From a virus, in IMG/VR virus record IMGVR_UViG_3300009502_000041, positions 10,271 to 74,270 of that record: a DNA stretch of 64,000 nucleotides. One strand, 5' to 3'. The notes beneath the pieces were generated by a model. The model had not been told where the DNA came from. It saw nothing but the letters and a program-made list of their open reading frames with translations, and made no database searches. Shown here piece by piece: positions 1-64,000 of this stretch (position 1 is its first letter; each line of letters starts with the position of its first letter). The translations under genes were made by a program, and so were the position numbers.

Positions 1-1158
1 GATCTTTACCTGATTACATGGAATGCTCAACGCAAAATTTCCATTATTATCTACATACTTATAATAATCACTATCAAACAATTCAACAATGTCAGTATCT
101 GGATCAAAATTAGAGAGTAATTGTAAATCACCGTTAGAATCTATTTGTATATTTGGAGAGCTTGGTAAAATCGAAAATACCTTAATCTCTATTGGTGCAA
201 CTCTATTAACACGAATATCAATATTACCATAATTTGAATATAGTGGAATACCAGCGGTAGAATCCAATGAATAAGACATTGCATAAAAGCCTCTGTTTGT
301 TCTTGAAACATTTGGATTGCCAAACATTGCCATTTGACCCATTGTCATTGAAGTACCAAATATCACAAAATTTGATTCAATATTTGCACGAACCCTAAAA
401 TCTTGACGTGTAATGCCAATTTCAAAATTTGTTATATCCCCCCAAAAAGGAAATATATTTACGTCAATTTCTTGTGTTTCAATGTTAGGCAAATCGTTTA
501 AATCTTGACTTGGTTTTATTTCATTTCCATTTTTTGTAAATAAATTTGCAGGATAACCTGCAGTAATCATACTCTGTGGTGACATTGAATATTTTCCTAT
601 GTCCGTAATATCTACACTCATATGCACGGTTTGTGTTCCTACAGGCACACCAAAAATCATATAATCGCCATTATCATTAGTTAGTGCAGTATATTTATAA
701 TATTTTTTATATACATCAAGGAATGGTTGATTAGACACAAGTTCAGGTTTAATTAAAAATGATCCAAATGGTTGTGCTGGTTTATATGTGCCCACATTAG
801 TATCATATTGAGATACACGTGGTAGTAAATTATATCTTTTTCCTTCATTATTTGTATCTCTAGGTGTTGTATAAGGATAAATGCTAGTTATTTCCCCATC
901 ATTAGCATCACTATCTGTTAAAGGGATAAATACACTTATTTTAGTATTTGGTATACCAACACCACCATTAGCAAGTACCCTTCCAATTAGAACACCATAA
1001 TCTGAATTAAAATTTTGATATGCATCATTTGCATCTAATTTCATTGTAAGAAATTCAAGAGTATCAACATCTTGCTCAAGTTTTATTTTGATGTGCATAT
1101 CCAGCCCAACATTGCTCGTATTCCCCGTTCCCAAATAAATTCTTTGCGATTTGTTCAT
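1..1158 (-). CDS. Partial large phage protein, probably structural; runs off the window start and is absent from the ORF track
   Basis: ATG at 1158, open to the window edge (MNKSQRIYLGTGNTS...YGVLIGRVLANGGVGIPNTKISVFIP...TNDNGDYMIFGVPVG, beta-sandwich/carboxypeptidase-regulatory-like signature); GTATTTAT motif 16 nt upstream. Confidence 0.75.
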   Translation of the reverse strand, partial: MNKSQRIYLGTGNTSNVGLDMHIKIKLEQDVDTLEFLTMKLDANDAYQNFNSDYGVLIGRVLANGGVGIPNTKISVFIPLTDSDANDGEITSIYPYTTPRDTNNEGKRYNLLPRVSQYDTNVGTYKPAQPFGSFLIKPELVSNQPFLDVYKKYYKYTALTNDNGDYMIFGVPVGTQTVHMSVDITDIGKYSMSPQSMITAGYPANLFTKNGNEIKPSQDLNDLPNIETQEIDVNIFPFWGDITNFEIGITRQDFRVRANIESNFVIFGTSMTMGQMAMFGNPNVSRTNRGFYAMSYSLDSTAGIPLYSNYGNIDIRVNRVAPIEIKVFSILPSSPNIQIDSNGDLQLLSNFDPDTDIVELFDSDYYKYVDNNGNFALSIPCNQVKI

Positions 1159-1450
1159 ATTCAAATATTTTTTATAAATACTAAACCAAAGGAAATCTTA
1201 TTAATAGAAATTATTTTTAAAATAATTTTTCGTGTTTTTTTAAAAATTTAAACATAAATAATCCAAATTTTTAAAAATTTGAATATAAAAAATCTAAAAT
1301 TCTTAAAATTTGGGTTTATAGGGAAGAGCAACTGACTTATAATAATACACCTCACGTTCCTTTTGAAATATTTTTTAGTATTTATTGAAAACAACAATTA
1401 AATGGTTTCTGAAAATAAAATAATAATAAAAAACATTAATAATTAACAAA

Positions 1451-4279
1451 ATGACAGAATTTGTATTTACTTCCCCGGGGGTTAAATTTCGTGAACGTGA
1501 TTTATCATACGTGGTCCGCTCGGTTGGAATAACGACACTTGGTGGTGTTGGTGAAACACTTAAAGGACCAGCCTTTGAGCCTATTTACATTCAAGATAAA
1601 ACACAATTCTCACAAAGATTTGGTGCGCAGAGTGTAGCTAGATTATCCAATGGGAATCCCCAATATCAATTACCTTATGTAGCTAACGCATATTTAGAAG
1701 AATCTAATCAAATGTGGATAACAAGAATATTAGGTTTAAGTGGATATGATGCGGGTAAAGCATGGGCAATTACTTTAGAAGCGGGTGTTGATCCGATAAC
1801 AGTATCTGCAACAACGGCAACAACTTTTACCAATGTGCCGTTTATCAACTATTCATATCTTGGTGTTGGGATACAGGCAGTCGGTAACACTGGTGTGACA
1901 TTTTTAGGGTTTGATAAAATAAGTGCAACTAATTTTACGGGTAGGTCATATAATTTTATTGTCACATCATATACAGCAGCTACAGGTGCTGGTAATGTAA
2001 GTGGTCACACAACAGTATTGGTAGGTACTGAATACACTGCATATAAGAACATGGTATTAGCAAAAGTTAGAAGTAGAGGTACTACTTATGATCACGTAAA
2101 TTTACCAACATCAGTTAAATGGAATATAAAAGATTTAACACTTCCACTTTCAGGCAATACAACCACATTGGGTACGGGTAATTTATTTGGTACATTTAAA
2201 TTGATTACAACAAGTGGTTTAACAACACAATCATATGTGGTATCATTAAATCCTGATGCAAGCAGTTTTTTACCAAACGTAATTGGTTTAGAGTCTAAAG
2301 ATAAAACAACTAAAATTTGGACAGAAGCCGTGTATCCAGACCTAATTAAAAAACTTGATGGTGATGGTGATACATATCCAACAGGATTAACTAAATATGG
2401 AATATCTGGAGTTGCACCATATGCATTTGGGGTTAGTAGTGATTTAATTAAATGTGAATCCAGCTTTTTTGGTAACTATAAAACACAATTTAAAACCCCT
2501 GAAACCCCTTGGATTGTATCACAATTAAAAGGTAATAAAGTAAGTAGATTAGCTAAATTTATTAGTATTTCGGATGGTAATGCAGCAAATCAAGAAATTA
2601 AAGTTAGTATTGCTAACATCAATCCTCTAACATATGAGTTTGATGTGCTTGTTCGTGATTTTAATGATACTGATGATAATGTTAATCTTTTGGAATCATT
2701 TACGAAATGTACAATGATTATTGGACAAAATAATTACATTGGACAGCGCATTGGTACTTCAGATGGTGAATATGACCTTCAAAGTAAATATATTATGGTT
2801 GAGGTAGGTACAGATATTGCGGTAGGGGATTTTCCTGCTGGTTTCGAAGGCTATTCCTTTAATAACTATGCTGTTTCTGCAACCACTACTGGGAATACGG
2901 CAGGAATTATTGCAGGTATTACTCCAAAGATTTTTTACAAAACTCAATACAATACAGATGAAAGAGTAAAAAAAGTATATTTAGGTATTTCTGAAAATGC
3001 TTATGATGCATCCAATGTTATTGGAACTGGGATTAATCAGAATTTCTTTAATTTTAATGGTCAGGAAAGTACTGGTAGTCACATTAAAACAATAGGATTT
3101 CACATGGATAAATATGCAACAGGCATTACCGAAAATGGGTATGATTTTGATTGTGGTAATGGTAAATTTCAAGTTGCAGATGATGTTCTTGATCCAACAT
3201 TGACATATTATGACATTAACACAAGAAAATTCACATTAGTCCCTGCGGGCGGTTTTGATGGTTGGGATGTAAATAGGGGTGTTGATGGAGTTGGTTATAC
3301 TCGCTCATATAGTGATAATTATAGCCTTAATAAAATTTGGGACGGGGTTAATCCTAATGGCAGTCCCATGAATGATTTTCAAGCATGGCAAACAGCAATT
3401 AATACTTTCTCAAATCCTGAAGAAGTTACAATTAACGTATTTGTTACACCGGGTATTAATTGGTCAGATCAAAATATTTTAATTCAAAATACAATTGAAA
3501 TGATTGAACAGCAAAGAACCGATACCCTATACGTTATAGATGCGCCAGATATTGACATTCCCGTGACAATCGGTGATGGAGGTAAGTCAGATGTTATAGC
3601 AGCGCAAGGAGTTGTTGATTTAATTAACACATCAAGTATTGATTCAAGCTATTCTTGTACATATTTTCCTTGGATTCAAATGAGGGATACTCAAAATAAT
3701 GTTAATATGTACATTCCACCAACAGGTGAAGTTGTAAAAGCAATGGCATTTACTGATAATACTTCATTTCCTTGGTTTGCTCCAGCTGGTTTAAATCGTG
3801 GTGTAACAGGTGCAAGAAAATCTAAATATAAATTATCACTTGAGGCTCGTGATATTCTTTATGCGGGTAGAATTAATCCAATGGCTGACTTTGCTGATTC
3901 TGGAACTGCAATCTTTGGACAAAAAACACTTCAGGTTAAAGAAAGTGCACTTGACAGAATAAATGTTCGTAGATTATTACTTCAAATTAAAGTACTTATT
4001 GCAAACATTGCAATCAGACTAGTGTTTGAACAAAACGACCAAGCAACTATTGATCAATTTTTAGCTAAAGCAACTCCTGTTCTCGATACAATTAAAAGAG
4101 AAAGGGGATTACAAGATTTTAGAATTAAAATGGATAGTAGTAATAATACACCTGAGACAATGGATAGAAATGAGCTTTATGGCGAAATCTTCTTAAAACC
4201 AACACGTGCAGTTGAATTCATTGGAATTACTTTCACAATAACACCTTCAGGAGCATCATTTGCAGATGTTGGTGCATAA
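1451..4279 (+). CDS. Tail sheath protein (T4 gp18-like)
   Basis: N-terminal SPGV..RERD; C-terminal PWFAPAGLNRG, IFGQKTLQ, LDRINVRRLL, FEQND, KPTRAVEFI sheath motifs. Confidence 0.96.
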   Translation: MTEFVFTSPGVKFRERDLSYVVRSVGITTLGGVGETLKGPAFEPIYIQDKTQFSQRFGAQSVARLSNGNPQYQLPYVANAYLEESNQMWITRILGLSGYDAGKAWAITLEAGVDPITVSATTATTFTNVPFINYSYLGVGIQAVGNTGVTFLGFDKISATNFTGRSYNFIVTSYTAATGAGNVSGHTTVLVGTEYTAYKNMVLAKVRSRGTTYDHVNLPTSVKWNIKDLTLPLSGNTTTLGTGNLFGTFKLITTSGLTTQSYVVSLNPDASSFLPNVIGLESKDKTTKIWTEAVYPDLIKKLDGDGDTYPTGLTKYGISGVAPYAFGVSSDLIKCESSFFGNYKTQFKTPETPWIVSQLKGNKVSRLAKFISISDGNAANQEIKVSIANINPLTYEFDVLVRDFNDTDDNVNLLESFTKCTMIIGQNNYIGQRIGTSDGEYDLQSKYIMVEVGTDIAVGDFPAGFEGYSFNNYAVSATTTGNTAGIIAGITPKIFYKTQYNTDERVKKVYLGISENAYDASNVIGTGINQNFFNFNGQESTGSHIKTIGFHMDKYATGITENGYDFDCGNGKFQVADDVLDPTLTYYDINTRKFTLVPAGGFDGWDVNRGVDGVGYTRSYSDNYSLNKIWDGVNPNGSPMNDFQAWQTAINTFSNPEEVTINVFVTPGINWSDQNILIQNTIEMIEQQRTDTLYVIDAPDIDIPVTIGDGGKSDVIAAQGVVDLINTSSIDSSYSCTYFPWIQMRDTQNNVNMYIPPTGEVVKAMAFTDNTSFPWFAPAGLNRGVTGARKSKYKLSLEARDILYAGRINPMADFADSGTAIFGQKTLQVKESALDRINVRRLLLQIKVLIANIAIRLVFEQNDQATIDQFLAKATPVLDTIKRERGLQDFRIKMDSSNNTPETMDRNELYGEIFLKPTRAVEFIGITFTITPSGASFADVGA

Positions 4280-4297
4280 ATAACATCTAATAGATTT

Positions 4298-4333
4298 AAA
4301 AAGCCGTTAATTTAGTTATTAACGGCTTTTTTT
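4298..4333 (+). terminator. Intrinsic terminator after the sheath gene
   Basis: AAAAAGCCGTTAAT-6 nt loop-ATTAACGGCTTTTTTT. Confidence 0.85.
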
Positions 4334-4397
4334 ATTGAAATCAAGTATTTGTATTTGCAAGACCGACTTAGTTGGTTAAATATAAAATACTTCAATT

Positions 4398-4713
4398 ATG
4401 GCAACAATTGTTAATTTAATTTGTAAAGAATGTGGAATTTCGTTTAATGTGAAAAAGGGTAATGAAAAAATGTTTTGCTCAAAAAAATGTAAATCAGATA
4501 ACCGACATAAGATAGATGAAATATATTTTATTGAAAAAGATTGTAAATGCTGTAGTAAAACATTTAGATCAAAAATAAAAGAAAATAAAATTTTTTGTTC
4601 TTATAAATGTGCTGGTCAATACAAATAAAACAGAACATCAAATTATGTTAGAAAGAAAAATACTTAGAATATATGATTGTGGAAACATTAAATATATTGA
4701 TATATGCATTTAA
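4398..4713 (+). pseudogene. Internally deleted homing endonuclease remnant (Zn-finger N-terminus plus Hef-like C-terminal tail)
   Basis: 4398-4628 encodes two CxxC...FCSxKC repeats; another frame at 4624-4713 reads KTEHQIMLERKILRIYDCGNIKY, matching the IYDCG/IFDCG ends of the intact nucleases at 5785 and 18970. Confidence 0.75.
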
Positions 4714-4745
4714 TAAAAATTCTACCAATTGGTAGAATTTTTATT
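4712..4745. terminator. 34-bp perfect palindrome, probable bidirectional terminator
   Basis: AATAAAAATTCTACCAATTGGTAGAATTTTTATT is its own reverse complement. Confidence 0.65.
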
Positions 4746-4789
4746 TTAAAATTAAGTATTTATTAATAAAAAATAGAGAATAAAATAAA

Positions 4790-5134
4790 ATGACTAAAAT
4801 AAAAAAATTTATGAATAAAAAATTGGTTGAGAACAATGAATTTAATAAAGATATGATAGAAGAAGTTTATGAAACTATTGATGCGCCTATCGAACAAACA
4901 TTAAACGAACAAAACTATTTTCTCGGTCAAACTGATGTTGAATCGGTAGATATAGACGTTCTTCCTGAAGAGCCAATTGAAGAGATTATTGATTCATATC
5001 AAGATGATGTGGTTGTAGATGAAATTAGTGTTCCAGTTTTTGTTTTTGAAGAAGAGCCGTTTATGAAAACAATTGAGGATTTAACATATAGTGAATTAAA
5101 ATTGTTAAAAAGAACGGGTGCAATGCCCAAATAA
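4790..5134 (+). CDS. Hypothetical acidic protein
   Basis: ORF with GTATTTAT motif upstream at 4756; no family recognised. Confidence 0.7.
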   Translation: MTKIKKFMNKKLVENNEFNKDMIEEVYETIDAPIEQTLNEQNYFLGQTDVESVDIDVLPEEPIEEIIDSYQDDVVVDEISVPVFVFEEEPFMKTIEDLTYSELKLLKRTGAMPK

Positions 5135-5214
5135 AAAATTTTATTATAAATTTTAATCGTAACAGTATTTATGATAAAATAAAAATAACAAAACAAAATT
5201 TAACAAATAACAAC

Positions 5215-5706
5215 ATGGCAGGAGAAATGATAAGGGGGATTCCATTTGAATACGAACCAAAAAGAGTTAATAGATTCTTTGCGGAATTCGCAAATGAATT
5301 GGGAATAGAAGTTTGGAAAGTACAAAAGTTCAAAAGACCTTCAATGAAAATCAATTCAGTACAAATTGATTATATGAACGAAAGAAATTATGTTGCAGGT
5401 AGATATAATTGGGAAACAATGAGCGTTACATTTATTGATCCAATCGGTCCGTCCACCTCACAACAACTTATGGAATGGGTTCGTTTACACGCAGAATCAC
5501 TTACAGGAAGAATGGGCTACGCTGCAGGATATAAAAAGAATATTCTACTAAAAGCATTGGACCCAACAGGGGTTGAGGTTGAAAAATGGTTCTTGGAACA
5601 ATGCATGATTACCTCAATTGATTTTGGTGATAATGATCATGGAAGTGATGAATTAACAAATATTACTTTGGAGTTGCAGCCGTGGAGGTGCATATTAAAC
5701 ATGTAA
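5215..5706 (+). CDS. Tail tube protein (T4 gp19-like)
   Basis: EPKRVNRF, YVAGRYNWETMSVTFIDPI, QQLMEW, YKKNILLKALDPTG..VEKW; lies downstream of the sheath. Confidence 0.93.
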   Translation: MAGEMIRGIPFEYEPKRVNRFFAEFANELGIEVWKVQKFKRPSMKINSVQIDYMNERNYVAGRYNWETMSVTFIDPIGPSTSQQLMEWVRLHAESLTGRMGYAAGYKKNILLKALDPTGVEVEKWFLEQCMITSIDFGDNDHGSDELTNITLELQPWRCILNM

Positions 5707-5736
5707 TCAGACACTTACAAATAAGTTAATAAAATT

Positions 5737-5775
5737 AAACAAACCACAAATAATTTATATATTTGTGGTTTGTTT
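5737..5775 (+). terminator. Hairpin/terminator after the tube gene; overlaps a TATATTTG host-type promoter element
   Basis: AAACAAACCACAAATA-loop-TATTTGTGGTTTGTTT. Confidence 0.75.
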
Positions 5776-5784
5776 TTATATATT

Positions 5785-7281
5785 ATGAATAAATCAGAAT
5801 TGCAAGAATATTTTTTATCAAATAATAAGTCTGGTCATAAAACCAACGAAAGGTGGTTGTCGGTTAACAATACCTTGTTGTATAACGAAATTGTTGATAA
5901 ATATAAAAGCATTGTAGCCACTTTTAGTGAGAAAGTATGTCTATATGTTAATGGTTTAAATGATGTTCCTAAATGTCCTAATTGTGACAAGAACGTAAAA
6001 TACAACGGTACTCTTCGTAAGGGATATAATAAATATTGCTCGATTAAATGTCTAAATTCATCTGAAGAACATAAAAAATTGATAATAGCCTCTAATAATC
6101 TTAAGTACGGTGTTGATAGTCATAACCAAACAGAGTTGGTTAAATATAAGAAGAAAGAAACTTCATTAAAAAATTACGGTGTTGATAATCCAATGAAGTG
6201 TAATAAAATTTCGTTAAAACAAAAAACAACTTTACTTGATAAATATAACGTTACTAACCCAATGAACATTGGTTCGGTTATTAACAATAGAATAGACAAT
6301 GTTATTAACGGAACTGAGCTTAATATTCAAAGAATGTTAAACAGGATAACAGATACAAGCATTAAATTCATAAAACACGATAGTAATAAAAATGTGTTTT
6401 TTCATTGTAATAAGTGTAATGCCGACTTTAATTTAAATAGCAACTTATTAACATCAAGAATAGCAAACAATACGACAATATGTACAAACTGTAATAAAAA
6501 CAAATCATATAGTAACATTTTGCTACAATTAACCACATTCTTAGATTCAATTAACATTAATTATATTATTAATGATAGGAAAATATTAAAAGGCAAAGAA
6601 CTTGATATCTATCTTCCTGATCATAAATTAGGAATTGAGATTAATGGTTTGTATTGGCACAGCAATAAATATAAAAGAAATAATTATCATTTAAATAAAA
6701 CAAAATTGTGTGATGCCAATGGCGTGAAACTTTTACATTTTTTTGAAGATGAAATATTGGGTAAAATAGATGTTGTTAAAAAGATAATATTAAATAAAAT
6801 CAATGATAAAATAGAAGAAAATATTTATATTATTAAAGAAGTTAATAATATTGAGCTAACGAACAAATTTTTATTAGAAAACACTTTAAGTCTTAATGAT
6901 TATTCTGACATTAAAATAGGTGCTTTTAAAAATGATAATTTAGTTTCGTTAATGCAATTTAATAAAAGTAAAAGCATTGACGAATATAAATTATCTGGAT
7001 TAAATATAGAGAATTGTGCCGAACACACATTAAGATATTTTATCGATAATTATTCGCCAAAATCAATAATAGTTTTTAATGACAGAAGGTTTTTAAATAA
7101 TATTTATGAAAACTTGGGGTTTAAAATTATTAAAAATACGAAACCTAAATATCGCTATATTATATCTGGAAAGTTTAAAAGGTATTTACGATCTGAATTG
7201 ACTGAAACCGAATTAAAATCCAATGGTTTGCATAAAATTTATGATTGTGGTTCGGTTAAGATGAAATTAACAATTAATTAG
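5785..7281 (+). CDS. Hef-like free-standing homing endonuclease (Zn ribbon, KYGV repeats, Vsr/PD-(D/E)XK domain)
   Basis: CPNC...YCSIKC, KYGV/NYGV repeats, ELDIYLPDHKLGIEINGLYWHS, C-terminal IYDCG; first ATG at 5785. Confidence 0.85.
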   Translation: MNKSELQEYFLSNNKSGHKTNERWLSVNNTLLYNEIVDKYKSIVATFSEKVCLYVNGLNDVPKCPNCDKNVKYNGTLRKGYNKYCSIKCLNSSEEHKKLIIASNNLKYGVDSHNQTELVKYKKKETSLKNYGVDNPMKCNKISLKQKTTLLDKYNVTNPMNIGSVINNRIDNVINGTELNIQRMLNRITDTSIKFIKHDSNKNVFFHCNKCNADFNLNSNLLTSRIANNTTICTNCNKNKSYSNILLQLTTFLDSININYIINDRKILKGKELDIYLPDHKLGIEINGLYWHSNKYKRNNYHLNKTKLCDANGVKLLHFFEDEILGKIDVVKKIILNKINDKIEENIYIIKEVNNIELTNKFLLENTLSLNDYSDIKIGAFKNDNLVSLMQFNKSKSIDEYKLSGLNIENCAEHTLRYFIDNYSPKSIIVFNDRRFLNNIYENLGFKIIKNTKPKYRYIISGKFKRYLRSELTETELKSNGLHKIYDCGSVKMKLTIN

Positions 7282-7295
7282 CTTTTAGTTGACAT

Positions 7296-8087
7296 TTACT
7301 CTGCAATCTCTTTCATTCTTTTACTTAAAATCTGCTTAACGTAATATTCTCTATTTTTAGTTTCAATAATTTTATAATTATCATTATTATGTGAAAACCA
7401 GACCAAGTAAGATTTTCCTAACTTTATAGGTACATTTTTTTCAATGATTTGCTTATATAATTCTAACTGTAAGGAATATATTTCCAAGTCAGATTCTTCA
7501 AGCATATATAATTCGTCTTTTAAATGTCTAGATTTACACTCAGCAGTAAAATCTTTGTTAGTTTTATAATCCCAAATCTGAAATTCATTGGCTTTCACAT
7601 TATAAAATAAAATATCCAACATTCCACCAATATTTGTCTCCTTATCATAAATAACAAATTCGGTTCTAACTGGAATTAATTTACCTTGAACATCAGCATA
7701 AAAATTATCAACATGTTGTTTTGTTGTTCTGTATTCTTCCCATATTGGGTCAAATCCAAATTCATTTAATATTGTTTGTTTGGGATATTCGAATTTTTTA
7801 TTTTGGAAAAGATTTTCTGCATAATCATGAATTGCAGAACCTTTGATTGTTCCTTTTTTATTAATGAAGTTCCATGCCCTTAATATTTCAGAAGGTTTGA
7901 GATTAAGTTGATTTCCTTTATATTCTGACCAATATTCCCCATTAAATTCCTCTTGATATTTATGAATCAATGTTGTAACCGAAATAAATTCTTCGTTTTT
8001 AACATAATATTTATGAAATTCATCATAAAATGTTACATCGTTAAATGCGGTAAACAATTCGCTGGGTATATCTATTGAAATTTTCAT
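7296..8087 (-). CDS. PD-(D/E)XK exonuclease (Cas4/YqaJ-like)
   Basis: HKYY..SVTT, GSAIHDYAE, E...GGMLD...IWDYKT, YSLQLELY motifs. Confidence 0.85.
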   Translation of the reverse strand: MKISIDIPSELFTAFNDVTFYDEFHKYYVKNEEFISVTTLIHKYQEEFNGEYWSEYKGNQLNLKPSEILRAWNFINKKGTIKGSAIHDYAENLFQNKKFEYPKQTILNEFGFDPIWEEYRTTKQHVDNFYADVQGKLIPVRTEFVIYDKETNIGGMLDILFYNVKANEFQIWDYKTNKDFTAECKSRHLKDELYMLEESDLEIYSLQLELYKQIIEKNVPIKLGKSYLVWFSHNNDNYKIIETKNREYYVKQILSKRMKEIAE

Positions 8088-8107
8088 TATGCAAACTTAC
8101 AAAAAAA

Positions 8108-9007
8108 TTAATTAATTACAATATTTTTTTGTAAGATTGAATCGAAATTAATTTTTTCTAAATTATTAACAAGCGCATCTTTATCCGCAGGCAATCCAGA
8201 ATATCCATGAATATGGCTTATTATTACATTACGCATGATATTTAGCGCCTCAGCAAGAACATCGCCCCTTACCATTGGGTGTCCTTCGGCAAAAATTCTT
8301 TCTCTATCTTTTTGCACTAAACGTGCTGGTTTAAATTGTGGTGTTCCTTCATGTGAAATTAATGCAATTTTATCACTCATTACAATTGTGCTACTCTGAT
8401 ATGCAGAAACGGTAGCATTAGCAGCACCAGTTTTTGCTTCATAAACAAGACTAATTTCTGCAGGATTTTTTGTGTTAAGTTTTAATATATTGTCATTCTC
8501 ATGTTTTCCAGCTCTAATATGTACCTCATTTATGCGCAATATGACATCAGTATTTATTTTACCAACGATTGCCACATCGGTTTTAAGAGGAAATACGCCA
8601 ATTGCATCAGGATATGTAGATGCTGCTGGTTCTGGTATAGTAAGTGCCACATTGGTCGTTGAAAAGGCAGTGTATATTGAATCGAACCCAATTCTTTGTG
8701 GTTGTGATATAACACTCCCAAGCCAAAATCTACTTCTTTCAGGATATTTAATATCTTCAATAAACACCCTAACCATTTCGCCAACCTGTGGATAAAGATG
8801 AAAAAACTTTGGGAGCAATGGATAACAATAAGGCAAATCAGCATTAGATGTTTTGTTATCCAACCCCAATATTTTAACCTGAATTCTTCCACCATCAGTT
8901 GAATCCTCAATAGATATTACTTCACCATAATAAATTGTTCTGGTTGGTTGAATATTATCCTCTCTTTTAAAAGGATTACTAGTTTGTATTATTGGCTTGT
9001 CAAACAT
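8108..9007 (-). CDS. Baseplate central spike, gp5/gpV-like OB-fold protein
   Basis: GEVISIEDSTDGGRIQVKI, PLLP, PQVGEMVRVF, RFWLG OB-fold motifs; C-terminal HxH (SHIHG) typical of metal-tipped spikes. Confidence 0.8.
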   Translation of the reverse strand: MFDKPIIQTSNPFKREDNIQPTRTIYYGEVISIEDSTDGGRIQVKILGLDNKTSNADLPYCYPLLPKFFHLYPQVGEMVRVFIEDIKYPERSRFWLGSVISQPQRIGFDSIYTAFSTTNVALTIPEPAASTYPDAIGVFPLKTDVAIVGKINTDVILRINEVHIRAGKHENDNILKLNTKNPAEISLVYEAKTGAANATVSAYQSSTIVMSDKIALISHEGTPQFKPARLVQKDRERIFAEGHPMVRGDVLAEALNIMRNVIISHIHGYSGLPADKDALVNNLEKINFDSILQKNIVIN

Positions 9008-9213
9008 TATCTATTTGTTGTTTCTTCTATTAATGCAATATAATTTTTTTCAATTTTATCTAATATTTCAATTTTATCATTAATTATTCTATCAAGATTG
9101 TCAATTTCGTAACTATGATCAATAATTTCTTGTTTTAGCTCATCATGCTTTTCTTTAATATCATTAATCATTTTATTTAACTCAATTAATGTGTATTTAC
9201 TTAAATCTTCCAT
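9007..9213 (-). CDS. Hypothetical coiled-coil protein
   Basis: ORF with TAATG stop/start coupling to both neighbours. Confidence 0.7.
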   Translation of the reverse strand: MEDLSKYTLIELNKMINDIKEKHDELKQEIIDHSYEIDNLDRIINDKIEILDKIEKNYIALIEETTNR

Positions 9214-9620
9214 TATTGTATTACCCCAAATCCTTTAATATATGTAATTGTTGACCCAAACACACTAACAGGACCTGTTGGAGAAATACCGAAAGCAGAT
9301 ACTGCCATCCCGGGCGGTATTCCTACACTAATAACAGCATCTTGCTGAAAAGCATTCACGATTTCCTCAATAGCAATCCTCCACATCTTTTCATCGGGAT
9401 TAATTGCTCCCGATGGTAATGCACCAACAGGTAAACCCGCCTCACTCTTTCTCGCTATTATATTTGAGGCAATTTTTGTTGGTGATAATCCTGTACGTTG
9501 AGGAACACCTGTTAAAATAAGTGGAACTGGAATTTGTGGCGGAACACCAATAGACGATAATTGTAATATTTTATCAAAACCGTCAATAATCGATTCGGGA
9601 CTATTAAAATCAATTGCCAT
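9213..9620 (-). CDS. Hypothetical protein, probably baseplate-associated
   Basis: Coupled ORF in the same operon as the spike gene. Confidence 0.7.
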   Translation of the reverse strand: MAIDFNSPESIIDGFDKILQLSSIGVPPQIPVPLILTGVPQRTGLSPTKIASNIIARKSEAGLPVGALPSGAINPDEKMWRIAIEEIVNAFQQDAVISVGIPPGMAVSAFGISPTGPVSVFGSTITYIKGFGVIQ

Positions 9621-9795
9621 TTTTGTTTTCCTTTAATTCTTTAATGCCTATCCATTTCCAGCCTAAGAATAATCTTGTGGCAAATCTTCTAAACCAATTT
9701 GGTTTAATTGAAGTTGCCAATTGTGTTCCATTTATATCTTTATCAATAAGATATACGCCCAGAAATTTCTTATTTATTTTTTGATCTACTATCAT
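9610..9795 (-). CDS. Hypothetical small protein
   Basis: 61-aa ORF overlapping the next start; KPNWFRRF..LFLGWKW. Confidence 0.6.
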   Translation of the reverse strand: MIVDQKINKKFLGVYLIDKDINGTQLATSIKPNWFRRFATRLFLGWKWIGIKELKENKNGN

Positions 9796-9827
9796 AACAT
9801 ATAATTTAAATTATTAATTTTTATTAT

Positions 9828-11150
9828 TTATCCAGAACTAACAACCTTTGCTATTTTTGTGGGTAATAAACTTTTTAATATTTTTATATATTGATTAATT
9901 TTTTCTTTTAAAACCATTTTTATTATAGGTACGAGTAGTAATATTAAATATTTCTTCACTAAATTAAAAATATATTCAGTAATCATTGCAATAATTTGTT
10001 TTACGTTACATTTAATAAAAATTTTAAACTTCTTTAAATCATCTTTAGCCTGACTTATTAATATTTGACCGTTATTTTGTAATCCACTAATAATACCCAA
10101 AAGAGTACGTACTTGTGGTGATGTTGTTAATGCTTTGGCTAATGATTGTGTAATAAATTGAATTATTTTTTGAAAAAACCCGTCTTTAATTGAGTCTTTG
10201 TTTTCATCTGCAACTGTTTGATCAGAAATACTTTTATTAATACTATCATTAATTTGATTACCAACATAAAAAGAATCGGTTGATCCAGATATATTTGACA
10301 CAATATTACTTAAATCATTTAAGGATAATTTTGCTCCATATACTCCACATCCCATATCATAATTAACAACCCCATTAACCATTTCATTTGCCTTGGTTAA
10401 TAATTCATCATTATCATTAGGAGAAAGTTCAAAAGTATCGTTATCATCATCAATTAATTGCTGAATTAATTTGTCAACAACTAATTCTTGGTATACCTCA
10501 TCAACTGTTTTATTTTGACCATTGGTAATACTCCCATAAATTTTATTCATTACATTACTGATAATTTCTTTTTTATCAATAATTGTTAAGCTGTCAATAT
10601 ATTTATTTGTCCAAGTACCAATAGTCGCAGCTGGATCGCCTTTTAATGTTATTTTATCGGTAATTGAAGAATATGTCATATTTAAACCGCCAATACTTGT
10701 GGTACTTTCATTTTTAATTGCACTATATAACGAATTATCAAAATTAGGTTTAATTTTTTCATAAAGTAAACTTCCTACTTTTGAATCTGGATTAGTTTTT
10801 AATTTACCATAAACATCAATATTTTTTACAGGTATTTGATACCCCGTTACAGAAAATGCTGTGGGTAAATTAATACCAGAATTAAATTGAGTTGCTTGTT
10901 TTTTTAATGCATCTTTCATTTTAGGTTCAATACCATCAATAAATTTTGTTAATAATTCACCAGTTAATTCTTGAAGTGCTACAGTACCGACAATTACCTT
11001 CAGAGTATCTAATAAAAACGGAATAACGTCTTTTTTATTGTTGATTGAAGGGAAAAGGTTTGTAGTGTTCGTTTTATCAATAGTTTGAATAATTGATGTA
11101 TACGAACCAATTTTACTAAAAACATTTTTTTTACTATCACTCAAACTCAT
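9828..11150 (-). CDS. Hypothetical protein, probably virion-associated
   Basis: 440-aa ORF in a late operon; no family recognised. Confidence 0.75.
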   Translation of the reverse strand: MSLSDSKKNVFSKIGSYTSIIQTIDKTNTTNLFPSINNKKDVIPFLLDTLKVIVGTVALQELTGELLTKFIDGIEPKMKDALKKQATQFNSGINLPTAFSVTGYQIPVKNIDVYGKLKTNPDSKVGSLLYEKIKPNFDNSLYSAIKNESTTSIGGLNMTYSSITDKITLKGDPAATIGTWTNKYIDSLTIIDKKEIISNVMNKIYGSITNGQNKTVDEVYQELVVDKLIQQLIDDDNDTFELSPNDNDELLTKANEMVNGVVNYDMGCGVYGAKLSLNDLSNIVSNISGSTDSFYVGNQINDSINKSISDQTVADENKDSIKDGFFQKIIQFITQSLAKALTTSPQVRTLLGIISGLQNNGQILISQAKDDLKKFKIFIKCNVKQIIAMITEYIFNLVKKYLILLLVPIIKMVLKEKINQYIKILKSLLPTKIAKVVSSG

Positions 11151-11536
11151 TATTTACTATTATTTTGTTTTTTTCTCTCAATTTCACTCTGAACAAAATT
11201 TAATAATTCATTTCTTCTATCTGTTGTTAATGTTCCAGTTTCTTCAGATTTTGATGTTTCGTTGTTGTTATTAGATTTATTATCAAAAACCACCTCTTTC
11301 AAATATTTTAACAACATGATTTTTTGATCTTGATTTTTTGCTTCAGCAGCAATAAGTTTAACAATCTGATCACCAATTGCGGCAACTTCACCACTTTCTT
11401 TTACTTTAGTTTCCCACTTAGTAAAAAGTCTAGTGATTTTTGCTTTAATGTTATACGAGTCATCGTAAATTTCTTGAAGCAGTTTATTTACACTTTCTTC
11501 ATTGAATTGCAGGCGTTTACGTAAAGGTCTTGGCAT
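11150..11536 (-). CDS. Hypothetical helical protein
   Basis: First ORF of the operon; GTATTTAT on the minus strand at 11559-11566. Confidence 0.75.
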   Translation of the reverse strand: MPRPLRKRLQFNEESVNKLLQEIYDDSYNIKAKITRLFTKWETKVKESGEVAAIGDQIVKLIAAEAKNQDQKIMLLKYLKEVVFDNKSNNNNETSKSEETGTLTTDRRNELLNFVQSEIERKKQNNSK

Positions 11537-11569
11537 TGTAAATATAGTTTTAGTACATATAAATACTAG

Positions 11570-11725
11570 TTATTTTGATTTATATATATTATTAAAAAAT
11601 CCACGTTTTAGTATTACGCTTGTACTTATACGGTAAGTTAAAATATCTTTTTTATAATAATCATGAGTAAAATCGGCTATTTTATCAATTTGTTCTTTAA
11701 TACAAGCTATTCTATAAGACATCAT
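11570..11725 (-). CDS. Possible 51-aa hypothetical protein (below the ORF-track cutoff)
   Basis: MMSYRIACIKEQIDKIADF...; preceded by GTATTTAT (11754-11761) and a TTCCACC/GGTGGAA hairpin. Confidence 0.3.
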   Translation of the reverse strand: MMSYRIACIKEQIDKIADFTHDYYKKDILTYRISTSVILKRGFFNNIYKSK

Positions 11726-11855
11726 TCCACCAAATTTTTTTAGGGTGGAAGTAATAAATACTTTATAACAATTAAACTACATGTCACATTATATACATAA
11801 TCATATCATTTTTTATATTTATATTCATAATGTTTATATTTTTTATTAATTAATA

Positions 11856-12722
11856 TTAGTCATCTAAATAATCAAATTTCTCAATAAAATAAATATCTTT
11901 AAATGGTTTAATTGCAATTCGTATTTCCTTGGCTGATAAATTTGTTTGTTCTTTTAAAAAAAATAATATTTTATTTTTTGCAAATTTATTTGTAATTCTT
12001 TTATTAAATCTACCATCTGGACTATCTTCCATAAACAACACATGCCAATTTTTTAAAACATTAACAATTGCATCTCCAACAATAATTTCGTTTTTTTTCA
12101 TTAAACAATCACCATTGATTTTAATTTCAATTTTATTAACAACTCCGTTAATTAATTTTTCAAGTTGGTGTTGATTTTCCATTTCAATTTCATAAGTATA
12201 TTCACCATTCTCATTAATTTCGTCAACATAGTCATCAAACGGTAAATTAATTTTCATTTCAGTATAACTTTTTTTACCATGATCTTTATAAAAATTTCTG
12301 ATTATCGTTTGACAATAACTAAACGCCCTTGAATTAAATATTCGATAATTATTTATTTGGTCTTCATTAATTAAATCATTTAATCTATAATTTGCTTCTT
12401 CCACAAACCAGAATCTATTATTAATATCTAATTTATTCCATTTAGACGTTCCACATTTATTAATTTCAATAATAAATGGTCTATACTTAATCATATTTTC
12501 AATTAAATGAGAAAGTGCGTTTGATTCCACTTCAATCATATCATAATTACCAATATATATTGGGTAACGTCTTAATATAGATTGTATCATTTTTCGAAAA
12601 GGTTCTATAAGAATTTCGTTATATATCTTATTTTTTTCCTCAAATGAATTTGATTTAATGTAGTTTAAAACTGCATTCTCTTCTTTTTCGGCAAAATACG
12701 GTGTATTATTTTCATTTTTCAT
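11856..12722 (-). CDS. Phage sigma factor, gp55-like (probably late)
   Basis: YFAEKEENAVLNY...FRKMIQSILRRY...ALSHLIENMIKY...RAFSYCQTIIRNF resembles sigma region 2 of gp55-like proteins. Confidence 0.6.
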   Translation of the reverse strand: MKNENNTPYFAEKEENAVLNYIKSNSFEEKNKIYNEILIEPFRKMIQSILRRYPIYIGNYDMIEVESNALSHLIENMIKYRPFIIEINKCGTSKWNKLDINNRFWFVEEANYRLNDLINEDQINNYRIFNSRAFSYCQTIIRNFYKDHGKKSYTEMKINLPFDDYVDEINENGEYTYEIEMENQHQLEKLINGVVNKIEIKINGDCLMKKNEIIVGDAIVNVLKNWHVLFMEDSPDGRFNKRITNKFAKNKILFFLKEQTNLSAKEIRIAIKPFKDIYFIEKFDYLDD

Positions 12723-12749
12723 TATTTAAAATAGATTCAATATATAGTA

Positions 12750-13574
12750 TTATTCCGAAATTATTTGTTTATGAAGTCTTGACACATCAATTGTCCTGTC
12801 GTTCATAATGTTTGCTTCTGTGGTTGCAGTATCAAACCAGAACTTTCTTTCGTTAACTGACATAGTTTTTAAATAATTATCAAAGAGACTATTTTCTCTT
12901 GTTGCAAGGTGTTTATATCCAATTTTAGGTATTGAAAATACTTTACATGCATTATTTAATGCCCTGAGTAAAAATTCATACATGAAGCTTAATTTAATGT
13001 TTGATTTATACCCCCCAAGATTTTCAAATTCCAATTTCTTTATAATTGCACCCGATAATTTAAAATCACTATATTGCTTTAATGCATTTGCATTTAAATA
13101 ACCCATTTCGCCATTTTCGCCCACAAACTGTTGTGCCCACACAGTTTCATTGGTTAATTTAATACCCTCATTTTTTTCATTAACCTCAATCATCATAGTT
13201 AAAAAGATATCAATATTAGGAAATGACTCAATGTATTTATTTGCATTCTTGAAATAAGTGGTACTATACTCATCATCAAATTCAAGTACCGAGAAATATT
13301 CGGTTGTTACAGATTTTACCGCAAGATTTACTTGAGATTGATAATCCGTTTTACCTTCATTTTTGAGATATGTAACATCTGGATGAACATAATTATAAAC
13401 TTTCATTTGTTCTTCAATCTCTGGAGGATATACTATAATCACTTTCGGTAAATTAAGACTTAAGTCTTCATTAACAAGATCTTCTTGTTTAAGTATTGAT
13501 TCAATTGCTTTATTTAGGTAGTTGTTAACCACATCATTATATTCGTGAACTGGAATTATTACTGTAATATTCAT
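12750..13574 (-). CDS. Glycosyltransferase family 2 (GT-A fold)
   Basis: ITVIIPVHE, NLAVKSVTTEYFSVLEFDD, FENLGGY; likely start MNITVII at 13574. Confidence 0.85.
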   Translation of the reverse strand: MNITVIIPVHEYNDVVNNYLNKAIESILKQEDLVNEDLSLNLPKVIIVYPPEIEEQMKVYNYVHPDVTYLKNEGKTDYQSQVNLAVKSVTTEYFSVLEFDDEYSTTYFKNANKYIESFPNIDIFLTMMIEVNEKNEGIKLTNETVWAQQFVGENGEMGYLNANALKQYSDFKLSGAIIKKLEFENLGGYKSNIKLSFMYEFLLRALNNACKVFSIPKIGYKHLATRENSLFDNYLKTMSVNERKFWFDTATTEANIMNDRTIDVSRLHKQIISE

Positions 13575-13596
13575 TTTTATATTTTTTAATTTAAAA

Positions 13597-14739
13597 TTAT
13601 TCTTTTGTTTCTGGTTCAATTGCTTTTTGCATTAAAATTATTCTATCATTAAGAAATCCTTGATAAACTTCAGTTAATTGATTTTCGGCAGCTTCTTGAG
13701 TGTATTTTGCAACCACAACATCCATTGATTCATATAGTTTAGCATCAACATTATCATCTAAGAATTTAATTAAAACCTCACCAACTAACACTGGTAGATC
13801 ATAATAATTATCAGTCCAAACTCCAGCGCCTTCAACAACATTTGTCACTATACCATTTTCATCTCTTTTAACCATAAATTCTGGCATAATATCTGGTTTT
13901 AAACAAATTGGAACTACTCCCGATTTCATGCACTCTAAAGGAAACGTACCAAAAGAAGCAATTCTATCAATCCAAACTGCAGCAAAGTTACCTTGTAATC
14001 TTTTTGCAAAATCAATTCTACGCATTGCCTGTGGCGGTTTGCTCTTTGTAAGCATAGGGTCAAACGTTACCCAACTATATTGTGGATATCTGCTAAAGAA
14101 TAACTTGACTAGTTTTGAAATTTCATTTGCATTTCTACCTATTACAGAAATAACAGGTTTTTGTGGTAATTTTGATTTTTCAAAATAATCTGGAATACCA
14201 ATATTATATGTTTTAATGTTAAACTTATTAGTTCCATAGAATGTTTCAACCCATTCTTTAAGTGTTTGTGAGGTTGTAATAATATCATTAATACCAAAAG
14301 ATTTCCAATCAGTACCCGGGATTAAACTATTCACCATATAATCAACAGATTGCAATAATCCAATTCTTATACATGGCAAATTTTTGGTTTGTTCCATAAC
14401 GTTTGAATATACTTCGGGAATGACCATCACGTCTTCAGGTCCGACCATCAGTTTAGGGTCTGACATTGACATGTGTTTAAAACCCGTTAATTCTTTCTCA
14501 ATCCAAGCGGGAACAGCATAGTCACCCTTTTCAACCAACATAATTACTTCATATCCCATATTTTTTACAACTGTTGCATGGAAATAAATTTCATACACAC
14601 TTGCCACAGGACTTTGTGCTTCGGGTACAACAAATAAAAATTTTGATTTTTTTTCTGCCATTTTACCAAGTGATTCTTTAATTTTCTCAATTTTTTCTAA
14701 TTCAGCCTTTTGAACTTCATTATTTAATACTTCGCTCAT
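13597..14739 (-). CDS. Glycosyltransferase, GT-B/GT4-like
   Basis: IASFGTFPLECMKSGVVPI resembles the GT4 E-x7-E region (FGxxxLEAMxxG). Confidence 0.7.
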   Translation of the reverse strand: MSEVLNNEVQKAELEKIEKIKESLGKMAEKKSKFLFVVPEAQSPVASVYEIYFHATVVKNMGYEVIMLVEKGDYAVPAWIEKELTGFKHMSMSDPKLMVGPEDVMVIPEVYSNVMEQTKNLPCIRIGLLQSVDYMVNSLIPGTDWKSFGINDIITTSQTLKEWVETFYGTNKFNIKTYNIGIPDYFEKSKLPQKPVISVIGRNANEISKLVKLFFSRYPQYSWVTFDPMLTKSKPPQAMRRIDFAKRLQGNFAAVWIDRIASFGTFPLECMKSGVVPICLKPDIMPEFMVKRDENGIVTNVVEGAGVWTDNYYDLPVLVGEVLIKFLDDNVDAKLYESMDVVVAKYTQEAAENQLTEVYQGFLNDRIILMQKAIEPETKE

Positions 14740-14743
14740 TTTT

Positions 14744-15481
14744 TTAATTTTTAAATTTAATTATTTTTTCAAATTCTGGATTTTCGTATAATTCAGCAAT
14801 TTGTAATATTTCTAAAGAACCAGATTTAATGTTTTCATTATATGGTCTTTTTACTTTAATTAATTTTTGTCCCCAAGGAGCACCTAATTGTAATATTTCA
14901 GGGTCTGTTGTAATTAATACATCAATATCTTTCCACATTTCGGTTGCTTTATCAACAAAACAAATATTTTTAAATCTAGATGTCATCTTACTTAAAAAGA
15001 AAAGTGTTGATGGAATGCTAAATCTATTTTCAACAGAAAATAATGTAAATTCTACACTATCACCATATTTTAAAAGAAAATTATTTACATGTAAATCCAT
15101 TTGCTTATACATAATCGGTGCAGATGCATGAATTTCAAAAACAAAATCTTCATACATAAACCTATTATATACTTCTTTTGCAGTTAATTTAATCTCTTTA
15201 GGTGCTTTAAACAAAAAAGCATCTGCTGGTGCTTCACCAAGTTTTTCATCGTGTTGATAATCCAAAGGATTAATGTCTTCGGGAAGATCACCCGGTTCTT
15301 TCAATTCTTTAATCACCTCAACAGTATCTTTCCAAGGATAATTCTTAAAAAAGTCATATACATATGGTTGTTCAGGAACACCCTCATCGGTGAACTCTTG
15401 ACAAAAGAATCGATCTGTCTGAATCCATTTACTTCTGAACACCTCATTAATATCAATACCCACCCTTATTTTCTTACTCAT
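14744..15481 (-). CDS. HAD-superfamily 5'(3')-nucleotidase-like protein
   Basis: N-terminal VGIDINEVFR (DxD-like), DVLITTDP, KRPYNE typical of NT5C-like phage proteins. Confidence 0.6.
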   Translation of the reverse strand: MSKKIRVGIDINEVFRSKWIQTDRFFCQEFTDEGVPEQPYVYDFFKNYPWKDTVEVIKELKEPGDLPEDINPLDYQHDEKLGEAPADAFLFKAPKEIKLTAKEVYNRFMYEDFVFEIHASAPIMYKQMDLHVNNFLLKYGDSVEFTLFSVENRFSIPSTLFFLSKMTSRFKNICFVDKATEMWKDIDVLITTDPEILQLGAPWGQKLIKVKRPYNENIKSGSLEILQIAELYENPEFEKIIKFKN

Positions 15482-15752
15482 TTTTTAATTTTAATTGTTC
15501 CAATTGATATTGGAGATTTTCTTGTAATTTTTTCATCATTTCTGTATGTTCAAAAATTAATTCACTATCTGTAATATATTTTGGGTTTATACATTCTATT
15601 TTTATATTAGTAGATTGTATTGGTATTGATATGATTTCACCCTCAAACGTGCTGGGAATAATTTTTTTTGTTACATTTGTAACAAAACTAGGTATGTCTT
15701 CACTACGCACCCCTGCAATTCCAACATATATTACAAATATTTTAGTTTCCAT
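15474..15752 (-). CDS. Hypothetical protein
   Basis: ORF coupled to its neighbours; likely start METKIFVIY. Confidence 0.7.
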   Translation of the reverse strand: METKIFVIYVGIAGVRSEDIPSFVTNVTKKIIPSTFEGEIISIPIQSTNIKIECINPKYITDSELIFEHTEMMKKLQENLQYQLEQLKLKNE

Positions 15753-16920
15753 TTTTAGACTCACTTAATAATTGTTTATTTACTTTTATAAATAACTTAC
15801 AGTCATCAATTAAATTATTTTTTTTCATGTAATTAAAATAATTATAATTATCATATTTAATAGTTGTAATATTAGGTATATTATTATCTGTAATATGTTT
15901 TTGAATAATTTCAAAATTTATTACTTCTTTAAATTTATTTAATAGATGTTTTAAATTATTTCTCATTACATACAAATAACAACCATAATTATTTATAAAC
16001 AATTCATTATATGAATTACATTTATTAATTACATTTATAGCCAATTCAACATTCCAACAAATACGATCTTTAATTAAGTGTTTAGTGTATTCATTCAATA
16101 ATTTGGTTTTTTTTAATAGATTATATGTTTTAGGTTCATTAATAATAAAATCATGGTAATTATTATATTTTTCAATAATTTTAACAACATCGTTTACATT
16201 AAAAATATTATTTTTTATTAGTTGATATAAATATTTATCATTAATTTCTAATATTTTATTTTCAGTAATATTTGAATTGGTAATATTATTAATTATATGT
16301 AAATTTGTTATAAGCTGTTGTTTTATGTCAAAAATATATTTTTTACTAACTTCATTAATAACAATTAAACTGATGTTATTATTTATACATAAATCAAATT
16401 TAATTTTATCTTTAATATTATCAGTGTGCCACTGTTTACCATTGTATTCAAATCCTAAATTAAATTCTTCAATATAAATATCAATTTCATAAGGTTTTAT
16501 TGCCTTTCGATTATTATATTCAACAATACAATTAGGAAATAAAATTTTTAAAATTTCAAATAGTAATAATTGTGGGGTAGAGTAATGCTGTTTAATCATG
16601 TGTTTACAAACATCATCAACAATTTTTAATTGTCGACACGTTGTATACGCACTTGGGTCAGCTAACTGAAATTCACCTCTGGTTTTATATTTTAATGCAA
16701 CTTCTGTTAAATATTCTATATTTAAATCTCTACCCACCATTTTATTTCTTTTTCCAATTTGTTTTGAGATATGTAATACAGATTTTCTTAAATTAAGCTC
16801 ATTCGCTTTATTAGAAATACCCTTTTCAGACCTATTCAAAATAATTGATAATTCCAAATCACTTTTGTTTAAAAAATTAGCTTTTAGGTAATCAATATCC
16901 GTTTTTATCCAATAATTCAT
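15742..16920 (-). CDS. Homing endonuclease-like protein (Myb/HTH N-terminus, ALKY repeat, Vsr/PD-(D/E)XK domain)
   Basis: Likely ATG 16920 (MNYWIKTDIDYL..LNRS..ISNKA); VALKYKTRGEF..SAY..VCKHM repeat; YEIDIYIEEFNLGFEYNGKQWH. Confidence 0.75.
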   Translation of the reverse strand: MNYWIKTDIDYLKANFLNKSDLELSIILNRSEKGISNKANELNLRKSVLHISKQIGKRNKMVGRDLNIEYLTEVALKYKTRGEFQLADPSAYTTCRQLKIVDDVCKHMIKQHYSTPQLLLFEILKILFPNCIVEYNNRKAIKPYEIDIYIEEFNLGFEYNGKQWHTDNIKDKIKFDLCINNNISLIVINEVSKKYIFDIKQQLITNLHIINNITNSNITENKILEINDKYLYQLIKNNIFNVNDVVKIIEKYNNYHDFIINEPKTYNLLKKTKLLNEYTKHLIKDRICWNVELAINVINKCNSYNELFINNYGCYLYVMRNNLKHLLNKFKEVINFEIIQKHITDNNIPNITTIKYDNYNYFNYMKKNNLIDDCKLFIKVNKQLLSESKNGN

Positions 16921-16921
16921 T

Positions 16922-17692
16922 TTATTTTCTTTTTTCTTTAAAGTACTCGTCAAATTTATTTTCAATAACATCAATAAGCGGATTTCTAACATTTTTATCA
17001 GCATTACTCATTTCAACAACACCAATATTTTCAGTATTATTAAACATTTTAATTAAATGTTTTAATGAACTGTCTGATTTATTTGTAATATCAATTTGAT
17101 TGGTATCACCTAACATAATTAATTTACAATTTTCCCCAATGCGAGTCATTGAGGTATGTGAATTATCCATCGTTATATTTTGTGCTTCATCACTGATTAT
17201 TAAGCAATTATCTAAACTAACCCCACGCATAAACGCAAGTGGTAATGGTTTAACAATTTCTTTTTCAATTAAAGATTTTAATGCAATGCTCCCAATTATT
17301 TTTTCCATGTTAATATAATAACTTAACATGAAGGGTGTTATTTTATCGTCCAAACTTCCTTTAAGATAACCTAAATCTTCTGATTTTAAAGTAGTTACCG
17401 ATTTTACTAAATATATTTTATTATAACCATTTTCTTTTTTTCTTAAAAGACTTAAAGCATATGCAACAGCAATATAAGTTTTACCAGAACCTGCTCTACC
17501 ACCGCATATTGTAATTTCATTATTTTTTATTGAGTTTATTAAATTTTTTTGACTGTCATTTTTTGCTGTTAATTTTATTTCTGTTTTTATAATTTTACTA
17601 ATTTCTTCTTTAACCCTTGAAGAAACAATATTACAATCTGTTGATGTTAGTTCCTGAAAATCCTTTTCTTCCTTAACTCTATCCCTGCCCAT
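16922..17692 (-). CDS. phoH: PhoH-family ATPase
   Basis: GRAGSGKT Walker A, LGYLKGSL, PLAFMRG, ISDEAQN, TRIGE..K..LGDTNQID, VRNPLI. Confidence 0.95.
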   Translation of the reverse strand: MGRDRVKEEKDFQELTSTDCNIVSSRVKEEISKIIKTEIKLTAKNDSQKNLINSIKNNEITICGGRAGSGKTYIAVAYALSLLRKKENGYNKIYLVKSVTTLKSEDLGYLKGSLDDKITPFMLSYYINMEKIIGSIALKSLIEKEIVKPLPLAFMRGVSLDNCLIISDEAQNITMDNSHTSMTRIGENCKLIMLGDTNQIDITNKSDSSLKHLIKMFNNTENIGVVEMSNADKNVRNPLIDVIENKFDEYFKEKRK

Positions 17693-17848
17693 AAATTATA
17701 TTTAATGTTTTACTTTAAGTAATTTTTATAAAATGTTTTTAACCATACATGTTAATAACTACTATTACGTAATTTAATTTAAAATCTTGAATTATGTTAC
17801 AAAATTTTTTTTATAGTATTTATTGAAAAACTATAAAATTTTATAATT

Positions 17849-18778
17849 ATGGAAAATAATAAATTACCTCAAAGAGAAAGTGTTTCAGATGCATTAAAAA
17901 AATATAAAGAAGCGAATGATAAAGTATCTGATGAATCACAATATGTAAATTCAGTTTCAAATGTCTCAAATGTTTCAATTCCAAAACCAACACAATTTAA
18001 TCAACAGGATTTTGAAAAAACAATGACTAAAGAAACTGATCCAGATTTAATGACTTCTTATGAAGTAGTTAAATTACCATCAAAAGGCATGTTTTATTCA
18101 CATGGTATTTCAGAAGTCAATGTTGAATATATGACTTCAAAAGACGAAGATTTATTAACTACACCATCATTAATTGAAAATGGAACTGTTTTAGATAAAC
18201 TTTTAAAAAGAAAAATTAAAACTCAAGGAATTAATATTGATGAATTATTAACGGGCGATAGAAATGCAATCATTTTATTTCTTCGTACTTCGAGTTATGG
18301 TTCAGACTATACAGTACAAGTAACTGACCCAAGATCAGGCATACCGTTTACAACTACAGTTAATTTATTAAAATTACAATATAAAGAACCTAAAGAATTT
18401 CCTGATGAATTTGGATATTTTTCTGTGGAACTTCCTATGCGTAAAAAAACTGTTAAATTTAAATTATTAAGTTCAGGTGATGAAAATTTAATCTTTAAAA
18501 AAGCAGAATCAATTAAAGAAGTGTATAATGAAGAATTTAGCCAGTATAACACAATGAAATTAAAATCACACATTGTTGCGATTAATGAAAAGGCTGATAG
18601 GTCATATATTGACAGATTTATTGATGCAATGCCTGCTTTAGATGCATATACCATTCGTAAAAAATTGATGGAAGTATCTCCAGATGTTGATATGAATTAT
18701 GAATTTATGACCAATGATGGTTATAAATTTTACACAAGTTTAAGTGTTGGTGTAGATTTTTTTTTCCCTCAAATTTAG
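17849..18778 (+). CDS. Tail assembly chaperone / baseplate hub-like protein (gpG equivalent)
   Basis: LPSKGMFY, MTSKDEDLLT, LLTGDRNAIILFLR..SYG, terminal DFFFP; lies upstream of the tape measure. Confidence 0.8.
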   Translation: MENNKLPQRESVSDALKKYKEANDKVSDESQYVNSVSNVSNVSIPKPTQFNQQDFEKTMTKETDPDLMTSYEVVKLPSKGMFYSHGISEVNVEYMTSKDEDLLTTPSLIENGTVLDKLLKRKIKTQGINIDELLTGDRNAIILFLRTSSYGSDYTVQVTDPRSGIPFTTTVNLLKLQYKEPKEFPDEFGYFSVELPMRKKTVKFKLLSSGDENLIFKKAESIKEVYNEEFSQYNTMKLKSHIVAINEKADRSYIDRFIDAMPALDAYTIRKKLMEVSPDVDMNYEFMTNDGYKFYTSLSVGVDFFFPQI

Positions 18779-18969
18779 CGGGTGAGTATAAGAAGATGGT
18801 TGATGAAGAAATCTTCATTTTAACTAAACACGCCAAATTTCAAGCAGAATATATTGAGAAACTTCCAATATATCGTAGACGACATTTCTTATATTTACTT
18901 CAAAGAGAGAATGAAGAAGTAGAAAAAATGCAAGATAAAGCAAGAAGTAAGAATAATAGACCAAGGTAA
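18757..18969 (+). CDS. Frameshift extension of the tail assembly chaperone (gpGT equivalent)
   Basis: T9 run at 18757-18765; the -1 frame is open to TAA at 18969 (PSNLAGEYKKMVDEEIFILTKH...LPIYRRRHFLYLL...). Confidence 0.75.
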   Translation, partial: FFFPSNLAGEYKKMVDEEIFILTKHAKFQAEYIEKLPIYRRRHFLYLLQRENEEVEKMQDKARSKNNRPR

Positions 18970-20577
18970 TTAGTTAATATTTAATATAAATTTACTTTTA
19001 CCACAGTCAAATATTTTTAAATATTTATTATTTATATCTTGTTCTTTGTCATTATTAAAAACCTGTATTTCTTTTTTATTATATCTCGTTAATCCACTTG
19101 ATTTAAAATAGTAATAATCTGGCTTGGTATTATTTAAAAAACTAAAACCGAGTTGTTTTAATAAACTATCATTTGAATATCTTCTATCCGAAAAAGTTAT
19201 AATTGACTTTGGTTGATATGTTATAATAAAATAATTTAATAACTTACTTGCACCATCAACTACATAATGATTGATCTTATTACAAATATTAATCATTTTA
19301 TATTCATTCTTATTAGTTTTTTTAAATGATATTAAAAAAACTAATTCATCATCATTATATAACCCAAAATTTAATTTAGATTTAGTATAATCGTGAATAT
19401 TATTTTCATTTAGAAATATTTTAGACTTATCAGAATTAATATTATTAATAACACAATCCTCACTAAATATTTTACTGTTAAATATGTTTAATTTTGATTT
19501 AATTATACTTTTAACAATTTCTTTTTTAAAAACCCACTCATCTTCAAAAACATGTAATAATTGAATTTCTTTTTTCTCACATAATTCTGTTTTATTTAAA
19601 TGGTATTTATTATTTTTATATATGCTAGAGTGCCAATATAAACCATCAAATTCAACTCCTAACCTGCTTTCAGGTATGTAAATATCAATTTCTTTATTAT
19701 TTAAAATTGTTTTATTTTTTTCTGTTTTAAGTTTTAAATCATTTTCTATAAATGATTTAATTTCATCTTCTTTAAGCGAAGAATTATTTCCAACTGGATT
19801 GCATATTATACAAGGATTTTCACATTTTCCTAAAATAACTCTCCAATAAAATACTTTTTTATTTATGGTATATTCACTATGTATTTTACACTGATTTTTA
19901 ATTAAATAATTATTGTTACCATTATTAGTAATTATTACATCTTTACCCATAATGTCGGCAGATAATTTAATTGTATTTTTTGTTTGATTTATTATTGATT
20001 TATTTTTAATGTTAATATTTTTCATTGGGTGAGATACTCCGTAATTTTCAAATAAGGTCTTTTTTATTTTATTTTTAACCAAAGGAGATTGTGATGGATA
20101 ATTAACACCTAAGTTTTTTTGATTTGTTTGAATTACTTTATTTTTAATTTCTTTTGATTGTGAAATATGTTCAACCCCATATTTTTTAATTAAACTATTT
20201 TTTATTTTGTTTTTAACGTCTGCATTTTGAAAAACACAATTGCTACCATATTTTATATTATTGGTGCTTTTTATTCTATTTTTAATATTATTATCATTAT
20301 TAATACATTCATTTGAGCAATATCTAAAATATTTGTTATTGGTATTACCCCAATTTACATTCTTATTACAAACTGGGCATACTGGTATTTTTATTATATT
20401 ATTTACATAATTAAATAATTTCTGTTTAAAACTAAAATTATTTGAAAAATATAATAAATCATGTATATTTATTTCATCATAATTTATATTATGGTGTGAT
20501 TTAATATAACTTTCACGACAAACATTAGGGTTTTTATTATTTTTAATTAAAAAAATAAATTCTTCTTTATTTATCAT
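18970..20577 (-). CDS. Hef-like free-standing homing endonuclease
   Basis: CPVC..YCSNEC, KYG repeats, EIDIYIPESRLGVEFDGLYWHS, FEDEW, SDRRYS, IFDCG; paralog of the gene at 5785. Confidence 0.87.
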   Translation of the reverse strand: MINKEEFIFLIKNNKNPNVCRESYIKSHHNINYDEINIHDLLYFSNNFSFKQKLFNYVNNIIKIPVCPVCNKNVNWGNTNNKYFRYCSNECINNDNNIKNRIKSTNNIKYGSNCVFQNADVKNKIKNSLIKKYGVEHISQSKEIKNKVIQTNQKNLGVNYPSQSPLVKNKIKKTLFENYGVSHPMKNINIKNKSIINQTKNTIKLSADIMGKDVIITNNGNNNYLIKNQCKIHSEYTINKKVFYWRVILGKCENPCIICNPVGNNSSLKEDEIKSFIENDLKLKTEKNKTILNNKEIDIYIPESRLGVEFDGLYWHSSIYKNNKYHLNKTELCEKKEIQLLHVFEDEWVFKKEIVKSIIKSKLNIFNSKIFSEDCVINNINSDKSKIFLNENNIHDYTKSKLNFGLYNDDELVFLISFKKTNKNEYKMINICNKINHYVVDGASKLLNYFIITYQPKSIITFSDRRYSNDSLLKQLGFSFLNNTKPDYYYFKSSGLTRYNKKEIQVFNNDKEQDINNKYLKIFDCGKSKFILNIN

Positions 20578-20707
20578 TTCTAATATTTTTAATTATAAAT
20601 TGTCTAATTTCATGTGACATAGTAGTTCTATTTTTTTCTGTTATAATTTTAAATTGATTGAACAATTCTTCATCTAGCCTGATCATTAAAGTTTTTACTT
20701 TTTTCAT
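20567..20707 (-). CDS. Ribbon-helix-helix (Arc/CopG-like) DNA-binding protein, 46 aa; absent from the ORF track
   Basis: MKKVKTLMIRLDEELFNQFKIITEKNRTTMSHEIRQFIIKNIRNDK: alternating beta strand followed by two helices; GTATTTAT upstream at 20726-20733. Confidence 0.75.
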   Translation of the reverse strand: MKKVKTLMIRLDEELFNQFKIITEKNRTTMSHEIRQFIIKNIRNDK

Positions 20708-20812
20708 AACATTGTTATTACATTTATAAATACAAAGATATAAATAATAATTAAATATATTTTAAAATATATTATTTAACTCTTTGTATTTATATAAAAA
20801 CGTTAAATTATC

Positions 20813-23347
20813 ATGGCTAAAAATCCCACTTCTGTAAATGCTAATAATCTTAAACAAGTTAATGATGCACTAGAAAAACAAGCCAAATTATATTCCGATC
20901 TCGGTGCTAAAGAAGAAGCAATGTTTTTAAAACAGAAAATGGCTGAAAATAACAGAACGGCTATTAATAAACTTCTTAAAGAACAATTAGAATTAACTAA
21001 TTTGATCGGTCCTAAGACCATTGAACAAGAAGAAACACTTGCAAAAATTCCTGCTCTATTAAATAAAATTACGAAAGAACACGCAAAATTAATTGCCGAT
21101 TTAAAAACCGAAAATGAATTATTAAAATCTGGTGTTAAATACAGACAAATTGCTGTTGATTTAACAAGAGAATTGGGCAATCAATTAAAACTTGGGTGGA
21201 CATATTTACAAGCATCAGATAAAGCAATTAAATCAACAATTCTTAATTTAGGAATGTCTGGTGCTAAAGCAGTCGAAATGAGATTATCTTTTGAGCAATC
21301 CGCACAATTTGCTGCAACTTTAGGTGCTAATTTGGAAGATATTCAAAAAATAATGGAGGGTTTTGCTGATGAAACTGGTAGAGCACGTGTATTATCAGCT
21401 CAAATGGTTGAAGATGTTGTAACTATGGGTAAAGGTACTGGATTAGGTATTGAAAATGCAACTAAACTTGGTGCTCAATTTGAATATATGGGTGTTGATG
21501 TTAAAAATACAATGAATTTTGTACAAGGTGTTGTAGACACATCTGAAAGAATGGGTGTTAATACAACTAAAGTATTAAAAACAGTTAATGATAATTTTAA
21601 AAAATTAAGTACTTTTACTTTTCAGGGTGGTGTAAAGGCAATGGGTCAAATGGCAATGAATGCCGAAAAAACTAGAGTAAGTTTAGCTACCGCACTTAAT
21701 GTTGCCGAAGCAACTAGAGGATTAGATCAAGTTATTGAATTAGGTGCTAATTTACAGGTAATGGGTGGTGAGTTTGCTAAAATGGACCCATTCCAATGGT
21801 TATATATGGCTCGTAATGAACCAGATAAAATGACTGAAAAAATTTCTGAAATGACAAAGGGTATTTATACACTTAAAAAAAATTCAGATGGTACTTTTGA
21901 AAAATTTATAAGTCCTGAAGATAGAGATAGACTTGCAAACGTTGCAAAATCATTAGGAATATCACAAGAAGAAATATCACAAATTGCACAAAGAAGACTT
22001 GATTTAAGTCTTTTAGATAAACAAACTGCTGGAATGGGTTTAACTAAACGTGAAAAAGAATTAATTCAAGGTGCATCCACAATGAATAGTGCCACAGGTA
22101 AATATCAAGTATTACTTGGTGGTCATATGCAAGATATTAGTACTTTAACTAAAGACCAAGCAGATGCATTTGCTAAAGAACAAGTATTACTTAAAGATAG
22201 AGCAAAAGAAGCCCAAACCTTTGATGAGGCATTTAAAAACACCATAAACGCATTAAAAGCAGCATTATTGCCTTTGTTAGATAATGTGAATGGTTTATTA
22301 AAAACCGTTAGACCAATTTTTGATGCAATAAGTAAGTTTGGAACTGGTGGTGCGATTGCAACATTATTACTTGCGGGTCTTGCGTGGAAAGGCGTTGTTG
22401 GTGTTCTTGGTAGATTAACAAGTACTTTTGTTGAAAAAGGAGTTTCTACTGTAGGTGGTTCTATTGGTAGAATGTTTGGGAAAAACCCAGTATATGGGCC
22501 ACAATTACCCCCACCCACAGCACCAGCAGGTGGTGGTACATTTGGGGGTGGTGCAGGTGGTACTGCATTAGGTATTGGTGCAGGTATTGGTGCTGCTGCT
22601 TTAGGTACTGGCGCAGGTGTTGGTGCTGCTGCTGCTGGTATTAGTTTATTGGCAGATGCAATGAGTAAATTGGATGTTGAAAAAGCAAAAATTTTACAAA
22701 ACATAGTAATCACAATTGGTTTAATTACAGCAGCTGGAATTGCAGCTGCTACCACATTAATGTTTGCTGCACCATCAATAGTTGCTTTTGGCACAGCAGC
22801 GGGTGCAGCATCTATTGGTATTGGTATGTTAGCAATAGCATTAACACCGATTGGTCTTTCAGTTTTAGCAATAGGTGCAGGTATTGGTCTTGCAACAGCT
22901 GGAATTGGATATATGTTTACAGGAATTGGTAATTTAGTAACAGGAGTTGGTAATTTAGTTACATCATTTTCTAATTTAAAAATAAGTAGCGAAACACTTA
23001 CAGCAATAAAAACAATTGCACTAAGTGCACCAGATTTTAAAATAGTTGGTGATAGTTTTGCTAATATAAATGCAGCTTTATCTGGAAGTAAAGATGATTG
23101 GGTTGCTGTTCAAAATGCAATTACTGCAATTAGCGGTGCAAACATATCTGGTGGTGGAATGTTGGCTGAATTAGCAAACCTATTGAGAAGTCCATTAAAA
23201 GTTGAATTCACCGATAAAAATGTTGCTATCGTAAGTAATATTACAATGGAAATAGATGGGGAGAAATTTATGCAAAAAGTATATAATATTAATACTTCAG
23301 TACAAAAACTTGCATCTGCTAGAAATGGAACAGGTGGACAAGTGTAA
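20813..23347 (+). CDS. Tape measure protein
   Basis: Long Ala/Gly/Leu-rich helical protein with hydrophobic C-terminal segments, located between the chaperone and baseplate genes. Confidence 0.85.
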   Translation: MAKNPTSVNANNLKQVNDALEKQAKLYSDLGAKEEAMFLKQKMAENNRTAINKLLKEQLELTNLIGPKTIEQEETLAKIPALLNKITKEHAKLIADLKTENELLKSGVKYRQIAVDLTRELGNQLKLGWTYLQASDKAIKSTILNLGMSGAKAVEMRLSFEQSAQFAATLGANLEDIQKIMEGFADETGRARVLSAQMVEDVVTMGKGTGLGIENATKLGAQFEYMGVDVKNTMNFVQGVVDTSERMGVNTTKVLKTVNDNFKKLSTFTFQGGVKAMGQMAMNAEKTRVSLATALNVAEATRGLDQVIELGANLQVMGGEFAKMDPFQWLYMARNEPDKMTEKISEMTKGIYTLKKNSDGTFEKFISPEDRDRLANVAKSLGISQEEISQIAQRRLDLSLLDKQTAGMGLTKREKELIQGASTMNSATGKYQVLLGGHMQDISTLTKDQADAFAKEQVLLKDRAKEAQTFDEAFKNTINALKAALLPLLDNVNGLLKTVRPIFDAISKFGTGGAIATLLLAGLAWKGVVGVLGRLTSTFVEKGVSTVGGSIGRMFGKNPVYGPQLPPPTAPAGGGTFGGGAGGTALGIGAGIGAAALGTGAGVGAAAAGISLLADAMSKLDVEKAKILQNIVITIGLITAAGIAAATTLMFAAPSIVAFGTAAGAASIGIGMLAIALTPIGLSVLAIGAGIGLATAGIGYMFTGIGNLVTGVGNLVTSFSNLKISSETLTAIKTIALSAPDFKIVGDSFANINAALSGSKDDWVAVQNAITAISGANISGGGMLAELANLLRSPLKVEFTDKNVAIVSNITMEIDGEKFMQKVYNINTSVQKLASARNGTGGQV

Positions 23348-23477
23348 ACATAAATACCTAATTATCAGCTATTTAAATTTATTTTATTATTTATTTAATT
23401 GTTAATATTTGTTAATAAAAGTTAAATATTAATATTTTTATCAAAAACATGGTAATTACTAACTTTATTTTTTGTAA

Positions 23478-23580
23478 CTTTGACGTAGCTTTACGCAAGC
23501 GCACAGCATAGCGTACTGACGTACACTACACAGTCTCGCACCGCACGCTACTTTCTTCAGTTCTGCGAACCAAAGAACAA
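23478..23580. other. GC-rich, self-complementary intergenic element (candidate ncRNA or origin element)
   Basis: About 50% GC inside very AT-rich flanks; complementary pairs CTTTG/CAAAG, GTAGC/GCTAC, TAGCGT/ACGCTA and GTAC-TGAC-GTAC. Confidence 0.4.
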
Positions 23581-23842
23581 ATTTACAAGGTTTGTTATTG
23601 AATTTTTCAAATCCAATTAAAACTTGACATGATAGGGTAGCTATATTCATTTTATAAATAAAATTCAAATTAAAAATCAAAAGTAGTAATTAAATTATAA
23701 TAAAAAATAATTATTACAAATTATTACCCAATTTTTTTGTTAAAATAATGGTGAGAAAAATTTTTGGGTTTTGGAGCGGTCTATTCCAATGTAAAAATAC
23801 AGTAAATAAAATCAATATGCAAGTATTTATTTAAAAAAATTA

Positions 23843-26800
23843 ATGGCAAATACATCTGGTATTCCAACTTCAAGATTATTAACTAGTACGGAGGCTTTGA
23901 GAAAGACATTAGCTGCTAGAAATATTTATGCACCTGATACTGAATATCCTATTAATACTCAAACTACAGTTAATAAAACTGTTGATGCTATTAATAGTGT
24001 TATTGCAGGAATAACACCTTTCAAATCGATCAATCTTGAAAATACTGTATTTGGTAGAATTGTAACAAATCAAACTCCAATTTCAACAATTGGTTTAGCT
24101 ATGCTTGCTAAACAAATGGCACTCAATTCGATGTCACATGCTTCTCAGCAAGTATTACCTGTATTAAATTTAAGTAATGTTTTAACTGGAAAACCAATAA
24201 TATCATTTAGCAAGAATTATAATATTACGGTTAAATCAAGCACAAGCTTTTTAGAAAAATTAAGTCATATTGCTGCATATTGGTATCCAAATAGAGATTA
24301 TCCATTTAAGCCAACCTCAACCAATGATGATTATATCAAAAATAGTGGTAAGGGACAATTAAGTTTAATGTATACTGCTATTAATAGAAATCCCTATAAA
24401 CAGGGTAAAGTTGGTGATGTTTTTTCTGAATATGCAGATGTTGTAAAAATACCAATTAACCCAAGAGATGTAATTTATAATATAGGTAATAAAACTTTTT
24501 TTAATTATAATGATAATAAGGAATATCCTTATTTGAAAACAGTACCTAAAGAAAGTTCAATTGCACAGGCAAATGCTGGAATGAATCAGGCATATGTTTT
24601 AAATGGTTCATCAATACAAGAATATGCACCAACTGCTGAGTTTATTGATAATAATTTTGGAAGCACTATTTCTAAAGTATCTGACGAAATGTTAGATGAA
24701 GGATTTTTAAACTTATATTCTGACTATAATATGAATAGTTGGGTTGGTGATAATACTGAATTTAGTGATTTAATTGAAAATAAAGTTGTTTGGGGTAGAG
24801 ATGGTGTTACTAAAGAAACTGCTGCAATAACATCTGGTTTACAAGGTCTTCCTAGTGGTGTTTCAGTTGTTCCTCAAAATTTATCTAGTGGATTTAACAT
24901 AAATGCTGGTTTATTGGAATATACGAGAAATCTAGTAAATGCTACAGAAGGTTCTGTTGTTGATATTACAAGAAAAGCATATTTAAAAGACGGTAAAATT
25001 GCTGGATTTAATGGTTCTGCACTATGGAGAGCACCCTCAACGTCATTTCCTGAAAATGCTGGAAAAGTTGGCTTACGTCAACATTCCGTATTAGATCAAT
25101 ATGATAGATTTGCAAAAGCAATTCGATTTAATGGTAATAATTTATATCAGGGAAATGAAGATTCTGTAATATTCAATTCAGTGTTACCACGCATACATCC
25201 CGTTTTAAATAAAAAAGGTGTGTTGGAAAATAAAAATATGATGTTTAGTATTGAAAATCTTGCCATTCGTGTAATAAGCACTAACGATGGTTTTGGTGTG
25301 ATTGATGATGAATATGGTTCACCTATACCAGCAAGTGAAGTCGGTCAGTTCAACGGGCGTGTGATGTGGTTTCCACCATACAACTTGGAAGTTAATGAAA
25401 CTGCAACAGCTAAATATGAGTCTACTGTAATGGTGGGAAGAAATGAACCAATGTATAATTACATGAATTCAGAAAGAAGTGCAACATTAAATTTTTCTTT
25501 ATTGGTTGATTATCCACCACAATTAAGAAATTTTGCTAATAGCGAGACTGCTCATAAAGACATTGCGGAATTTTTTGCATTTGGAGGCGATTCAACTGCT
25601 TTACAGGGAAAATATAAAGGTGATTCTGAATATAAAATAAAGCAACTAGAAGAGGAAATAAATAAAATTAATGGTGGTGGTGCAATCTCCGAACCAAAAA
25701 TTAACGTTCCTACCCCTATCTCAATATATTTTCCAAACAATATTCCAGAAGAGGGAGATGATCTTAATTCAATTATTGATGAGATGTATAAAGGCGGTAA
25801 GGGCGGTTATCATTATGAGATTATTCCTAATTGTAAATCGAGTGATGGGGGTCATTACGCATTAAATGCTCCAATTTATTGGATTAGTGGTGTTACTCAA
25901 GAATTTGATGACATAACTGGAAAATTTGTATATTATGCACCAACTTCACCATCATTTTCACAATATGAGTATTCATCCACTAATCAAGACGGATTTAGTT
26001 CTAGTTTAAATTTAAATAAAGTATTAAAAGATGTGTATGATAATGAAATGCTTAGAAAATATTATAGTATTAGAATAGTAGGTGCTGCATCAAAATTATA
26101 TATTGAAAATGGTACAAACGGTACTGAGGTTAATTTTAATAATCTTTTGGGTCAAAGAAGGGCAGATGCTGCAAAATCTTTTGTAGACCAAAGATTAATT
26201 GCAATTTATGATAAATCAGCAACAGAATTGGGTATTGATATAGTTACTTCAACTTCAGGTAGTATTAGTGCTAAAGCCCCCGCTACTGCTGATGCAATAC
26301 CATTATTATCTACTAAACTGGAGAGAAATGCTAGTATTAATATATATCGAAATAACAAGACTTTTGACGAAAAAGCAAAAAAATTAACCATAGAAGAAGA
26401 AGAAACAATTAAACAATTACAAATCGAAATTGACGTTTTAACAACTCAGATTAATAATACTAAATCACCAAGAGAATTAATTTATAATGAAAGAAAAGCA
26501 AGTGAGACCGCAATTTTAAATGGTTTTAAATCAGTTACTGGTAATTATTTGTATCCAGCATTTCATTCTCAGACACCAGAAGATTTTCATAAAAGATTAA
26601 CATTTTTACAACAATGTACAAGACAGGGTGCAGCTAAAAGATATGATGTTGTAAATGAAAATGGAACATTAAGAGCAAAGAATTCGGTTTTCGGTAGACA
26701 ACCCATATGTATTTTAAGGGTTGGCGATTTCTTTTATACAAAAGTTATAATTGAAAATGTTAACATTGACTATAATGAAGTTCCTTGGGATATGAACCCA

Positions 26801-27106
26801 GAGGGATTTGGCATGCAACCAATGATGGCTAAAGTTACATTACAAATGAAATTAATTGGTGGTCAATCGTTGAAAGGACCGATCGATGCACTTCAGAATG
26901 CCGTTTCGTTTAACTATTATGCTAATTCATCTTATAGTTCAGATGGTATGTATAAATTGCCTTCAGACCAAGCAACTGCGCAGTCTTCATATATCAATGG
27001 CATTTTAACTACCGAAAAAAATAGTCTAATGGGGGCATATGATAAAAAACATCCCAAAAACACTAACACTGTAATTAATGGACAAACAACCGTTAATAAT
27101 GAATAA
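23843..27106 (+). CDS. Large baseplate/tail-tube initiator protein with an OmpA-like insertion
   Basis: FPPY..GRNEPMYNY.NSERSATLNFSLLVD and FGRQPICILRVGDFF..PWD..QPMMAKV tube-initiator motifs; sits between the tape measure and the gp53-like gene. Confidence 0.7.
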   Translation: MANTSGIPTSRLLTSTEALRKTLAARNIYAPDTEYPINTQTTVNKTVDAINSVIAGITPFKSINLENTVFGRIVTNQTPISTIGLAMLAKQMALNSMSHASQQVLPVLNLSNVLTGKPIISFSKNYNITVKSSTSFLEKLSHIAAYWYPNRDYPFKPTSTNDDYIKNSGKGQLSLMYTAINRNPYKQGKVGDVFSEYADVVKIPINPRDVIYNIGNKTFFNYNDNKEYPYLKTVPKESSIAQANAGMNQAYVLNGSSIQEYAPTAEFIDNNFGSTISKVSDEMLDEGFLNLYSDYNMNSWVGDNTEFSDLIENKVVWGRDGVTKETAAITSGLQGLPSGVSVVPQNLSSGFNINAGLLEYTRNLVNATEGSVVDITRKAYLKDGKIAGFNGSALWRAPSTSFPENAGKVGLRQHSVLDQYDRFAKAIRFNGNNLYQGNEDSVIFNSVLPRIHPVLNKKGVLENKNMMFSIENLAIRVISTNDGFGVIDDEYGSPIPASEVGQFNGRVMWFPPYNLEVNETATAKYESTVMVGRNEPMYNYMNSERSATLNFSLLVDYPPQLRNFANSETAHKDIAEFFAFGGDSTALQGKYKGDSEYKIKQLEEEINKINGGGAISEPKINVPTPISIYFPNNIPEEGDDLNSIIDEMYKGGKGGYHYEIIPNCKSSDGGHYALNAPIYWISGVTQEFDDITGKFVYYAPTSPSFSQYEYSSTNQDGFSSSLNLNKVLKDVYDNEMLRKYYSIRIVGAASKLYIENGTNGTEVNFNNLLGQRRADAAKSFVDQRLIAIYDKSATELGIDIVTSTSGSISAKAPATADAIPLLSTKLERNASINIYRNNKTFDEKAKKLTIEEEETIKQLQIEIDVLTTQINNTKSPRELIYNERKASETAILNGFKSVTGNYLYPAFHSQTPEDFHKRLTFLQQCTRQGAAKRYDVVNENGTLRAKNSVFGRQPICILRVGDFFYTKVIIENVNIDYNEVPWDMNPEGFGMQPMMAKVTLQMKLIGGQSLKGPIDALQNAVSFNYYANSSYSSDGMYKLPSDQATAQSSYINGILTTEKNSLMGAYDKKHPKNTNTVINGQTTVNNE

Positions 27107-27124
27107 AATTTAAAATAATTAATT

Positions 27125-27439
27125 ATGCCATACGTAGATTATAACAGATATTCAATATTAGCAAATGACAACGGTACAACAGAACTAATGCCTTTTGTCA
27201 ATTTACCAATTAATCAAAGTGACAAATATGAAAACTGGAACACTGAGTTTAGTAGGTTGGACAAATTATCACAAAAATATTATGGTAATCCATTTTATGA
27301 TTTTTTAATATTATATGCTAATAATATTTATCTTAGTGAATTTGACATTCCAGACAATGCGGTTATAAGAATTGGATTTCCTCTAAATAAAGTTAAGGCA
27401 GATTATGAAGCAGCTTTAACTCAATTTAAAAAACAATAA
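27125..27439 (+). CDS. Baseplate wedge protein, gp53/LysM-like
   Basis: RLDKLSQKYYGNP..LILYAN...IPDNAVIRI. Confidence 0.85.
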   Translation: MPYVDYNRYSILANDNGTTELMPFVNLPINQSDKYENWNTEFSRLDKLSQKYYGNPFYDFLILYANNIYLSEFDIPDNAVIRIGFPLNKVKADYEAALTQFKKQ

Positions 27440-27445
27440 TAATCC

Positions 27446-27476
27446 TTGTAAATTACAAATATGTTTTATATATTTG
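27446..27476 (+). promoter_or_regulatory. Bacteroidota-type housekeeping promoter (-33 TTG, -7 TAnnTTTG) at the head of the glycan operon
   Basis: TTG 27446-27448, 20-nt spacer, TATATTTG 27469-27476. Confidence 0.6.
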
Positions 27477-27506
27477 CGGTTGGAATATACTGTAAATATA
27501 TAAACA

Positions 27507-27855
27507 TGAAATACGATGAAATAGTTAAGCAGTTTCAAAGCAATATTTTTGAAACGTTAACAATAACAGAAGTAGCTTTGTTAAAAAATCTAAAGGTGCT
27601 TATTCTAGCGCATTTAAAAATGGTTGGTTTGATGAAGTTTGTTCACATATGATTATAAAACATAAACCAAAAAATTATTGGAATAAGGAAATGTGCACAA
27701 AAGAAGCGTTAAAATATAACGGCAGATACGAATTTCAAAAAAATTCAATGAGTGCTTATCGTTCGGCAATTTTAAATGGCTGGCTAGATGAGGTTTGTTC
27801 GCATATGGTAATTTCTGAAATCTATTTAAAAACACAAAAGAATAATGAAAGATAA
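27507..27855 (+). pseudogene. Remnant of a repeat-type homing endonuclease (two DNA-binding repeats, no nuclease domain)
   Basis: Frame open from 27553: NRSSFVKKSKGAYSSAFKNGWFDEVCSHM then YWNKEMCTKEALKY..SAY..NGWLDEVCSHM, the same repeat as at 49763. Confidence 0.7.
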
Positions 27856-28537
27856 AATAATAGTAGTTTTCTCTTCACATTTAGGAGAAGAATACGATAA
27901 TAAATTCATTAAGCATATTAGTGATACCATTGGAGTTAAGCATACAGCAATTGCTTACCCCAATTACAATCAATTTAGTTTACCTGAAGTCTACAATCTG
28001 GCAATAAAAGAAAATAATGCCAAAAATGTGATATTTGTGTTCTGTCACAATGATCTAACCATACTCAGCCCTAATTGGGGAAGATTATTACTTACAAAAT
28101 TTAATAGCACTAATTATTCGATTATTGGTGTTGCTGGTACTACATACCTTAACGAAAATGGTGTTTGGTGGCACGATAGATCAACAATGCATGGCGTTGT
28201 TGAACATACCGATGGAACAAACACATGGGTTAATGAATACTCAAAACCACGTGCTGGACATATCACTCCCGTTGTTTTAATTGATGGTTTATTTATGGCT
28301 GTTGATTGTAATAACATTGAACATCAATTTGATGAAGATTTTAAAGGCTTCCACCACTACGATACTTCGTTTTGTTTACCTAATGCAATTGCTGGCGTAA
28401 ACATTGGTGTAACCACCGATATAAGAATTTTACACCAATCAGTGGGTATGACAAATGACCAATGGGAATTAAATAGGATACAATTAGTAGAAAAATATAA
28501 AAACGAATTACCAATTTCAATTAATGATTTTAATTAA
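27845..28537 (+). CDS. Glycosyltransferase, GT2-like
   Basis: SLPEVYN, FVFCHND, GVAG, IDGLFMAV, FDEDFKGFHHYD, HQSVG. Confidence 0.85.
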   Translation: MKDKIIVVFSSHLGEEYDNKFIKHISDTIGVKHTAIAYPNYNQFSLPEVYNLAIKENNAKNVIFVFCHNDLTILSPNWGRLLLTKFNSTNYSIIGVAGTTYLNENGVWWHDRSTMHGVVEHTDGTNTWVNEYSKPRAGHITPVVLIDGLFMAVDCNNIEHQFDEDFKGFHHYDTSFCLPNAIAGVNIGVTTDIRILHQSVGMTNDQWELNRIQLVEKYKNELPISINDFN

Positions 28538-28543
28538 AAATTT

Positions 28544-29176
28544 ATGATTAAAGTAGATAAAATAGATGGCGGATTACCAATAAGCATTATTGTACCTCTA
28601 AGTAAAAGCAGAAAAGACTTTTTTGAGCACATGGTATTACCGCTAATTGAAGCAAATGATGTTAATGAAATTATTGTTAATGATGATGAGGGACGTGCAC
28701 CTAAAAAAAGAAATGCAGGATTTAAAAAATCAACTCAGCCATTCATACTGTTTGTAGATGATGATATTCTACTACCAAGTAATTATGCATCAACATTATA
28801 CAAAACTTTAATGAAAAATCCCGATGTTGATTTTGTATATACTGGGTATAATGGCATTGTGTTACATCCCGAATCACACCCAATAGGAAGAAATTTTCAA
28901 ATTCCACCAATTGAATTTAGTATTAACGCTTTAAGACAAGGAAATTATATTTCGACAATGACATTGATGCGCAGAGAAGTATTTCCAATGTTTGACGAAA
29001 ATTTAAAAAGACTACAAGACTGGGACATGTTTTTAACTATCTGTAAAAATGGTGGTAAAGGCATTTTAGTGCCGAATTTAACCTTTTATGCATTCTACCT
29101 TGATTCGGGTATTACTTCTAATGATAATAGTGAAATTGATGCTCTAAATGCAATAAGAATTAAACATCAAATTTAA
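28544..29176 (+). CDS. Glycosyltransferase family 2
   Basis: ISIIVP, RNAG, ILFVDDD, FDENLKRLQDWDMFL. Confidence 0.92.
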   Translation: MIKVDKIDGGLPISIIVPLSKSRKDFFEHMVLPLIEANDVNEIIVNDDEGRAPKKRNAGFKKSTQPFILFVDDDILLPSNYASTLYKTLMKNPDVDFVYTGYNGIVLHPESHPIGRNFQIPPIEFSINALRQGNYISTMTLMRREVFPMFDENLKRLQDWDMFLTICKNGGKGILVPNLTFYAFYLDSGITSNDNSEIDALNAIRIKHQI

Positions 29177-29188
29177 GTATTTATTTTA

Positions 29189-30379
29189 ATGAAGAAACAA
29201 AACATTAAAATTAAAACGATAATAAAAAAAAGAATTGAAAATAATAATATTTTTTTTATTGGGAATAAAAAAATGAATGAAAGAGATTTGAGAAGAATAA
29301 ATGGTGGGAGTAATAATCTTAAATCATTATCTTGTAATGAAAAGCAAAATAATGATTTAAGACAAATAAATTCACCAATAGAACCAGAAAAATTAATATT
29401 AAAAACTGTATCAAAATATAGTTTATTGACCAATAAAACCGCATTTAAATCAGGTTTAACTCTTAAGACCGCACCCAAATCGGTTATTCCTGATAAAGAA
29501 ATGAGTAATTTCATTACATCAGAAGCAACATCCCGTGATGGTAGAAGAAATACAACAAATAACTTATCTATCGACCATTCTACTTCGTTGAGTCGTGACG
29601 AAAGAAGAACAGGATATAATGTTCAAACGTTATTAAATAACAGTATATATCAAATTAAAGCATTTGTTGATTATGATGTTGTGATATGTATCCCTTCTTA
29701 TAATAGATACGAAAAGGTTAAAAGATTGATATCTCAATTTTATTCACAAACAACAAAATATAGATTTAAAATAATATTGTTAAATGATGGATCAACAGAT
29801 AATTCATATAATGATTTAATAAAAGAATTTCCACAAATCACATATTTAAGCAATAAAACCCCAAACGGTAAAACAATGCATTGGTATTGTTATAATCAAA
29901 TGTGGAGTTATTTAAAGAACATTGAATATTATACCGTATTGCAAATGGACGATGATTTCATATTATCAAAAAATTTTTTAAATAATATTCTTGATTTATA
30001 TTTTAAATTAAAACAAGAAAATAATACAATATTAGCAATTTCCCCTCATTTATGGTCGTTTAATAAAAAAAGTAATCATGAAATGTGGTGGGATAAAAAA
30101 GATTTTGTTGATGGAATTGCGTTAATTGATGAATCTGTAATTTCCTCAATGAAATATGAAATGAAAAAAGTTGATGTTGTAATGGTAAGTAAACCGGGCA
30201 TACCCGTTCGTACATGGATACAAATATCCGAAGCAATTGTGAAAATGGGCGGAATTATATATAGAACACAGAATTCATTAGTATATCATGATGGTAATGA
30301 TGATTCAAAGTTACATGGCGATGTTAGAAAAAAGGGCAAAAATGGGGTTTATACACAAAAATATATCGAAAAACTATGA
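29189..30379 (+). CDS. Glycosyltransferase family 2 with a long basic N-terminal extension
   Basis: VVICIPSYNR, LNDGSTD, QMDDDF after ~160 aa of low-complexity sequence; start uncertain. Confidence 0.85.
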   Translation: MKKQNIKIKTIIKKRIENNNIFFIGNKKMNERDLRRINGGSNNLKSLSCNEKQNNDLRQINSPIEPEKLILKTVSKYSLLTNKTAFKSGLTLKTAPKSVIPDKEMSNFITSEATSRDGRRNTTNNLSIDHSTSLSRDERRTGYNVQTLLNNSIYQIKAFVDYDVVICIPSYNRYEKVKRLISQFYSQTTKYRFKIILLNDGSTDNSYNDLIKEFPQITYLSNKTPNGKTMHWYCYNQMWSYLKNIEYYTVLQMDDDFILSKNFLNNILDLYFKLKQENNTILAISPHLWSFNKKSNHEMWWDKKDFVDGIALIDESVISSMKYEMKKVDVVMVSKPGIPVRTWIQISEAIVKMGGIIYRTQNSLVYHDGNDDSKLHGDVRKKGKNGVYTQKYIEKL

Positions 30380-31110
30380 TAAGCGTAATTTTAAATGTTT
30401 ACAAAAGACCTCACATGTTAGAGAAGCAAATTGAGGCAATAAAAAACCAATCGGTTAATGTTAAAAGTGAAAATATACATGTTTGGTATAATAAAACAGA
30501 TGTTGCACAATATTTTCCTTTTGATAAGAAAATTAATACATATGCATGTAATTGGAATACGAAATTTTGGGGTAGGTTTACAGTACCTTTATTAGTTAGA
30601 ACACCTTATGTTGCAATGTTTGATGATGATATTATTCCCCAAAAAGATTGGTTAAAGAATTGTATAAATACAATTCAAAAACCCGAAACAAATGGTATTT
30701 TAGGCGGTAGTGGAGTTTTATTAAAAGCCAAATCGTATACACCTTTTGATAAATTTGGATGGAATGGTAATCATTTAGATAAAACTGAACGTGTTGATTT
30801 AGTTGGACATGCTTGGTTTTTTAAACAAGAATGGATAAAATATCTTTGGTATGAAAAACCATCCACATGGGAAAATGGTGAGGATATAATGTTTTCATTT
30901 CTTGCACAAAAATATGGAAATATAAACACTTTTGTTCCACCACATCCTGAAAATAATAAAGCATTATGGAGTTGTGATTTTAAAATTGGTAATGAGGTGG
31001 GCAATGATAAGAATGCTTCTTGGTTAAAAGGTGCACATTACGGTCAGAGAGACGAAATTGTTAAATATTGCATTAATAATGGATGGAAAACCGTTAATAA
31101 TATCAAATGA
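30376..31110 (+). CDS. Glycosyltransferase family 2
   Basis: ISVILNVYKR, YVAMFDDDIIP, VDLVGHAWF, GEDI. Confidence 0.88.
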   Translation: MISVILNVYKRPHMLEKQIEAIKNQSVNVKSENIHVWYNKTDVAQYFPFDKKINTYACNWNTKFWGRFTVPLLVRTPYVAMFDDDIIPQKDWLKNCINTIQKPETNGILGGSGVLLKAKSYTPFDKFGWNGNHLDKTERVDLVGHAWFFKQEWIKYLWYEKPSTWENGEDIMFSFLAQKYGNINTFVPPHPENNKALWSCDFKIGNEVGNDKNASWLKGAHYGQRDEIVKYCINNGWKTVNNIK

Positions 31111-31811
31111 AAAATCATTCATTTGATATTATTAAATTAATTGAAACCAAAGAAGGGTGTTATTTTTTTAGGATTTTTATGGGCAGATGGTCATATTAAC
31201 AAGAAGTCATCGAGAGTTAGTTTAGATTTGGTTAGAGACGATGCCGATTATTTATATAAACAATGTTTAGTCATATCAAATGATTTTAATATGAAAATGA
31301 AACCCGAATATATTAGAAATGATTCATTGACAGTTAGGCGTAAACCTCAAAATATTATATATTTAACAAATAATAAATTATCATTATTTTTAAAAAATCA
31401 TGATTATATGAATAAAAGTAATGTTAGTGCAGATTCAATATTAGAAATTGTTAAATATAAAAATTTCTGGTTTAGGGGATATTTCGATGGTGATGGATCA
31501 TTATTAATTAGAGAAAGAAATAAAATATTTAATAGTAGTTTACAATTTTCATCAAGTATTGAACAGGATTGGAAATTTTTGTTAAATCTTTAAATTTAAA
31601 AAGCTTTAAAATAATTAGAAGAATTGAAAAATCTGGAAATTCTTCGATGTTTAAATCAGAATCGATTTATGAATCAAAAATATTTTTAGATTATGTTTAT
31701 TCTGATTATTTAAATATTGGCTTACATAGGAAATATTTAATATATTTACAATTAAAAGAAATAACTTTGAAAAGAAAAAGTAAATATGAAAACATTTGCA
31801 GGGGATTTTGA
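31107..31811 (+). pseudogene. LAGLIDADG homing endonuclease with two frameshifts
   Basis: ATGA-coupled start at 31107; FLGFLWADG and FRGYFDGDG motifs; frame breaks in T runs at ~31163-31169 and ~31576-31580; C-terminal LHRKY. Confidence 0.8.
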
Positions 31812-32511
31812 TAAATTTTTAAATAAAATTAAAAATAATAAATCATTTTCGTTATCTCGTTGGGGTGATGGTGAGTTGTCCATTTTAGAAGGTCTTTATA
31901 TTGACATTCGCTCAAAAGGCAATGGTGAATTCAGATACGATCCTAAATTGGATCAATATACTAGTGTTAGAAATAAATTAAATTTGTCTTTCATTGGTAA
32001 GTCTAATGAATATTATATAGGAATTGCATGCCCTTGTTGTGTTGGTGATGACAAATACCAATATATGAAGAAAAAATCAAAACAAGATGAGGAACACTTA
32101 ACTTGGGCAAATATTTTTGTTAATGCTAATTATAGTAAGACAATTAATGACTTAATTCCTGAATTTAAAAATCATACGATTAATCTTGTTGTTAATAAAA
32201 ATTCTAAATTAGATAAATTACCGTTTAAACCTAAAAAAGTTTGGTATGTTGGAACCGATGCTTGGGAGAGTGATTATAAATTAGTCGGTGAGATGATAAA
32301 ACACATAAAAGATAATTCAATAATGAATGAGATATTTTTATTTGCTGCCGGACCGTTGGCAAACATTCTTACGTATGAATTATGGTTTTATGCAAGTAAG
32401 AGTAATACCTATATAGATATTGGTTCGATTTTAGACCCATATTTACAATTAAAATTAACAAGAGGATATCACTTAGGTGCAACTACTTTAAATAAAATTT
32501 GTAGGTGGTAA
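31786..32511 (+). CDS. GT-D fold (DUF1792-like) glycosyltransferase
   Basis: SLSRWGDGE, AAGPLANIL, YIDIGSILD. Confidence 0.7.
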   Translation: MKTFAGDFDKFLNKIKNNKSFSLSRWGDGELSILEGLYIDIRSKGNGEFRYDPKLDQYTSVRNKLNLSFIGKSNEYYIGIACPCCVGDDKYQYMKKKSKQDEEHLTWANIFVNANYSKTINDLIPEFKNHTINLVVNKNSKLDKLPFKPKKVWYVGTDAWESDYKLVGEMIKHIKDNSIMNEIFLFAAGPLANILTYELWFYASKSNTYIDIGSILDPYLQLKLTRGYHLGATTLNKICRW

Positions 32512-32530
32512 TATATTAAATGTTTATAAT

Positions 32531-33181
32531 ATGAATAATATTGTTTTTGCACATAACGTATATAATAGATTAAAAACTTTAAAAGACACTATTTTAGTTG
32601 AGAAAAAATATTTTCCCAATTCAAATATTAGTGTGGCTTGTAATGATGTTTTTATTAATATTTTTTATGATATTACTAATTTTTCTGTTATTCGTTTTAA
32701 TGAACGTGAACATAAAATTGGTTGTGTTAATGGTTGCATATCATCGATAAAACAGTTATTAAACCAAGTGTTTGATGTGCTAATTTTTTCACATGATGAT
32801 GTTAGAATTAATGAACGTTATATTAATATTGTTGAAGAACACATTAACAGTATTATTGAAAACAAATATGATTGTATTTGTCGTAAACCATTAAATGGAT
32901 ATGGGGATGATTATTATCTCATGGAAGTGTTTTATATATCAAAAGAGGCTGCTGTTAAAATATTTTCAAATTTAAATACAATAAATAATGAATCAGAAAT
33001 CCCAACCGATATTAGAGGTTCGATTTCTCCAGAGGTTTTTTTATTTCAAAATATAAATAAATTTAATCTCAAAATTAATGAAATTAAATATGTTCATAAT
33101 GATAATGATTATAATGAAATACTAGGAAAAACAATGGGTTATGAACATTTGAATGCTGGAAATAGAGGTTGGATTGATTAA
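32531..33181 (+). CDS. Hypothetical protein, possible GT-A glycosyltransferase
   Basis: HNVYNR...DVLIFSHDDV DxD-like motif within the glycan cluster. Confidence 0.55.
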   Translation: MNNIVFAHNVYNRLKTLKDTILVEKKYFPNSNISVACNDVFINIFYDITNFSVIRFNEREHKIGCVNGCISSIKQLLNQVFDVLIFSHDDVRINERYINIVEEHINSIIENKYDCICRKPLNGYGDDYYLMEVFYISKEAAVKIFSNLNTINNESEIPTDIRGSISPEVFLFQNINKFNLKINEIKYVHNDNDYNEILGKTMGYEHLNAGNRGWID

Positions 33182-33203
33182 ACAATTAAATATATATATA
33201 GTT

Positions 33204-33827
33204 ATGAATAAAAGAGAAGATTTTGTGTTATCGTATTACGATGGTTTTAATAAATTAACTGGGGTTAGTTTAGAAGATTTTGAGAATTATTATAATGAAG
33301 CCATTTATGGTGGATACCCCGAAGAACCGGGTGGTAGTATCTGGGAAAGTGAGGGTAAATCTATATATGTATTAATACGTATATTAAAACCTAAAAAAAT
33401 ATTGGAAATTGGTAATTTTTTGGGAAGAAGCTCAAATCATATACTACAGGCAGTTGAAAAAAATGGCATGGGCGAAGTTACATTGCTTGATATTGAGGAA
33501 CGTTTACAATACGATAAACTTCACAATAAAAATTTTAATAGAGTTCTGGATGACTCATTAAATCATTTATCATCCCCAATGCAATATGATTTATTTGTAC
33601 AAGATGGAAACCATGCTCGTGAACATGTAACTAAAGAAATTAAGTTGATTTTAGATAATAATTTACCTAGTAATTATTATATTTGGGCACATGATTATTA
33701 TATGAGAACACATCCTGATTGTGGAGTGTGGTTAGCTTGGGATGAAATGAAATCAAAATTTAATGACTTTCAAACATTTCAAGATTCTAAAAGTAATTGT
33801 GGTTGCTCAATAGCAAAAAAAATGTAA
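33204..33827 (+). CDS. Class I SAM-dependent methyltransferase (Methyltransf_24-like, sugar O-methyltransferase candidate)
   Basis: KPKKILEIGNFLGRSS, DLFVQDGNH, HDY; ATG at 33204. Confidence 0.82.
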   Translation: MNKREDFVLSYYDGFNKLTGVSLEDFENYYNEAIYGGYPEEPGGSIWESEGKSIYVLIRILKPKKILEIGNFLGRSSNHILQAVEKNGMGEVTLLDIEERLQYDKLHNKNFNRVLDDSLNHLSSPMQYDLFVQDGNHAREHVTKEIKLILDNNLPSNYYIWAHDYYMRTHPDCGVWLAWDEMKSKFNDFQTFQDSKSNCGCSIAKKM

Positions 33828-33828
33828 A

Positions 33829-34098
33829 ATGTATAATCCTAAAGAATATTGGGAAAATGAATTGGGTGGAGTTGAAAATTGGAAACACGATGCAGATACT
33901 TCACCCAATATTGTTAGGTCAATTGATAGACTTAGAAATGTAGTAATACCAACTATTGTTAATTTAAAACAAGTCAACGGTGGTAATATTTTAGATGCTG
34001 GATGTGGATGCGGATACTGTGCAAATGAATTTAATTTATCAAATTCATTTAATAATGTATATGGCATTGATTTTCAAATAATATACGCCAAAAAATGA
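33829..34098 (+). pseudogene. Truncated class I SAM methyltransferase
   Basis: YNPKEYWE...ILDAGCGCG...VYGID, then a stop after only 89 aa. Confidence 0.65.
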
Positions 34099-35036
34099 CA
34101 AAAATTGCTTTTCATAGTAATCAATTATGTTTGAGAGGTACTGAAGTGGCTTTATATGACTATGCTAAGTATAATGAAGAACTACTTGGAAATAAAAGTA
34201 TTATTATTTCTAAACATCCAGATGTGTGGAAATATTCACATCCATTGGCGATTGAAAAATTTAAGAAAAGATTTCCTGTTTATTTTTATAATGATTTTAA
34301 TGAGGTTGAAAAAATATTGGATAATAATAATGTGGATATTTTTTATGCAATTAAAGCTGGAATAAATGATGGAATTGTTTCGACTAGTAGAAAATCTGTC
34401 AATCATGTCGTATTTCAAAATTATGAGCCACATGGTAATGTATATGCATATGTCTCAGAATGGCTTGGGAGAAGGTATAATTCACCCTTTGTACCACATA
34501 TGATAACGTTACCCGAAGTGAATGATGACTTAAGAAATGACCTGAATATACCCAAAAACGCAATTGTTTATGGTCGTCATGGTGGTGCAGAAACATTTAA
34601 TTTGCCTTTTGTTTATGATGTAATAAAACAAATATTATTAAAAAGAAGTGATATTTATTTTCTTTTTTTATATACAAATAAATTTATTGATCATAAAAAC
34701 GTAATTTATTTGGAAGGCAATAGTGATATGGAATATAAGACAAAATTTATTAATACTTGCGATGCAATGTTACATGCTAGACATCAAGGCGAAAGTTTTG
34801 GATTGTCTGTAGGGGAATTCTCAATTAGAAATAAGCCCGTTATAACATGGACACATGGTAGAGATGGTGCACACATCGAAATGCTGGGTAATAGGGGAAT
34901 TTATTATAATAATGATGTTGAATTATTCAATATTTTAAATAACTTTGTACCTGACCCTACAAAGGATTGGAATGCATTTAAAAATTATAATTCGGAAAGT
35001 GTTATGAAAATATTTAATAATGTTTTTTTAAAATGA
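34095..35036 (+). CDS. Glycosyltransferase GT4-like (GT-B)
   Basis: RGTEVALYDYA; CDAMLHARHQGESFGLSVGEF..KPVIT. Confidence 0.88.
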   Translation: MTKIAFHSNQLCLRGTEVALYDYAKYNEELLGNKSIIISKHPDVWKYSHPLAIEKFKKRFPVYFYNDFNEVEKILDNNNVDIFYAIKAGINDGIVSTSRKSVNHVVFQNYEPHGNVYAYVSEWLGRRYNSPFVPHMITLPEVNDDLRNDLNIPKNAIVYGRHGGAETFNLPFVYDVIKQILLKRSDIYFLFLYTNKFIDHKNVIYLEGNSDMEYKTKFINTCDAMLHARHQGESFGLSVGEFSIRNKPVITWTHGRDGAHIEMLGNRGIYYNNDVELFNILNNFVPDPTKDWNAFKNYNSESVMKIFNNVFLK

Positions 35037-35785
35037 AAATAGCGACCCATTTATTGTTTTTTAACCAAGACAATTTCATATTAAAAAATATTGAAATGAT
35101 TGCGCCGTTTGTAGATAAAATATATGTCACTTGGAGCGAATTTCCTTGGTTATACAATTTACAGGCAAGAGATTTGTTTAAAAACAAATCAAACCCCGAA
35201 CTTCTAAAACAATCGCCATATTACGATAAAATTGAATTAATTATAGGTGAATGGAATCTTGATGAAGACCAAAGAAACGCATGTCTTGATGCCGCAAAGC
35301 GTGATGAAATGGATTATCTGTTAATAATAGATGCTGATGAGTTTTATACTCACGAAGATTTAAAAAAACTAATAACCGATATAGCAAACAATCCTGATTA
35401 TGAATATTATACTACACCTTGGTTTACATATTGGAAAGATTATAATCATGTTATAGTTAACAAAAACGGTAATTATATTAATGGCTTTCCAGAAGTTTGT
35501 GTTAATTTAAAGTATAATAACAGATTTATTAGATGCAGAAGACCATCAGGCACAAGAATTAAAAAATTGACCTCATTATGTGGGCATGCATCATATGTAT
35601 TAAACAATGAGGAGTGTTGGAGTAAAATTAATACTTGGGGTCACGCCCATCAATTTAATAGAAATCAGTGGTATATGGATAAATGGATTAATTGGAATGA
35701 AAACACAATAAATTTACATCCAATTGACCCAAGCGCATGGTATAGAACAATTAAAACACCTGAAGAATTAAAATTAAATATATGA
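35033..35785 (+). CDS. Glycosyltransferase, GT2-like
   Basis: QRNACL..DYLLIIDADEFY. Confidence 0.8.
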   Translation: MKIATHLLFFNQDNFILKNIEMIAPFVDKIYVTWSEFPWLYNLQARDLFKNKSNPELLKQSPYYDKIELIIGEWNLDEDQRNACLDAAKRDEMDYLLIIDADEFYTHEDLKKLITDIANNPDYEYYTTPWFTYWKDYNHVIVNKNGNYINGFPEVCVNLKYNNRFIRCRRPSGTRIKKLTSLCGHASYVLNNEECWSKINTWGHAHQFNRNQWYMDKWINWNENTINLHPIDPSAWYRTIKTPEELKLNI

Positions 35786-36795
35786 TACTTATTGCCTACG
35801 GGACCCGTCCAGAAATACTTAAAATACAGTCGGTTATAAATGTTTTTGATGAGAATAATGTTCAATGCGTAACATTATTTACTGGTCAACACGCTAATTT
35901 AATTGGTAGACATAATCCAAACTATATAATTGATATTGTTGATATACCTTATGTTAGTAGACTCGATTGTATTGTTAAATCAATAATGGGTTTATTTACA
36001 ACAATAGGTCTCCACCCAGTTAAAACAGATTATGTTTTGGTTCAGGGCGATACTACCACAGCACTTGCTGTTGCTTTAACGGCATTTCATAATGGTATAA
36101 AGGTTATTCATTTAGAAGCTGGATTGCGAACATACGATAATAATAATCCATATCCAGAAGAGGTAAATAGAAAAATGATATCACAAATTGCTGATATTCA
36201 TTTATGTCCAACAGAACACGCAAGATTAAATCTTGTTAGTGAAAACATAACAAAAAATGTATTTGTTGTTGGCAATACGGTAATTGATAATTTATTACCG
36301 TATAAAAGTATGTGTGAATATACAAACAAAATATTGGTTACAATGCATAGACGTGAGAATCATCACTGGTTGGATAAATGGTTTATTGAAATCAACGAAT
36401 TGGCTAAGGATCATCCCGAATATGAATTTATATTACCGATACATCCGAACCCAAATGTGATGAGGTATAAGCATTTATTAACGAACGTAAATGTTATTGA
36501 CCCATTATCATACGATGCAATGCTGAGTTTATTGGTTAAAACAAGACTTGTTATTACTGACAGTGGTGGATTGCAAGAAGAAAGTAGTTTCTTTAATAAA
36601 AAATGTTTAACTTGCAGAATTGTTACAGAAAGACCCGAAGCAATAGGACAGAGCACATTTATGGTTGAAAGTCCATCAGTATTGAAAAAAATATTTGACG
36701 AACATATTGATAATTATGAAATTAATTATGTTTCACCGTTTGGTGACGGACACTCTGCAGAAAAAATACTAAAAATATTAAAGAATATTATATGA
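35782..36795 (+). CDS. wecB: UDP-N-acetylglucosamine 2-epimerase (non-hydrolysing)
   Basis: GTRPE, TGQH, VQGDT, HLEAGLRT, PEEVNR, GNTVID, HRREN, TDSGGLQEE, TERPE, PFGDG. Confidence 0.96.
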   Translation: MILIAYGTRPEILKIQSVINVFDENNVQCVTLFTGQHANLIGRHNPNYIIDIVDIPYVSRLDCIVKSIMGLFTTIGLHPVKTDYVLVQGDTTTALAVALTAFHNGIKVIHLEAGLRTYDNNNPYPEEVNRKMISQIADIHLCPTEHARLNLVSENITKNVFVVGNTVIDNLLPYKSMCEYTNKILVTMHRRENHHWLDKWFIEINELAKDHPEYEFILPIHPNPNVMRYKHLLTNVNVIDPLSYDAMLSLLVKTRLVITDSGGLQEESSFFNKKCLTCRIVTERPEAIGQSTFMVESPSVLKKIFDEHIDNYEINYVSPFGDGHSAEKILKILKNII

Positions 36796-37553
36796 GGAAA
36801 GTACTAGTAATTGGCGATAGCTGTCAGGACATATTTAATTATGGGGTTTGTAATAGATTGTGTCCTGAAGCACCTGTACCTGTTTTTAACCCAACTAAGA
36901 TGATAATAAACGGGGGAATGTCAATCAATGTATTTGAAAATCTTAAATCATTAAAAATTGATTGCGACATTGTAACCAATGATCACAGACCAATAAAAAC
37001 AAGATATGTTGATGAGGTTTCAAACCAAATGTTATTAAGGGTGGACGAAAAGGATGTCGTTAAAAGAATTGAGGAAAAAAGATTAAAATCAATTGACTTT
37101 AGTAAATATTATGCAATTGTAATTAGCGACTATAATAAGGGATTTTTAGATGAAGAAGATATATATAGTATCACCAATTCACATTCATTAACTTTTTTGG
37201 ATACAAAAAAAGAAATTAAAACGTGGGCAATGAACACCAATTTTATTAAAATTAATGAAAATGAATATAATCGAAATTTATTTTATTTTAAAAATCACCA
37301 TACTAAAGACTTAATAGTAACATTAGGCAAGAATGGTGCAATGTTAAATAGAGAAGAAATATTTCCAATTACTGGTAATCATGATATTAAAGATTTGTGT
37401 GGTGCTGGTGATACTTTTTTTGCAGGACTTGTTGCGGATTTCATAAATAATAACGATATTCGCAGTGCAATAGTATTTGCAAATAAATGTGCATCATGGG
37501 CTGTTACACAAAAAGGAGTTTCTGTTATGAATTTAATAAATGAAATAAAATGA
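36792..37553 (+). CDS. hldA: D-glycero-D-manno-heptose-7-phosphate kinase (HldE/RfaE kinase domain, PfkB family)
   Basis: VLVIGD..D...RLCPEAPVPV, KTR, LLRVD, SDYNKG, VTLGKNGA, GAGDTF. Confidence 0.85.
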   Translation: MRKVLVIGDSCQDIFNYGVCNRLCPEAPVPVFNPTKMIINGGMSINVFENLKSLKIDCDIVTNDHRPIKTRYVDEVSNQMLLRVDEKDVVKRIEEKRLKSIDFSKYYAIVISDYNKGFLDEEDIYSITNSHSLTFLDTKKEIKTWAMNTNFIKINENEYNRNLFYFKNHHTKDLIVTLGKNGAMLNREEIFPITGNHDIKDLCGAGDTFFAGLVADFINNNDIRSAIVFANKCASWAVTQKGVSVMNLINEIK

Positions 37554-37840
37554 ATATTTTTGTAGATATCGACAATACCGTTTGTTTAACCAGAGATAGT
37601 GATTACGAGAATTCCGAACCGATTTTCGAAAACATTGCTAAGATTAATAAATTATTTAACGAAGGAAATAATATTGTCTACTATTCGGCAAGGGGAAGGA
37701 GATCAGGGGTCGATTGGACAGAGTTTACAATAAAGCAGTTGCGGGAGTGGAATTGTAAATATAACGACTTGTTTATGAATCATAAACCCGATTATGATTT
37801 GTATATTTGTGACAAAACCAAGAGAATTGAAGAAATTTAA
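37550..37840 (+). CDS. Small HAD phosphatase (capsule-biosynthesis-phosphatase-like)
   Basis: VDIDNTVC, YSARG, KPDYDLYICDK. Confidence 0.75.
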   Translation: MNIFVDIDNTVCLTRDSDYENSEPIFENIAKINKLFNEGNNIVYYSARGRRSGVDWTEFTIKQLREWNCKYNDLFMNHKPDYDLYICDKTKRIEEI

Positions 37841-37850
37841 ATAATTATCA

Positions 37851-38387
37851 TTGAAAAAGATTTACAATTTTACAACAGATAAGAAAGAAATTTTAGAAGT
37901 ATTAGACGTGAGACGAAAATTCGTTAACTACTTTTTTATGTGTTTTCATCCTTGGAGCAAAAAGAAAGCAAAAATTGTTTTCACTAATGGTTGTTTTGAT
38001 TTAATTCATTCTCAACATGTAAATCTTTTAAATAAATCCAAAGAACTTGGATTTTATTTAGTTGTTGGGGTAAATTCAGACAAATCGGTTAAATTGCTTA
38101 AGGGAGAAGATAGACCTATTTTTAATGAAGACGATAGAGCATTTATTCTCTCAAGTTTAGAGGCGGTTGATTGCGTGATAATTTTTGATGATTATTCGGT
38201 GTTAGATTTGATTAAATTCATTAAGCCAGACATTATAACCAAGGGTGATGATTATCAAATAAACCAATTAAATAATGTTGGTGGTGAATTTGTTAAAGAA
38301 TATGGAGGTAAATTAGAAATTATTCCCACAAAAAAGGGAATGGCAACTAGTGATATTATTAATAAAATTATAAAAATTTACAAATGA
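37851..38387 (+). CDS. hldC: Heptose-1-phosphate adenylyltransferase (HldE/RfaE domain II)
   Basis: VFTNGCFDLIHSQH, VVGVNSDKSV..LKG..RP, KPDIITKGDDY, GMATSDII. Confidence 0.88.
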   Translation: MKKIYNFTTDKKEILEVLDVRRKFVNYFFMCFHPWSKKKAKIVFTNGCFDLIHSQHVNLLNKSKELGFYLVVGVNSDKSVKLLKGEDRPIFNEDDRAFILSSLEAVDCVIIFDDYSVLDLIKFIKPDIITKGDDYQINQLNNVGGEFVKEYGGKLEIIPTKKGMATSDIINKIIKIYK

Positions 38388-39019
38388 AAATTGGAAACAT
38401 TATTTATGAAAAAGAATTGGTTAATCATGTTAAAGTAGATTTTGTTAATTATTATAACGAAGCCATTGAATATGATAAACTCGATAAGACTTTACCTACA
38501 TTATGTGTTGGTTGGTCGTTTATGAAGAGTTGTAATGTTGATAATGAAATAATTCAAAACGCAGACATTCTAAAGAAGAAAATAATTGCAAATGAGTTAT
38601 ATTGGGAATGTAGTTTTGAGGAAAGCAAATCGTCTCACATTAAAGGAGTTGGAAGTTTTATAAACCTAATTCCTCAACTTTATTTTCCACCAAAATATCA
38701 ATACATAAATTTAGACCCAGTGTTTTTTCAATTAAAAGATATTGAGGATTTAATGGATGTGATTCCAAAGCACTTTGATGTTTTATATAGGTTTAAAGAC
38801 GAAATGCTTTATATATTATTTCAAAATAAAATATCTGGCATAAATTTAAAAACATATGAATTTTATAAATTTGATATTGAGAATTTATGTAATAGAATTT
38901 CCGAGAGAGCAAATACAATTCACATTGATTTGGATGGTAAAATTCATGAAGATTATTATAAAATTTTACCCAATTTTACCCAACTTAAAAGATATCTAAT
39001 CACATTGTTGACAAAATGA
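38384..39019 (+). CDS. Hypothetical protein
   Basis: ATGA-coupled ORF; LPTLCVGW motif, no family assigned. Confidence 0.75.
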   Translation: MKIGNIIYEKELVNHVKVDFVNYYNEAIEYDKLDKTLPTLCVGWSFMKSCNVDNEIIQNADILKKKIIANELYWECSFEESKSSHIKGVGSFINLIPQLYFPPKYQYINLDPVFFQLKDIEDLMDVIPKHFDVLYRFKDEMLYILFQNKISGINLKTYEFYKFDIENLCNRISERANTIHIDLDGKIHEDYYKILPNFTQLKRYLITLLTK

Positions 39020-39057
39020 ATGTTTCGTAGTATTTATATGAAATAAATATAATTATT

Positions 39058-39240
39058 ATGGAAAATAATGTAGAAAAAGCAGTTAACAATTTTATTGGTA
39101 CTTCTGAAGAAGAAGAATTGAAAAATTCTAATGGTAACACCAAGAAAGTTATCTTAAATCAACGTGAAGGTTTGATTGAGAGGGTTGACCGTTTATATAT
39201 TACCGAAGACGGAAGACAGTTACTAAGAGAACAATATTAA
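39058..39240 (+). CDS. Hypothetical small protein
   Basis: GTATTTAT at 39030; ends ITEDGRQLLREQY. Confidence 0.7.
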   Translation: MENNVEKAVNNFIGTSEEEELKNSNGNTKKVILNQREGLIERVDRLYITEDGRQLLREQY

Positions 39241-39254
39241 AAAACATTCATTCA

Positions 39255-40379
39255 ATGGAAAATAATGCAAAGACAAAACTTTTTGAGGAACAACTTAGAA
39301 AGTTTAAATATCGTGTTGATTATAAAGTAAACGAGTCTCCAAGATATCGTCCATTAGTTGGCGAAGACGAAGAGTTTGATGAAGTTCCTTCATTAACCAA
39401 TGAGGCTGGCGATCAAGAAGATGCGCCAAAACCAGAGGGAGCAGTTCCTCCAGCACCAACAAATGATCAGCCAATGGGAATGGAAAATGATTCTCAACCA
39501 CCAGTACCAACAGAACCACCAGTACCCGCATTTGATGCAGCAGGTGGAATGCCACCTCCAGATGGAGCACCCGCAGGAATGGACGGTATGCCACCAATGG
39601 GAGGTGCACCAGTTGAACCACAACAACAGGTAGATGATATTCAGAATGAAATTATTAGGCATAATATTGAGGCAATGAAAAGTATTCATGATCAATTGGA
39701 GAGCTTAAATAATATGGTTCAGGGATTAAATGGTAAGTTGGAAACATTGGGTGCTGATGTTGAGGAAGTTCGTGAACCAACCAACACAGAAAAACTCATG
39801 AATAAATCAAAAGTTTCGTATCCATATTATTTTAATTTAAATGATTTATGGACGGGAAACTGGTTTAATGAAAAGAGAGAGCAAGAAATGGAAAAGGGTG
39901 TAAGGGAATTACCTGACGGTACTTTTATTGCAGATTTTGATGATTTGCCTCAAAAATCTAAAACTGATGTTCAAAATAGTTTTAATGAGATTAGTGAATC
40001 TAAAAAAAAAGTTAAACTAAAAGAAGATTTTGAATTGAACACCAAATCTGAGATTGATGGTGTTTCAGATAAAAAAATAGCAATTAATCGAATTTACAAT
40101 AAAGTATCGCCATTAATTAAGGGATTTTTTAGTGATACTGGTTGGGAAAATGTTCATAAAGTTTTTAAGGTTTTTGAAAGCATGGGCTTAGATTGGTCAA
40201 TTGTTAAAGCGGAGTATGATGGCTCTATGCCACCACAGCGTAAGACTTGGTATTTTGAAATTAGTTTTGTTGACAAATTAGGTAAACCAAAACGGATTGG
40301 CGGTAATTTAACCGCAGCTGGTGCTGGAAGAGTTGAAGACCCTTTAGAAAGATATGATATATCGTTAGTACTATATTAA
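39255..40379 (+). CDS. Pro/acidic-rich coiled-coil protein, possible head scaffold or internal protein
   Basis: Pro-rich disordered tract, coiled coil, VNE/LKE motifs. Confidence 0.65.
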   Translation: MENNAKTKLFEEQLRKFKYRVDYKVNESPRYRPLVGEDEEFDEVPSLTNEAGDQEDAPKPEGAVPPAPTNDQPMGMENDSQPPVPTEPPVPAFDAAGGMPPPDGAPAGMDGMPPMGGAPVEPQQQVDDIQNEIIRHNIEAMKSIHDQLESLNNMVQGLNGKLETLGADVEEVREPTNTEKLMNKSKVSYPYYFNLNDLWTGNWFNEKREQEMEKGVRELPDGTFIADFDDLPQKSKTDVQNSFNEISESKKKVKLKEDFELNTKSEIDGVSDKKIAINRIYNKVSPLIKGFFSDTGWENVHKVFKVFESMGLDWSIVKAEYDGSMPPQRKTWYFEISFVDKLGKPKRIGGNLTAAGAGRVEDPLERYDISLVLY

Positions 40380-40381
40380 TT

Positions 40382-40828
40382 ATGAAAGTATTTCATTCAC
40401 ATGGTACAAAAGAAAGACTCTTCGAAATGATGAAAAGGGTTAGTAATCTTAATGAACAATTATTGCCGTTTCAAAAAAAAGATGAAATTTTAAATAATTT
40501 TGTTGAGTTTGCAATAAAAAAACTTGATTTGGAAAATGATTCACCAAATGTGGTGGTATCTCATAAAGATAATGATGCTGAAGAAATGAAATCTTTTGGG
40601 AAATTTTTCCCCGACACTAACGAAATTAAGGTTGTTGGAACAAACAGAAATTTAGCTGATGTGTTAAGAACGATTGCACATGAAATAGTGCATTACAAAC
40701 AAAATAAAGAGGGTAAATTAAATCAAAACTCAGGTGAGACAGGAAGTGCCGAAGAAAATGAAGCAAACGCACTTGCTGGTGTTCTTATGAGGGAATTTGG
40801 TAAAATGCATCCAGAAATATTCGAATAA
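40382..40828 (+). CDS. Zincin-type metallopeptidase-like protein (HExxH)
   Basis: LRTIAHEIVHYKQ...ENEANALAG. Confidence 0.75.
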   Translation: MKVFHSHGTKERLFEMMKRVSNLNEQLLPFQKKDEILNNFVEFAIKKLDLENDSPNVVVSHKDNDAEEMKSFGKFFPDTNEIKVVGTNRNLADVLRTIAHEIVHYKQNKEGKLNQNSGETGSAEENEANALAGVLMREFGKMHPEIFE

Positions 40829-40840
40829 AAAATTTATACA

Positions 40841-42874
40841 ATGAAAATATACAACCAAATTGGTAGTAAAGACAGACTTTTTGAAATGATGAAAAATGTC
40901 AACAAAGTCAAATTAAATGAAGATTTTAATGCAAACGCATCTGACATTCTGGATATTGAGTTTAATGGACTAAAAAACCAAACACTTAAAGTTCAACAAA
41001 GTAATGTTCAGGCAAGTGATAATAAAAGCTATGTTGAGTTGGTTTGTCTTGACGAACAAGGGAATGTAATAGACTTTAATTTCGAAGTGGAAGCATCTGA
41101 GGGTGATCAAGACGGTGTGTATAATATTAACGGAGCTAAATTATTGGGATTTAAATTTACGAATAAGGCTGGAAGTAATACAGTTTCAATTGATGAAAAT
41201 GGGTTGGCTCAATTTAATTCCTTGCATGGTAATGAGTTGGTTGATGTTGTTAGTAATTATGCCGATTTTGAGTCGGGTACACCAGAAATTGACGAATCTT
41301 TTGTAGAGATAGCAAAAAAAATTGATTCTTATCCATTCGGTGGTACGCCAAGAACAATGCAAACATCTAAGGCATATGCAGATGAAAAACCTACAAATCC
41401 TAAACTTAGAGTTAAATCTCCAGAATTGAATAAATATGTTGATGAGGGAAATTTACCAGTTAATGACTTGCCAGATAATAAAATACAAATTATAAAAACA
41501 GCAATTAATAATTTAGAAACAAAAGGCATCTCAAAAAGTATGTTAACAACTGGTGAGGTTAATTCTGAAATTCAAAGAATGTTAAGTAGTGGTGAAGCTA
41601 GTTTGGATGAAACTACAAATACAACCCAAACGGTTGATACTGCACCAACGGTTGATATAAAATCAATACCTGATTTTAATACCAAAGATATTAGCACAAA
41701 ATATTATGAAGAATTGCCACCAGTAACAAAATTTGAGGTAATTCAACAGGCACTGCCAATTACAGACAAACTTTTTAAAAACTTAGGTAGAAATCCACAA
41801 GAAGCATCACGAGAAGAATATGCTGACGTACTGAAAAGAGTTGCAACAAAAATGTATCAAAAGCATATGACGCAAATGAATGGAAGTGGTGATTTGGAAG
41901 AAGGGTTTGGAAAAAATCTTGCAGCAGGTGCATTAATGACGGCAGCTACAATGGGGGGTATGAATAATCAAGCACAAGCAGCACCTCATTTTGGTGATAA
42001 ACTAAAAGCAAAAATGGAAAAAGTTGGTGGTGGTGTTCAAAAAACTATTGATAATTTTAAAGATAGAGTTGCTAATTTTAGAACCCAAGGGGGTGGAATA
42101 CAAACAGAACCATCAGAAACCTCAACACAAACGTATGAGAGAATGAGTAAAGAAGACGGATTTGGACAAGGTAAATCACCAGACCAAAGTACAGCAAAAA
42201 AGATTGCACTGAATAATGCACAACATAATCTTGCTAGAGTCGCCACTGGAAATAGAACTACAGTAAATGCAAATGTTAATAGCACTAATATTACAGATGA
42301 GGTAACTTATAGAAATAAAGATACTGGGGAATATACGACATATGTGGTGGTGACAGCTAATGTACAGAATCTTAGAGAAGACGATGAAATGTCATTTGAG
42401 CCAAACGGCGATGAGGTTGAACAACTTGCACAAGATAATGAAATACGGAATGATAACGAAGAATCGCCATTAGAATTCGACCCAGACCAAGTATTGGCGG
42501 GATTAAAAGTGGAGATGGAAGAAAATCCAAATCCAATGGAAGCGTTGGAAATTGTTATGGGTAATTTGGAAGAAGACCCAGAATATTATGTAGTTGGAGA
42601 TGATAATGTCGATGGTCAAGAAGAAAATCCTTCGACCGAATTTACAACCGATGATACTGAAGATATTTTACTAGGTTATAAACAAAAGGGCGATGTGGAT
42701 GAAGAAATGATTGGTGCTACTGGTGCAAAACCTGTGGTAGATACCAATACAGCCAAATATGATCAAGATTCAGAAAGAAAATACAAAGAATACCAAGCTA
42801 AAGATTTTAATTCACTACCCGATAATGATAAGGAAGAATATTTTACGCTGTGGCAACAATTTAAAGACAAATAA
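40841..42874 (+). CDS. Multidomain acidic protein, probable internal head protein (LPP20-like and DUF5661-like segments)
   Basis: Leader shared with 40382; GQGKSPDQSTAKKIALNNA; DQVLAGLKVEME..ALEIVMGNLEEDPEYY. Confidence 0.65.
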   Translation: MKIYNQIGSKDRLFEMMKNVNKVKLNEDFNANASDILDIEFNGLKNQTLKVQQSNVQASDNKSYVELVCLDEQGNVIDFNFEVEASEGDQDGVYNINGAKLLGFKFTNKAGSNTVSIDENGLAQFNSLHGNELVDVVSNYADFESGTPEIDESFVEIAKKIDSYPFGGTPRTMQTSKAYADEKPTNPKLRVKSPELNKYVDEGNLPVNDLPDNKIQIIKTAINNLETKGISKSMLTTGEVNSEIQRMLSSGEASLDETTNTTQTVDTAPTVDIKSIPDFNTKDISTKYYEELPPVTKFEVIQQALPITDKLFKNLGRNPQEASREEYADVLKRVATKMYQKHMTQMNGSGDLEEGFGKNLAAGALMTAATMGGMNNQAQAAPHFGDKLKAKMEKVGGGVQKTIDNFKDRVANFRTQGGGIQTEPSETSTQTYERMSKEDGFGQGKSPDQSTAKKIALNNAQHNLARVATGNRTTVNANVNSTNITDEVTYRNKDTGEYTTYVVVTANVQNLREDDEMSFEPNGDEVEQLAQDNEIRNDNEESPLEFDPDQVLAGLKVEMEENPNPMEALEIVMGNLEEDPEYYVVGDDNVDGQEENPSTEFTTDDTEDILLGYKQKGDVDEEMIGATGAKPVVDTNTAKYDQDSERKYKEYQAKDFNSLPDNDKEEYFTLWQQFKDK

Positions 42875-42898
42875 GTAATTAAGATTCATACATAATTT

Positions 42899-42924
42899 AA
42901 AGACTGTTAATAGCAGTCTTTTTA
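42899..42924 (+). terminator. Intrinsic terminator
   Basis: AAAGACTGTT-AAT-AGCAGTCTTTTT. Confidence 0.8.
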
Positions 42925-42955
42925 TTTTTATAGTATTTATAGTAAAAAAAGAAAA

Positions 42956-45900
42956 ATGTCAACATTTCGAAACTATTTTTTAAAGAATAATACTTTAATA
43001 GATAATAATCTAACAAATTCTTCACAGAATCCAGTGTGTGAAATCTCATACGGGACTTATAATAAGCAAGTTAGCAGATTTATTTTTGATGTTGATTTAA
43101 GTAATTTACAAGATAAAATTGCAAATGGTTTTATTAACCCAAATAGAATTGTTAAACATGTATTGCATATGACCAATACAATTAGTGGTGCAGAACAATA
43201 TGTTGGCAAAAAATCGTATTCGTTAAGTATTGATAGAGCAACTAGTTTTAATTTAGAAGTTTTTAATGTTAATGAGGATTGGGATGAAGGGGGTGGTTAT
43301 GATTTTATTTATAATGATAGCCAATTATTGGATTCTACGGTATATCCACAAGCATCAAATTGGTTTAGCAGAAAAACCGCAGATACATGGTTAACGGCTG
43401 GAGCATATTTTAGTGGTAATACTGAAATAATTGGAACACAAAGATTCGAAACTGGTGGTGAGAATCTTGAAATAGATGTTACTGATTATATTAATCGAAG
43501 ATTATTATATGGTAATATTTATACTGGCACTACTAATTATACAGGTACTACTAACTATACTGGTGAAACTACGGGAACTACTGGTTATACAGGAACTACT
43601 GGTTATACAGGAACTACTGGTTATACAGCCACGACATTTGGATTAGGTATTAAGTTCACAGATGTTTATGAACAACTCGATCCTGAATTTAGACAAGCAG
43701 TTGCGTTTTATACAAAACATACAAATACTTTTTATGAACCATACGTAGAGACAATTATTGATGATACAATCACTGACGATAGAAATTATTTTTATTTGGA
43801 TAAAGATAATGATTTATATTTATATGCAAATGCAGGACAGTCACAACAAAATGTTATTGTAAATCAAGTTAATATATATGATAATGAAGATATGTTACTT
43901 GGTAGTTTATCAGGTAACTCAATAGTTAATGTAAGTAAAGGTGTTTATAAAATAACGTTAAACATTGATTCACAATCATATCCAGATGCCGTTATTTTTA
44001 GGGATGAGTGGATTATAACTATTAATAATAAAGAGATCACACATAACGGTGAATTTTATTTAATATCTCAGGATAAATATTTTACCTTTAATCAATCAAA
44101 CCAAATTGATTTTAATAACTATTTTTTCTATTTCTGGGGAATTGGGGAAAAGGAAAATATTAGAGCAGGTGCGGTTAAAAAAATTAAATTAACAATAAAA
44201 GAATTGTATTCAAACCAAGATAGTTTTTTACCATTAGAAATTGAATATCGTTTATTCACAACAGTTGGAAAAAAATACGAAATTGATATAATTCCGTTTA
44301 CTCTTACAAATAGAACTAATACTGGATATGAGTTTAGTCTTGATACTTCGTGGTTAATTCCCCAAGACTATTATTTACAAATTAGAATGAAAAATGGTGA
44401 TTATTATGAAAATAAGCAAACACTATCGTTTACAATTGTAAGTGACGGTATTTTTGGCAATTTATCACATAAAATAACCACAACAAAAGCACCTAAAACA
44501 ACCACCAGTACATCAACAAGTACTAGCACCAGTACCAGTACATCAACAAGCACTAGTACTAGCACCAGTACCAGTACATCTACAAGCACCAGTACATCTA
44601 CAAGTACTAGTACATCTACCAGTACAAGTACCACAACTAGTACAAGCACCACAACTAGTACATCTACTAGTACAAGCACCACAACTAGTAGTACAACCAC
44701 GATAGCGCCAATACTTAATCCATTAACATTGTCTTTTGACAGTATTTTAAACGCTAATTTATTAATTGGTGGGAATTCATCGGATGTTAATGTGTGGAAT
44801 ACATTTTTTGATTTACCCACTAACGGTAATTCGTTTGTAATTGCAACGGTAAGTGGAAATAGTGTAACTTTGCTTGGGGGAAACAATATTCATTTAAGAG
44901 ATTCATTATTCTATGTAAATACTGTTCAAGGTAATACAACTTTAGTATCGATTGTTGATAGTTCATGTATTATTTCATCAGGAAATCAAGGTTTTATGTG
45001 TTGTGTTTCATTAACCACAATAAGTTTACCTTTATTAATTTCGGATAATGGACATTTTCTTTATGGGTGTACTTCCTTAACAACCGTTGATTTACCAAAA
45101 CTGACCAATTCGGGAATATTTGGTTTTGGGTTTTGCACTTCATTAACATCAATTAATTTACCAAGTTTAATTACAACAGGAGATTATTGTTTTTATAATA
45201 GTACTGGTTTATATACTGTTAATTTACCATTTTGTGTTAATTTGGGTAGTACCACTGGAAATGACTATGTATTTGGCGGAATTAGTGGAAGAGCTATTAC
45301 ACTTTCCGTTCCTCCAGCACTAATGACGTGTAATAATGGAAATCCAGATGGAGATATACAAGATTTCCTGTTTAATAATAATTCATCAATAATTTCCCCA
45401 GTAATATCTTTAAGTTTTAATAATATTACAAATGCCGATTTATTAATTGGAGGGAGTTCGTTAGATGTTAATGTTTGGAATACATTTTTTGATTTACCAA
45501 ATAATGGAAATCCTTTTATTTCTGTGAGTGTTAGTGGAAACACTGTTGAATTATTTGGAGGAGAAGGTATTTTTCTTAAAGATTCATTATTTGATGATGC
45601 TGGAAGATATGGAACGAATTTATTATCTTTTATAGATTATGGAAGTATTATGAGCACTGGTTATGATTGTTTTGGGGCTGATAATAATGGGGGATGTCCT
45701 AATTTAATCACAGTGGTTCTACCAAGTGTTGCAACACTTGGTAATTATTGTTTTTTGGGGTGTTTTTCCTTAACAACCGTTGATTTACCAAGTTTGATTG
45801 TCGCAGGTCAAGGGAGTTTCCAACAATGTTCAAGTTTAATATCTATTAATTTTCCAAGTTTAATTAATATTAAAGACTATTGTTTTTATGGTTGTACATC

Positions 45901-47140
45901 ATTAATAAATATCAATATACCTGCTTGTATAAATTTAGGAACAACAACAGGAAATAACAATGTATTTTCAAACATTAACTCAAATATCATCACATTAACA
46001 GTTCCTTCTACATTGATGTCTTGTGATGGAGGTTTACCTGATGGAGATATAGTTATATTACAAGGAAATAACACAGTAACCGTCTTAACTAATGCGTTAC
46101 AAATATCTATGACGTTTGTGAACACAAGGAGTTTAACTTTTTTTATTGGCAATGATCCTAGTGATATCAATGCGTGGAATACTAAATTTAATCTACCTAC
46201 AAACGGTAATATATTTACTTCTGTTATTGTAAGAGGAAATTCTGTTATATTATTAGGTGGAAGTAATATTCATTTGAAAGACAACTTATTTAATCTTACT
46301 CTTGGTAGTAATGATAATGGCTTAGTGTCTTTTATTGATGGTGGATGTATTATAAGTGCAGGAAACAATGTGTTTGGAAATCAAAATCAACAAAAAGCCA
46401 ATAGTAGTTTAACTACAATTAATCTTTCTGCTTTAACTACTGCTGGAAATGATTGTTTTTCTAATTGTTTTATGAATTACTTTAATGCACCATTATTGGA
46501 AACAATTGGTAATTCATGTTTCTATTACTGTTATTATTTGACTTCACTTAGTCTTCCTAGTCTAATAACCGCAGGGAATGAATCGTTTGCTTTGCTGAAC
46601 TCATTAACAAATCTTGACTTACCTAAATTAACAACTGCTGGAACTTCCTGTATTTCTTCTTGTTCTAGTTTGACTTCACTTAGTCTTCCTAGTCTAATAA
46701 CCGCTGGGTATCGTTGTTTATATAACAATACTAATTTAACCTCTTATGATTTACCAAAATTAACAAGTGCTGGCAGTGAATGTTTTAGTGGTTGTGTAGC
46801 ATTAGTAAATGCTAATTTTCCAAGTTTAACTACTGCTGGAAATACTTGTTTTTCTTATTGTACAGGACTAGTAAATATTAATTTACCAAGTTTAACTATT
46901 ATTAGGGATAATTCTTTTACTGAATGCAGTTCATTAATATCAATTAATTTACCAATTTGTACAAATTTGGGATCAACTATTGGTAACAATGGTGTATTTG
47001 ATGGAATAATAGGAAATACAATAACATTAACCATACCTTCAGCATTAATGACTTGTAATGATGGTATAACCACTTTTGATCCTGATGGAGATATTCAATA
47101 TTTACAGGCAAATAATACGGTAAATGTGATAACCGTTTAA
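42956..47140 (+). CDS. Large virion-surface protein: conserved N-terminal domain, Thr/Ser linker, three BspA-type leucine-rich-repeat modules
   Basis: CTSLTTVDLPKLT..G..CF repeats (LRR_5/BspA-like) in three modules starting ~44723, ~45404 and ~46103; late motif upstream. Confidence 0.8.
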   Translation: MSTFRNYFLKNNTLIDNNLTNSSQNPVCEISYGTYNKQVSRFIFDVDLSNLQDKIANGFINPNRIVKHVLHMTNTISGAEQYVGKKSYSLSIDRATSFNLEVFNVNEDWDEGGGYDFIYNDSQLLDSTVYPQASNWFSRKTADTWLTAGAYFSGNTEIIGTQRFETGGENLEIDVTDYINRRLLYGNIYTGTTNYTGTTNYTGETTGTTGYTGTTGYTGTTGYTATTFGLGIKFTDVYEQLDPEFRQAVAFYTKHTNTFYEPYVETIIDDTITDDRNYFYLDKDNDLYLYANAGQSQQNVIVNQVNIYDNEDMLLGSLSGNSIVNVSKGVYKITLNIDSQSYPDAVIFRDEWIITINNKEITHNGEFYLISQDKYFTFNQSNQIDFNNYFFYFWGIGEKENIRAGAVKKIKLTIKELYSNQDSFLPLEIEYRLFTTVGKKYEIDIIPFTLTNRTNTGYEFSLDTSWLIPQDYYLQIRMKNGDYYENKQTLSFTIVSDGIFGNLSHKITTTKAPKTTTSTSTSTSTSTSTSTSTSTSTSTSTSTSTSTSTSTSTSTSTSTTTSTSTTTSTSTSTSTTTSSTTTIAPILNPLTLSFDSILNANLLIGGNSSDVNVWNTFFDLPTNGNSFVIATVSGNSVTLLGGNNIHLRDSLFYVNTVQGNTTLVSIVDSSCIISSGNQGFMCCVSLTTISLPLLISDNGHFLYGCTSLTTVDLPKLTNSGIFGFGFCTSLTSINLPSLITTGDYCFYNSTGLYTVNLPFCVNLGSTTGNDYVFGGISGRAITLSVPPALMTCNNGNPDGDIQDFLFNNNSSIISPVISLSFNNITNADLLIGGSSLDVNVWNTFFDLPNNGNPFISVSVSGNTVELFGGEGIFLKDSLFDDAGRYGTNLLSFIDYGSIMSTGYDCFGADNNGGCPNLITVVLPSVATLGNYCFLGCFSLTTVDLPSLIVAGQGSFQQCSSLISINFPSLINIKDYCFYGCTSLININIPACINLGTTTGNNNVFSNINSNIITLTVPSTLMSCDGGLPDGDIVILQGNNTVTVLTNALQISMTFVNTRSLTFFIGNDPSDINAWNTKFNLPTNGNIFTSVIVRGNSVILLGGSNIHLKDNLFNLTLGSNDNGLVSFIDGGCIISAGNNVFGNQNQQKANSSLTTINLSALTTAGNDCFSNCFMNYFNAPLLETIGNSCFYYCYYLTSLSLPSLITAGNESFALLNSLTNLDLPKLTTAGTSCISSCSSLTSLSLPSLITAGYRCLYNNTNLTSYDLPKLTSAGSECFSGCVALVNANFPSLTTAGNTCFSYCTGLVNINLPSLTIIRDNSFTECSSLISINLPICTNLGSTIGNNGVFDGIIGNTITLTIPSALMTCNDGITTFDPDGDIQYLQANNTVNVITV
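43520..43636 (+). repeat. 18-bp coding tandem repeat (YTGTTN/YTGTTG)
   Basis: ACAGGAACTACTGGTTAT-type units, about six copies. Confidence 0.9.
44498..44701 (+). repeat. Thr/Ser low-complexity coding repeat (~68 codons of T/S)
   Basis: TTTSTSTSTS...TTTSSTTT encoded with mixed codons. Confidence 0.92.
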
Positions 47141-47181
47141 ATTTTTATTTTTTAAATATAATTAAAAAATTTTAAAAACAC

Positions 47182-47212
47182 TTGTATTTATAATAAATGA
47201 AGGCTATATTTG
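47182..47212 (+). promoter_or_regulatory. Bacteroidota-type promoter, overlapping a GTATTTAT motif, upstream of SSB
   Basis: TTG 47182-47184, 20-nt spacer, TATATTTG 47205-47212. Confidence 0.65.
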
Positions 47213-47260
47213 TAGCACAATTATATAATTGAAAATAATTTTAACTGTAAATTTTTTAAA

Positions 47261-48487
47261 ATGGAAAACCAAAATTCAAATGCGACAAATGCCCAAGGCG
47301 GCAATTTGTCAGATTTAAAAAGAATGTTTAATGACTACCAGAAAAAACAAACCCAAGCTGGTTCAGGTAACAGAAAAACACGTGAGGACATCTTATCAAA
47401 GTACTTCGTCCCTCGTAAAACCAAAGAATTGTTTAGGATTCTTCCCCCAAAAGGAAACAAGAAACACATTGAAGAAGCATTCTTCCATGTTGTCACTACT
47501 AACGCTGCTGGTGGTAAGAAAAAGCACGGTACTGTTGTTTATTGTCCTGCTCACAATGACGTTAAGGTAAAAAAAATGGACAGTAACGGTAATCCTGTTT
47601 TGGATTCTTCTGGTATTCAAATTATGATTCCAGCACCATGTCCTTTGTGTGCAAAAAACAAAAAACTCATTGCAACACAAGATCAATCTTTAAAGGGCAT
47701 TAAGAAAGAGAACATGAATGATGATCAATTGAAGATTAAGGCAAAAAATGATGAAATCTACAAGGATGCCATCAAATGGGAAGCGAAAAAATTTTACATC
47801 GTTCGTGGTATTGACAAGGGTCAAGAAAAAGACGGTGTTAAATTCTGGAGATTTAAACACAATTACAAAAATCAAGGTACTCTTGATAAACTTCTTCCTA
47901 TAATTCAAGAATATATGGAAGTACAACAGGCAGATTTTTCTAACCCTCAGAATGGTACTGATTTAAGTATTATTATGACCGATAGCGAATTCAATGGTCA
48001 TGTTTACAAAACAATTTCTGCAATTAGTTATCGTGGTAAATCACCACTTCACAGCGATCCTTTGGTTGCAAGACAATGGCTTGATGATGATATTATTTGG
48101 AGAGATGTTTTTCTACCCAAAAGAGCACCAAACACAACTCCTTATGAGTTTTTGGAGATGATTGTTAGAGGAGAAAATCCTTATTGGGACGACACTGACG
48201 CATCTAACAAGCATTGGGTGTTCCCAAATCGTCCTGACTTGGAAGAAGCAGCAAATACTCGTAATCGTAATCTTGATGCCGATGCTGAAGAAGATTTTGA
48301 ACAAGCATCTGACTTGGATGAAGAATATCCACGTGTCACAATTAATAACATTACCGAATCAAAGGTAGGTACTTATAATGACAATGCATCTGATTTGGGG
48401 GCTGAAATACTTGCAAACGCACCAAAGGTTGTTGATGTAGTAGAAGAAGAACCTGAGAGTGATAATTATGAGGATCTTCCTTTTTAA
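47261..48487 (+). CDS. Single-stranded DNA-binding protein (T4 gp32-like)
   Basis: FRILPP, H...C..CPLC Zn ligands, GVKFWRF, NGTDL, acidic tail ending EDLPF. Confidence 0.85.
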   Translation: MENQNSNATNAQGGNLSDLKRMFNDYQKKQTQAGSGNRKTREDILSKYFVPRKTKELFRILPPKGNKKHIEEAFFHVVTTNAAGGKKKHGTVVYCPAHNDVKVKKMDSNGNPVLDSSGIQIMIPAPCPLCAKNKKLIATQDQSLKGIKKENMNDDQLKIKAKNDEIYKDAIKWEAKKFYIVRGIDKGQEKDGVKFWRFKHNYKNQGTLDKLLPIIQEYMEVQQADFSNPQNGTDLSIIMTDSEFNGHVYKTISAISYRGKSPLHSDPLVARQWLDDDIIWRDVFLPKRAPNTTPYEFLEMIVRGENPYWDDTDASNKHWVFPNRPDLEEAANTRNRNLDADAEEDFEQASDLDEEYPRVTINNITESKVGTYNDNASDLGAEILANAPKVVDVVEEEPESDNYEDLPF

Positions 48488-48509
48488 GTATTGAGATTTT
48501 AAAATTAAT

Positions 48510-48535
48510 AATAAGGGGATGAAAATCCCCTTATT
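48510..48535 (+). terminator. Hairpin/terminator after SSB
   Basis: AATAAGGGGAT-GAAA-ATCCCCTTATT. Confidence 0.75.
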
Positions 48536-48563
48536 TACATAATTTAATTAAACATAAAATTAC

Positions 48564-49667
48564 ATGGCAAAAATAGAAGAAGTTCCCTCAAACGATAAGG
48601 GACGTAAACCAACAGCGAAAAAAACATTTTCTTTGGATGATTTTAAGAAAAAAATAGGGGGAGAAGATATACCAGATAAACCATTACTTTGGATTCCAAT
48701 TGATAGTGCATTGGAAAATGTTACAGGTATGCCCGGTTTTCCGAAAGGATACATATCAACCTGTTGTGGTTTTTCGAACAGTGGAAAATCTACTGCAATT
48801 TGTTTAGGAATTGTTTCTGCACAGAAAATGGGATTACTACCAATAATTATTGATTTAGAAAATAATTTAAGTAAATATAGGTTAACCACAATGGGATTTG
48901 ATTGGGATGGTGATTATATTTTTATTGATAATGAATATTTACTTACAAATTTTGGTAAAGTTAGCGATAAGACTAGAAATTATGCCTCAATTGAAGATTT
49001 GGCTAATTGCATAAGATTCTTTTTAAAGGAGCAAGAATTGGGAAATATACCATATGACATGGTGTTTGCAATCGATTCTATTGGTACGTTAAATTGTAAT
49101 AAAACAATTAATGCTGCTGAAAAAAATGAGTCAGATTCAAATTTCTGGAATGCTGGTGCATACGAAAAAGAATTTATGTACCTATTTAATGATGTAATTC
49201 CAAACAGTAGAAAATCAAATAAGCCGTATACTAATACAGTTATTGCCGTTCAAAAAATAGGCAGAGATGCTATGAATAATACCATAACCATGAAAGGTGG
49301 ACGTACTTGGGAATATGTACCAAGATTGCAATATTATTTTGGGGGTATTTTATCTAAGGGGGTTAAAAAAATCACAGCCGTTTCAAAAAAGAAAGAAATT
49401 TCATATGGGGTTTCCGTAAAGGTAAATATTTTGAAAAACCAGATCGACGGCCCGCTTGGTGGTATTTCGATGGAAGGTTCAATTATATCAGTGCCACACG
49501 GTTTTATTACTGCAGAAGGGATTGAGGAATATAAAAAGAAAAATATTTTATATTTCCGTAATTTATTTGGAAACGATGAATTAACTGTTGATGACATTAG
49601 TACTGGTGAACGAATTGAAGGTAGTGATGGTAAATTATTATATGATTTTATTGATAAGTCTGAATAA
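48564..49667 (+). CDS. recA: RecA/UvsX-like recombinase
   Basis: GFPKG, GFSNSGKST Walker A, IIDLE, AIDSIG, KGG, ILKNQ. Confidence 0.85.
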   Translation: MAKIEEVPSNDKGRKPTAKKTFSLDDFKKKIGGEDIPDKPLLWIPIDSALENVTGMPGFPKGYISTCCGFSNSGKSTAICLGIVSAQKMGLLPIIIDLENNLSKYRLTTMGFDWDGDYIFIDNEYLLTNFGKVSDKTRNYASIEDLANCIRFFLKEQELGNIPYDMVFAIDSIGTLNCNKTINAAEKNESDSNFWNAGAYEKEFMYLFNDVIPNSRKSNKPYTNTVIAVQKIGRDAMNNTITMKGGRTWEYVPRLQYYFGGILSKGVKKITAVSKKKEISYGVSVKVNILKNQIDGPLGGISMEGSIISVPHGFITAEGIEEYKKKNILYFRNLFGNDELTVDDISTGERIEGSDGKLLYDFIDKSE

Positions 49668-49716
49668 GGGATATAATATAAATAAAAATAACTATTTAAC
49701 TGAGAAATAAATTTTA

Positions 49717-49753
49717 AAAATATTGTGGAAGTTTAATATTTCCACAATATTTT
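49717..49753. terminator. Hairpin between the recombinase and the GIY-YIG gene
   Basis: AAAATATTGTGGAA-loop-TTCCACAATATTTT. Confidence 0.65.
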
Positions 49754-49762
49754 AATTAAACA

Positions 49763-51148
49763 ATGAAACCTATTAATTATTGGACATACGAAAATTGTAA
49801 AGTAGAAGCATTGAAATACCACAATAGGGTTGATTTTAGAATAAAATCCAGCGGTGCTTATTATTCGTCCCGTAAAAATGGGTGGCTAGAGGAAATTTGT
49901 TCACACATTATAAACAAGAAAAAAACAAGTAATTATTGGACTTATGATAAGTGTAAAGAAGAGGCATTAAAATATAAAACAACAAATGAGTTTAAACTAA
50001 ATTCCGTGGGGGCATATGGATCATCAAAGAGAAATGGGTGGATGGTGAAAATATGTTTACATATGATCCAAAAGAAAAATTCTAGTTATTGGGAAAATAT
50101 TGAAAATTGTAAAAACGAAGCATCGAAATATAAAAATAGAGGAGAGTTCAAATCAAAATCTAATTTATCATTTAAAATATCTCGTAAAAATGGTTGGTTA
50201 AATATTGTTTCTCCACTTACGAATGTCAATGCTGCCCCAAATAATTATTGGATATACGAAAGGTGTAAAAAGGAGGCATTAAAGTATTCCACGAGAAGTG
50301 AATTTAAAAGGAAATCCATAGGTGCTTATGCTGCTTGTTTGAGAAACAAATGGGATGATGAATTATTTTCACATATGATAAGAATTGGAAATAGATATTT
50401 AAAATGTGTTTATGTTTATGAGTTTTCTGATAATTGTGCGTATGTTGGACTTACATATAATATGGAAAGTAGAACTCATGATAGAAATAAAACTGCAACC
50501 GATTCTGTTACAAAACATATTAAAGAAACGGGGATAAAAAACCCAACATTAAAACTGTTAACTGATTATATTAATGTTGATGAGGCGGTTATTTTAGAAG
50601 AAAAATATGTGAAAGAATATAAAAATAATGGTTGGTGTTTATTAAATAGTGCAAAAACTGGTAGTGTTGGTAGTGTTAGAAAATGGAACAAAGAAAAGTG
50701 TTTGAATGTTGCATTAAGATGTAAAACATATGGTGAATTTAGTAAAAATTTTTCTGGGGCGTACCAATGTGCCTGTACAAACGGTTGGTTGAATGAAATT
50801 TGTTCTCATTTAACAAGAAAAAATAAAAAAGGGGGTTATTGGACAAAAGAATTGTGTAAATTGGAATTCTTGAAATATAAAACACTAAAGGAAATAAGAT
50901 TAAATTCCAAAACGGCATATTCTAAGGCATCTAAGAATGGATGGCTCAGTGAATTAAATTCGCATATGATAAGGTTTGTAAAAAGTAGAGGATATTGGAC
51001 AAAAGAACGTTGTTTAGAAGAGGCACTTAAACATTTTAAAAAAACTGAGTTTCGTAAAAAAAATGGAAGCACATATGTTATTGCATGCAAAAATGGTTGG
51101 CTAAATGATATTTGCTCTCATATGATCAAAAAAGAACCTAAATTATGA
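49763..51148 (+). CDS. GIY-YIG homing endonuclease flanked by seven ~52-aa repeats
   Basis: CVYVYEFSDNCAYVGLT..R..E..LLN GIY-YIG core; YW..E.C..EALKY..EF...GAY...NGW...CSHM x7. Confidence 0.85.
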   Translation: MKPINYWTYENCKVEALKYHNRVDFRIKSSGAYYSSRKNGWLEEICSHIINKKKTSNYWTYDKCKEEALKYKTTNEFKLNSVGAYGSSKRNGWMVKICLHMIQKKNSSYWENIENCKNEASKYKNRGEFKSKSNLSFKISRKNGWLNIVSPLTNVNAAPNNYWIYERCKKEALKYSTRSEFKRKSIGAYAACLRNKWDDELFSHMIRIGNRYLKCVYVYEFSDNCAYVGLTYNMESRTHDRNKTATDSVTKHIKETGIKNPTLKLLTDYINVDEAVILEEKYVKEYKNNGWCLLNSAKTGSVGSVRKWNKEKCLNVALRCKTYGEFSKNFSGAYQCACTNGWLNEICSHLTRKNKKGGYWTKELCKLEFLKYKTLKEIRLNSKTAYSKASKNGWLSELNSHMIRFVKSRGYWTKERCLEEALKHFKKTEFRKKNGSTYVIACKNGWLNDICSHMIKKEPKL

Positions 51149-52197
51149 AAACCCGCACATTATTAATTGATGGATCATATTTATTGAAACGTTCGTTTCA
51201 TGGGGCTAAAGACATTTACAATTCTAAAGGAATACATATTGGTGCAATATATCAATTTTTAACCACCGTAAGAATGTTAATATCAAAACACGCAATAAAC
51301 CGCTGTGTGGTTTTCTGGGACGGTGATCAAGGAGGAAAACAACGTTATTTAATTAGTTCTGATTATAAAAGTAACAGAAAAAATAAGGATTGGCATAATA
51401 GAATCGAGCTTTCTGATTTCGAAATAAAAAAAGAGAAAGAAAAAGAAGAATCGATTTTATATCAACGAATAAAAATTAAAAATTATCTTGAGAACGTTTT
51501 TATAAAACAAATTGAGGTGTTAGAATGTGAGGCAGATGACCTAATTGCCAAGTATTGTATTGAACATAATAATAAGGAAGAGCTATTTTTATTCACAAAT
51601 GACCGTGACTTCGCTCAACTTTTATATTTAAATATGGTCATAATTTTTGGTAACATACCCGAACCTGTTAATAAGACTAATTACATGATGCATTTTAATC
51701 ATCATTATTCAAATGCATTAACATTAAAAATAATTTGTGGAGATGTTGCTGATAATATTAAAGGAATTGAGGGAGTTGGTGAGGATACGCTATTAAAATT
51801 ATTTCCAGAACTAAAATTTAAGCATTTATCTGATAGGGAGATTTGCACCAAAGCAGACGAGATAAATAAAGATAGAATTTTAAATAAAAAGAAACCTTTA
51901 AAATCGTTAGAAAACTTACTTAACAATATTGAGCGTTTAAAGACTAATTTTAAGCTTATTAATTTGCGTGAGCCAATGCTTAACGAGGAAGCAATTGAAG
52001 AGTTAGAGCAGCTAGAAATGCCATTATCTCCTGATAATAGAGGAAGTAAGTATCTTTATAGATTAATGATGGAAGATGAGTTTTTAAAAGTGTATGGTAG
52101 TACATTTGTACAATATGTAGAACCGTTTTATACTGTAATAATGTATGAAAAACAATTACTTACAGAATATAGAAAAAATAATAAAAATAGTTTATAA
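51145..52197 (+). CDS. 5'-3' exonuclease / flap endonuclease (T4 RNase H, PolI N-terminal-like)
   Basis: LLIDG, VFWDG, YKSNR, EADD, TNDRDFAQL, GDVADNIKGIEGVG. Confidence 0.93.
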   Translation: MKTRTLLIDGSYLLKRSFHGAKDIYNSKGIHIGAIYQFLTTVRMLISKHAINRCVVFWDGDQGGKQRYLISSDYKSNRKNKDWHNRIELSDFEIKKEKEKEESILYQRIKIKNYLENVFIKQIEVLECEADDLIAKYCIEHNNKEELFLFTNDRDFAQLLYLNMVIIFGNIPEPVNKTNYMMHFNHHYSNALTLKIICGDVADNIKGIEGVGEDTLLKLFPELKFKHLSDREICTKADEINKDRILNKKKPLKSLENLLNNIERLKTNFKLINLREPMLNEEAIEELEQLEMPLSPDNRGSKYLYRLMMEDEFLKVYGSTFVQYVEPFYTVIMYEKQLLTEYRKNNKNSL

Positions 52198-52202
52198 AAC
52201 TC

Positions 52203-52233
52203 TTTGTTATTTAGAAAGATTCTCATATATTTG
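52203..52233 (+). promoter_or_regulatory. Bacteroidota-type promoter
   Basis: TTTG 52203-52206, 19-nt spacer, TATATTTG 52226-52233. Confidence 0.7.
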
Positions 52234-52264
52234 TGAATATTTAACAATTTAATTATAATTAAAC

Positions 52265-52912
52265 ATGTACGAAAAAGAATATAACAATATGTTCAAGTTC
52301 TCCTTGCATCAGGAAGACGTTTTGTTATGCGAAAAAGTGTTCGATGCTGACCAGTTTAACCCCTTTACCAGATATTCAATTGATATTAGGGAAATTCTTC
52401 CACGTGCAATTACTAAATTGCAAAAAACATTATCAAAGAAAAGTTATTATACACAAGTGGACGAAGACTTTGATTTGTATCAATATCATCAAAAGATGGT
52501 TAATTTATATATACCTGAATATAGAGGTTTTATGAGATATAATCCACAGCAAGTCGTTCAACAAATTGACAATAAAGTTATCAGGGGTGTTGAAAATAAA
52601 ATAGGATTCTATATCAACGATAAGCCTATTGTTGAAAGAACTTTTTATGTTGATGGTTTTAATCCTATTGCTAGATGGTCATTTGATATTGTAGACGCAG
52701 TAAGTGATATCAGTGATGCAATTTACGATCAGATTAAAAAAATTGACATTAAAAATATGTGGGATGATTATGATTTGATTAATGTATATGGATACTCGAT
52801 TTCTCAAATTAGAGAATTCTCACCCGCAAAAAGAGAAGATTTATTAAGAAAAATTAGAGGAAATGTTTCGTATGGTGTACATTCAATGACACTAACCTCA
52901 ACAGGAAACTAA
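52265..52912 (+). CDS. Hypothetical protein in the replication block
   Basis: 215-aa ORF with an internal duplicated F.L....L/I.E..F..D.FNP..R.S.DI motif. Confidence 0.75.
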   Translation: MYEKEYNNMFKFSLHQEDVLLCEKVFDADQFNPFTRYSIDIREILPRAITKLQKTLSKKSYYTQVDEDFDLYQYHQKMVNLYIPEYRGFMRYNPQQVVQQIDNKVIRGVENKIGFYINDKPIVERTFYVDGFNPIARWSFDIVDAVSDISDAIYDQIKKIDIKNMWDDYDLINVYGYSISQIREFSPAKREDLLRKIRGNVSYGVHSMTLTSTGN

Positions 52913-53003
52913 TTGTTTTGTAATACAATTCAACAAATTTTTTATTTTATAAGGTAGTTGCATAATTTGGTTTATGTGACTACCGTTATACACCCAATTC
53001 AAA

Positions 53004-54407
53004 ATGAGCGAAACAACAGAAAATACTCTCTCTTCGTATCTCGGTCCTGAATTTCAAACACATCTCATGTGGCAATTACTGGTTGAGCCAGAGTTTGCAG
53101 AAAAAACAATATCTAGTTTGGCTATCGAATATTTCGATGACCCAAATCTTAAGAGATTATTTATAATTGTGCTTGAGTTTTATAAAGAATTTGGCAGAGT
53201 TCCAAATTTACAGAATCAGAGTATCCATCAAGCAATTAATAAATATAAAACACCCAACAACTATATTGAAGAAGAATCGCTTTTTTCCGTAATTAAACGA
53301 ATTAGTTTATGGAATGAAATGATTATTAACAAACAAATGTTATATAATGGGGATGTTGTCCAAAAAACCACCAACAATTTCATTAAACAACAAGAATATC
53401 GTAAATTAGCTGAATATATTTTGGATAAGACCAAAAATGGTGAAATTAAAAATAAGTTTATTGTCTCGCATATAGAAGATAAGTTTCAGAAGATTACCCA
53501 TATTGGTGAAGAGAATGATGATTGCGAAGAAGTGTTCGAAAATATTGATCGTGCGCTAAGAAAAGAATTCAGACAAACAATCCCAACAGGTGTCGATGTA
53601 ATTGATACATTAACTGGTGGCGGATTAGGTAAGGGTGAAATTGGTTTAATATTAAGTCCTTCGGGAGTGGGAAAATCGACATTGCTAACCAAAATTGCCA
53701 ATACTGCTTATGAAGAAGAAAAAAATGTTGCTCAGGTGATATTTGAAGACACTCAGGATCAAATTAAGCGTAAACACTATGCAATATGGTCAGGAATTCC
53801 GTTAAGTAAAATGGATGATGAAGAAGAAAATATTATTGTAACCAAAAAAGCGTATGAAAAGGCAGAAAGCCTAAAAGGTAAAGGCAGACTTATTATTAAA
53901 AGATTTAGTCAAGAAAATACCAACATTAAAGATGTTCGTAATTGGATGCAATCTCAAGAGAAAAAGTATGGATTTAAATTTGATTTACTTGTTTTAGATT
54001 ATTTGGACTGTTTGGAATCACATAAAAATGCTCCCGATAGAAATGAGAATGAATTGGCAATCATAAAGGGATTTGAAGCGTTGGCATCTGACTTTGATAT
54101 ACCTTGTTGGTCAGCCATCCAAGCAAATCGTTGTTTAGATTTAAACACAATTGTTAACATTAAAAATATGGGAGATGTTAAGATAAAAACAGTGAACATA
54201 GGTGATGAAATATTAACAGCAAAGGGATATAAGAAAATTACAAATGTGTTTCCAATAACCAAACAAAGAACTTATAAAATAAAAACAAAAAGCGGTAAAG
54301 AAATAATTTGTTCTGAAAATCATAAATTCCCTACGGCATGTGGTACTCTAAAATCAATTAAAAGTGGGTTATTGGTTGGCGACAAATTATTTACAAAAAA
54401 CAATTGA
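53004..54407 (+). CDS. dnaB: Replicative helicase (DnaB/gp41), N-terminal part fused to split intein N-fragment
   Basis: IPTG..ID...GG, SPSGVGKS Walker A, LVLDYLD, SAIQANR followed by CLDLNT intein block A; stop at 54407. Confidence 0.92.
   Translation: MSETTENTLSSYLGPEFQTHLMWQLLVEPEFAEKTISSLAIEYFDDPNLKRLFIIVLEFYKEFGRVPNLQNQSIHQAINKYKTPNNYIEEESLFSVIKRISLWNEMIINKQMLYNGDVVQKTTNNFIKQQEYRKLAEYILDKTKNGEIKNKFIVSHIEDKFQKITHIGEENDDCEEVFENIDRALRKEFRQTIPTGVDVIDTLTGGGLGKGEIGLILSPSGVGKSTLLTKIANTAYEEEKNVAQVIFEDTQDQIKRKHYAIWSGIPLSKMDDEEENIIVTKKAYEKAESLKGKGRLIIKRFSQENTNIKDVRNWMQSQEKKYGFKFDLLVLDYLDCLESHKNAPDRNENELAIIKGFEALASDFDIPCWSAIQANRCLDLNTIVNIKNMGDVKIKTVNIGDEILTAKGYKKITNVFPITKQRTYKIKTKSGKEIICSENHKFPTACGTLKSIKSGLLVGDKLFTKNN
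54132..54404 (+). mobile_element. Split intein N-fragment (91 aa)
   Basis: C1 CLDLNT..., block B ICSENHKF, ends L.VGDKL. Confidence 0.9.
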
Positions 54408-54546
54408 AAATGATGGAATTAAAGATGATATATTATTTGCAAATGGATTTAATTTATTGAGAATTCCTGAAAGAGAATATAAAAATGGTAAAGAAGAAAC
54501 TGTTTTAAAATGTTTAAAATTTATTAATGAAGCGTATTATGGATGA
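54399..54546 (+). pseudogene. C-terminal remnant of a Vsr/DUF559-like endonuclease between the intein halves
   Basis: ENDGIKDDILFANGFNLLRIPEREYK...LKCLKFI in a third reading frame. Confidence 0.7.
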
Positions 54547-54664
54547 AATTAGTTTAATTGAAGACGAAATAGAATCTATTGAATATTTTGGTGAGGTAGA
54601 TACTATAGATATTACAGTCAAAGACACTCACATGTTTTTTGGTAATAATATTTATACACATAAT
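54527..54664 (+). mobile_element. Split intein C-fragment (46 aa)
   Basis: Block F (TIDITV..HMFF) and block G (YTHN) with +1 Ser. Confidence 0.9.
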
Positions 54665-55459
54665 TCTGGGTTTGATACCGAATTTATTGAAGCTCATCAC
54701 ACTGGGGGTAATATTAAAAGAGTTCAAAAGGCACACTTTTTCATGTCAGTAGGAAAAACTCCTGATCAGAAAGAAGCTGGACTTGCTAATATTAGAATTA
54801 TTAAAGCTAGATTTGCAAAAGATGGGCAAACATTTACGGATTGCATTTTTGATAATGATAAAATGGAAATTGTTATTCGAGATGATGATAATAAGTATAC
54901 TAAATTATCCAAAGGATTAAAACATCATGACGAAAAAGATATTGCCAAACTAGAAAGTAAAGCAAATAAATTAAATGAAATGTCTTCAGACATTCGAATG
55001 CATGAAGCTATAAGCAGAGCAAATTCAGATTCGATATTGGGTAACTTGTTAACATCATATACCAAAGAATTTGGAGAAGAAAATAAGTTTGTTAATATCT
55101 TACAAGTAGATGAAGAATTTTTTATTGATTCGATAAAGACTGATAATGCCGAAGAAGAAATAAACAAACTTCTTCAAAACCCATTAAACAAATCTTTTGA
55201 GTTGGAAATTGAATCTGAAGAGATTCAGCAAGAAAAAGTTATATTTGATGAATTTGTCGAAAAAATTGGTGAATTATCTAACAATACTCAATTTGTACCA
55301 TTTAAAGCCGTTCTCCCTCGTTACAGTAGCGAAATTCTTAGCATCAATGAAGTTGAAAACAATTTGATCGACCCCGATGAAACGCCTAGCGAACATATAG
55401 GTATTCATGAAATGTTAAAAAAAGCACGTAGTAATCAGGGGATAATAAAAAAAGAATGA
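54527..55459 (+). CDS. dnaB: Split intein C-fragment fused to the helicase C-terminal part
   Basis: MKRIMDEI...DITVKDTHMFFGNNIYTHN/S, then helicase motifs (KRVQKAHF, IIKARF) and an acidic tail. Confidence 0.9.
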   Translation: MKRIMDEISLIEDEIESIEYFGEVDTIDITVKDTHMFFGNNIYTHNSGFDTEFIEAHHTGGNIKRVQKAHFFMSVGKTPDQKEAGLANIRIIKARFAKDGQTFTDCIFDNDKMEIVIRDDDNKYTKLSKGLKHHDEKDIAKLESKANKLNEMSSDIRMHEAISRANSDSILGNLLTSYTKEFGEENKFVNILQVDEEFFIDSIKTDNAEEEINKLLQNPLNKSFELEIESEEIQQEKVIFDEFVEKIGELSNNTQFVPFKAVLPRYSSEILSINEVENNLIDPDETPSEHIGIHEMLKKARSNQGIIKKE

Positions 55460-55519
55460 TTTTTATAAAATAATGTGACATTTATAAAGTTAATGTGTAT
55501 TTATGGTTTAAAGATATAT

Positions 55520-55610
55520 TGCGTTGTGGAGAAGTTGGTCATCTCGCCTGTCTCATAAGCACGGAGTTCCCTAACTAGGATTTACGGCTGTTCGAATCAG
55601 CCCAACGCTA
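55520..55610 (+). tRNA. trnM: tRNA-Met(CAT), initiator-like, with a long variable arm
   Basis: Acceptor GCGTTG/CAACGC with 1:72 mismatch, D arm GAG/CTC, CTCATAA loop (anticodon 55554-55556), T arm GGCTG-TTCGAAT-CAGCC; CCA not encoded. Confidence 0.85.
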
Positions 55611-55612
55611 CA

Positions 55613-55801
55613 AAATTAACTACGAAAAAGGAGTAGATGGTGAAGCTGGGAGAGCAGTGACTCAACGGTGTCACACTAAGGATAGGTAGAAATACCCAAC
55701 TCTCTAATGGTGTGTGAAGCCCATATACATTGCCCGAAAGGATAAACAATGGTGTATCTGGCAAGCCAGATACCTAATAAAAGCCATCAAGTAGTTAATT
55801 T
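55613..55801 (+). ncRNA. Unidentified multi-branched structured RNA (~190 nt)
   Basis: 11-bp closing helix AAATTAACTAC/GTAGTTAATTT enclosing at least six helices, two with GAAA tetraloops; no ORF. Confidence 0.7.
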
Positions 55802-55822
55802 GTTTTTATTGAAACTAAAATT

Positions 55823-55857
55823 AAAACCTCAAAGGATAATTTTCCTATGAGGTTTTT
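55823..55857 (+). terminator. Intrinsic terminator of the tRNA-ncRNA transcript
   Basis: AAAACCTCA-AAGGA...TCCT-ATGAGGTTTTT. Confidence 0.75.
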
Positions 55858-55934
55858 ATGTTTATTAATAAATTTAATGGGTTTGTTCTGTATTTATAGT
55901 AAATAATATAACAAGCAATTAAATATAAAATAAT

Positions 55935-57089
55935 ATGGGCAATTTTTTTGCACAGCCAAATTTAGATAATCTTCAATTTAAACAATTGACTAGTAGTGAA
56001 TTAAAGTTATGTGGTCAAACCAAAATAGCTACAACAAGCGGATTAACTTTAAGTAATGGTGTTGGTGGTTATGTACCAATTATTGCAACTGGTGGGACTA
56101 ATAATAAGGTATTAACGTATCTTAATGGTAATATTGTACTTCGACCTACAACTGGTGGTGGTAACATGGTTTATACTGGTGCATCACCTACAACATGTAC
56201 TGTTGGTGGGTTACCTGCTGGTTGTGCAATATATAATCAATCAATATCGACAATTCTTGAACAAATTTTAGTACCAACAATTAATCCAGTTGTGACAGGA
56301 CCTGTCAACAGTTCATTTACGCTTTCTCCGCCAACAACAATATATGAAGTAGGTACATGTGTGACAAATATTTGTGCAACATCTTGTTTTAGTAGGGGTA
56401 GTGTAGCTCCACAATATAATGGTGGTTCTCCATATAGAAGTGGTTTGCCGAATACGTATAATTATATTCAATTGGGGGGTATTTGTGCAGCGACAAATTC
56501 AACTGCGTTATGTAATTGTTATTTATTTACACCATCTAAGATTCAAGTTGGTAATAATGTTGTTTCTACATCCATAACGTATTCTTCTGGTAGTACACCA
56601 GTGTATAATAGTGCTTGCAGTGTTTGGCTTACCGCACTACCCTCTGGAACAACAAGCCCTTCATTATCTTACACTATTTGTGGTCTATATCCTTATTATT
56701 GGGGAAACATAGCCAGTGGAGGGTCTCCTGCAGGTGGTAATAGACCATTAATAAATAAATATTTGGTAACTGGCGGAACTAAGGTGGTAGATTTTAGTTC
56801 TGATTTATTATTAATTAATTTTAATAGCACTTCTGATGATTACATTTGGTTTGCAATCCCTAGTGAGTCTGCAAGTAAAACAAAATGGTATGTAGATGCG
56901 TTAAATAATGGTATTATTGGTGGTGGTGTAAATGTTGGGGGTAATTTGTTTCCTGATTTTGTTGTTGTAAATGATGTTGCGTCTACAACATGGTCAAGCG
57001 TTATTGGTGGTTCACCTCATTCGTATAAAGTATACGTTAGTAATTATCAAACAGCATTGAATACAATAATTGAATTTAAAAATATTTAA
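55935..57089 (+). CDS. Virion structural protein (fibre-associated, Cys/Thr/Gly-rich)
   Basis: Late motif at 55890; TVGGLPAG, LEQILVP, YPYYWG, YIWFAIP, YKVY motifs seen in phage fibre/Ig-like proteins. Confidence 0.7.
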   Translation: MGNFFAQPNLDNLQFKQLTSSELKLCGQTKIATTSGLTLSNGVGGYVPIIATGGTNNKVLTYLNGNIVLRPTTGGGNMVYTGASPTTCTVGGLPAGCAIYNQSISTILEQILVPTINPVVTGPVNSSFTLSPPTTIYEVGTCVTNICATSCFSRGSVAPQYNGGSPYRSGLPNTYNYIQLGGICAATNSTALCNCYLFTPSKIQVGNNVVSTSITYSSGSTPVYNSACSVWLTALPSGTTSPSLSYTICGLYPYYWGNIASGGSPAGGNRPLINKYLVTGGTKVVDFSSDLLLINFNSTSDDYIWFAIPSESASKTKWYVDALNNGIIGGGVNVGGNLFPDFVVVNDVASTTWSSVIGGSPHSYKVYVSNYQTALNTIIEFKNI

Positions 57090-57102
57090 AAAATAAATAG
57101 AA

Positions 57103-59913
57103 ATGGCAATAACTTTAAATGATAATATAAAGATAAATGCAGGTAAACCATATGATAATAGATATTTATCTTCAAATAATACTGTGTTTTCATCAACTAG
57201 CGAGACTAATATAACAATACCAATTAGTTTTAGATATACAGGTTTAACTGTTAACGTAGGTGGGACAGAATATTGGTATAAAAATGGCGTATCTGACATA
57301 AATTTAATCGAAAAAAAATATGGTAATGATATTCCGCTTACTATTGTTACTGGAGCAACAAATTTAGGTTTTTTTAGTGGTAAAACTGGCGTGCAAACGT
57401 TGCCTATTACTCATTTACTTAATAGTAGTTTTAATGGAAATTATAAGTCTTTATATAATTATTATTATAGAGATGTAAACGGAATCATACATGTTGGAAC
57501 ACCTACAGATGGAATTAATAAAAGAGGATTTTTAAAAACGACTGTTCCTACCAAATCGTTAATTTGGAATGAATATGTAGGTGGTTCTGATTTATTGGGG
57601 TGGATTTTAATTGATGAAAATATTGATAATCAATTAGGAACGTTTCAATACAGCAGTGTTCCTTCTTATTATGATGGAATAACAAAATTTCCATATGATC
57701 AAACTTCTTGGATAACAAGTGTAGCATATAATAATGGATCAGATTTGGTCGTTGGAAGTGTTGTTGGGAGCTTAACTACTGGAAATACTATTAGTATTGG
57801 TGGTGGTGTTTATGGTAATGAAACAAATAATATTTTAAATTTTAGAACAATTAAATCAAAAACTCCTGATGTAATAGCATTATCTATTGACGAGTCTTTT
57901 GTGTATGTTTCAGGAAAAACGGGGGACAGTGCGGGTGCAACAAATGGTTTGAGTCTAACAGGCAAAAATATTAAACTTGGTGGTACATTAACTGGGAATA
58001 CAATTATTAGTGGAAATAATTCAAATTCACTGTCATTTAATTCATTATCGGCATTTAATCTGTCTTTTGGTAGTGCAACAATAACTGATAATGGGACTGC
58101 GGGTAGTCTTAAATATGCAGCAGATTATAGCCCGAATTACACTAATCGCTCAATTCCAGATGTTGAATATGTTAATGCGGTTGCAGCAGGATTAAAACCA
58201 ATTGAGGCTGTTAGGGTTGCAACAACAGGAATTTTAGTGTATCCATATAGCGGATTAACTATTATTGATGGGGTACATCTTTCGAACGGCGATAGAGTTT
58301 TGGTTAAAAATCAAGATACTGTGCCTCAAGCAAATGGGGTGTGGGTTGTAAATTATGGAATTTGGACACGTGCTGCAGATTTTGACGGTACTCCTGTAGG
58401 TGAAACGCTATCTGGAACATATATGTGGGTTTTAGATGGTGTGACAAATATTGCAAGCGCTTGGGTGTTAATAACCCCCGATCCTATTTTAATAGGAACA
58501 ACTCCGTTAAATTTTGCATATTATAATCACGCTTCAGATGTAACAAGTGCTATTGATTCTGGAATTGTTATTACAAATTCTAGTGGTAAAACATATGTAG
58601 CACTAGATGGTGTTGCAAAAGATGTTAGGTTATATGGTATAACTGGGGCAACAAATGGATTGAATCTTCAAGGAAGAAATGTTCGTTTAGGTGGTGTATT
58701 AACAGGAAACACAAATATAACAGGTAATTACAATTTAAATATTTGTAACGGTGCTCAATTAAATACAATTTTGGGTTATCAAATAAGTGGGTGTACAATT
58801 TTAAGAACTGCGCCTAATACAATATCGAGCGTTTACTTGGGATGTGGTTCTGGAAATAACACATCCACAGGATTAAATAATTTTGCCGTTGGTTGTCAGG
58901 CATTGTATTCAAATACCACTGGGGACAATAACATTGCGGTTGGTTCATATGCTTTGGCTAGTAATACTTGTGGTAATAGTAATATTGCAAATGGATATCA
59001 AGCATTATCAAATAATAGCTACGGGGCTGGAAATATTGGCATTGGACATCAAGCATTAATGAATAATACTGGTGGTACACAAAATATTGGAGTTGGACAT
59101 AATGCATTGAGTAATAATATTAGTGGTGATCTAAATGTCGCAATTGGTGCTTATTCGCTTTATTACAATACTTGTGGGTGTGAAAATGTTTCACAAGGAT
59201 ACGGTACACTCCTAAATAATACGTATGGAAATAGTAATGTTGGTATTGGAAATGGTAGTTTACGTGCTAATGTTAGTGGCTCTGGAAATATCGCAATAGG
59301 GACGGGTGCAAAATCTAATGGTATTTCTGGATGTAATAATACCATAATAGGTATTGCATCAGGATATTTAAATTTAACGGGATCAAGCAATATTTTTATT
59401 GGTGCATGTTCTGGATATAATGAAATGAGTTCAAATAAATTATATGTTGCTAATACGTGTACGAATCAGCCTTTAATTTACGGTGATTTTGTTACAAAAT
59501 GTGCAATAGTTCATGGTGCGTTTAAAACAAGTGGAACAACATCATTATTAGTAGCACCTGTAACGGGAACAACAACAGATGACGTTTTAATTTGGAATAG
59601 CGTTGATAAGAACATAAAAAGAATATCTCCCAATGTAGGTAATGTTTGTAATGTTTCTTCGCCATATGTAACAAAAGGTAGTGATAGTTTTATTGGTGTA
59701 TGTGTTGCATCAGTCATTGATTTATATGCAACGCCCGCACTTGGTCAAACAATAACGGTTACCGATATAGGTGCATGTGCAAATATCAATCCAATTACCA
59801 TTTGTAGTTCGTTGGGAATTAACGGTAACCCATATGCAACAATAAACACTGATTTTGGTTCGATGACGTTTAAGTTTAACGGAAGTTTTTACAGTATTAT
59901 TGCGATGGTCTAA
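57103..59913 (+). CDS. Tail fibre protein
   Basis: VRVATT..IDGV.L..GDRVLVKNQ...NGVW...WTRAAD fibre domain; NGL...LGG.LTG repeats; N.A.G..AL..N..G beta-helix repeats. Confidence 0.85.
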   Translation: MAITLNDNIKINAGKPYDNRYLSSNNTVFSSTSETNITIPISFRYTGLTVNVGGTEYWYKNGVSDINLIEKKYGNDIPLTIVTGATNLGFFSGKTGVQTLPITHLLNSSFNGNYKSLYNYYYRDVNGIIHVGTPTDGINKRGFLKTTVPTKSLIWNEYVGGSDLLGWILIDENIDNQLGTFQYSSVPSYYDGITKFPYDQTSWITSVAYNNGSDLVVGSVVGSLTTGNTISIGGGVYGNETNNILNFRTIKSKTPDVIALSIDESFVYVSGKTGDSAGATNGLSLTGKNIKLGGTLTGNTIISGNNSNSLSFNSLSAFNLSFGSATITDNGTAGSLKYAADYSPNYTNRSIPDVEYVNAVAAGLKPIEAVRVATTGILVYPYSGLTIIDGVHLSNGDRVLVKNQDTVPQANGVWVVNYGIWTRAADFDGTPVGETLSGTYMWVLDGVTNIASAWVLITPDPILIGTTPLNFAYYNHASDVTSAIDSGIVITNSSGKTYVALDGVAKDVRLYGITGATNGLNLQGRNVRLGGVLTGNTNITGNYNLNICNGAQLNTILGYQISGCTILRTAPNTISSVYLGCGSGNNTSTGLNNFAVGCQALYSNTTGDNNIAVGSYALASNTCGNSNIANGYQALSNNSYGAGNIGIGHQALMNNTGGTQNIGVGHNALSNNISGDLNVAIGAYSLYYNTCGCENVSQGYGTLLNNTYGNSNVGIGNGSLRANVSGSGNIAIGTGAKSNGISGCNNTIIGIASGYLNLTGSSNIFIGACSGYNEMSSNKLYVANTCTNQPLIYGDFVTKCAIVHGAFKTSGTTSLLVAPVTGTTTDDVLIWNSVDKNIKRISPNVGNVCNVSSPYVTKGSDSFIGVCVASVIDLYATPALGQTITVTDIGACANINPITICSSLGINGNPYATINTDFGSMTFKFNGSFYSIIAMV

Positions 59914-59942
59914 TTTTAATATAATAAAAATTTAAATAAAAC

Positions 59943-62900
59943 ATGGGTTTTACAACAAAACAAAATTTAGTTAACACTAAACACTGTCAGGAAACTGGAG
60001 GTATGTTAACATTATCTGGAAATACTATAATATCAAGCGGTGGTAGTATTCAATATGCCGTTGATGAAAGCAATACTTTTGGCAAATTTTCAATTGTTGA
60101 TAAAAATTATGTAACAGGATTAACATCCGTTCTTGGAATTCAAACAGCTAATAATGGTTTAACTAAAAATGGATTAAATGTAAGACTTGGTGGTGCATTA
60201 ACAGGAAGCACTTCATTAACAGGTGCTTATACGTTGAATATATGCGGTGGTGCACAATTAAATACAGTATTGGGTTATCAAATAAGTGGAAGTACAATTT
60301 TAAGAACTGCACCAAATGCAATAAGCAGTGTTTATTTAGGTAACAATTCATTTAATTATAACGTTAGTGGTAGTTGTAATATTGGTATTGGCTATGGTAG
60401 TGGATATAATTCATTGGGTAGTGGAAATATATTTTTAGGTAATTGTTCTGGTTATAATGAATTAGGTTCTAATAAGTTATATATCTCCAATTCAAGCAAT
60501 GCTCAACCGTTAATATATGGGGATTTTAGTCAAAATTGTGCAATTATACACGGTGCACTTAAAATAAGTGGAACTACTTCTTTAATAACAATACCAACAA
60601 CAGGATCGATGTCTGATTCGATTTTATTGAGAGCAAACAATGGTGAGATTAAAGAAATTAGTAGCGGTACTTTACTTGGATCAACAATTAGTGGCGTTAC
60701 TAATGGTTTAACAAAAATTGGACGTACTGTTGTGCTTGGTGGTGCATTAACAGGAGATACTACAATTAGTGGTATAAACGTGTTTTCGGTTACAAGTCCT
60801 AGTTATATTGATAATAATCAATACATTAGATTTTGTAAAACACCACCAATAAGGGGATTTTGTGAGGGCAGTTTATATTATGAAAAGAATAAACTAAATT
60901 TTGATAGAGATATTAGTGGTGTTACGCTTCAAGTTGGTGAAGAAACTGTCGTATATGTGTGCAATATTTCTGCAGGAGTAATTTCCAATGGTACTGTTGT
61001 GTATATTTGTGGTGCACAATCAGGATTGCCCACAATTGACAAAGCAATTGCAAGTAATAAATCTCAAGCAGAAAATACTCTTGGTTTAGCAACAGATGAT
61101 ATTTATGTTAATAGTAAGGGTTATGTCACATTAATGGGTCTTGTTAATGATTTAAATACCTCTACTTGGACTGCTGGAACTCCACTATATCTTTCTGACT
61201 CACAATCAGGTTGTTTTACTTGCACACCACCTTCATACCCAAATGAAAAAATGTTGGTGGGTTATGTTACTTATCAGGATTCATTAACTGGTGCAGTGCT
61301 GGTGGGTGTGCGTGATAATACTGAATATGTTGATGATGGTACATTTACAGGATATACTGCAAGTACTTCAAATATTCTTATGGGTAAAATGACGTGCATT
61401 GATTTTGATAGTTATACTGGTGCAACTGCGCCAATTATTAATGGTTTGGTTTCAATGTGTGGATGTGCAATTACTGGTGCAACAAATGGATTGAGTAAAA
61501 CTGGAATACATACAGTTTGTTTGGGTGGGACATTAACTTCTCCTGTAATAATTTCAGGAAATCAAAAATTAACTTTAGGTGATTTAAACGGGGTTGATAT
61601 AAGCACAATAAATGGATGTGACGTAAATCTTAATTCCAAATCAAATGGATCAATATTTATAAAATCACAGTGTAATACTGTTGCAAGTGGTTCTGATTTC
61701 ACTTGTGCAGTAGGGATAGCAATGAGTGTAAATGCTGGTGGGTTTGTTGTTCATGACGATAGATGTACAGTAAATCGAACTGGTATTGTATATGCATCTG
61801 ATTATTCGAGCAATTATGTTAATCGCTCGTTAGTCGATAAAGCATATGTTGATAGCGTTGCAACGGGGTTAAATTCTAAAACAGCCGTATTTGTAGCAAC
61901 AACTGGGAATATTGTGTTAAGCGGTCTTTCAATTGTTGATGGTATTCAAACAACAATTGGTATGAGGATACTTGTTAAAGACGAGTTAACTGGATGGAAA
62001 AATGGAATTTATAGCGCAAATACTGGGAATTGGGGTCGCACCTCAGATTATGATTTTACTTCAAATGGGCAAGTATCAAATGGTGACTTAATTCCTGTAA
62101 GTAGTGGAAACTCTCATGCTAATAGTATTTGGATCATGTCCTCACAAAACCCAATTATAAGTGGTGTGACTAATCTTATATTTACACAGTTTTTACAACA
62201 AATTGGAATTACTGAAGGCAACGGTATTAATGTTATGGCGGTTGGAATAAATAAACAGATTTCTGTTGAATTATATTCTACCAATGCAGGGCTTTGTTTT
62301 AATGGTACTGGTTTACAACAAGATTGGAATGTATATAATAAAGGAATGTGTTATAATTCTGGTAAGGTTGACATTAGAGCAACAACTGGAATTGCTAGTG
62401 GTTCAGAAATTGGAGTTAGAATAAACACTGGAGGTACTAATGTTTTATATGTTGATTCATCGACAGTTGCTAGTTGTTTAGGAACTCCTATAATTACATC
62501 AAATAATGGGTTAACTAAAATCGGATCGAATGTTGTTTTTGGTGGAATGCTAACTGGAAATACCACAATACTTGGTAATAGTAAATCACTTTCGTTTGGT
62601 TCTACAGCATGTAAAATTCAAGATTTTTGTATTAATTACCAAGGAAGTGCGAAAATTTGTGATTATAATTTATCCCCTGTTGGTGTACAATATGGCGCTG
62701 ATTATACTACGTCTTTTATCACTCGTTCACTTGTTGATAAAGGCTATGTTGATGGTAAAGTAATTTCAGGTGTTTTGGCTTGTAATGGTTTAACTAAAGT
62801 AGGTGGAACTGTAATACTTGGTGGTCAACTAACTGGTGATACTCAAATATGGTTAGGTTCAGGTAGGTTATGTTTTAATGATGGTGGACTTAGTTGCGTT

Positions 62901-64000
62901 GATTTATTATCTACTTGTAGTGCTTTGCATTTACAAGATGGTATGATATATATGCAAGGATGTAGCGTTGGTACATGTAATGCTAAAGTTTGTGTTACTA
63001 GTGGTGCAACAATTTCGTTGACAACAAATAATGCAACTTGTGGAATATTATTTACCACATCAGTTTCTGGAATGGGTGCTATTTATGCCTCAGATTATAG
63101 TAATACTTTTGTTAATGAATCATTGGTTACAAAGAGATATGTAACTGGCTTAACTACAACATCTGGTGTTCAAACAGCAAACAATGGTTTAACTAAAATT
63201 GGAAATAATGTTCGTTTAGGCGGCGCATTAACTGGAAACACTTCGTTAACAGGTGTTTATACATTGAATATATGTGGTGGTGCACAATTAAATACCGTAT
63301 TGGGTTATCAAATAAGCGGTAATACAATTTTAAGAACATCCCCGAATAGTATTTCAAACATACTAATTGGTTGTGGTGCAGGAAATAATACTATGACGGG
63401 CACTAATAATGTTGCAATTGGATCTCAATCATTATTATCCAACACTACTGGTTGCAATAACACCGCTAATGGTTATCAAGCATTATGTTCTAATACAACT
63501 GGCTGTAATAACATTACAAACGGTTATCAAGCACTTCGTTCTAATACAACTGGTAGTAATAATACTGCCATTGGTTGTTGTGCGCTTTATGCCAATACTT
63601 GTGGTAATAATAATATTGCCAGTGGTTATAATGCACTATTTTTTAATGCTACTGGTAGTAATAATATTGCCAATGGTTATAAAGCACTTCGTGCTAATAC
63701 AACTGGTAGTAATAATACTGCCATTGGTTGTTGTGCGCTTTATGCAAACACCACTGGCTGTAATAATACAGCTAGTGGTTATCAAGCACTTTATGCAAAT
63801 ACTTGTGGTAAAAATAATATTGCTAGTGGTTATAATGCACTGTTTTTTAATACTACTGGTTGTAATAACACCGCTAATGGTTATTATGCGCTTTATGCAA
63901 ACACCACTGGCTGTAATAATACAGCTAGTGGTTATAAAGCACTTCGTGCTAATACAACTGGTAGTAATAATACTGCCATTGGTTGTTGTGCGCTTTATGC
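59943..64000 (+). CDS. Very large tail fibre protein, partial (>1350 aa); runs off the window end and is absent from the ORF track
   Basis: ATG at 59943 (MGFTTKQNLVNTK...), frame open to the window end; same modules as 57103 plus tandem 14-aa repeats. Confidence 0.88.
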   Translation, partial: MGFTTKQNLVNTKHCQETGGMLTLSGNTIISSGGSIQYAVDESNTFGKFSIVDKNYVTGLTSVLGIQTANNGLTKNGLNVRLGGALTGSTSLTGAYTLNICGGAQLNTVLGYQISGSTILRTAPNAISSVYLGNNSFNYNVSGSCNIGIGYGSGYNSLGSGNIFLGNCSGYNELGSNKLYISNSSNAQPLIYGDFSQNCAIIHGALKISGTTSLITIPTTGSMSDSILLRANNGEIKEISSGTLLGSTISGVTNGLTKIGRTVVLGGALTGDTTISGINVFSVTSPSYIDNNQYIRFCKTPPIRGFCEGSLYYEKNKLNFDRDISGVTLQVGEETVVYVCNISAGVISNGTVVYICGAQSGLPTIDKAIASNKSQAENTLGLATDDIYVNSKGYVTLMGLVNDLNTSTWTAGTPLYLSDSQSGCFTCTPPSYPNEKMLVGYVTYQDSLTGAVLVGVRDNTEYVDDGTFTGYTASTSNILMGKMTCIDFDSYTGATAPIINGLVSMCGCAITGATNGLSKTGIHTVCLGGTLTSPVIISGNQKLTLGDLNGVDISTINGCDVNLNSKSNGSIFIKSQCNTVASGSDFTCAVGIAMSVNAGGFVVHDDRCTVNRTGIVYASDYSSNYVNRSLVDKAYVDSVATGLNSKTAVFVATTGNIVLSGLSIVDGIQTTIGMRILVKDELTGWKNGIYSANTGNWGRTSDYDFTSNGQVSNGDLIPVSSGNSHANSIWIMSSQNPIISGVTNLIFTQFLQQIGITEGNGINVMAVGINKQISVELYSTNAGLCFNGTGLQQDWNVYNKGMCYNSGKVDIRATTGIASGSEIGVRINTGGTNVLYVDSSTVASCLGTPIITSNNGLTKIGSNVVFGGMLTGNTTILGNSKSLSFGSTACKIQDFCINYQGSAKICDYNLSPVGVQYGADYTTSFITRSLVDKGYVDGKVISGVLACNGLTKVGGTVILGGQLTGDTQIWLGSGRLCFNDGGLSCVDLLSTCSALHLQDGMIYMQGCSVGTCNAKVCVTSGATISLTTNNATCGILFTTSVSGMGAIYASDYSNTFVNESLVTKRYVTGLTTTSGVQTANNGLTKIGNNVRLGGALTGNTSLTGVYTLNICGGAQLNTVLGYQISGNTILRTSPNSISNILIGCGAGNNTMTGTNNVAIGSQSLLSNTTGCNNTANGYQALCSNTTGCNNITNGYQALRSNTTGSNNTAIGCCALYANTCGNNNIASGYNALFFNATGSNNIANGYKALRANTTGSNNTAIGCCALYANTTGCNNTASGYQALYANTCGKNNIASGYNALFFNTTGCNNTANGYYALYANTTGCNNTASGYKALRANTTGSNNTAIGCCALY
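63405..64000 (+). repeat. 42-bp coding tandem repeats (14-aa NNTAxGxxALxxNTTG-type beta-helix units)
   Basis: AATACAACTGGTAGTAATAATACTGCCATTGGTTGTTGTGCGCTTTATGC recurs at ~63543, ~63695 and ~63951. Confidence 0.9.

What the first reader, a model, noticed from the sequence alone, without database searches (positions are those of the whole stretch)
1451..64000. Recurrent [S/T]-G-x-[T/S] motif in virion proteins: a putative glycosylation sequon
Seen by eye: the sheath has TGVT, TGRS, SGHT, SGNT, SGLT, TGLT, TGNT and TGIT, plus SATT/TAAT variants, mostly outside its conserved C-terminal core. The 42956 protein has SGNT, SGNS and a tandem amplification (TGTT/TGET/TGYT, 43520-43636). 55935 has SGLT, TGAS, SGST, SGTT and TGGT. 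57103 has more than ten (TGLT, TGAT, SGKT, TGNT, SGCT, TGTT...), and the 59943 fibre has many more. The replication proteins and GTs show almost none (RecA's SGKS is its Walker A). The same motif in unrelated folds suggests an enzyme-recognition signal rather than a structural need. Inference: it is the acceptor site for the phage GTs.
Basis: partly seen in the sequence, partly recalled or inferred. Interest (0 to 1): 0.8.

Follow-up and report, generated by a model that had tools for sequence, protein, structure and literature searches.

The report
Ser/Thr-Gly-x-Thr tag on phage tail proteins
The sheath and fibre proteins of this uncultured giant phage and its relatives carry the short pattern Ser/Thr-Gly-x-Thr three to four times more often than chance; it looks like a tag read by an enzyme, perhaps a sugar-adding one, but no modification has been shown.

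Summary
In the five flagged proteins [ST]-G-x-[ST] occurs 67 times, against 23.7 in shuffles (0 of 1000 reach it). The other 48 ORFs have 13 against 11.5. The true motif is hydrophobic-[S/T]-G-x-T.

- **Artefacts excluded.** Local shuffles, dipeptide-preserving shuffles and collapsing of paralogous repeats do not remove the excess. The 42956 protein is the exception: its excess is only a tandem repeat.
- **Clade-wide.** 116 sheath homologues show 4.1x and 120 homologues of the 55935 protein show 3.4x. In two near-complete relatives only 10-16 ORFs carry the excess.
- **Controls.** T4, five other phages and one distant relative show none.
- **Interpretation.** Glycosylation is untested. A conserved pair near the sheath gene, a GT2 and a probable GT-B enzyme, tracks the motif, but this is confounded with phylogeny.

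I rate an enzyme-read glycosylation tag at about 0.4 and a lineage-specific structural motif at about 0.3. Earlier notes of this scan report the same motif on other uncultured large phages.

The parts
1451..4279 (+). Tail sheath (942 aa). It has 9 motif sites, 8 of them in the outer, non-core part (aa 147-560, roughly nt 1748-3310). The ninth, SGAS at aa 933, lies in the conserved C-terminal domain.
   Evidence: PHROG tail sheath 1.2e-60 and Pfam Phage_sheath_1C. 9 sites against 2.38 in shuffles. 116 homologues average 9.73 against 2.38. Sites 147, 234, 557 and 933 are kept in 83, 74, 69 and 113 of 116 homologues. The AF2 model has pLDDT about 80-90 for aa 100-345.
55935..57089 (+). 384-aa protein of unknown family upstream of the fibre genes, predicted to be all-beta. 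It has 7 motif sites.
   Evidence: 7 against 2.09, P 0.005. 120 homologues average 8.03 against 2.39. AF2 pLDDT 85.3, with sites in coil or at strand edges. Foldseek gives only weak matches to Ig/FN3-type beta-sandwiches, none at E <= 0.001.
57103..59913 (+). Fibre or virion structural protein (936 aa) with 16 motif sites.
   Evidence: PHROG virion structural, tail spike and tail fibre families. 16 against 4.46. Paralogous to the 59943 protein.
59943..63998 (+). Fibre protein that runs off the window end (1352 aa seen). It has 22 motif sites, many in repeated modules (LGGxLTGxT, GYQISGxTILRT).
   Evidence: 22 against 8.29. After masking the parts paralogous to the 57103 protein, 5 against 1.49 in 241 aa.
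43523..43627 (+). Tandem array YTGTTN / GTTGYT (aa 190-224 of the 42956-47140 protein). It gives 9 overlapping motif hits and is a short run of Gly-x-Thr triplets.
   Evidence: With the array collapsed, the protein has 5 against 5.7. The protein carries BspA-type LRR repeats (Pfam PF13306, 2e-43).
12750..13619 (-). Conserved GT2-family glycosyltransferase, the candidate reader of the motif.
   Evidence: Pfam PF00535 1.2e-5, over the cut-off. Orthologues are in G001, G002 and G005, in G006, G009 and G010, and in 28 of 51 sheath loci. There is no match in G004 or in 50,697 isolate phage records.
13597..14739 (-). Conserved 380-aa neighbour, probably a GT-B (Glycos_transf_1-like) glycosyltransferase.
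   Evidence: No Pfam or NCBIfam hit. The ESM Atlas feature search places it beside clusters carrying PF00534/PF13692 at 0.98; this is a lead only. It has the same distribution as the GT2 and near-identical (26 of the 28 loci), and no match in isolate phages.
27845..28537 (+). Glyco_tranf_2_5 glycosyltransferase, conserved in all four relatives compared, including the one without enrichment.
   Evidence: Pfam PF13712 4.2e-26. tblastn gives 38-65% identity in G001, G002, G004 and G005.
28544..39019 (+). Variable sugar island: several GT2 genes, a GT-D-like gene, a methyltransferase, UDP-GlcNAc 2-epimerase, a PfkB kinase, and heptose-isomerase-like and cytidylyltransferase-like genes. Its presence does not track the motif.
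   Evidence: Only G001 matches part of it. G002, G004 and G005 have no match to 28544-38387 apart from an endonuclease-like ORF at 31141-31593.

Best explanation
**What is proposed.** Hydrophobic-[Ser/Thr]-Gly-x-Thr is a sequence-level tag under selection on the outward-facing tail proteins of this clade of uncultured giant myoviruses: the outer sheath domains, a beta-sandwich protein and the fibres. It is not on their enzymes, tube, portal or major capsid protein.

**Most likely mechanism (inferred).** A soluble phage enzyme acts in the cytoplasm on folded or folding virion proteins and reads the tag in exposed loops.
- It transfers a sugar to the hydroxyl at position 1, where Ser and Thr are equally favoured.
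- Gly at +1 gives access to that hydroxyl.
- Thr at +3 (Thr, not Ser) and the hydrophobic residue at -1 act as recognition elements.

**Candidate enzymes.** The conserved pair next to the tail genes is the best candidate: the GT2 at 12750-13619 and the GT-B-like gene at 13597-14739. The large variable sugar island at 28544-39019 could at most elaborate the glycan in some strains.

**Shown and not shown.** The motif, its order specificity, its protein and clade distribution and the gene distribution are shown. That any enzyme reads the motif, and that the modification is a sugar, are inferred.
For: **The motif is ordered.**
- [ST]G.[ST] is the top pattern of 100 related ones tested. Same-composition permutations sit near expectation: G[ST].[ST] 18 against 23.6 and [ST].G[ST] 31 against 23.4.
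- In 11 enriched proteins, the residue before G.T is T (3.2x) or S (3.6x), while N (0.45x) and D (0.61x) are depleted. The residue after [ST]G. is T at 4.0x but S at only 0.92x.
- Position -1 is hydrophobic in 66% of sites against 35% background, and codons vary.

**It occurs in unrelated proteins.**
- BLASTP finds no similarity among the sheath, the 55935 protein and the fibres.
- Predicted contexts differ: strand starts, loops, a helix N-cap, and only 1-2 two-residue hairpins among 16 sites.

**It is confined to a set of proteins.**
- G001: 16 ORFs hold 172 against 44.3; the other 305 ORFs hold 74 against 75.0.
- G002: 10 ORFs hold 100 against 24.8; the other 351 hold 72 against 70.5.

**It is maintained with turnover.** The motif occupies 71 and 75 distinct alignment columns in the two families, against 40-63 for permutations, and has more conserved columns.

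**It is absent elsewhere.**
- T4: 33 proteins tested, sheath 0 against 1.29.
- Five other phages give ratios of 0.81-1.63, and their sheaths have 1 against 1.5-1.7.
- In the homologous fibre domain of a Ralstonia phage, none of the window's sites in the aligned stretch is kept (for example SGLT aligns to NGLQ).

**Gene distribution.**
- The GT2 orthologue is present in 6 of 6 relatives' records with motif-rich sheaths that were searched whole. It is the only PF00535 match in G010.
- It is absent from non-enriched G004 and from all 50,697 isolate phage records.

**Precedents.**
- A soluble GT-A enzyme, SgtA, O-GlcNAcylates Thr or Ser in Gly-x-Thr peptides that contain T-G-A-T (PMC7157674, passages).
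- TibC heptosylates Ser in Ser-Gly loops of a folded beta-helix (PMC4358343, passages).
- Mycobacteriophage virions are glycosylated (cited in PMC12619734).
Against: - No chemistry of any kind supports a modification.
- The link between the conserved genes and the motif is confounded with phylogeny. Every genome with the pair belongs to one clade or its sister. The only relative without the pair (G004) is the most distant, is about 70% complete, and its sheath lacks the motif-rich insert altogether.
- The second enzyme is called a glycosyltransferase only on a language-model lead.
- The conserved enzymes could act on DNA, lipid or host polysaccharide. G001 carries Mom-like and QueC-like DNA-modification genes.
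- The major capsid protein, the largest exposed surface, is not enriched in G001 (2 against 0.85).
- Known cytoplasmic O-glycosyltransferases rarely need a strict four-residue sequon.
- Gly-containing motifs fall in loops anyway, so their predicted exposure does not discriminate. I had no model coordinates to measure accessibility.
- Several sites are conserved like structural residues. SGAS at aa 933 is kept in 113 of 116 homologues.
Confidence: 0.4

Rival explanations
1. The motif is a lineage-specific structural element. It would be a favoured way of starting or turning a beta-strand (buried hydrophobic, exposed Ser/Thr, Gly, x, beta-branched Thr) in the fast-evolving beta-rich outer domains of this clade. 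It would be inherited and re-created by drift within these folds, with no enzyme reading it.
For: - All enriched proteins that could be modelled are beta-rich.
- Thr but not Ser at position 4 fits beta-propensity.
- The hydrophobic residue at -1 and hydrophobic residues at +2/+3 fit strand edges.
- Five to six sites per protein are conserved across more than 100 homologues.
- Seven of eight copies of one fibre module keep LTGxT.
Against: - Asn and Asp, the usual residues before Gly in turns, are depleted at position 1 in an Asn-rich proteome.
- Predicted contexts are heterogeneous, with few true hairpins.
- Beta-rich sheath, fibre and Ig-like proteins of T4 and five other phages show no excess.
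- Homologous domains elsewhere use other residues at the same places.
- Other beta-rich or Ser/Thr-rich proteins of the same genome are at expectation; the 860-aa ORF of G001 has 4 against 4.81.
Confidence: 0.3
2. The motif is a tag read by something other than a glycosyltransferase. Candidates are another modifying enzyme, an assembly chaperone, or a direct contact surface for a host ligand.
For: The conserved block also holds two genes of unknown function, 11856-12722 and 14744-15481.
Against: No kinase, acyltransferase or other candidate reader was found in the window. Binding surfaces are usually local, not spread over the sheath, the fibres and a beta-sandwich protein.
Confidence: 0.15
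3. One reading: the motif is the acceptor for the glycosyltransferases of the large cluster at 27845-39019.
For: The window holds at least six GT-family ORFs and sugar-nucleotide genes there. The PF13712 enzyme at its edge is conserved in all four relatives compared.
Against: - ORFs 28544-38387 have no match in G002, G005 or G004, apart from an endonuclease-like ORF at 31141-31593, and only partial matches in G001. G002 and G005 keep the enrichment.
- G010 has one PF00535 match in 324 kb, and it is the orthologue of 12750-13619.
- The PF13712 enzyme is also present in non-enriched G004.
Confidence: 0.08
4. The excess is an artefact of composition, low complexity, repeats or DNA-level bias.
For: The flagged proteins are rich in Ser, Thr and Gly. 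The 42956 excess is a tandem repeat, and many fibre hits lie in paralogous modules.
Against: The excess survives global, local (12-40 aa) and dipeptide-preserving shuffles and repeat masking. Codons at the sites vary. It is reproduced in 116 and 120 homologues.
Confidence: 0.02

Closest known systems
Virion O-glycosylation of mycobacteriophages (Freeman et al. 2023, Cell Host Microbe). I know it only through its citation in PMC12619734 and from recall; the paper itself is not held.
   Same: Phage-encoded glycosyltransferases lie close to structural genes, and virion proteins would be glycosylated in the cytoplasm.
   Different: There the glycans sit on C-terminal stretches of the capsid and tail-tube subunits (as PMC12619734 puts it). 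Here the tube (0 sites) and the relative's capsid protein (2 against 0.85) are not enriched. The candidate sites are a dispersed four-residue motif on the sheath and fibres. No glycan has been shown.
SgtA / BclA3 of Clostridioides difficile (PMC7157674; passages and Table 1 read)
   Same: A soluble GT-A-type enzyme adds a sugar to Thr (Ser also accepted) in Gly-x-Thr contexts. Its test peptides contain T-G-A-T. The tandem array in the 42956 protein has the same Gly-x-Thr triplet form.
   Different: SgtA has a C-terminal TPR domain, and no TPR was found in the window's enzymes. BclA3 sites lie in a collagen-like triplet repeat with Gly after the Thr. Here Gly follows the motif in only 3% of sites, and no triplet period exists outside one short array.
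Autotransporter heptosyltransferases TibC/AAH acting on TibA/AIDA-I (PMC4358343; passages)
   Same: A cytoplasmic enzyme hyperglycosylates many Ser residues in short loops, including Asn-Ser-Gly-Gly, of a folded beta-rich adhesin. The window's variable island has heptose-nucleotide-like genes.
   Different: TibC modifies Ser and not Thr, and belongs to a different enzyme family with an iron-finger. No such family was matched here, and the heptose genes are not conserved in the clade.
Known bacterial sequons: Asn-x-Ser/Thr, and the Bacteroidota O-glycosylation motif D-[ST]-[AILVMT] (the latter recalled, not from a call)
   Same: Both are short linear acceptor motifs.
   Different: Neither is enriched in these proteins: N.[ST] 100 against 107.0 and D[ST][AILVMT] 13 against 19.0.
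'Moraphages', large aquatic phages with predicted Bacteroidota hosts (PMC12619734; abstract and passages)
   Same: An uncultured lineage of large T4-distant myoviruses in which four core gene families are putative glycosyltransferases. The authors mention virion glycosylation as one possible role.
   Different: I did not test whether this window belongs to that lineage. The passages I read describe no acceptor motif.

Membership tests
Phage virion O-glycosylation system (mycobacteriophage type) | Phage-encoded glycosyltransferase(s) next to structural genes | tested here: met
   The GT2 at 12750-13619 lies 8.5 kb from the sheath gene and is syntenic in 28 of 51 relatives' loci.
Phage virion O-glycosylation system (mycobacteriophage type) | Glycan demonstrated on virion proteins | not testable with these tools
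   This needs mass spectrometry or glycan staining of virions or co-expressed proteins.
Phage virion O-glycosylation system (mycobacteriophage type) | Acceptor region at the C-termini of capsid and tail-tube subunits | tested here: not met
   The tail tube (5215-5706) has 0 motif sites. The G001 capsid protein has 2 against 0.85. The sites are dispersed on the sheath and fibres.
SgtA-type O-GlcNAc transferase with collagen-like substrate | GT-A catalytic domain fused to TPR repeats | tested here: not met
   GT2 domains are found, but no glycosyltransferase ORF has a TPR family match (at E <= 0.001; at E <= 1 for the conserved ORFs at 11856-15481, 27845-28537 and 38384-39019). The only TPR-like match is E 0.39 in ORF 11150-11536, which is not a glycosyltransferase.
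SgtA-type O-GlcNAc transferase with collagen-like substrate | Acceptor Thr inside Gly-x-Thr triplet repeats | tested here: not met
   Only aa 207-224 of the 42956 protein has the triplet form. Elsewhere Gly follows the motif in 3% of 58 sites.
Autotransporter heptosyltransferase (BAHT) system | TibC/AAH-family heptosyltransferase | tested here: not met
   No heptosyltransferase family appears among the Pfam or PHROG matches of 53 ORFs.
N-glycosylation sequon (Asn-x-Ser/Thr) | Excess of the sequon in target proteins | tested here: not met
   100 against 107.0 in shuffles.
Generic Asx/ST beta-turn motif | Asn or Asp interchangeable with Ser/Thr before Gly, and similar frequency in other beta-rich virion proteins | tested here: not met
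   N is 0.45x and D 0.61x before G.T. [DN]G.T occurs 0.32 and 0.22 times per sequence, against 6.2 and 6.5 for [ST]G.T. Six control phages show no excess.

The most novel reading that the evidence does not exclude
Hydrophobic-[Ser/Thr]-Gly-x-Thr is a true O-glycosylation sequon. A conserved, clade-specific pair of soluble phage glycosyltransferases reads it and coats the sheath and fibres of a widespread clade of uncultured giant phages with sugar. This would be the first short linear acceptor code for cytoplasmic protein glycosylation by a virus of bacteria.
Probability: 0.35. Interest if true: 0.8.

Novelty: new variant of a known kind. Interest (0 to 1): 0.62.

Why it matters
If an enzyme reads the motif, it gives a testable four-residue code for decorating phage tails, together with two named candidate enzymes.

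- It could explain how large environmental phages mask or tune their sheath and fibres.
- It could provide a portable tag for glyco-engineering.
- It would extend phage virion glycosylation beyond mycobacteriophages.

If the motif is only structural, it remains an unusually strong, clade-specific sequence signature that marks the exposed virion proteins of these phages.

Tried and rejected
**Artefact explanations tested and rejected**
- Composition.
- Local composition in 12-, 20- and 40-residue blocks.
- Dipeptide bias.
- Paralogous repeats. This is accepted only for the 42956 protein.
- A DNA-level word: the codons vary.
- A shared homologous domain: BLASTP finds none except between the 57103 and 59943 proteins.

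**Known sequons tested and not enriched**
- Asn-x-Ser/Thr, [DE]-x-N-x-[ST] and D-[ST]-[AILVMT].

**Searches that gave nothing useful**
- PDB sequence search with the two conserved glycosyltransferases: best E-values 0.083 and 0.14.
- Foldseek on the 55935 model: no match at E <= 0.001.
- Pfam and PHROGs on the enriched ORFs of G001: no family except fibre families and one Peptidase_M78 hit.
- Pfam and NCBIfam on the neighbours of the GT2.
- tblastn of both conserved enzymes against 50,697 isolate phage records: no match.
- A scan of viral contigs with the GT2: 67 loci, all close relatives at 54-81% identity, so no independent lineage.
- tblastn of the 55935 protein against isolate phages: no match.

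**Other points**
- The long thymidylate-synthase-like ORF upstream passes the ThyA equivalog cut-off (254.5 against 108.35 bits). It therefore gives no support for glycosylated hydroxymethyl bases.
- The Freeman et al. paper is not held.
- Five literature searches (listings and abstracts only) showed no paper describing such a motif on phage virions.
- I did not run a complex prediction of enzyme with substrate, because such pairs rarely score.

Full report
**What the window is.** The window is 64 kb of a 74-kb contig with about 30% G+C. It belongs to an uncultured myovirus only distantly related to T4.
- Structural genes: tail sheath at 1451-4279, tube at 5215-5706, baseplate hub at 17849-18778, and fibre-type proteins at 57103-59913 and 59943-63998.
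- Replication genes and several homing endonucleases are also present.
- Many sugar genes are present: GT2-family ORFs at 12750-13619, 28544-31110 and 35033-35785; a PF13712 enzyme at 27845-28537; an epimerase, a PfkB kinase, and heptose-isomerase-like and cytidylyltransferase-like genes at 35782-38387.
- Sheath homologues at 50-87% identity occur on contigs of up to about 365 kb, so the phage is probably a giant one.
- One homologue is labelled as coming from a Bacteroidales assembly. The host is otherwise unknown.

| Protein | Observed | Mean of 2000 shuffles |
|---|---|---|
| Sheath | 9 | 2.38 |
| 42956 protein | 13 | 6.33 |
| 55935 protein | 7 | 2.09 |
| 57103 protein | 16 | 4.46 |
| 59943 fibre | 22 | 8.29 |

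Each comparison has P <= 0.0115.
- Pooled, 67 against 23.7 (sd 4.7) is reached by 0 of 1000 shuffles. The other 48 ORFs (14,781 aa) have 13 against 11.5, reached by 364 of 1000.
- Shuffling within blocks of 12, 20 or 40 residues leaves the expectation unchanged (24.0 and 23.1; for 40).
- Shuffles that preserve every dipeptide count give 31.1, z 7.8.
- Codons at the sites vary: ACT, AGT, ACA and others at position 1, and GGA or GGT at position 2. The signal is therefore at the protein level.

**The motif is sharper than reported.**
- Among 100 related three-position patterns, [ST]G.[ST] ranks first. Same-composition permutations are near expectation: G[ST].[ST] 18 against 23.6, [ST].G[ST] 31 against 23.4, [ST]G[ST] 27 against 24.0.
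- TG.T (34 against 6.8) and SG.T (22 against 5.8) carry the excess. TG.S (4 against 6.0) and SG.S (7 against 5.1) do not.
- In 11 enriched proteins, the residue before G.T is Thr (3.2x) or Ser (3.6x), while Asn (0.45x) and Asp (0.61x) are depleted. The residue after [ST]G. is Thr at 4.0x and Ser at 0.92x. These 11 proteins were chosen for enrichment, so the analysis shows the shape of the motif, not its significance.
- Position -1 is hydrophobic in 66% of 58 sites against a 35% background, and is never Gly. Gly follows the motif in 3% of sites.

**Repeats matter, but only partly.**
- The two fibre proteins are paralogues. They repeat modules that carry the motif, for example LGGxLTGxT in seven of eight copies.
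- After masking later copies, the pooled count is 42 against 16.1, z 6.8.
- The 42956 protein falls to 5 against 5.7. Its excess is entirely the tandem array at aa 190-224.
- That protein has BspA-type LRR repeats and a poly-Thr/Ser linker of about 70 residues. Nothing shows that it is a virion protein.
- BLASTP finds no similarity among the sheath, the 55935 protein, the 42956 protein and the fibres.

**The excess is a property of a clade and of a set of proteins.**
- 116 sheath homologues average 9.73 sites against 2.38 expected, a ratio of 4.10.
- 120 homologues of the 55935 protein average 8.03 against 2.39, a ratio of 3.35.
- Some sheath sites are conserved: aa 147, 234, 557 and 933 in 83, 74, 69 and 113 of 116 homologues. 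Others turn over: aa 184 and 480 in 11 and 9 of 116.
- The motif occupies 71 and 75 distinct alignment columns in the two families, against 40-63 for permutations.

Genome-wide scans used my own simple ORF calls:

| Record | Size | ORFs with P < 0.01 | Observed / expected in those | Observed / expected in the rest |
|---|---|---|---|---|
| G001 | 327 kb | 16 | 172 / 44.3 | 74 / 75.0 (305 ORFs) |
| G002 | 365 kb | 10 | 100 / 24.8 | 72 / 70.5 (351 ORFs) |
| G005 | 266 kb | 2 | 22 / 5.2 | 112 / 75.7 (244 ORFs) |
| G004 | 210 kb | 2 (small ORFs, 2 sites each) | 4 / 0.2 | 33 / 27.4 (207 ORFs) |

- The enriched ORFs of G001 are the sheath, fibre-family proteins and several proteins of no known family.
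- Not enriched in G001: capsid protein (2 against 0.85), portal (2 against 0.35), a gp6-like wedge protein (0 against 0.97), and a 489-aa ORF that is 53% Ser/Thr (0 against 9.34).
- G004 shows no excess overall (37 against 27.6). It is about 70% complete, its sheath is 44% identical, and it lacks the motif-rich insert.

**Controls outside the clade show no excess.**
- Among 33 T4 proteins, the sheath has 0 against 1.29, gp34 has 1 against 3.27 and gp12 has 1 against 1.98. Only gp36, gp37, gp24, gp23, gp32 and UvsW show small excesses of 2-8 sites.
- Annotated large proteins of Flavobacterium phage immuto, Tenacibaculum pT24, Microcystis Mel-JY01, cyanophage S-CAM4 and pelagiphage HTVC111P give pooled ratios of 1.00, 0.81, 1.19, 1.39 and 1.63.
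- The pT24 and Mel-JY01 sheaths have 1 against 1.50 and 1 against 1.68.
- In a fibre domain shared with a P2-like Ralstonia phage, the window's sites align to other residues, for example SGLT to NGLQ.

**Structure.**
- The sheath model is poor overall (mean pLDDT 62.8) but good for aa 100-345, at about 80-90. The 55935 model has pLDDT 85.3.
- The 16 sites fall as follows: about two in two-residue hairpins (sheath 255, 933); about three at a strand or helix start (sheath 147, 311; 55935 279); two inside strands near their start (sheath 163, 184); the rest in coil.
- This varied context argues against one structural role. Gly-containing motifs favour loops in any case, and I had no coordinates to measure exposure.
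- The 55935 model has only weak resemblance to Ig/FN3-type sandwiches.

**Which enzymes.** All five large relatives first tested have GT2-family matches, including non-enriched G004.
- **The island is variable.** tblastn of the window's sugar genes shows that ORFs 28544-38387 match only in G001, and there only in part. They have no match in G002, G004 or G005 apart from an endonuclease-like ORF at 31141-31593.
- **A four-gene block is conserved.** The block at 11856-15481 on the minus strand includes the GT2 at 12750-13619. It is present in G001, G002 and G005 and absent from G004.
- **Synteny.** The block lies within 10 kb of the sheath gene in 28 of 51 relatives' loci. Many of the other loci are too short on that side.
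- **Wider distribution of the GT2.** Orthologues are also in G009, G010 and G006. G006 is a sister lineage whose sheath is 40% identical yet motif-rich, at 11 against 3.1. In G010 this orthologue is the only PF00535 match.
- **The neighbouring gene.** The 380-aa ORF at 13597-14739 has no family match. A language-model search places it beside Glycos_transf_1 clusters, which is a lead only.
- **No relatives among isolates.** Neither enzyme has a match in 50,697 isolate phage records.
- **Caveat.** The conserved pair co-occurs with the motif excess wherever I could look, but all of this is one clade plus a sister. The association is not independent of phylogeny.

**Reading.** The ordered, hydroxyl-specific, clade- and protein-restricted pattern behaves like a signal under selection.
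- I rate O-glycosylation by the conserved pair as the most likely reading, at about 0.4.
- Known soluble enzymes modify Ser or Thr next to Gly in exposed segments of folded surface proteins: SgtA on Gly-x-Thr peptides containing T-G-A-T (PMC7157674) and TibC on Ser-Gly loops (PMC4358343). Phage virion glycosylation also exists (cited in PMC12619734).
- This locus is a member of neither enzyme system. No TPR domain, no triplet periodicity and no heptosyltransferase were found.
- The main rival, at about 0.3, is a lineage-specific structural motif of beta-rich outer domains.
- The conserved enzymes might instead serve DNA or polysaccharide. The upstream thymidylate-synthase-like ORF scores as true ThyA, so there is no sign of hydroxymethyl bases here. 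However, only 74 kb of the genome is in hand, and G001 has Mom-like and QueC-like genes.

**Novelty.**
- Five literature searches (listings and abstracts) showed no description of such a motif on phage virions.
- Earlier notes of this scan report the same or a near-identical motif on other uncultured large phages. I saw them after my own tests, and they are not independent evidence.
- One of those notes led me to the SgtA paper.

Noticed in passing
window 44480-44701 (aa ~509-582 of the 42956-47140 protein): A linker of about 70 residues made almost only of Thr and Ser sits between the N-terminal part and the BspA-type LRR repeats. It is a mucin-like stretch that could itself carry O-glycans, independently of the four-residue motif. 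The relative G001 has a 489-aa ORF that is 53% Ser/Thr, with 0 motif hits against 9.34 expected.
   Followed up: no
window 28544-38387: The sugar island (GT2 genes, a GT-D-like gene, a methyltransferase, UDP-GlcNAc 2-epimerase, a PfkB kinase, and heptose-isomerase-like and cytidylyltransferase-like genes) behaves as a variable cassette. It is partly present in G001 and has no match in G002, G004 or G005, except an endonuclease-like ORF at 31141-31593.
   Followed up: partly
window 11856-12722 (-): The first gene of the conserved four-gene block resembles viral clusters labelled RNA polymerase sigma factor in the ESM Atlas feature search (0.96-0.98; Sigma70_r2 in 21% of one cluster). This is a lead only.
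   Followed up: no
window 5770-7281, 15742-17004, 18970-20577, 49763-51148: Several large homing- or HNH-endonuclease-family ORFs are scattered among structural and replication genes.
   Followed up: no
G006, G009 and G010 orthologues of window 12750-13619: The genome search lists one to three TAA or TAG stops inside these matches, although the open frames are about as long as the matches. I did not look at whether these are alignment edges or real interruptions.
   Followed up: no
window 53004-54407 and 54527-55459: The DnaB-like helicase ORF is followed by a separate 310-aa ORF. In G001 the helicase is one 614-aa ORF. An earlier first-reader note flags a split intein here. I did not examine it.
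   Followed up: no
contig upstream of the window (L217:524-1747, minus strand): This thymidylate synthase is 407 aa long, with an insertion relative to the family model (the match is in two to four stretches). It still scores over the ThyA equivalog cut-off.
   Followed up: partly

Follow-up and report, generated by a model that had tools for sequence, protein, structure and literature searches.

The fibril-glycosylation clusters of the Megavirinae (Mimivirus, Moumouvirus and Megavirus) comprise 6-33 genes and combine nucleotide-sugar pathways with soluble glycosyltransferases (PMC10117803). Virion glycosylation systems of mycobacteriophages are described as having two putative transferases (PMC11256854). 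The "Moraphages", jumbo phages from freshwater whose predicted hosts are Flavobacteriia (Bacteroidota), share four core groups of glycosyltransferases; the function of these enzymes was left open among DNA modification, serotype conversion and virion modification (PMC12619734).

We analysed a window of 64,000 nucleotides of viral DNA (IMG/VR record IMGVR_UViG_3300009502_000041); all features below lie on its plus strand unless stated otherwise. A sequence-only reading had proposed a glycosylation gene cluster at 27845-38387, and this observation is partly confirmed as a whole. The 10.5-kb cluster, carried by an uncultured giant phage of Bacteroidota, is real: it encodes soluble enzymes for making activated sugars and for assembling a methylated chain. 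The tight coupling claimed for the gene row was borne out, the genes being co-directional and separated by gaps of 1-30 nt or, mostly, joined by 4-nt overlaps. No transmembrane segment was predicted in any protein of the locus.

Six or seven glycosyltransferases of three folds had been counted; we find five solid GT-A enzymes, all above the Pfam cut-off for GT2, one GT-D enzyme that is weak on this sequence and one weak GT-B enzyme below cut-off. The first GT-A enzyme (27845..28537, PF13712 4e-26) is a lineage-wide core gene without any homologue among 50,697 GenBank phage records. Its structure model (pLDDT 92) best matches Majastridin among solved structures (2nxv, TM 0.70), with polypeptide GalNAc-transferases and other proteins ranking behind it. 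The GT-A folds do not reveal the acceptor, and Majastridin itself is without known function. Three further core enzymes follow: a GT2 transferase at 28544..29176 (PF00535 3.7e-7; 62-75% identity to relatives), another at 29189..30379 (PF00535 6e-11, residues 166-271), extended at its N-terminus by about 100-160 aa of low complexity, its alignment to relatives beginning only near residue 100, and the most highly conserved one at 30376..31110 (PF00535 1.5e-7; 73-76% identity). The core GT-D enzyme (31786..32511) matches PF08759/PF22882 weakly on its own sequence and TIGR03728 at 4.5e-7; it has 228 homologues and, among the 120 listed, most carry PF08759 or PF22882. The putative GT-B (GT1/GT4-like) transferase at 34095..35036 (PF00534 0.0065) has no sequence match in the PDB; its environmental homologues number 2,822, among which GT family 1 is the name of one and PF00534 is present in one. 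A GT2-like enzyme at 35033..35785 (PF00535 2.9e-6, 27.8 bits for a cut-off of 23.3) completes the set, and an additional GT2 gene lies outside the cluster on the minus strand (12750..13619, PF00535 1.2e-5; 65% identical in a complete relative).

As for the O-methyltransferases that had been claimed, one SAM-dependent methyltransferase was recovered (33153..33827, PF13578, Methyltransf_24, 5.9e-9). It may act in sugar O-methylation; its analogue in the related contig L003 also matches rhamnosyl O-methyltransferase/CmcI. The supposed second enzyme is an 89-aa fragment with motif I only (33829..34098; weak PF13847/PF13489, residues 48-83), probably a remnant. Two proteins of the row are without assigned function. 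One (32531..33181) has no counterpart in the relatives fetched and no match in Pfam, NCBIfam, PHROG or PDB. The other (38384..39019), translationally coupled to the locus through a 4-nt overlap with the preceding gene, is conserved at 45-65% identity across six relatives (alignment A2); its fold model is poor (pLDDT 49), and the protein atlas gave only weak leads to sugar transferases.

Sugar-donor genes close the cluster. The claimed WecB is well supported by its sequence as a non-hydrolysing UDP-GlcNAc 2-epimerase (35782..36795, PF02350 8.8e-75; TIGR00236 242 bits, over the equivalog cut-off of 210), which converts UDP-GlcNAc to UDP-ManNAc, and a ManNAc donor has good support. Behind it lie a PfkB-family sugar kinase (36792..37553; TIGR02198 3.5e-30, well under cut-off), a 96-aa HAD-type phosphatase with an N-terminal DxDxT motif (37550..37840) and a heptose-1-phosphate adenylyltransferase of the HldE domain II type (37851..38387; TIGR02199 5.8e-51, 172 bits for a cut-off of 181.5). 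The kinase is nearest to the heptose-7-phosphate kinase domain of HldE and occurs, among the relatives, in L003, L004 and L023 only. For the phosphatase, a GmhB-like assignment was rejected, as it is a short HAD protein of the EcbF/BcbF capsule type (TIGR01689 6.5e-7). The heptose-activating enzymes announced by the sequence-only reading are thus present as a trio that could plausibly carry out the last three steps to ADP-heptose, a heptose donor; a search for GmhA, the first enzyme of that pathway, found none, which leaves the heptose assignment incomplete.

The locus is headed by a Bacteroidota sigma-A-type promoter (27445..27476), with CTTG and, after a spacer of 20 nt here, TATATTTG, the -7 box consensus being taken from PMC7641319. 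All 8 related phages keep this promoter in the interval that separates the baseplate gene from the first transferase (alignment A1), and a TAnnTTTG box stands upstream of the first transferase in most of 10 more distant relatives. With a host-type promoter of its own, the locus cannot be regarded as just a late structural operon. The conservation of this promoter suggests that expression does not depend on the late genes, and DNA or host targets would be just as compatible with that. A late-promoter-like motif, GTATTTAT (23 occurrences against 10.7 expected), is found before sheath, tube, baseplate and fibre genes; the copy before the baseplate genes is at 23823..23830. The plus strand shows no terminator from 23843 to 42874, and the first convincing intrinsic one 3' of the locus is at 42899..42921 (a stem of 10 bp, then a T-run); transcription may read through from the late baseplate unit into the glycan locus. 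The gene row is also broken up by two degenerate homing-endonuclease remnants. One consists of two small inserted ORFs (27461-27652 and 27649-27855; together 27461..27855) between the promoter and the first transferase, an interval of only 55-70 nt in relatives; the second ORF matches a homing-endonuclease DNA-binding repeat, and such repeats adjoin endonuclease-like DNA in L024 and L002. The other is a frameshifted LAGLIDADG remnant (31141..31811; ORFs 31141-31593 and 31569-31811, weak PF14528), absent from relatives, in which the flanking transferase genes abut.

The site had been placed between baseplate and head genes, and only the first half of this description held. Baseplate and tail genes lie upstream (T4_baseplate at 17849, a weak wedge match at 27125); downstream come late genes without assigned function, a BspA-LRR protein and then replication genes, and the capsid gene of a complete relative lies some 35 kb off, towards the baseplate/sheath genes. 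Being placed among structural genes counts for little, since PhoH, nucleases and homing endonucleases are found there as well.

In seven related phage contigs the locus occupies the same position, immediately behind the baseplate genes, and it belongs to the core of a lineage of Bacteroidota-infecting jumbo T4-like phages (relatives span 266-366 kb; the complete relative G001 has 321 kb). The first four GT-A enzymes, the GT-D enzyme and WecB form the conserved core, and the remainder differs between phages: GT25, a GT10-like gene, dehydratases, a DegT aminotransferase, GNAT, sulfotransferase and methyltransferases appear in the variable part of relatives. The transferases are 55-76% identical in relatives, compared with 40-52% for large structural neighbours. 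A conserved core joined to a phage-specific part amounts to O-antigen-like behaviour, so strain-specific glycans are expected. The first transferase is present in 7/7 complete genomes of the lineage, which leaves no member without it for a co-occurrence comparison.

The best reading of the locus, which we hold with middling confidence, is that the phage puts its glycan on its own virion proteins, most likely those of the tail, for which we have candidate acceptors. The acceptor-like motif claimed in the structural genes proved real and specific. The motif [S/T]-G-x-[S/T], chosen by eye before testing, occurs 67 times against 22 expected by block shuffling in five late proteins, the sheath and four fibre/adhesin-like proteins. 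Permuted versions were not enriched, non-structural proteins held 7 against 5.4 expected, and the motif was not enriched in the control phages T4 (24 against 20.9) and Mel-JY01 (20 against 16.7); a control Flavobacterium phage (56 against 38.6) was grouped with the myophages without over-representation. In the tail sheath (1451..4279; 9 sites against 2.5 expected, z 4.6), 8/9 sites fall in residues 147-557, and 7 are column-conserved in a 71%-identical orthologue, with gains and losses; T4 gp18 has none. The BspA-type LRR protein (42956..47140, 1394 aa, PF13306 2e-43) has 13 sites against 5.7 expected (z 3.4), 9 of them in a (T-G-x)n tract at residues 190-224. Three late fibre/decoration-like proteins (starting at 55935, 57103 and 59943, within 55935..63998; z 4.0, 5.8 and 5.4) are further candidate acceptors; the one at 57103 has PHROG matches to virion structural, tail fibre and head decoration families, and the G001 orthologues of the three are enriched too, with the sites turned over. 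More generally, the excess is retained in orthologues while individual sites turn over, and it is seen in about 70/77 sheath orthologues. In G001, proteins encoded behind late promoters have 0.51 motifs per 100 aa against 0.19 elsewhere, and in more distant phage contigs that encode the first transferase, fibre-like proteins rich in the motif lie no more than 10 kb from it. The capsid protein shows no enrichment. The excess could instead be a structural habit of the lineage's fibre and sheath domains.

In this reading the locus is a self-contained cytoplasmic toolbox for glycan assembly. Its seven transferases, all soluble, comprise five GT-A enzymes, one GT-D and one probable GT-B, and a methyltransferase accompanies them. 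WecB provides UDP-ManNAc and the HldE-type trio would provide ADP-heptose, the GmhA step having to come from the host. A methylated hetero-oligosaccharide would then be built straight on a soluble acceptor, without lipid carrier, flippase or polymerase. Transcription starts from the locus' own host-type promoter and probably also reaches it by read-through out of the late baseplate operon. The likely acceptors would be Ser/Thr of [S/T]-G-x-[S/T] in the tail sheath's outer domains and in the fibre/adhesin-like late proteins, with the universal first transferase as candidate initiator, a protein-directed role that we only infer, and the capsid protein no candidate. All together, self-glycosylation of particle proteins, as originally claimed, is partly supported: the rivals lose their defining parts, and against it stand the separate promoter, the missing GmhA and phage G013, which has the first transferase yet a sheath with one motif only.

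The earlier judgement that the acceptor-like motifs fit virion glycosylation better than host serotype conversion is reflected in this preference, and remodelling of the host surface is retained as an unlikely alternative. The enzymes would act at the inner membrane face on undecaprenyl-phosphate-linked or lipid A-core intermediates of the host, depend on host priming, flipping and ligation, and change the infected cell's LPS, capsule or O-glycan; if true, this would mean superinfection exclusion, or progeny kept from sticking to debris. WecB/ManNAc, ADP-heptose, GT25 (an LPS family) and the GT10-like fucosyltransferase are typical of envelope glycans, the phage transferase families nearest in PHROG belong to moron/host takeover functions, GtrB-like included, the host-type promoter permits early expression, and variable gene content could follow host glycan types. 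However, all the enzymes lack membrane segments, and the claimed lack of a flippase and lipid-carrier transferase stood: Bac_transf, Glycos_transf_4 and Wzx were found neither in the complete G001, which thus has no priming transferase or flippase, nor in four partial genomes. Moreover, a universal first transferase and a core more conserved than its structural neighbours are unlike accessory conversion genes, and the motif excess on virion proteins is left unexplained.

Modification of the phage genome is quite improbable on our analysis. As in T-even phages, the transferases would add sugars to a hydroxylated base, blocking restriction and CRISPR. Phage GT-A/GT-B enzymes can place mono- to trisaccharides of hexose, HexNAc or heptose on 5hmC, from biosynthetic clusters that can adjoin structural genes (Pyle et al., bioRxiv 10.1101/2023.12.21.572611), and core-gene status and a host-type promoter are compatible with this function. 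The sequence-only reading saw no hydroxymethylase-type gene; a thymidylate-synthase homologue does exist on the same contig, just outside the window, but its residues are canonical. Indeed, Leu143, Asp169 and Asn177 are kept in 9/9 homologues examined, which makes them ordinary dTMP synthases by the residue rules of PMC13326640. Tet/JBP was found in none of seven complete relatives (in a search without positive control) and C5-methylase in none of the four searched (G001, G005, G007 and G010), and at least seven transferases with methyl-, sulfo-, amino- and acetyl-transferases go far beyond any known DNA glycan. Least probable is another soluble acceptor (a non-virion phage or host protein, a small molecule or a lipid) serving a purpose unrelated to the particle surface: the enzyme sequences fix no acceptor and the genes at 32531 and 38384 are unassigned, but no acceptor or carrier gene was recognised within the locus and the motif excess in late proteins would go unexplained.

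Compared with known systems, the locus resembles the Megavirinae clusters in its bacteria-like sugars, clade-specific content and lack of lipid-carrier export machinery (PMC10117803); those belong to giant viruses that infect amoebae, and chemistry has shown the glycans of their fibrils, whereas here a tailed phage has a candidate target. With Che8-type O-glycosylation in mycobacteriophages it would share soluble phage transferases acting on the phage's own structural proteins (Freeman et al. 2023, as cited in PMC12619734). In those systems, described as having two putative transferases, capsid and tail-tube subunits are reported to be modified at their C-termini, whereas here the candidates are internal motifs of sheath and fibres, the transferases number at least seven and come with sugar-nucleotide enzymes, the capsid is not motif-enriched and the first transferase is without homologue in those GenBank phages. 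The DNA sugar-hypermodification clusters (Pyle et al.; Lee et al., PMC13326640) are similar in having GT-A/GT-B enzymes related to those of LPS and teichoic acid, heptose and HexNAc as possible sugars and a site near structural genes; they differ in their acceptor-base enzymes (hydroxymethylase/hydroxylase thymidylate-synthase variants, or methylase with Tet/JBP), searched here and not found, and the tailoring enzymes here are far greater in number and kinds. The ADP-heptose pathway (GmhA, HldE, GmhB) is matched in part, with no GmhA, an EcbF/BcbF-type HAD protein instead of GmhB and no GT9 heptosyltransferase. Bacterial O-antigen and capsule loci likewise have conserved flanks and a variable centre, with WecB and HldE-type kinase and adenylyltransferase domains, but the phage locus is without priming transferase or flippase. 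The Moraphages, compared by description only, reach 307 kb, within the range of the relatives here; their report (PMC12619734) describes neither this locus nor its variable part, its promoter or a motif. New here, besides the absences and the motif excess given above, are the shared position, the split into core and variable parts, the lineage-wide first transferase and a promoter of the locus' own inside a late transcription unit that lacks a terminator.

The window, 64 kb of a 74-kb IMG/VR virus contig estimated to be 23% complete, has a G+C content of about 30%. Its products include a T4-type tail sheath of 942 aa, a tube protein resembling gp19, a protein of the T4 baseplate hub, UvsX, an exonuclease and a DnaB-type helicase. 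Among 50,697 GenBank phages, the sheath has distant relatives only (36-40% identity at most, over partial length), and a megablast search of the same records gave no nucleotide match to the glycan locus (27845-38387, plus strand). A complete relative, G001 (321,624 bp, with terminal repeats), is collinear with the window across nearly all window genes; the window is therefore part of a T4-like jumbo phage genome. The T4-like tailed type is marked by the sheath, the tube, the gp23 capsid and the T4 baseplate.

The gene cluster noticed in the sequence-only reading is real and richer than first described. From 27845 to 38387 it indeed forms a coupled row of about 10.5 kb in which all genes lie on the plus strand, separated by 1-30 nt or overlapping by 4 nt. 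The glycosyltransferases had been assigned to three folds: the GT-A assignment holds for five enzymes, the first at 27845 (PF13712, 4e-26) and four at 28544, 29189, 30376 and 35033 (PF00535), all above Pfam cut-offs, but the GT-D (31786, 20.9 bits) and GT-B (34095) matches fell below cut-off in our searches. The SP_1767 family model also matches 31786, and most of its 120 homologues among the matches listed carry PF08759 or PF22882; the family of 34095 comprises 2,822 environmental proteins, a single one of which is named GT family 1. As to the suggested O-methyltransferase(s), 33153 is a Methyltransf_24 protein, but 33829 is just an 89-aa fragment with a SAM motif alone. The WecB assignment of 35782, a non-hydrolysing UDP-GlcNAc 2-epimerase, was borne out (TIGR00236, 242 bits against an equivalog cut-off of 210.15). 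The heptose-activating enzymes are less secure: the kinase (36792) and the adenylyltransferase (37851) have HldE domains as best matches (3.5e-30 and 5.8e-51), but score under the equivalog cut-offs (105 bits against 345 and 172 bits against 181.5, respectively), and the small HAD phosphatase between them (37550) best matches the EcbF/BcbF type. GmhA is absent (no SIS_2 match in five genomes); either the host would have to supply this enzyme for the heptose route, or the product of the trio is a different sugar nucleotide. No GT9 heptosyltransferase of the LPS type or the TibC/Aah protein type was detected among the locus proteins (PF01075, E 0.01).

None of the locus proteins contains a membrane segment (no 19-residue hydrophobic stretch above 1.41). 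The protein at 32531 had no match in Pfam, NCBIfam, PHROG or PDB searches, PDB sequence searches with 23843, 40841 and 34095 were equally negative, and PHROGs gave no useful match for the locus transferases or the flanking large proteins. A profile of the first transferase reached only Majastridin in the PDB, itself uncharacterised; the closest structural relatives of the transferase are proteins from uncultured phages, and tblastn (E 1e-3) with it found no match in the 50,697 GenBank phage records. Two decayed homing-endonuclease insertions on the plus strand are absent from relatives: orphan DNA-binding repeats (27461-27855), which put about 370 nt between promoter and first transferase, and a frameshifted LAGLIDADG gene (31141-31811). 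The first ~100 residues of transferase 29189 are of low complexity and do not align with relatives; its real start may lie downstream of the annotated one.

The locus is preceded by genes for a T4_baseplate protein (17849), two large late proteins (20813 and 23843) and a 104-aa protein with weak baseplate-wedge matches. On the other side, the last enzyme gene shares 4 nt with 38384, a gene kept in six relatives; the fold model of its product (pLDDT 49) was too poor for use and protein atlas leads were weak. Beyond 38384 come late genes without assignment, genes for a small HExxH protein and for proteins of 677 aa and 1394 aa, the latter of BspA-LRR type, and finally replication genes. The small protein (40382-40828, 148 aa, late) has weak Peptidase_M78/IrrE matches and is 52-63% identical in all relatives. 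The locus had been placed between baseplate and head genes, which is wrong: no head genes lie downstream, and in G001 the capsid gene is at ~100 kb and the locus at 55-65 kb. The G001 order is fibre-like genes (30-40 kb), replication genes (44-49 kb), the glycan locus, baseplate genes (66-73 kb), a non-structural block with PhoH-type neighbours (73-81 kb), and tube and sheath (82-85 kb). In the window this block (7296-17692, minus strand), fully kept in G001, separates tube from baseplate genes and contains PhoH, a PD-(D/E)XK-like protein, a GT2 (12750-13619, minus strand) and several unassigned genes. Location among structural genes is weak evidence of function, since PhoH, nucleases, homing endonucleases and an extra GT2 also sit there.

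Seven related contigs share a common frame consisting of the baseplate genes, the glycan locus, 38384, 39058, 39255, 40382 and 40841. Most of these contigs also have the first four GT-A enzymes, the GT-D and WecB, with identities of 55-76%, compared with 40-52% for the large structural proteins adjoining the locus. The stretch 32531-35785 was found in this phage alone among the compared relatives, and the heptose genes are patchy. The corresponding slot holds a GT25, a rhamnosyl-O-methyltransferase-like enzyme, a GT10-like enzyme and two dehydratase/epimerases in one relative, a GDP-mannose 4,6-dehydratase in a second, a DegT aminotransferase, a GNAT, a methyltransferase and a sulfotransferase in a third, and extra GT2 and GT-B/GT2 fusion proteins in a fourth. 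In more distant contigs the 27845 type, the 30376 type, the GT-D and WecB are still grouped, and the 27845-type enzyme is present in 10 of 11 large sheath-bearing records and in all seven complete genomes, counting G001. By this comparison of gene content, the locus belongs to the core of the whole lineage and has a variable centre resembling that of O-antigen loci. Several relatives carry the 27845-type domain joined to a second GT2 domain in proteins of 434-512 aa (L003:10001-11302 and contigs L139, L141, L142 and L144); in the window phage these are two genes side by side.

The T4 late promoter TATAAATA was rejected as late signal because it is not enriched (30 occurrences, 21 expected). 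The motif GTATTTAT occurs 23 times against 10.7 expected, and on the plus strand it lies 12-70 nt 5' of sheath, tube, baseplate and fibre genes (at 1378, 4756, 5165, 17816, 20786, 23823, 39030, 42933, 47184 and 55890), also preceding 39058, 42956, 47261 and 55935. Given its enrichment and these positions, it is likely the late promoter of the lineage. The interval from the baseplate gene to the first transferase holds, in each of the eight phages compared, a conserved CTTG, ~19 nt and TAnnTTTG instead of GTATTTAT; among ten more distant relatives, TAnnTTTG precedes the first transferase in most and GTATTTAT in none. Promoters of Flavobacterium and Bacteroides have TAnnTTTG as their -7 box (PMC7641319), and such a promoter would fit a Bacteroidota host. 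No plus-strand terminator was found between 23843 and 42874, so two routes of transcription are predicted for the locus, one starting at its own host-type promoter and one by read-through of transcripts begun at the late baseplate promoter. Further intergenic host-type candidates (TTG-N17-21-TAnnTTTG) lie at 47182-47212 and 52204-52233 (plus) and at 8121-8092 (minus); gene 47261 is preceded by both a host-type candidate and GTATTTAT. A copy of GTATTTAT at 29177-29184, 5 nt before the annotated start of 29189, may be an internal late promoter.

Acceptor-like motifs had been reported in the structural genes, and their excess was confirmed. The motif [S/T]-G-x-[S/T] was picked by eye ahead of testing, and its expectation was obtained from shuffles within 25-residue blocks. 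It is enriched in the sheath (1451..4279; 9 observed, 2.5 expected), 42956 (13, 5.7), 55935 (7, 1.9), 57103 (16, 4.4) and 59943 (22, 7.8), of which only 57103 and 59943 are paralogues, the rest being unrelated by BLAST. In 29 non-structural proteins it was seen 7 times for 5.4 expected. Permuted patterns, or Ala or Asn in place of Gly, showed no enrichment, which together with the block shuffles rules out plain composition as the cause. In 42956, 9 of the 13 sites come from one (T-G-x)n tract. This tract (residues 190-224) is proline-free and collagen-like; the 1394-aa late protein (42956-47140) has four BspA-type leucine-rich-repeat stretches, and its G001 orthologue is just 471 aa long.

The excess extends through the lineage. 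G001 orthologues are also enriched (up to 29 for 5.7 expected); sheath sites of the two phages mostly occupy the same columns, with S/T swaps and a variable x, and in the faster-evolving candidate acceptors sites turn over. For genes of G001 that directly follow a late promoter, motif density is 0.51 per 100 aa, compared with 0.19 elsewhere, and the capsid protein has just two sites. The excess is seen in about 70 of 77 sheath orthologues (38-89% identity), and in more distant contigs that carry this transferase, fibre-like proteins rich in the motif lie close by. Control structural proteins of T4 (24, 20.9 expected; gp18 has zero sites) and Microcystis phage Mel-JY01 (20, 16.7 expected) were near expectation, and a Flavobacterium myophage was mildly above it (56, 38.6 expected). 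The co-occurrence of motif and transferase has no transferase-free control, as 10 of 11 large lineage records, including all complete ones, carry the enzyme. One contig, L116 (record G013, 210 kb), encodes an 804-aa sheath with a single site despite a 27845-type transferase (a two-domain fusion), and is a natural test case for the sequon idea.

We give about even chances that the locus builds a glycan on the phage's own sheath and fibre/adhesin proteins, as its enzymes and the motif excess would suggest. Alternatively, the enzymes could remodel the host envelope, which we find unlikely. A Wzx/Wzy- or ABC-dependent envelope polysaccharide locus would require membrane-embedded proteins, but the locus has none. 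Moreover, as the sequence-only reading had noted for lipid-carrier transferases and flippases, no priming phosphoglycosyl transferase (Bac_transf, Glycos_transf_4) or flippase (Polysacc_synt, PF01943) was found in the phage's own contig, three partial relatives or the complete G001, in searches with working controls, which for the priming enzymes matched in 10-12 of 14 genomes.

Glycosylation of DNA by the locus transferases seems less probable again. Phage GT-A and GT-B enzymes do add hexose, HexNAc and heptose, up to trisaccharides, to 5hmC/5hoC, a route that needs a thymidylate-synthase variant or a methylase with a Tet-type dioxygenase (bioRxiv 10.1101/2023.12.21.572611; PMC13326640). Hydroxymethylases, 5-hydroxycytosine synthases and dCMP-specific enzymes bear the signature residues L143D/E, N177D or D169N (PMC13326640). 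A 407-aa thymidylate-synthase homologue is encoded on the phage's own contig just before the window (L034:524-1747, minus strand), but all nine homologues, from this contig and eight relatives, keep canonical Leu143, Asp169 and Asn177; on these signature residues, a dCMP/dUMP hydroxymethylase reading of the homologue was rejected. The 407-aa protein has three insertions relative to solved enzymes, relatives' versions span 278-395 aa, and in two relatives Ala replaces His147. There was no match to a cytosine C5-methylase (PF00145) in four complete relatives, nor to Tet/JBP (PF12851) in seven, the latter in a search without positive control. Finally, at least seven transferases with methyl-, sulfo-, amino- and acetyl-transferases go beyond any known DNA glycan. 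That the glycan is placed on some other soluble acceptor is, in our estimate, slightly less probable still.

For glycosylation of the phage's own tail proteins, we tentatively propose a mechanism that builds on the directly observed layer (enzyme families, solubility, locus architecture, promoter motifs and motif excess) and to which the about even chances given above apply. WecB would supply UDP-ManNAc, and ADP-heptose would be made from host heptose-7-phosphate by the kinase, phosphatase and adenylyltransferase. In the cytoplasm, the transferases would then put together a methylated oligosaccharide right on the Ser/Thr residues of exposed [S/T]-G-x-[S/T] sites in sheath and fibre/adhesin proteins, either ahead of tail assembly or while it proceeds. 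The universal 27845-type enzyme would be a candidate for the initiating step, and the variable genes would make the chain strain-specific. A bolder form of this proposal, which we rate as possible but clearly below an even chance, is a sequon-directed O-glycosylation that the whole lineage has as its own, in which a new small GT-A family, the 27845 type, reads the motif on sheath outer domains and fibres, and the rest of the locus extends the sugar into a strain-specific, methylated, ManNAc-/heptose-containing chain.

If these abundant freshwater jumbo phages do coat their tails with self-made glycans, their particles would carry a variable serotype-like layer, an 'O-antigen' of their own, with possible effects on adsorption, aggregation, grazing and how host defences recognise them, and a new family of protein glycosyltransferases with a short sequon would be at hand. 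The conserved core, variable centre and candidate acceptors offer a direct route to a test in a heterologous host. If the target were DNA or the host envelope instead, this would be the most elaborate such phage system described.

To our knowledge, virion glycosylation by bacteriophage enzymes is known solely from the small systems of mycobacteriophages, and complex clade-specific glycan toolboxes solely from giant viruses of amoebae. Serine-rich-repeat protein glycosylation of the Fap1 type employs a GT-D (DUF1792); 31786 scores below cut-off for that family at 20.9 bits, its listed homologues mostly carry PF08759 or PF22882, and none of the Pfam matches of the locus corresponds to the GtfA/GtfB priming pair, the accessory Sec system or a serine-rich-repeat substrate. 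The likeness to the mycobacteriophage system lies in phage-encoded soluble glycosyltransferases, whereas virus type, enzymes and candidate sites differ, and the first transferase is without a match in the GenBank phage records. Nearest in working are the fibril-glycosylation clusters of Megavirinae (6-33 genes), which likewise join nucleotide-sugar pathways to soluble transferases with clade-specific content (PMC10117803); however, these are giant eukaryotic viruses with glycosylated fibrils and here we deal with a T4-like tailed phage, with other enzymes and candidate sites. By virus type, enzymes and candidate sites, the locus belongs to neither system. The "moraphages", freshwater jumbo phages of Bacteroidota described in 2025, have four core groups of glycosyltransferases whose role that paper left undecided (PMC12619734); they may be the same lineage as the phages described here, or a sister lineage.

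Follow-up and report, generated by a model that had tools for sequence, protein, structure and literature searches.

The stretch of viral DNA analyzed here (the window; 64,000 nucleotides of a metagenome-assembled viral contig, IMG/VR record IMGVR_UViG_3300009502_000041) contains a DnaB/gp41-like replicative helicase gene that is broken after the residues QANR into two adjacent genes lying on the same strand but in different frames (Table 1). The first gene encodes the helicase up to the break, followed directly by the N-terminal half of an intein (IntN), while the second opens with the C-terminal half (IntC) and continues with the remainder of the helicase. The stop codon of IntN and the ATG at 54527 are separated by 119 nt, and a short remnant reading frame, the vestige of an endonuclease gene, overlaps both the end of IntN and the start of IntC.

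Table 1. Features of the broken helicase locus, in window coordinates
Feature	Position	Strand	Description
N gene (open reading frame)	53004-54407	+	467 aa: 376 aa of helicase (ending AIQANR), then IntN; frame 0
N-extein	53004-54131	+	376 codons of a DnaB/gp41-like replicative helicase; Walker A and B motifs; ends SxIQANR
IntN	54132-54407	+	91 codons (Cys1 to KNN, 54132-54404) and stop TGA (54405-54407); net charge +10
EDxHD (Vsr-like) endonuclease vestige	54391-54546	+	Last ~47 codons and stop TGA (54544-54546); third frame
C gene (open reading frame)	54527-55459	+	310 aa; ATG start; IntC (ending YTHN), then SGFD; frame 2
IntC	54527-54664	+	46 codons from ATG 54527 or 42 from ATG 54539; ends NNIYTHN
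C-extein	54665-55459	+	264 codons (from +1 Ser, SGFDTEF) and stop; rest of the RecA-like core, variable acidic tail

This layout agrees with an initial annotation of the DNA, which had described a helicase broken at QANR/C into two genes in two frames and a Lys-rich IntN of 91 aa ending at a stop at 54407. The same annotation had given IntC as an acidic segment of 46 aa with its own ATG and a THN/S end. The sequence is as described, but the start is ambiguous, since a second in-frame ATG at 54539 lies 5 nt ahead of the stop of the remnant frame, in the same ATGnnTGA overlap that marks the start of IntC in the related locus L014. The remnant frame overlaps the C gene by 20 nt if translation begins at the first ATG and by 8 nt if it begins at the second, in which case IntC would carry a net charge of -10.

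Helicase exteins and intein halves

The helicase is recognizable from both profile and pairwise comparisons. On the N-terminal side, residues 193-378 match Pfam DnaB_C (E 5e-16), and there is a match to PHROG 19, "DnaB-like replicative helicase" (E 5e-46). Purifying selection acts on both extein halves: compared with the uninterrupted helicase of the related locus L003, the N-extein is 92% identical with a dN/dS of 0.046, and the C-extein is collinear with that protein past QANR, its first 130 codons being 93% identical with a dN/dS of 0.044. The intein halves give dN/dS values of 0.12-0.22. Relatives of the C-extein are encoded at 64 IMG/VR loci. Among cultured phages, the helicase protein finds only matches of about 25% identity, and a blastn search of the locus DNA against 50,697 phage records returned no match. 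The host virus is an uncultured freshwater jumbo (giant) phage.

Homology of the two intein halves to inteins of solved structure was detected with phmmer. IntN matches the gp41-1 intein (PDB 6QAZ) with an E value of 1e-16 over 88 residues, at about 45% identity, and IntC matches the DnaB intein 4O1R (E 1.5e-4) and, more weakly, 6QAZ (E 4e-3). In addition, IntC gives a Pfam Intein_splicing match at positions 121-155 of 155; taken alone, the window halves score under the curated threshold of this profile (35.8 bits). Judging from their homology to 6QAZ and 4O1R, the paired halves probably adopt the HINT fold.

Alignment with gp41-1 and with the relatives places every canonical splicing residue of a class 1 intein, in keeping with what had been claimed at first reading. 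Cys1 (54132-54134) stands directly after QANR, in the alignment column that holds residue 1 in gp41-1 and the relatives. Block B has the form S-x-x-H (EIICSENH versus EIICSEEH in gp41-1), with Ser in place of Thr, just as in gp41-1, and its S61 and H64 are invariant in four relatives. Block F, located in IntC (DTIDITV..H), retains the conserved Asp and His, and the stretch comprising blocks F and G, DTIDITVKDTHMFF leading to YTHN/S, aligns with ELIDIEVSGNHLFY leading to LTHN/S in gp41-1, so that the terminal His-Asn and the +1 Ser are present. All of these residues are retained even in relatives with no more than 56-66% identity.

The halves also carry the complementary charge characteristic of naturally split inteins, with +10 on IntN (17 Lys or Arg versus 7 Asp or Glu) and -8 on the 46-aa form of IntC (3 Lys or Arg versus 11 Asp or Glu). 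They are 65-66% (IntN) and 69-75% (IntC) identical to the corresponding segments of L014 and L004, and the break falls at the same alignment position as the split of gp41-1 and the HEG insertion in L014. By its ORF layout, its own start for the second half and a break at the canonical endonuclease-insertion loop, the locus is a naturally split intein.

Endonuclease remnant and states of the site in related loci

Sequence comparison indicates that the 119-nt gap is the vestige of an endonuclease gene and not an empty spacer. By BLASTP, the gap ORF aligns to residues 355-407 of the 407-aa ORF that lies between the intein halves in L014 (E 8e-10), and an HMM built from eight intact intervening ORFs finds the gap ORF as its only match in the window (E 1.9e-14, positions 350-396 of 396), with no second copy of the family at E<=1; it is thus the extreme C-terminus of the relatives' ORF that matches. 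The family profile in turn matches PDB 3R3P (I-Bth0305I) with an E value of 2e-5, and also Pfam MTES_1575/DUF559. Intact relatives carry the EDxHD catalytic core (IIEFDGEYWH), and the window remnant aligns only past it; having lost the E, D and H core residues together with the entire N-terminal DNA-binding region, the vestige cannot be an active nuclease. Its identity emerges only when it is compared with the ORFs that separate the halves in related loci: by itself, the 60-aa gap ORF gives suggestive profile matches (Pfam MTES_1575, E 0.16; PHROG 559, E 0.002) and a chance-level tblastn match in phages (E 0.8), and a search for longer homologous proteins found none.

Related loci occupy a range of states at the same helicase site. 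The site is empty, reading Q(A/S)NR-SGF, in L003 and about 10 other relatives, and the QANR-SGFD of L003 is identical to the predicted splice product of the window. L004 holds a contiguous mini-intein of 131 aa that passes the Pfam Intein_splicing threshold (40.4 > 35.8 bits), and the window differs from it by an insert of about 140 nt placed exactly at the intein loop. In L014, L015 and six more loci, an intact ORF of about 350-430 aa separates the intein halves; intact Vsr-like (EDxHD) endonuclease genes are found in L014, L078, L080, L085 and others, with gaps of about 1.2 kb. In two further loci, L028 and L086, which have no HEG, the split halves lie just 45-63 nt apart. Further states among the relatives include an IntN fused in frame to the endonuclease and partly deleted vestiges of many sizes. 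The jumbo-phage lineage thus keeps every intein and endonuclease state at one helicase site, from empty to split with a 45-nt spacer.

The split form is abundant. Of 80 related IMG/VR loci, 68 have the break at this intein position, and among the 150 best protein clusters, 114 terminate with IntN. A search of 1.84 G proteins yielded 475 relatives of IntN at E<=1e-3, mostly at the extreme C-terminal end of helicase fragments of about 440-470 aa, and the junction xNR/C is common to most of the related split N-fragments.

Predicted trans-splicing and competing explanations

The preferred explanation, to which a probability of roughly 0.88 is assigned, is a naturally split intein at the gp41-8-type site after Q-x-N-R in the single DnaB/gp41-like replicative helicase gene of this jumbo phage. 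Two polypeptides would be made, helicase(1-376)-IntN and IntC-helicase(377-640), whose basic IntN and acidic IntC would associate and fold into a HINT domain. Splicing would then proceed through the standard four steps, namely an N-S acyl shift at Cys1, trans-esterification to Ser+1, Asn cyclization and an O-N shift, and would release a seamless 640-aa helicase reading QANR-SGFD across the junction. For the homologous gp41-1 and gp41-8 pairs, fast trans-splicing has been established experimentally (Pinto 2020 PMC7090010; PMC11168065); expression of both halves and trans-splicing of the window pair are predicted from the sequence.

The most serious rival, although an improbable one, is a decaying pseudogene, in which endonuclease invasion followed by deletion inactivated the helicase and replication relies on another phage or host helicase. 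No obvious ribosome-binding site or promoter lies ahead of the IntC gene: the 119-nt gap contains no Shine-Dalgarno-like sequence, and folding it as RNA gave no significant structure (z -0.8), including no regulatory hairpin of the kind described by Dassa et al. Sigma-70-like sites are fewer than in shuffled sequences, so the promoter and terminator scan is uninformative. The contig, which carries one DnaB_C gene, covers only about 23% of the estimated genome, and a second helicase could lie elsewhere. Against decay, both extein halves are full length and free of stops at a dN/dS of about 0.045 relative to the uninterrupted orthologue, neither the splicing residues nor the charge complementarity have been lost, the sequence recurs unchanged in lake samples spanning 2016 to 2020, and just one DnaB_C gene is found in each of the complete relatives (357-363 kb). 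Because only one such gene is found both on the contig and in these complete relatives, it is reasonable to infer that the replicative helicase of this phage, an essential enzyme, depends on trans-splicing.

An artifact, in which mis-assembly or indel errors would have introduced the stop, the gap and the change of frame into an intein that is in fact contiguous, had been named in the initial annotation as a threat to its reading. The contig is metagenome-assembled and a contiguous intein does exist in L004, but the difference from that form is an insert of about 140 nt with endonuclease homology and not an indel. Moreover, the Logan contigs X4 record 9 (54061-55000) and X5 record 13 (54278-54821), both from a different study, and X3 record 5, from another sample, run from the stop through the gap to the start without a single alignment gap or difference; over 54061-55000 they show no gaps, and their sole difference is a SNP at 54186. 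The identical stop, gap and start in independent lake-metagenome assemblies mean that the arrangement is not an assembly error. Together with the shared split position in 68 of the 80 related loci, this largely refutes the artifact, whose residual probability is very small.

Equally implausible is the production of one polypeptide across the gap by translational bypassing or two frameshifts, followed by cis splicing. Dassa et al. raised this possibility formally but set it aside, chiefly because the gaps in their loci were hundreds of bases long, whereas the window gap measures 119 nt. However, IntN, the remnant and IntC lie in three frames, so that two +1 shifts or a hop of about 120-135 nt would be needed, and RNA folding predicts no stable hairpin for take-off (z -0.8). 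Close relatives keep the same halves with gaps of 1.2 kb containing an intact gene or of 45 nt, and the halves end and start exactly as in the experimentally trans-splicing gp41-1. Finally, although fractured genes without inteins are known to work as non-covalent complexes (Aeh1 nrdA; PMC3045599), it is hardly credible that intein halves hold the helicase fragments together as an affinity clamp without splicing, in the manner of the fragmented Aeh1 NrdA, because conservation of every catalytic residue at 56-66% identity is not expected if only binding is selected and because the homologues gp41-1 and gp41-8 splice fast.

As for the origin of the split intein, comparison with the related loci suggests that a free-standing EDxHD (Vsr-like) endonuclease cassette inserted itself into the loop of a contiguous mini-intein of the L004 kind. 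About 1.1 kb of the cassette would later have been lost, leaving its last ~47 codons overlapping the start of IntC. The deletion did not restore the frame, and the intein would therefore have stayed split. With events in this order, the locus appears to represent the "fractured gene" pathway (Dassa et al. 2009) at a late stage, after decay of the endonuclease. A more speculative proposal, rated as rather unlikely, has split inteins returning time and again to the contiguous mini-intein state through in-frame loss of the endonuclease cassette. On the intein tree, three contiguous forms each appear as a tip among split-plus-endonuclease forms, a topology that does not settle the direction between contiguous to split and split to contiguous. 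If reversion were true, splitting would be one phase of a reversible cycle, like the homing cycle, and not an irreversible step towards gene fission, and the window would represent a "failed reversion" whose deletion missed the frame.

Place among known split inteins

The resemblance to gp41-8 that the initial annotation had pointed out stands for the insertion site and for the long acidic head of IntC. The gp41-8 intein (GOS metagenome; Dassa et al. 2009; Carvajal-Vallejos et al. 2012; Pinto et al. 2020) likewise interrupts a phage gp41/DnaB-like helicase, at the same site (LNR/S versus QANR/S in the window), and shares Cys1, Ser+1, an IntN of about 88-91 aa, a long acidic IntC of about 45 aa and the same charge polarity; a positive IntN and a negative IntC have been reported for both gp41-1 and gp41-8 (Dassa et al. 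2009). Identity to gp41-8 is about 47% for IntN and about 54% for IntC, approximate values counted by eye from a machine-read supplement, the gp41-8 sequence itself being absent from the collected proteins and loci. The gp41-8 locus retains an intact endonuclease gene, whereas the window has a vestige only, and the +2/+3 extein residues are GF in the window versus AY in gp41-8 (native junctions LNR/SAY for gp41-8 and SGY/SSS for gp41-1; Pinto 2020 supplement). The gp41-8-like QLNR loci (L101-L119) and the window fall into different clades of the intein tree.

The closest solved structure is gp41-1 (PDB 6QAZ/6RIZ), with an identical split point, charge polarity and block B Ser-x-x-His. Its insertion lies three residues further downstream in the helicase (TRSGY/SSS versus QANR/SGF), its IntC is shorter (37 aa) and its hosts are cyanophage-like. 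A locus without an HEG has already been described in gp41-7, as step III of the published model (Dassa et al. 2009). Like the window, it has adjacent same-strand helicase and intein halves with no functional endonuclease gene between them; gp41-7, however, represents the gp41-1 allele and site, while the window keeps a 47-codon 3' vestige that documents the deletion, and has no conserved upstream hairpin. The I-Bth0305I / EDxHD family (PDB 3R3P; Taylor et al. 2011) is homologous to the intact ORFs of the relatives, of which the window keeps the tail. In the cyanobacterial DnaE inteins (Npu, Ssp), the split falls at the same structural position and charge-driven association and trans-splicing also rebuild an essential replication protein, but the halves are encoded at distant loci, the nucleophile is Cys+1, the host protein differs, the sequence is distant and the charge polarity is opposite (IntN negative, IntC positive).

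Classification as a "fractured gene" split intein of a gp41 helicase is thus well founded, given the homology to gp41-1, the same break, the QANR-SGFD orthologue and the relatives with an endonuclease gene. As in the loci of Dassa et al., a conserved enzyme gene is broken by a split intein into adjacent same-strand parts, and the 3' end of the endonuclease frame overlaps the start of the IntC gene, by 20 or 8 nt here and by 6-69 bp in the published cases (Dassa et al. 2009). In place of the free-standing endonuclease gene between the halves, the window has the 47-codon vestige without a catalytic core. The high novelty initially attached to the pair was overstated: the family is abundant in metagenomes and the HEG-less gp41-7 has been known since 2009. 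Full-text literature searches for more recent surveys of phage-metagenome split inteins found nothing specific.

The locus is therefore one more member of the well-known and very common gp41-1/gp41-8 split-intein family, adding one more natural Cys1/Ser+1 pair of the fast gp41 type with the native junction NR/SGF. Its identity of about 45-55% to two members already used in engineering makes it a candidate for screening as an additional, possibly orthogonal, ligation tool, although hundreds of equally good candidate pairs exist in the same databases. Viewed alongside its relatives, the locus is a clear example from nature of the gene-breaking pathway put forward in 2009, and its datable endonuclease vestige shows that the split persists after decay of the selfish element responsible for it. 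After the loss of the endonuclease, the single replicative helicase of the phage would depend on the predicted protein trans-splicing.

Anatomy of the split helicase gene

Residues 1-376 of the N gene constitute a DnaB/gp41-like helicase (Pfam DnaB_C E 5e-16; PHROG 19 E 5e-46) that ends ..AIQANR, after which the N-terminal intein half (IntN) begins. The C gene, whose ATG at 54527 lies 119 nt beyond the N-gene stop, opens with the 46 residues of the C-terminal half (IntC), ending ..NNIYTHN, and then reads SGFDTEF.. over 264 residues. This ORF reading agrees with the initial annotation, which had placed the break at QANR/Cys between two genes in different frames and whose coordinates proved exact. 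IntN is matched along 88 residues by the crystallised gp41-1 intein (PDB 6QAZ, E 1e-16), and IntC matches the C-terminal blocks of two inteins, the DnaB intein 4O1R (1.5e-4) and 6QAZ (4e-3). When the halves are aligned jointly with gp41-1 and three relatives, all the canonical splicing residues claimed at first inspection are in place, namely Cys1, S-x-x-H in block B, Asp and His in block F, His-Asn and Ser+1, and the polypeptide breaks at the same alignment column in the window and in gp41-1. The net charges of the halves (IntN +10, IntC -8) have the same polarity as those of gp41-1 and gp41-8 (Dassa et al. 2009, PMC2677866).

Features of the helicase region and independently assembled contigs covering the split (window positions)
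Feature	Position	Strand	Description
461-aa ORF	49763-51148	+	about seven ~50-aa repeats (..NYWT.E.C..EALKY..F...GAY....NGW...C.H..)
5'-3' exonuclease/FEN gene	51145-52197	+	Pfam 5_3_exonuc_N E 1.5e-27; upstream of helicase
Conserved 215-aa ORF	52265-52912	+	no assigned function; upstream of helicase
N gene	53004-54407	+	ORF, 467 aa; helicase residues 1-376, then IntN
IntN	Cys at residue 377 to TGA 54405-54407	+	91-aa segment
Gap ORF	54364-54546	+	60 codons, third frame; endonuclease vestige
C gene	54527-55459	+	ATG-initiated ORF, 310 aa; frame differs from N gene
tRNA-Met (CAT)	55520-55610	+	92 nt, called by ARAGORN
Segment immediately 3' of tRNA	55613-55801	+	GC-richer, looks structured
Terminator-like hairpin	55754-55773	-	
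Logan contig, run X4 record 9	54061-55000		different study (2020)
Logan contig, run X5 record 13	54278-54821		same 2020 study as X4
Logan contig, run X3 record 5	54264-54457		another sample

The order exonuclease/FEN gene, 215-aa ORF, helicase is kept in three relatives (L028, L039 and L056). The repeats of the 461-aa ORF surround a GIY-YIG-looking core (..YVYEF..YVG.T..); this ORF gave no Pfam match at E<=0.01 and is probably a free-standing homing endonuclease adjoining the replication genes. Methionine tRNAs with a long variable arm are unusual. The tRNA-Met carries an insertion of ~20 nt in the variable region, scores 41.6 bits against Rfam tRNA in sensitive mode and was missed by the whole-window Rfam scan in gathering mode. 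No Rfam family reached threshold in the segment immediately 3' of it, and the His_leader and trpB matches further downstream were sub-threshold and at chance level.

Relatives at the same site and the gap between the halves

Related loci were obtained by searching IMG/VR with both gene products and then reading each locus. The uninterrupted helicase of one relative (L003), 92% identical, reads ..AIQANRSGFDTEF.., the very sequence that splicing is predicted to yield, and the site is also empty in about ten further relatives. Another relative (L004) carries at this site a contiguous mini-intein of 131 aa, above the Pfam Intein_splicing threshold and identical to the window at 66% (IntN part) and 75% (IntC part) of positions; at the DNA level, the window has an insert of ~140 nt relative to L004, precisely at the loop joining the halves. 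The same split occurs in L014/L015, where a free-standing ORF of ~405 aa separates the halves and the IntC ATG lies 5 nt upstream of its stop, and in L028, where the two genes are only 45 nt apart. In L011, L012 (helicase ORF) and L014 (250-2733), the helicase P-loop (..GVGK/A(Q/L)P...THN/TT..) houses a second intein, which is large and includes a LAGLIDADG domain, so that one L014 helicase gene holds two inteins of different kinds; with Ala at its start and Trp, Cys and Thr in blocks B, F and G, respectively, the P-loop intein looks like a class 3 intein.

The gap ORF aligns at 39% identity (E 8e-10) with the final 53 residues of the ORF between the L014 halves and with the extreme C-termini of intervening ORFs from eight other loci. 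An HMM built from eight intact intervening ORFs, with the window row left out, matched the gap ORF (E 1.9e-14, HMM positions 350-396 of 396) and no other ORF segment in the window. The family profile matches Pfam MTES_1575 and DUF559 as well as PDB 3R3P (E 2e-5), which is the I-Bth0305I catalytic domain; I-Bth0305I is the prototype of Vsr-like 'EDxHD' homing endonucleases (PMC3239194). On these alignments, the gap is an endonuclease vestige. Since only the tail past the ..IIEFDGEYWH.. core is kept, nuclease activity is impossible for it. The IntN stop-to-IntC distance is 1242-1266 nt in relatives, so ~1.1 kb has been deleted in the window, with the left breakpoint at the IntN stop or a few bases from it. 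ATG 54539 has the same ATGnnTGA overlap as L014, and thus the ancestral IntC start may be 54539 (42 aa) instead of 54527 (46 aa).

Production of the helicase and competing explanations

Most simply read, the phage would make its only replicative helicase by protein trans-splicing, a reaction shown experimentally for the homologues gp41-1 and gp41-8 (Pinto et al. 2020, PMC7090010; PMC11168065). Decay of the locus into a pseudogene, for which the partial genome leaves some room (the 74-kb IMG/VR viral contig from which the window is taken represents an estimated 23% of the genome), is disfavoured by three observations: the splicing residues are intact, the exteins show a selection signal and the helicase is single-copy. 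Compared with L003, the N-extein has a dN/dS of 0.046 and the first 130 C-extein codons one of 0.044; for the intein halves against L004 and L014, the ratio is 0.12-0.22, with dS saturated. One DnaB_C gene is present on the contig, and one in each of the complete relatives of 357 kb (with terminal repeats) and 363 kb. Upstream of the IntC gene, no Shine-Dalgarno-like sequence, significant hairpin (RNA fold z -0.8) or convincing promoter was detected, which is weak evidence because obvious Shine-Dalgarno sites are generally absent from the genes of this AT-rich genome.

Non-covalent association of the helicase halves, with no splicing, does not explain why every catalytic residue is conserved. 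Translational bypassing or a double frameshift across the gap would have to join three frames without a supporting structure and is contradicted by relatives with the same half boundaries and spacers of 1.2 kb or 45 nt. An assembly error, the artefact that the initial annotation had proposed to look for as a contiguous intein in reads, is excluded for practical purposes because three independently assembled Logan contigs bridge the IntN stop, gap and IntC start with no gap or difference there. Freshwater and lake metagenomes from five studies contain the stretch, and the sole variant in other lake samples, A>G at 54186 (X5), changes IntN Lys19 to Glu at a variable position that is Gly in relatives.

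Place within the fractured-gene family

A search of 1.84 billion representatives with IntN alone retrieved, at E<=1e-3, 475 protein clusters (50% identity level); 114 of the best 150 end within 6 residues of the IntN end, as split N-fragments, and ..Q-x-N-R precedes IntN in most of these fragments. An IntN alignment was obtained for 80 IMG/VR loci, of which 68 are split, 3 contiguous and 9 cut by contig ends, with spacers of 45, 63, 87, 150, 228, 338, 406, 566 and 614 nt, up to 760-1585 nt. In L133 (841-3417), the IntN frame continues stop-free into the endonuclease ORF as an 859-codon open frame that has a 17-nt overlap with the IntC gene; such a fusion may be a step on the way to an endonuclease-containing intein.

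Two helicase sites are in use, ..xNR/C (gp41-8 type) and, three residues downstream, ..TRSG(Y/F)/C (gp41-1 type), the native junctions being LNR/SAY for gp41-8 and SGY/SSS for gp41-1 (Pinto et al. 2020 supplement, PMC7090010). By these junctions the window site is of the gp41-8 type, and the likeness to gp41-8 in insertion site and acidic IntC that the initial annotation had given is right. Identity to gp41-8, counted by eye from the same supplement, is roughly 47% (IntN) and 54% (IntC); that to gp41-1 is 45% along IntN. Among gp41-1-type loci, L149 and L155 have identical or near-identical halves with spacers of 566 and 150 nt, as do L134/L139-141 and L138/L145 with 228 and ~1370 nt; endonuclease genes thus decay stepwise in the gp41-1 clade, too.

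In an intein tree of 128 columns, the window clusters with the contiguous L004 (labelled L077) and the endonuclease-bearing L080 (support 94/82), followed by L081. The three contiguous mini-inteins (L077, L094 and L114) are each single tips amid split, endonuclease-bearing forms, which could reflect repeated invasions or repeated re-fusions; the short alignment fits both.

The locus belongs to the fractured genes with split inteins described by Dassa et al. (2009, PMC2677866) and corresponds to endonuclease loss (step III) in their model, for which gp41-7 was the sole example shown. What is new is this allele, in a freshwater jumbo-phage lineage not described before, the still recognisable endonuclease vestige, and the occurrence of all stages together at one site in one lineage. 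Unsurprising to the specialist, the locus adds a further candidate to the split-intein toolbox and can serve as a teaching example.
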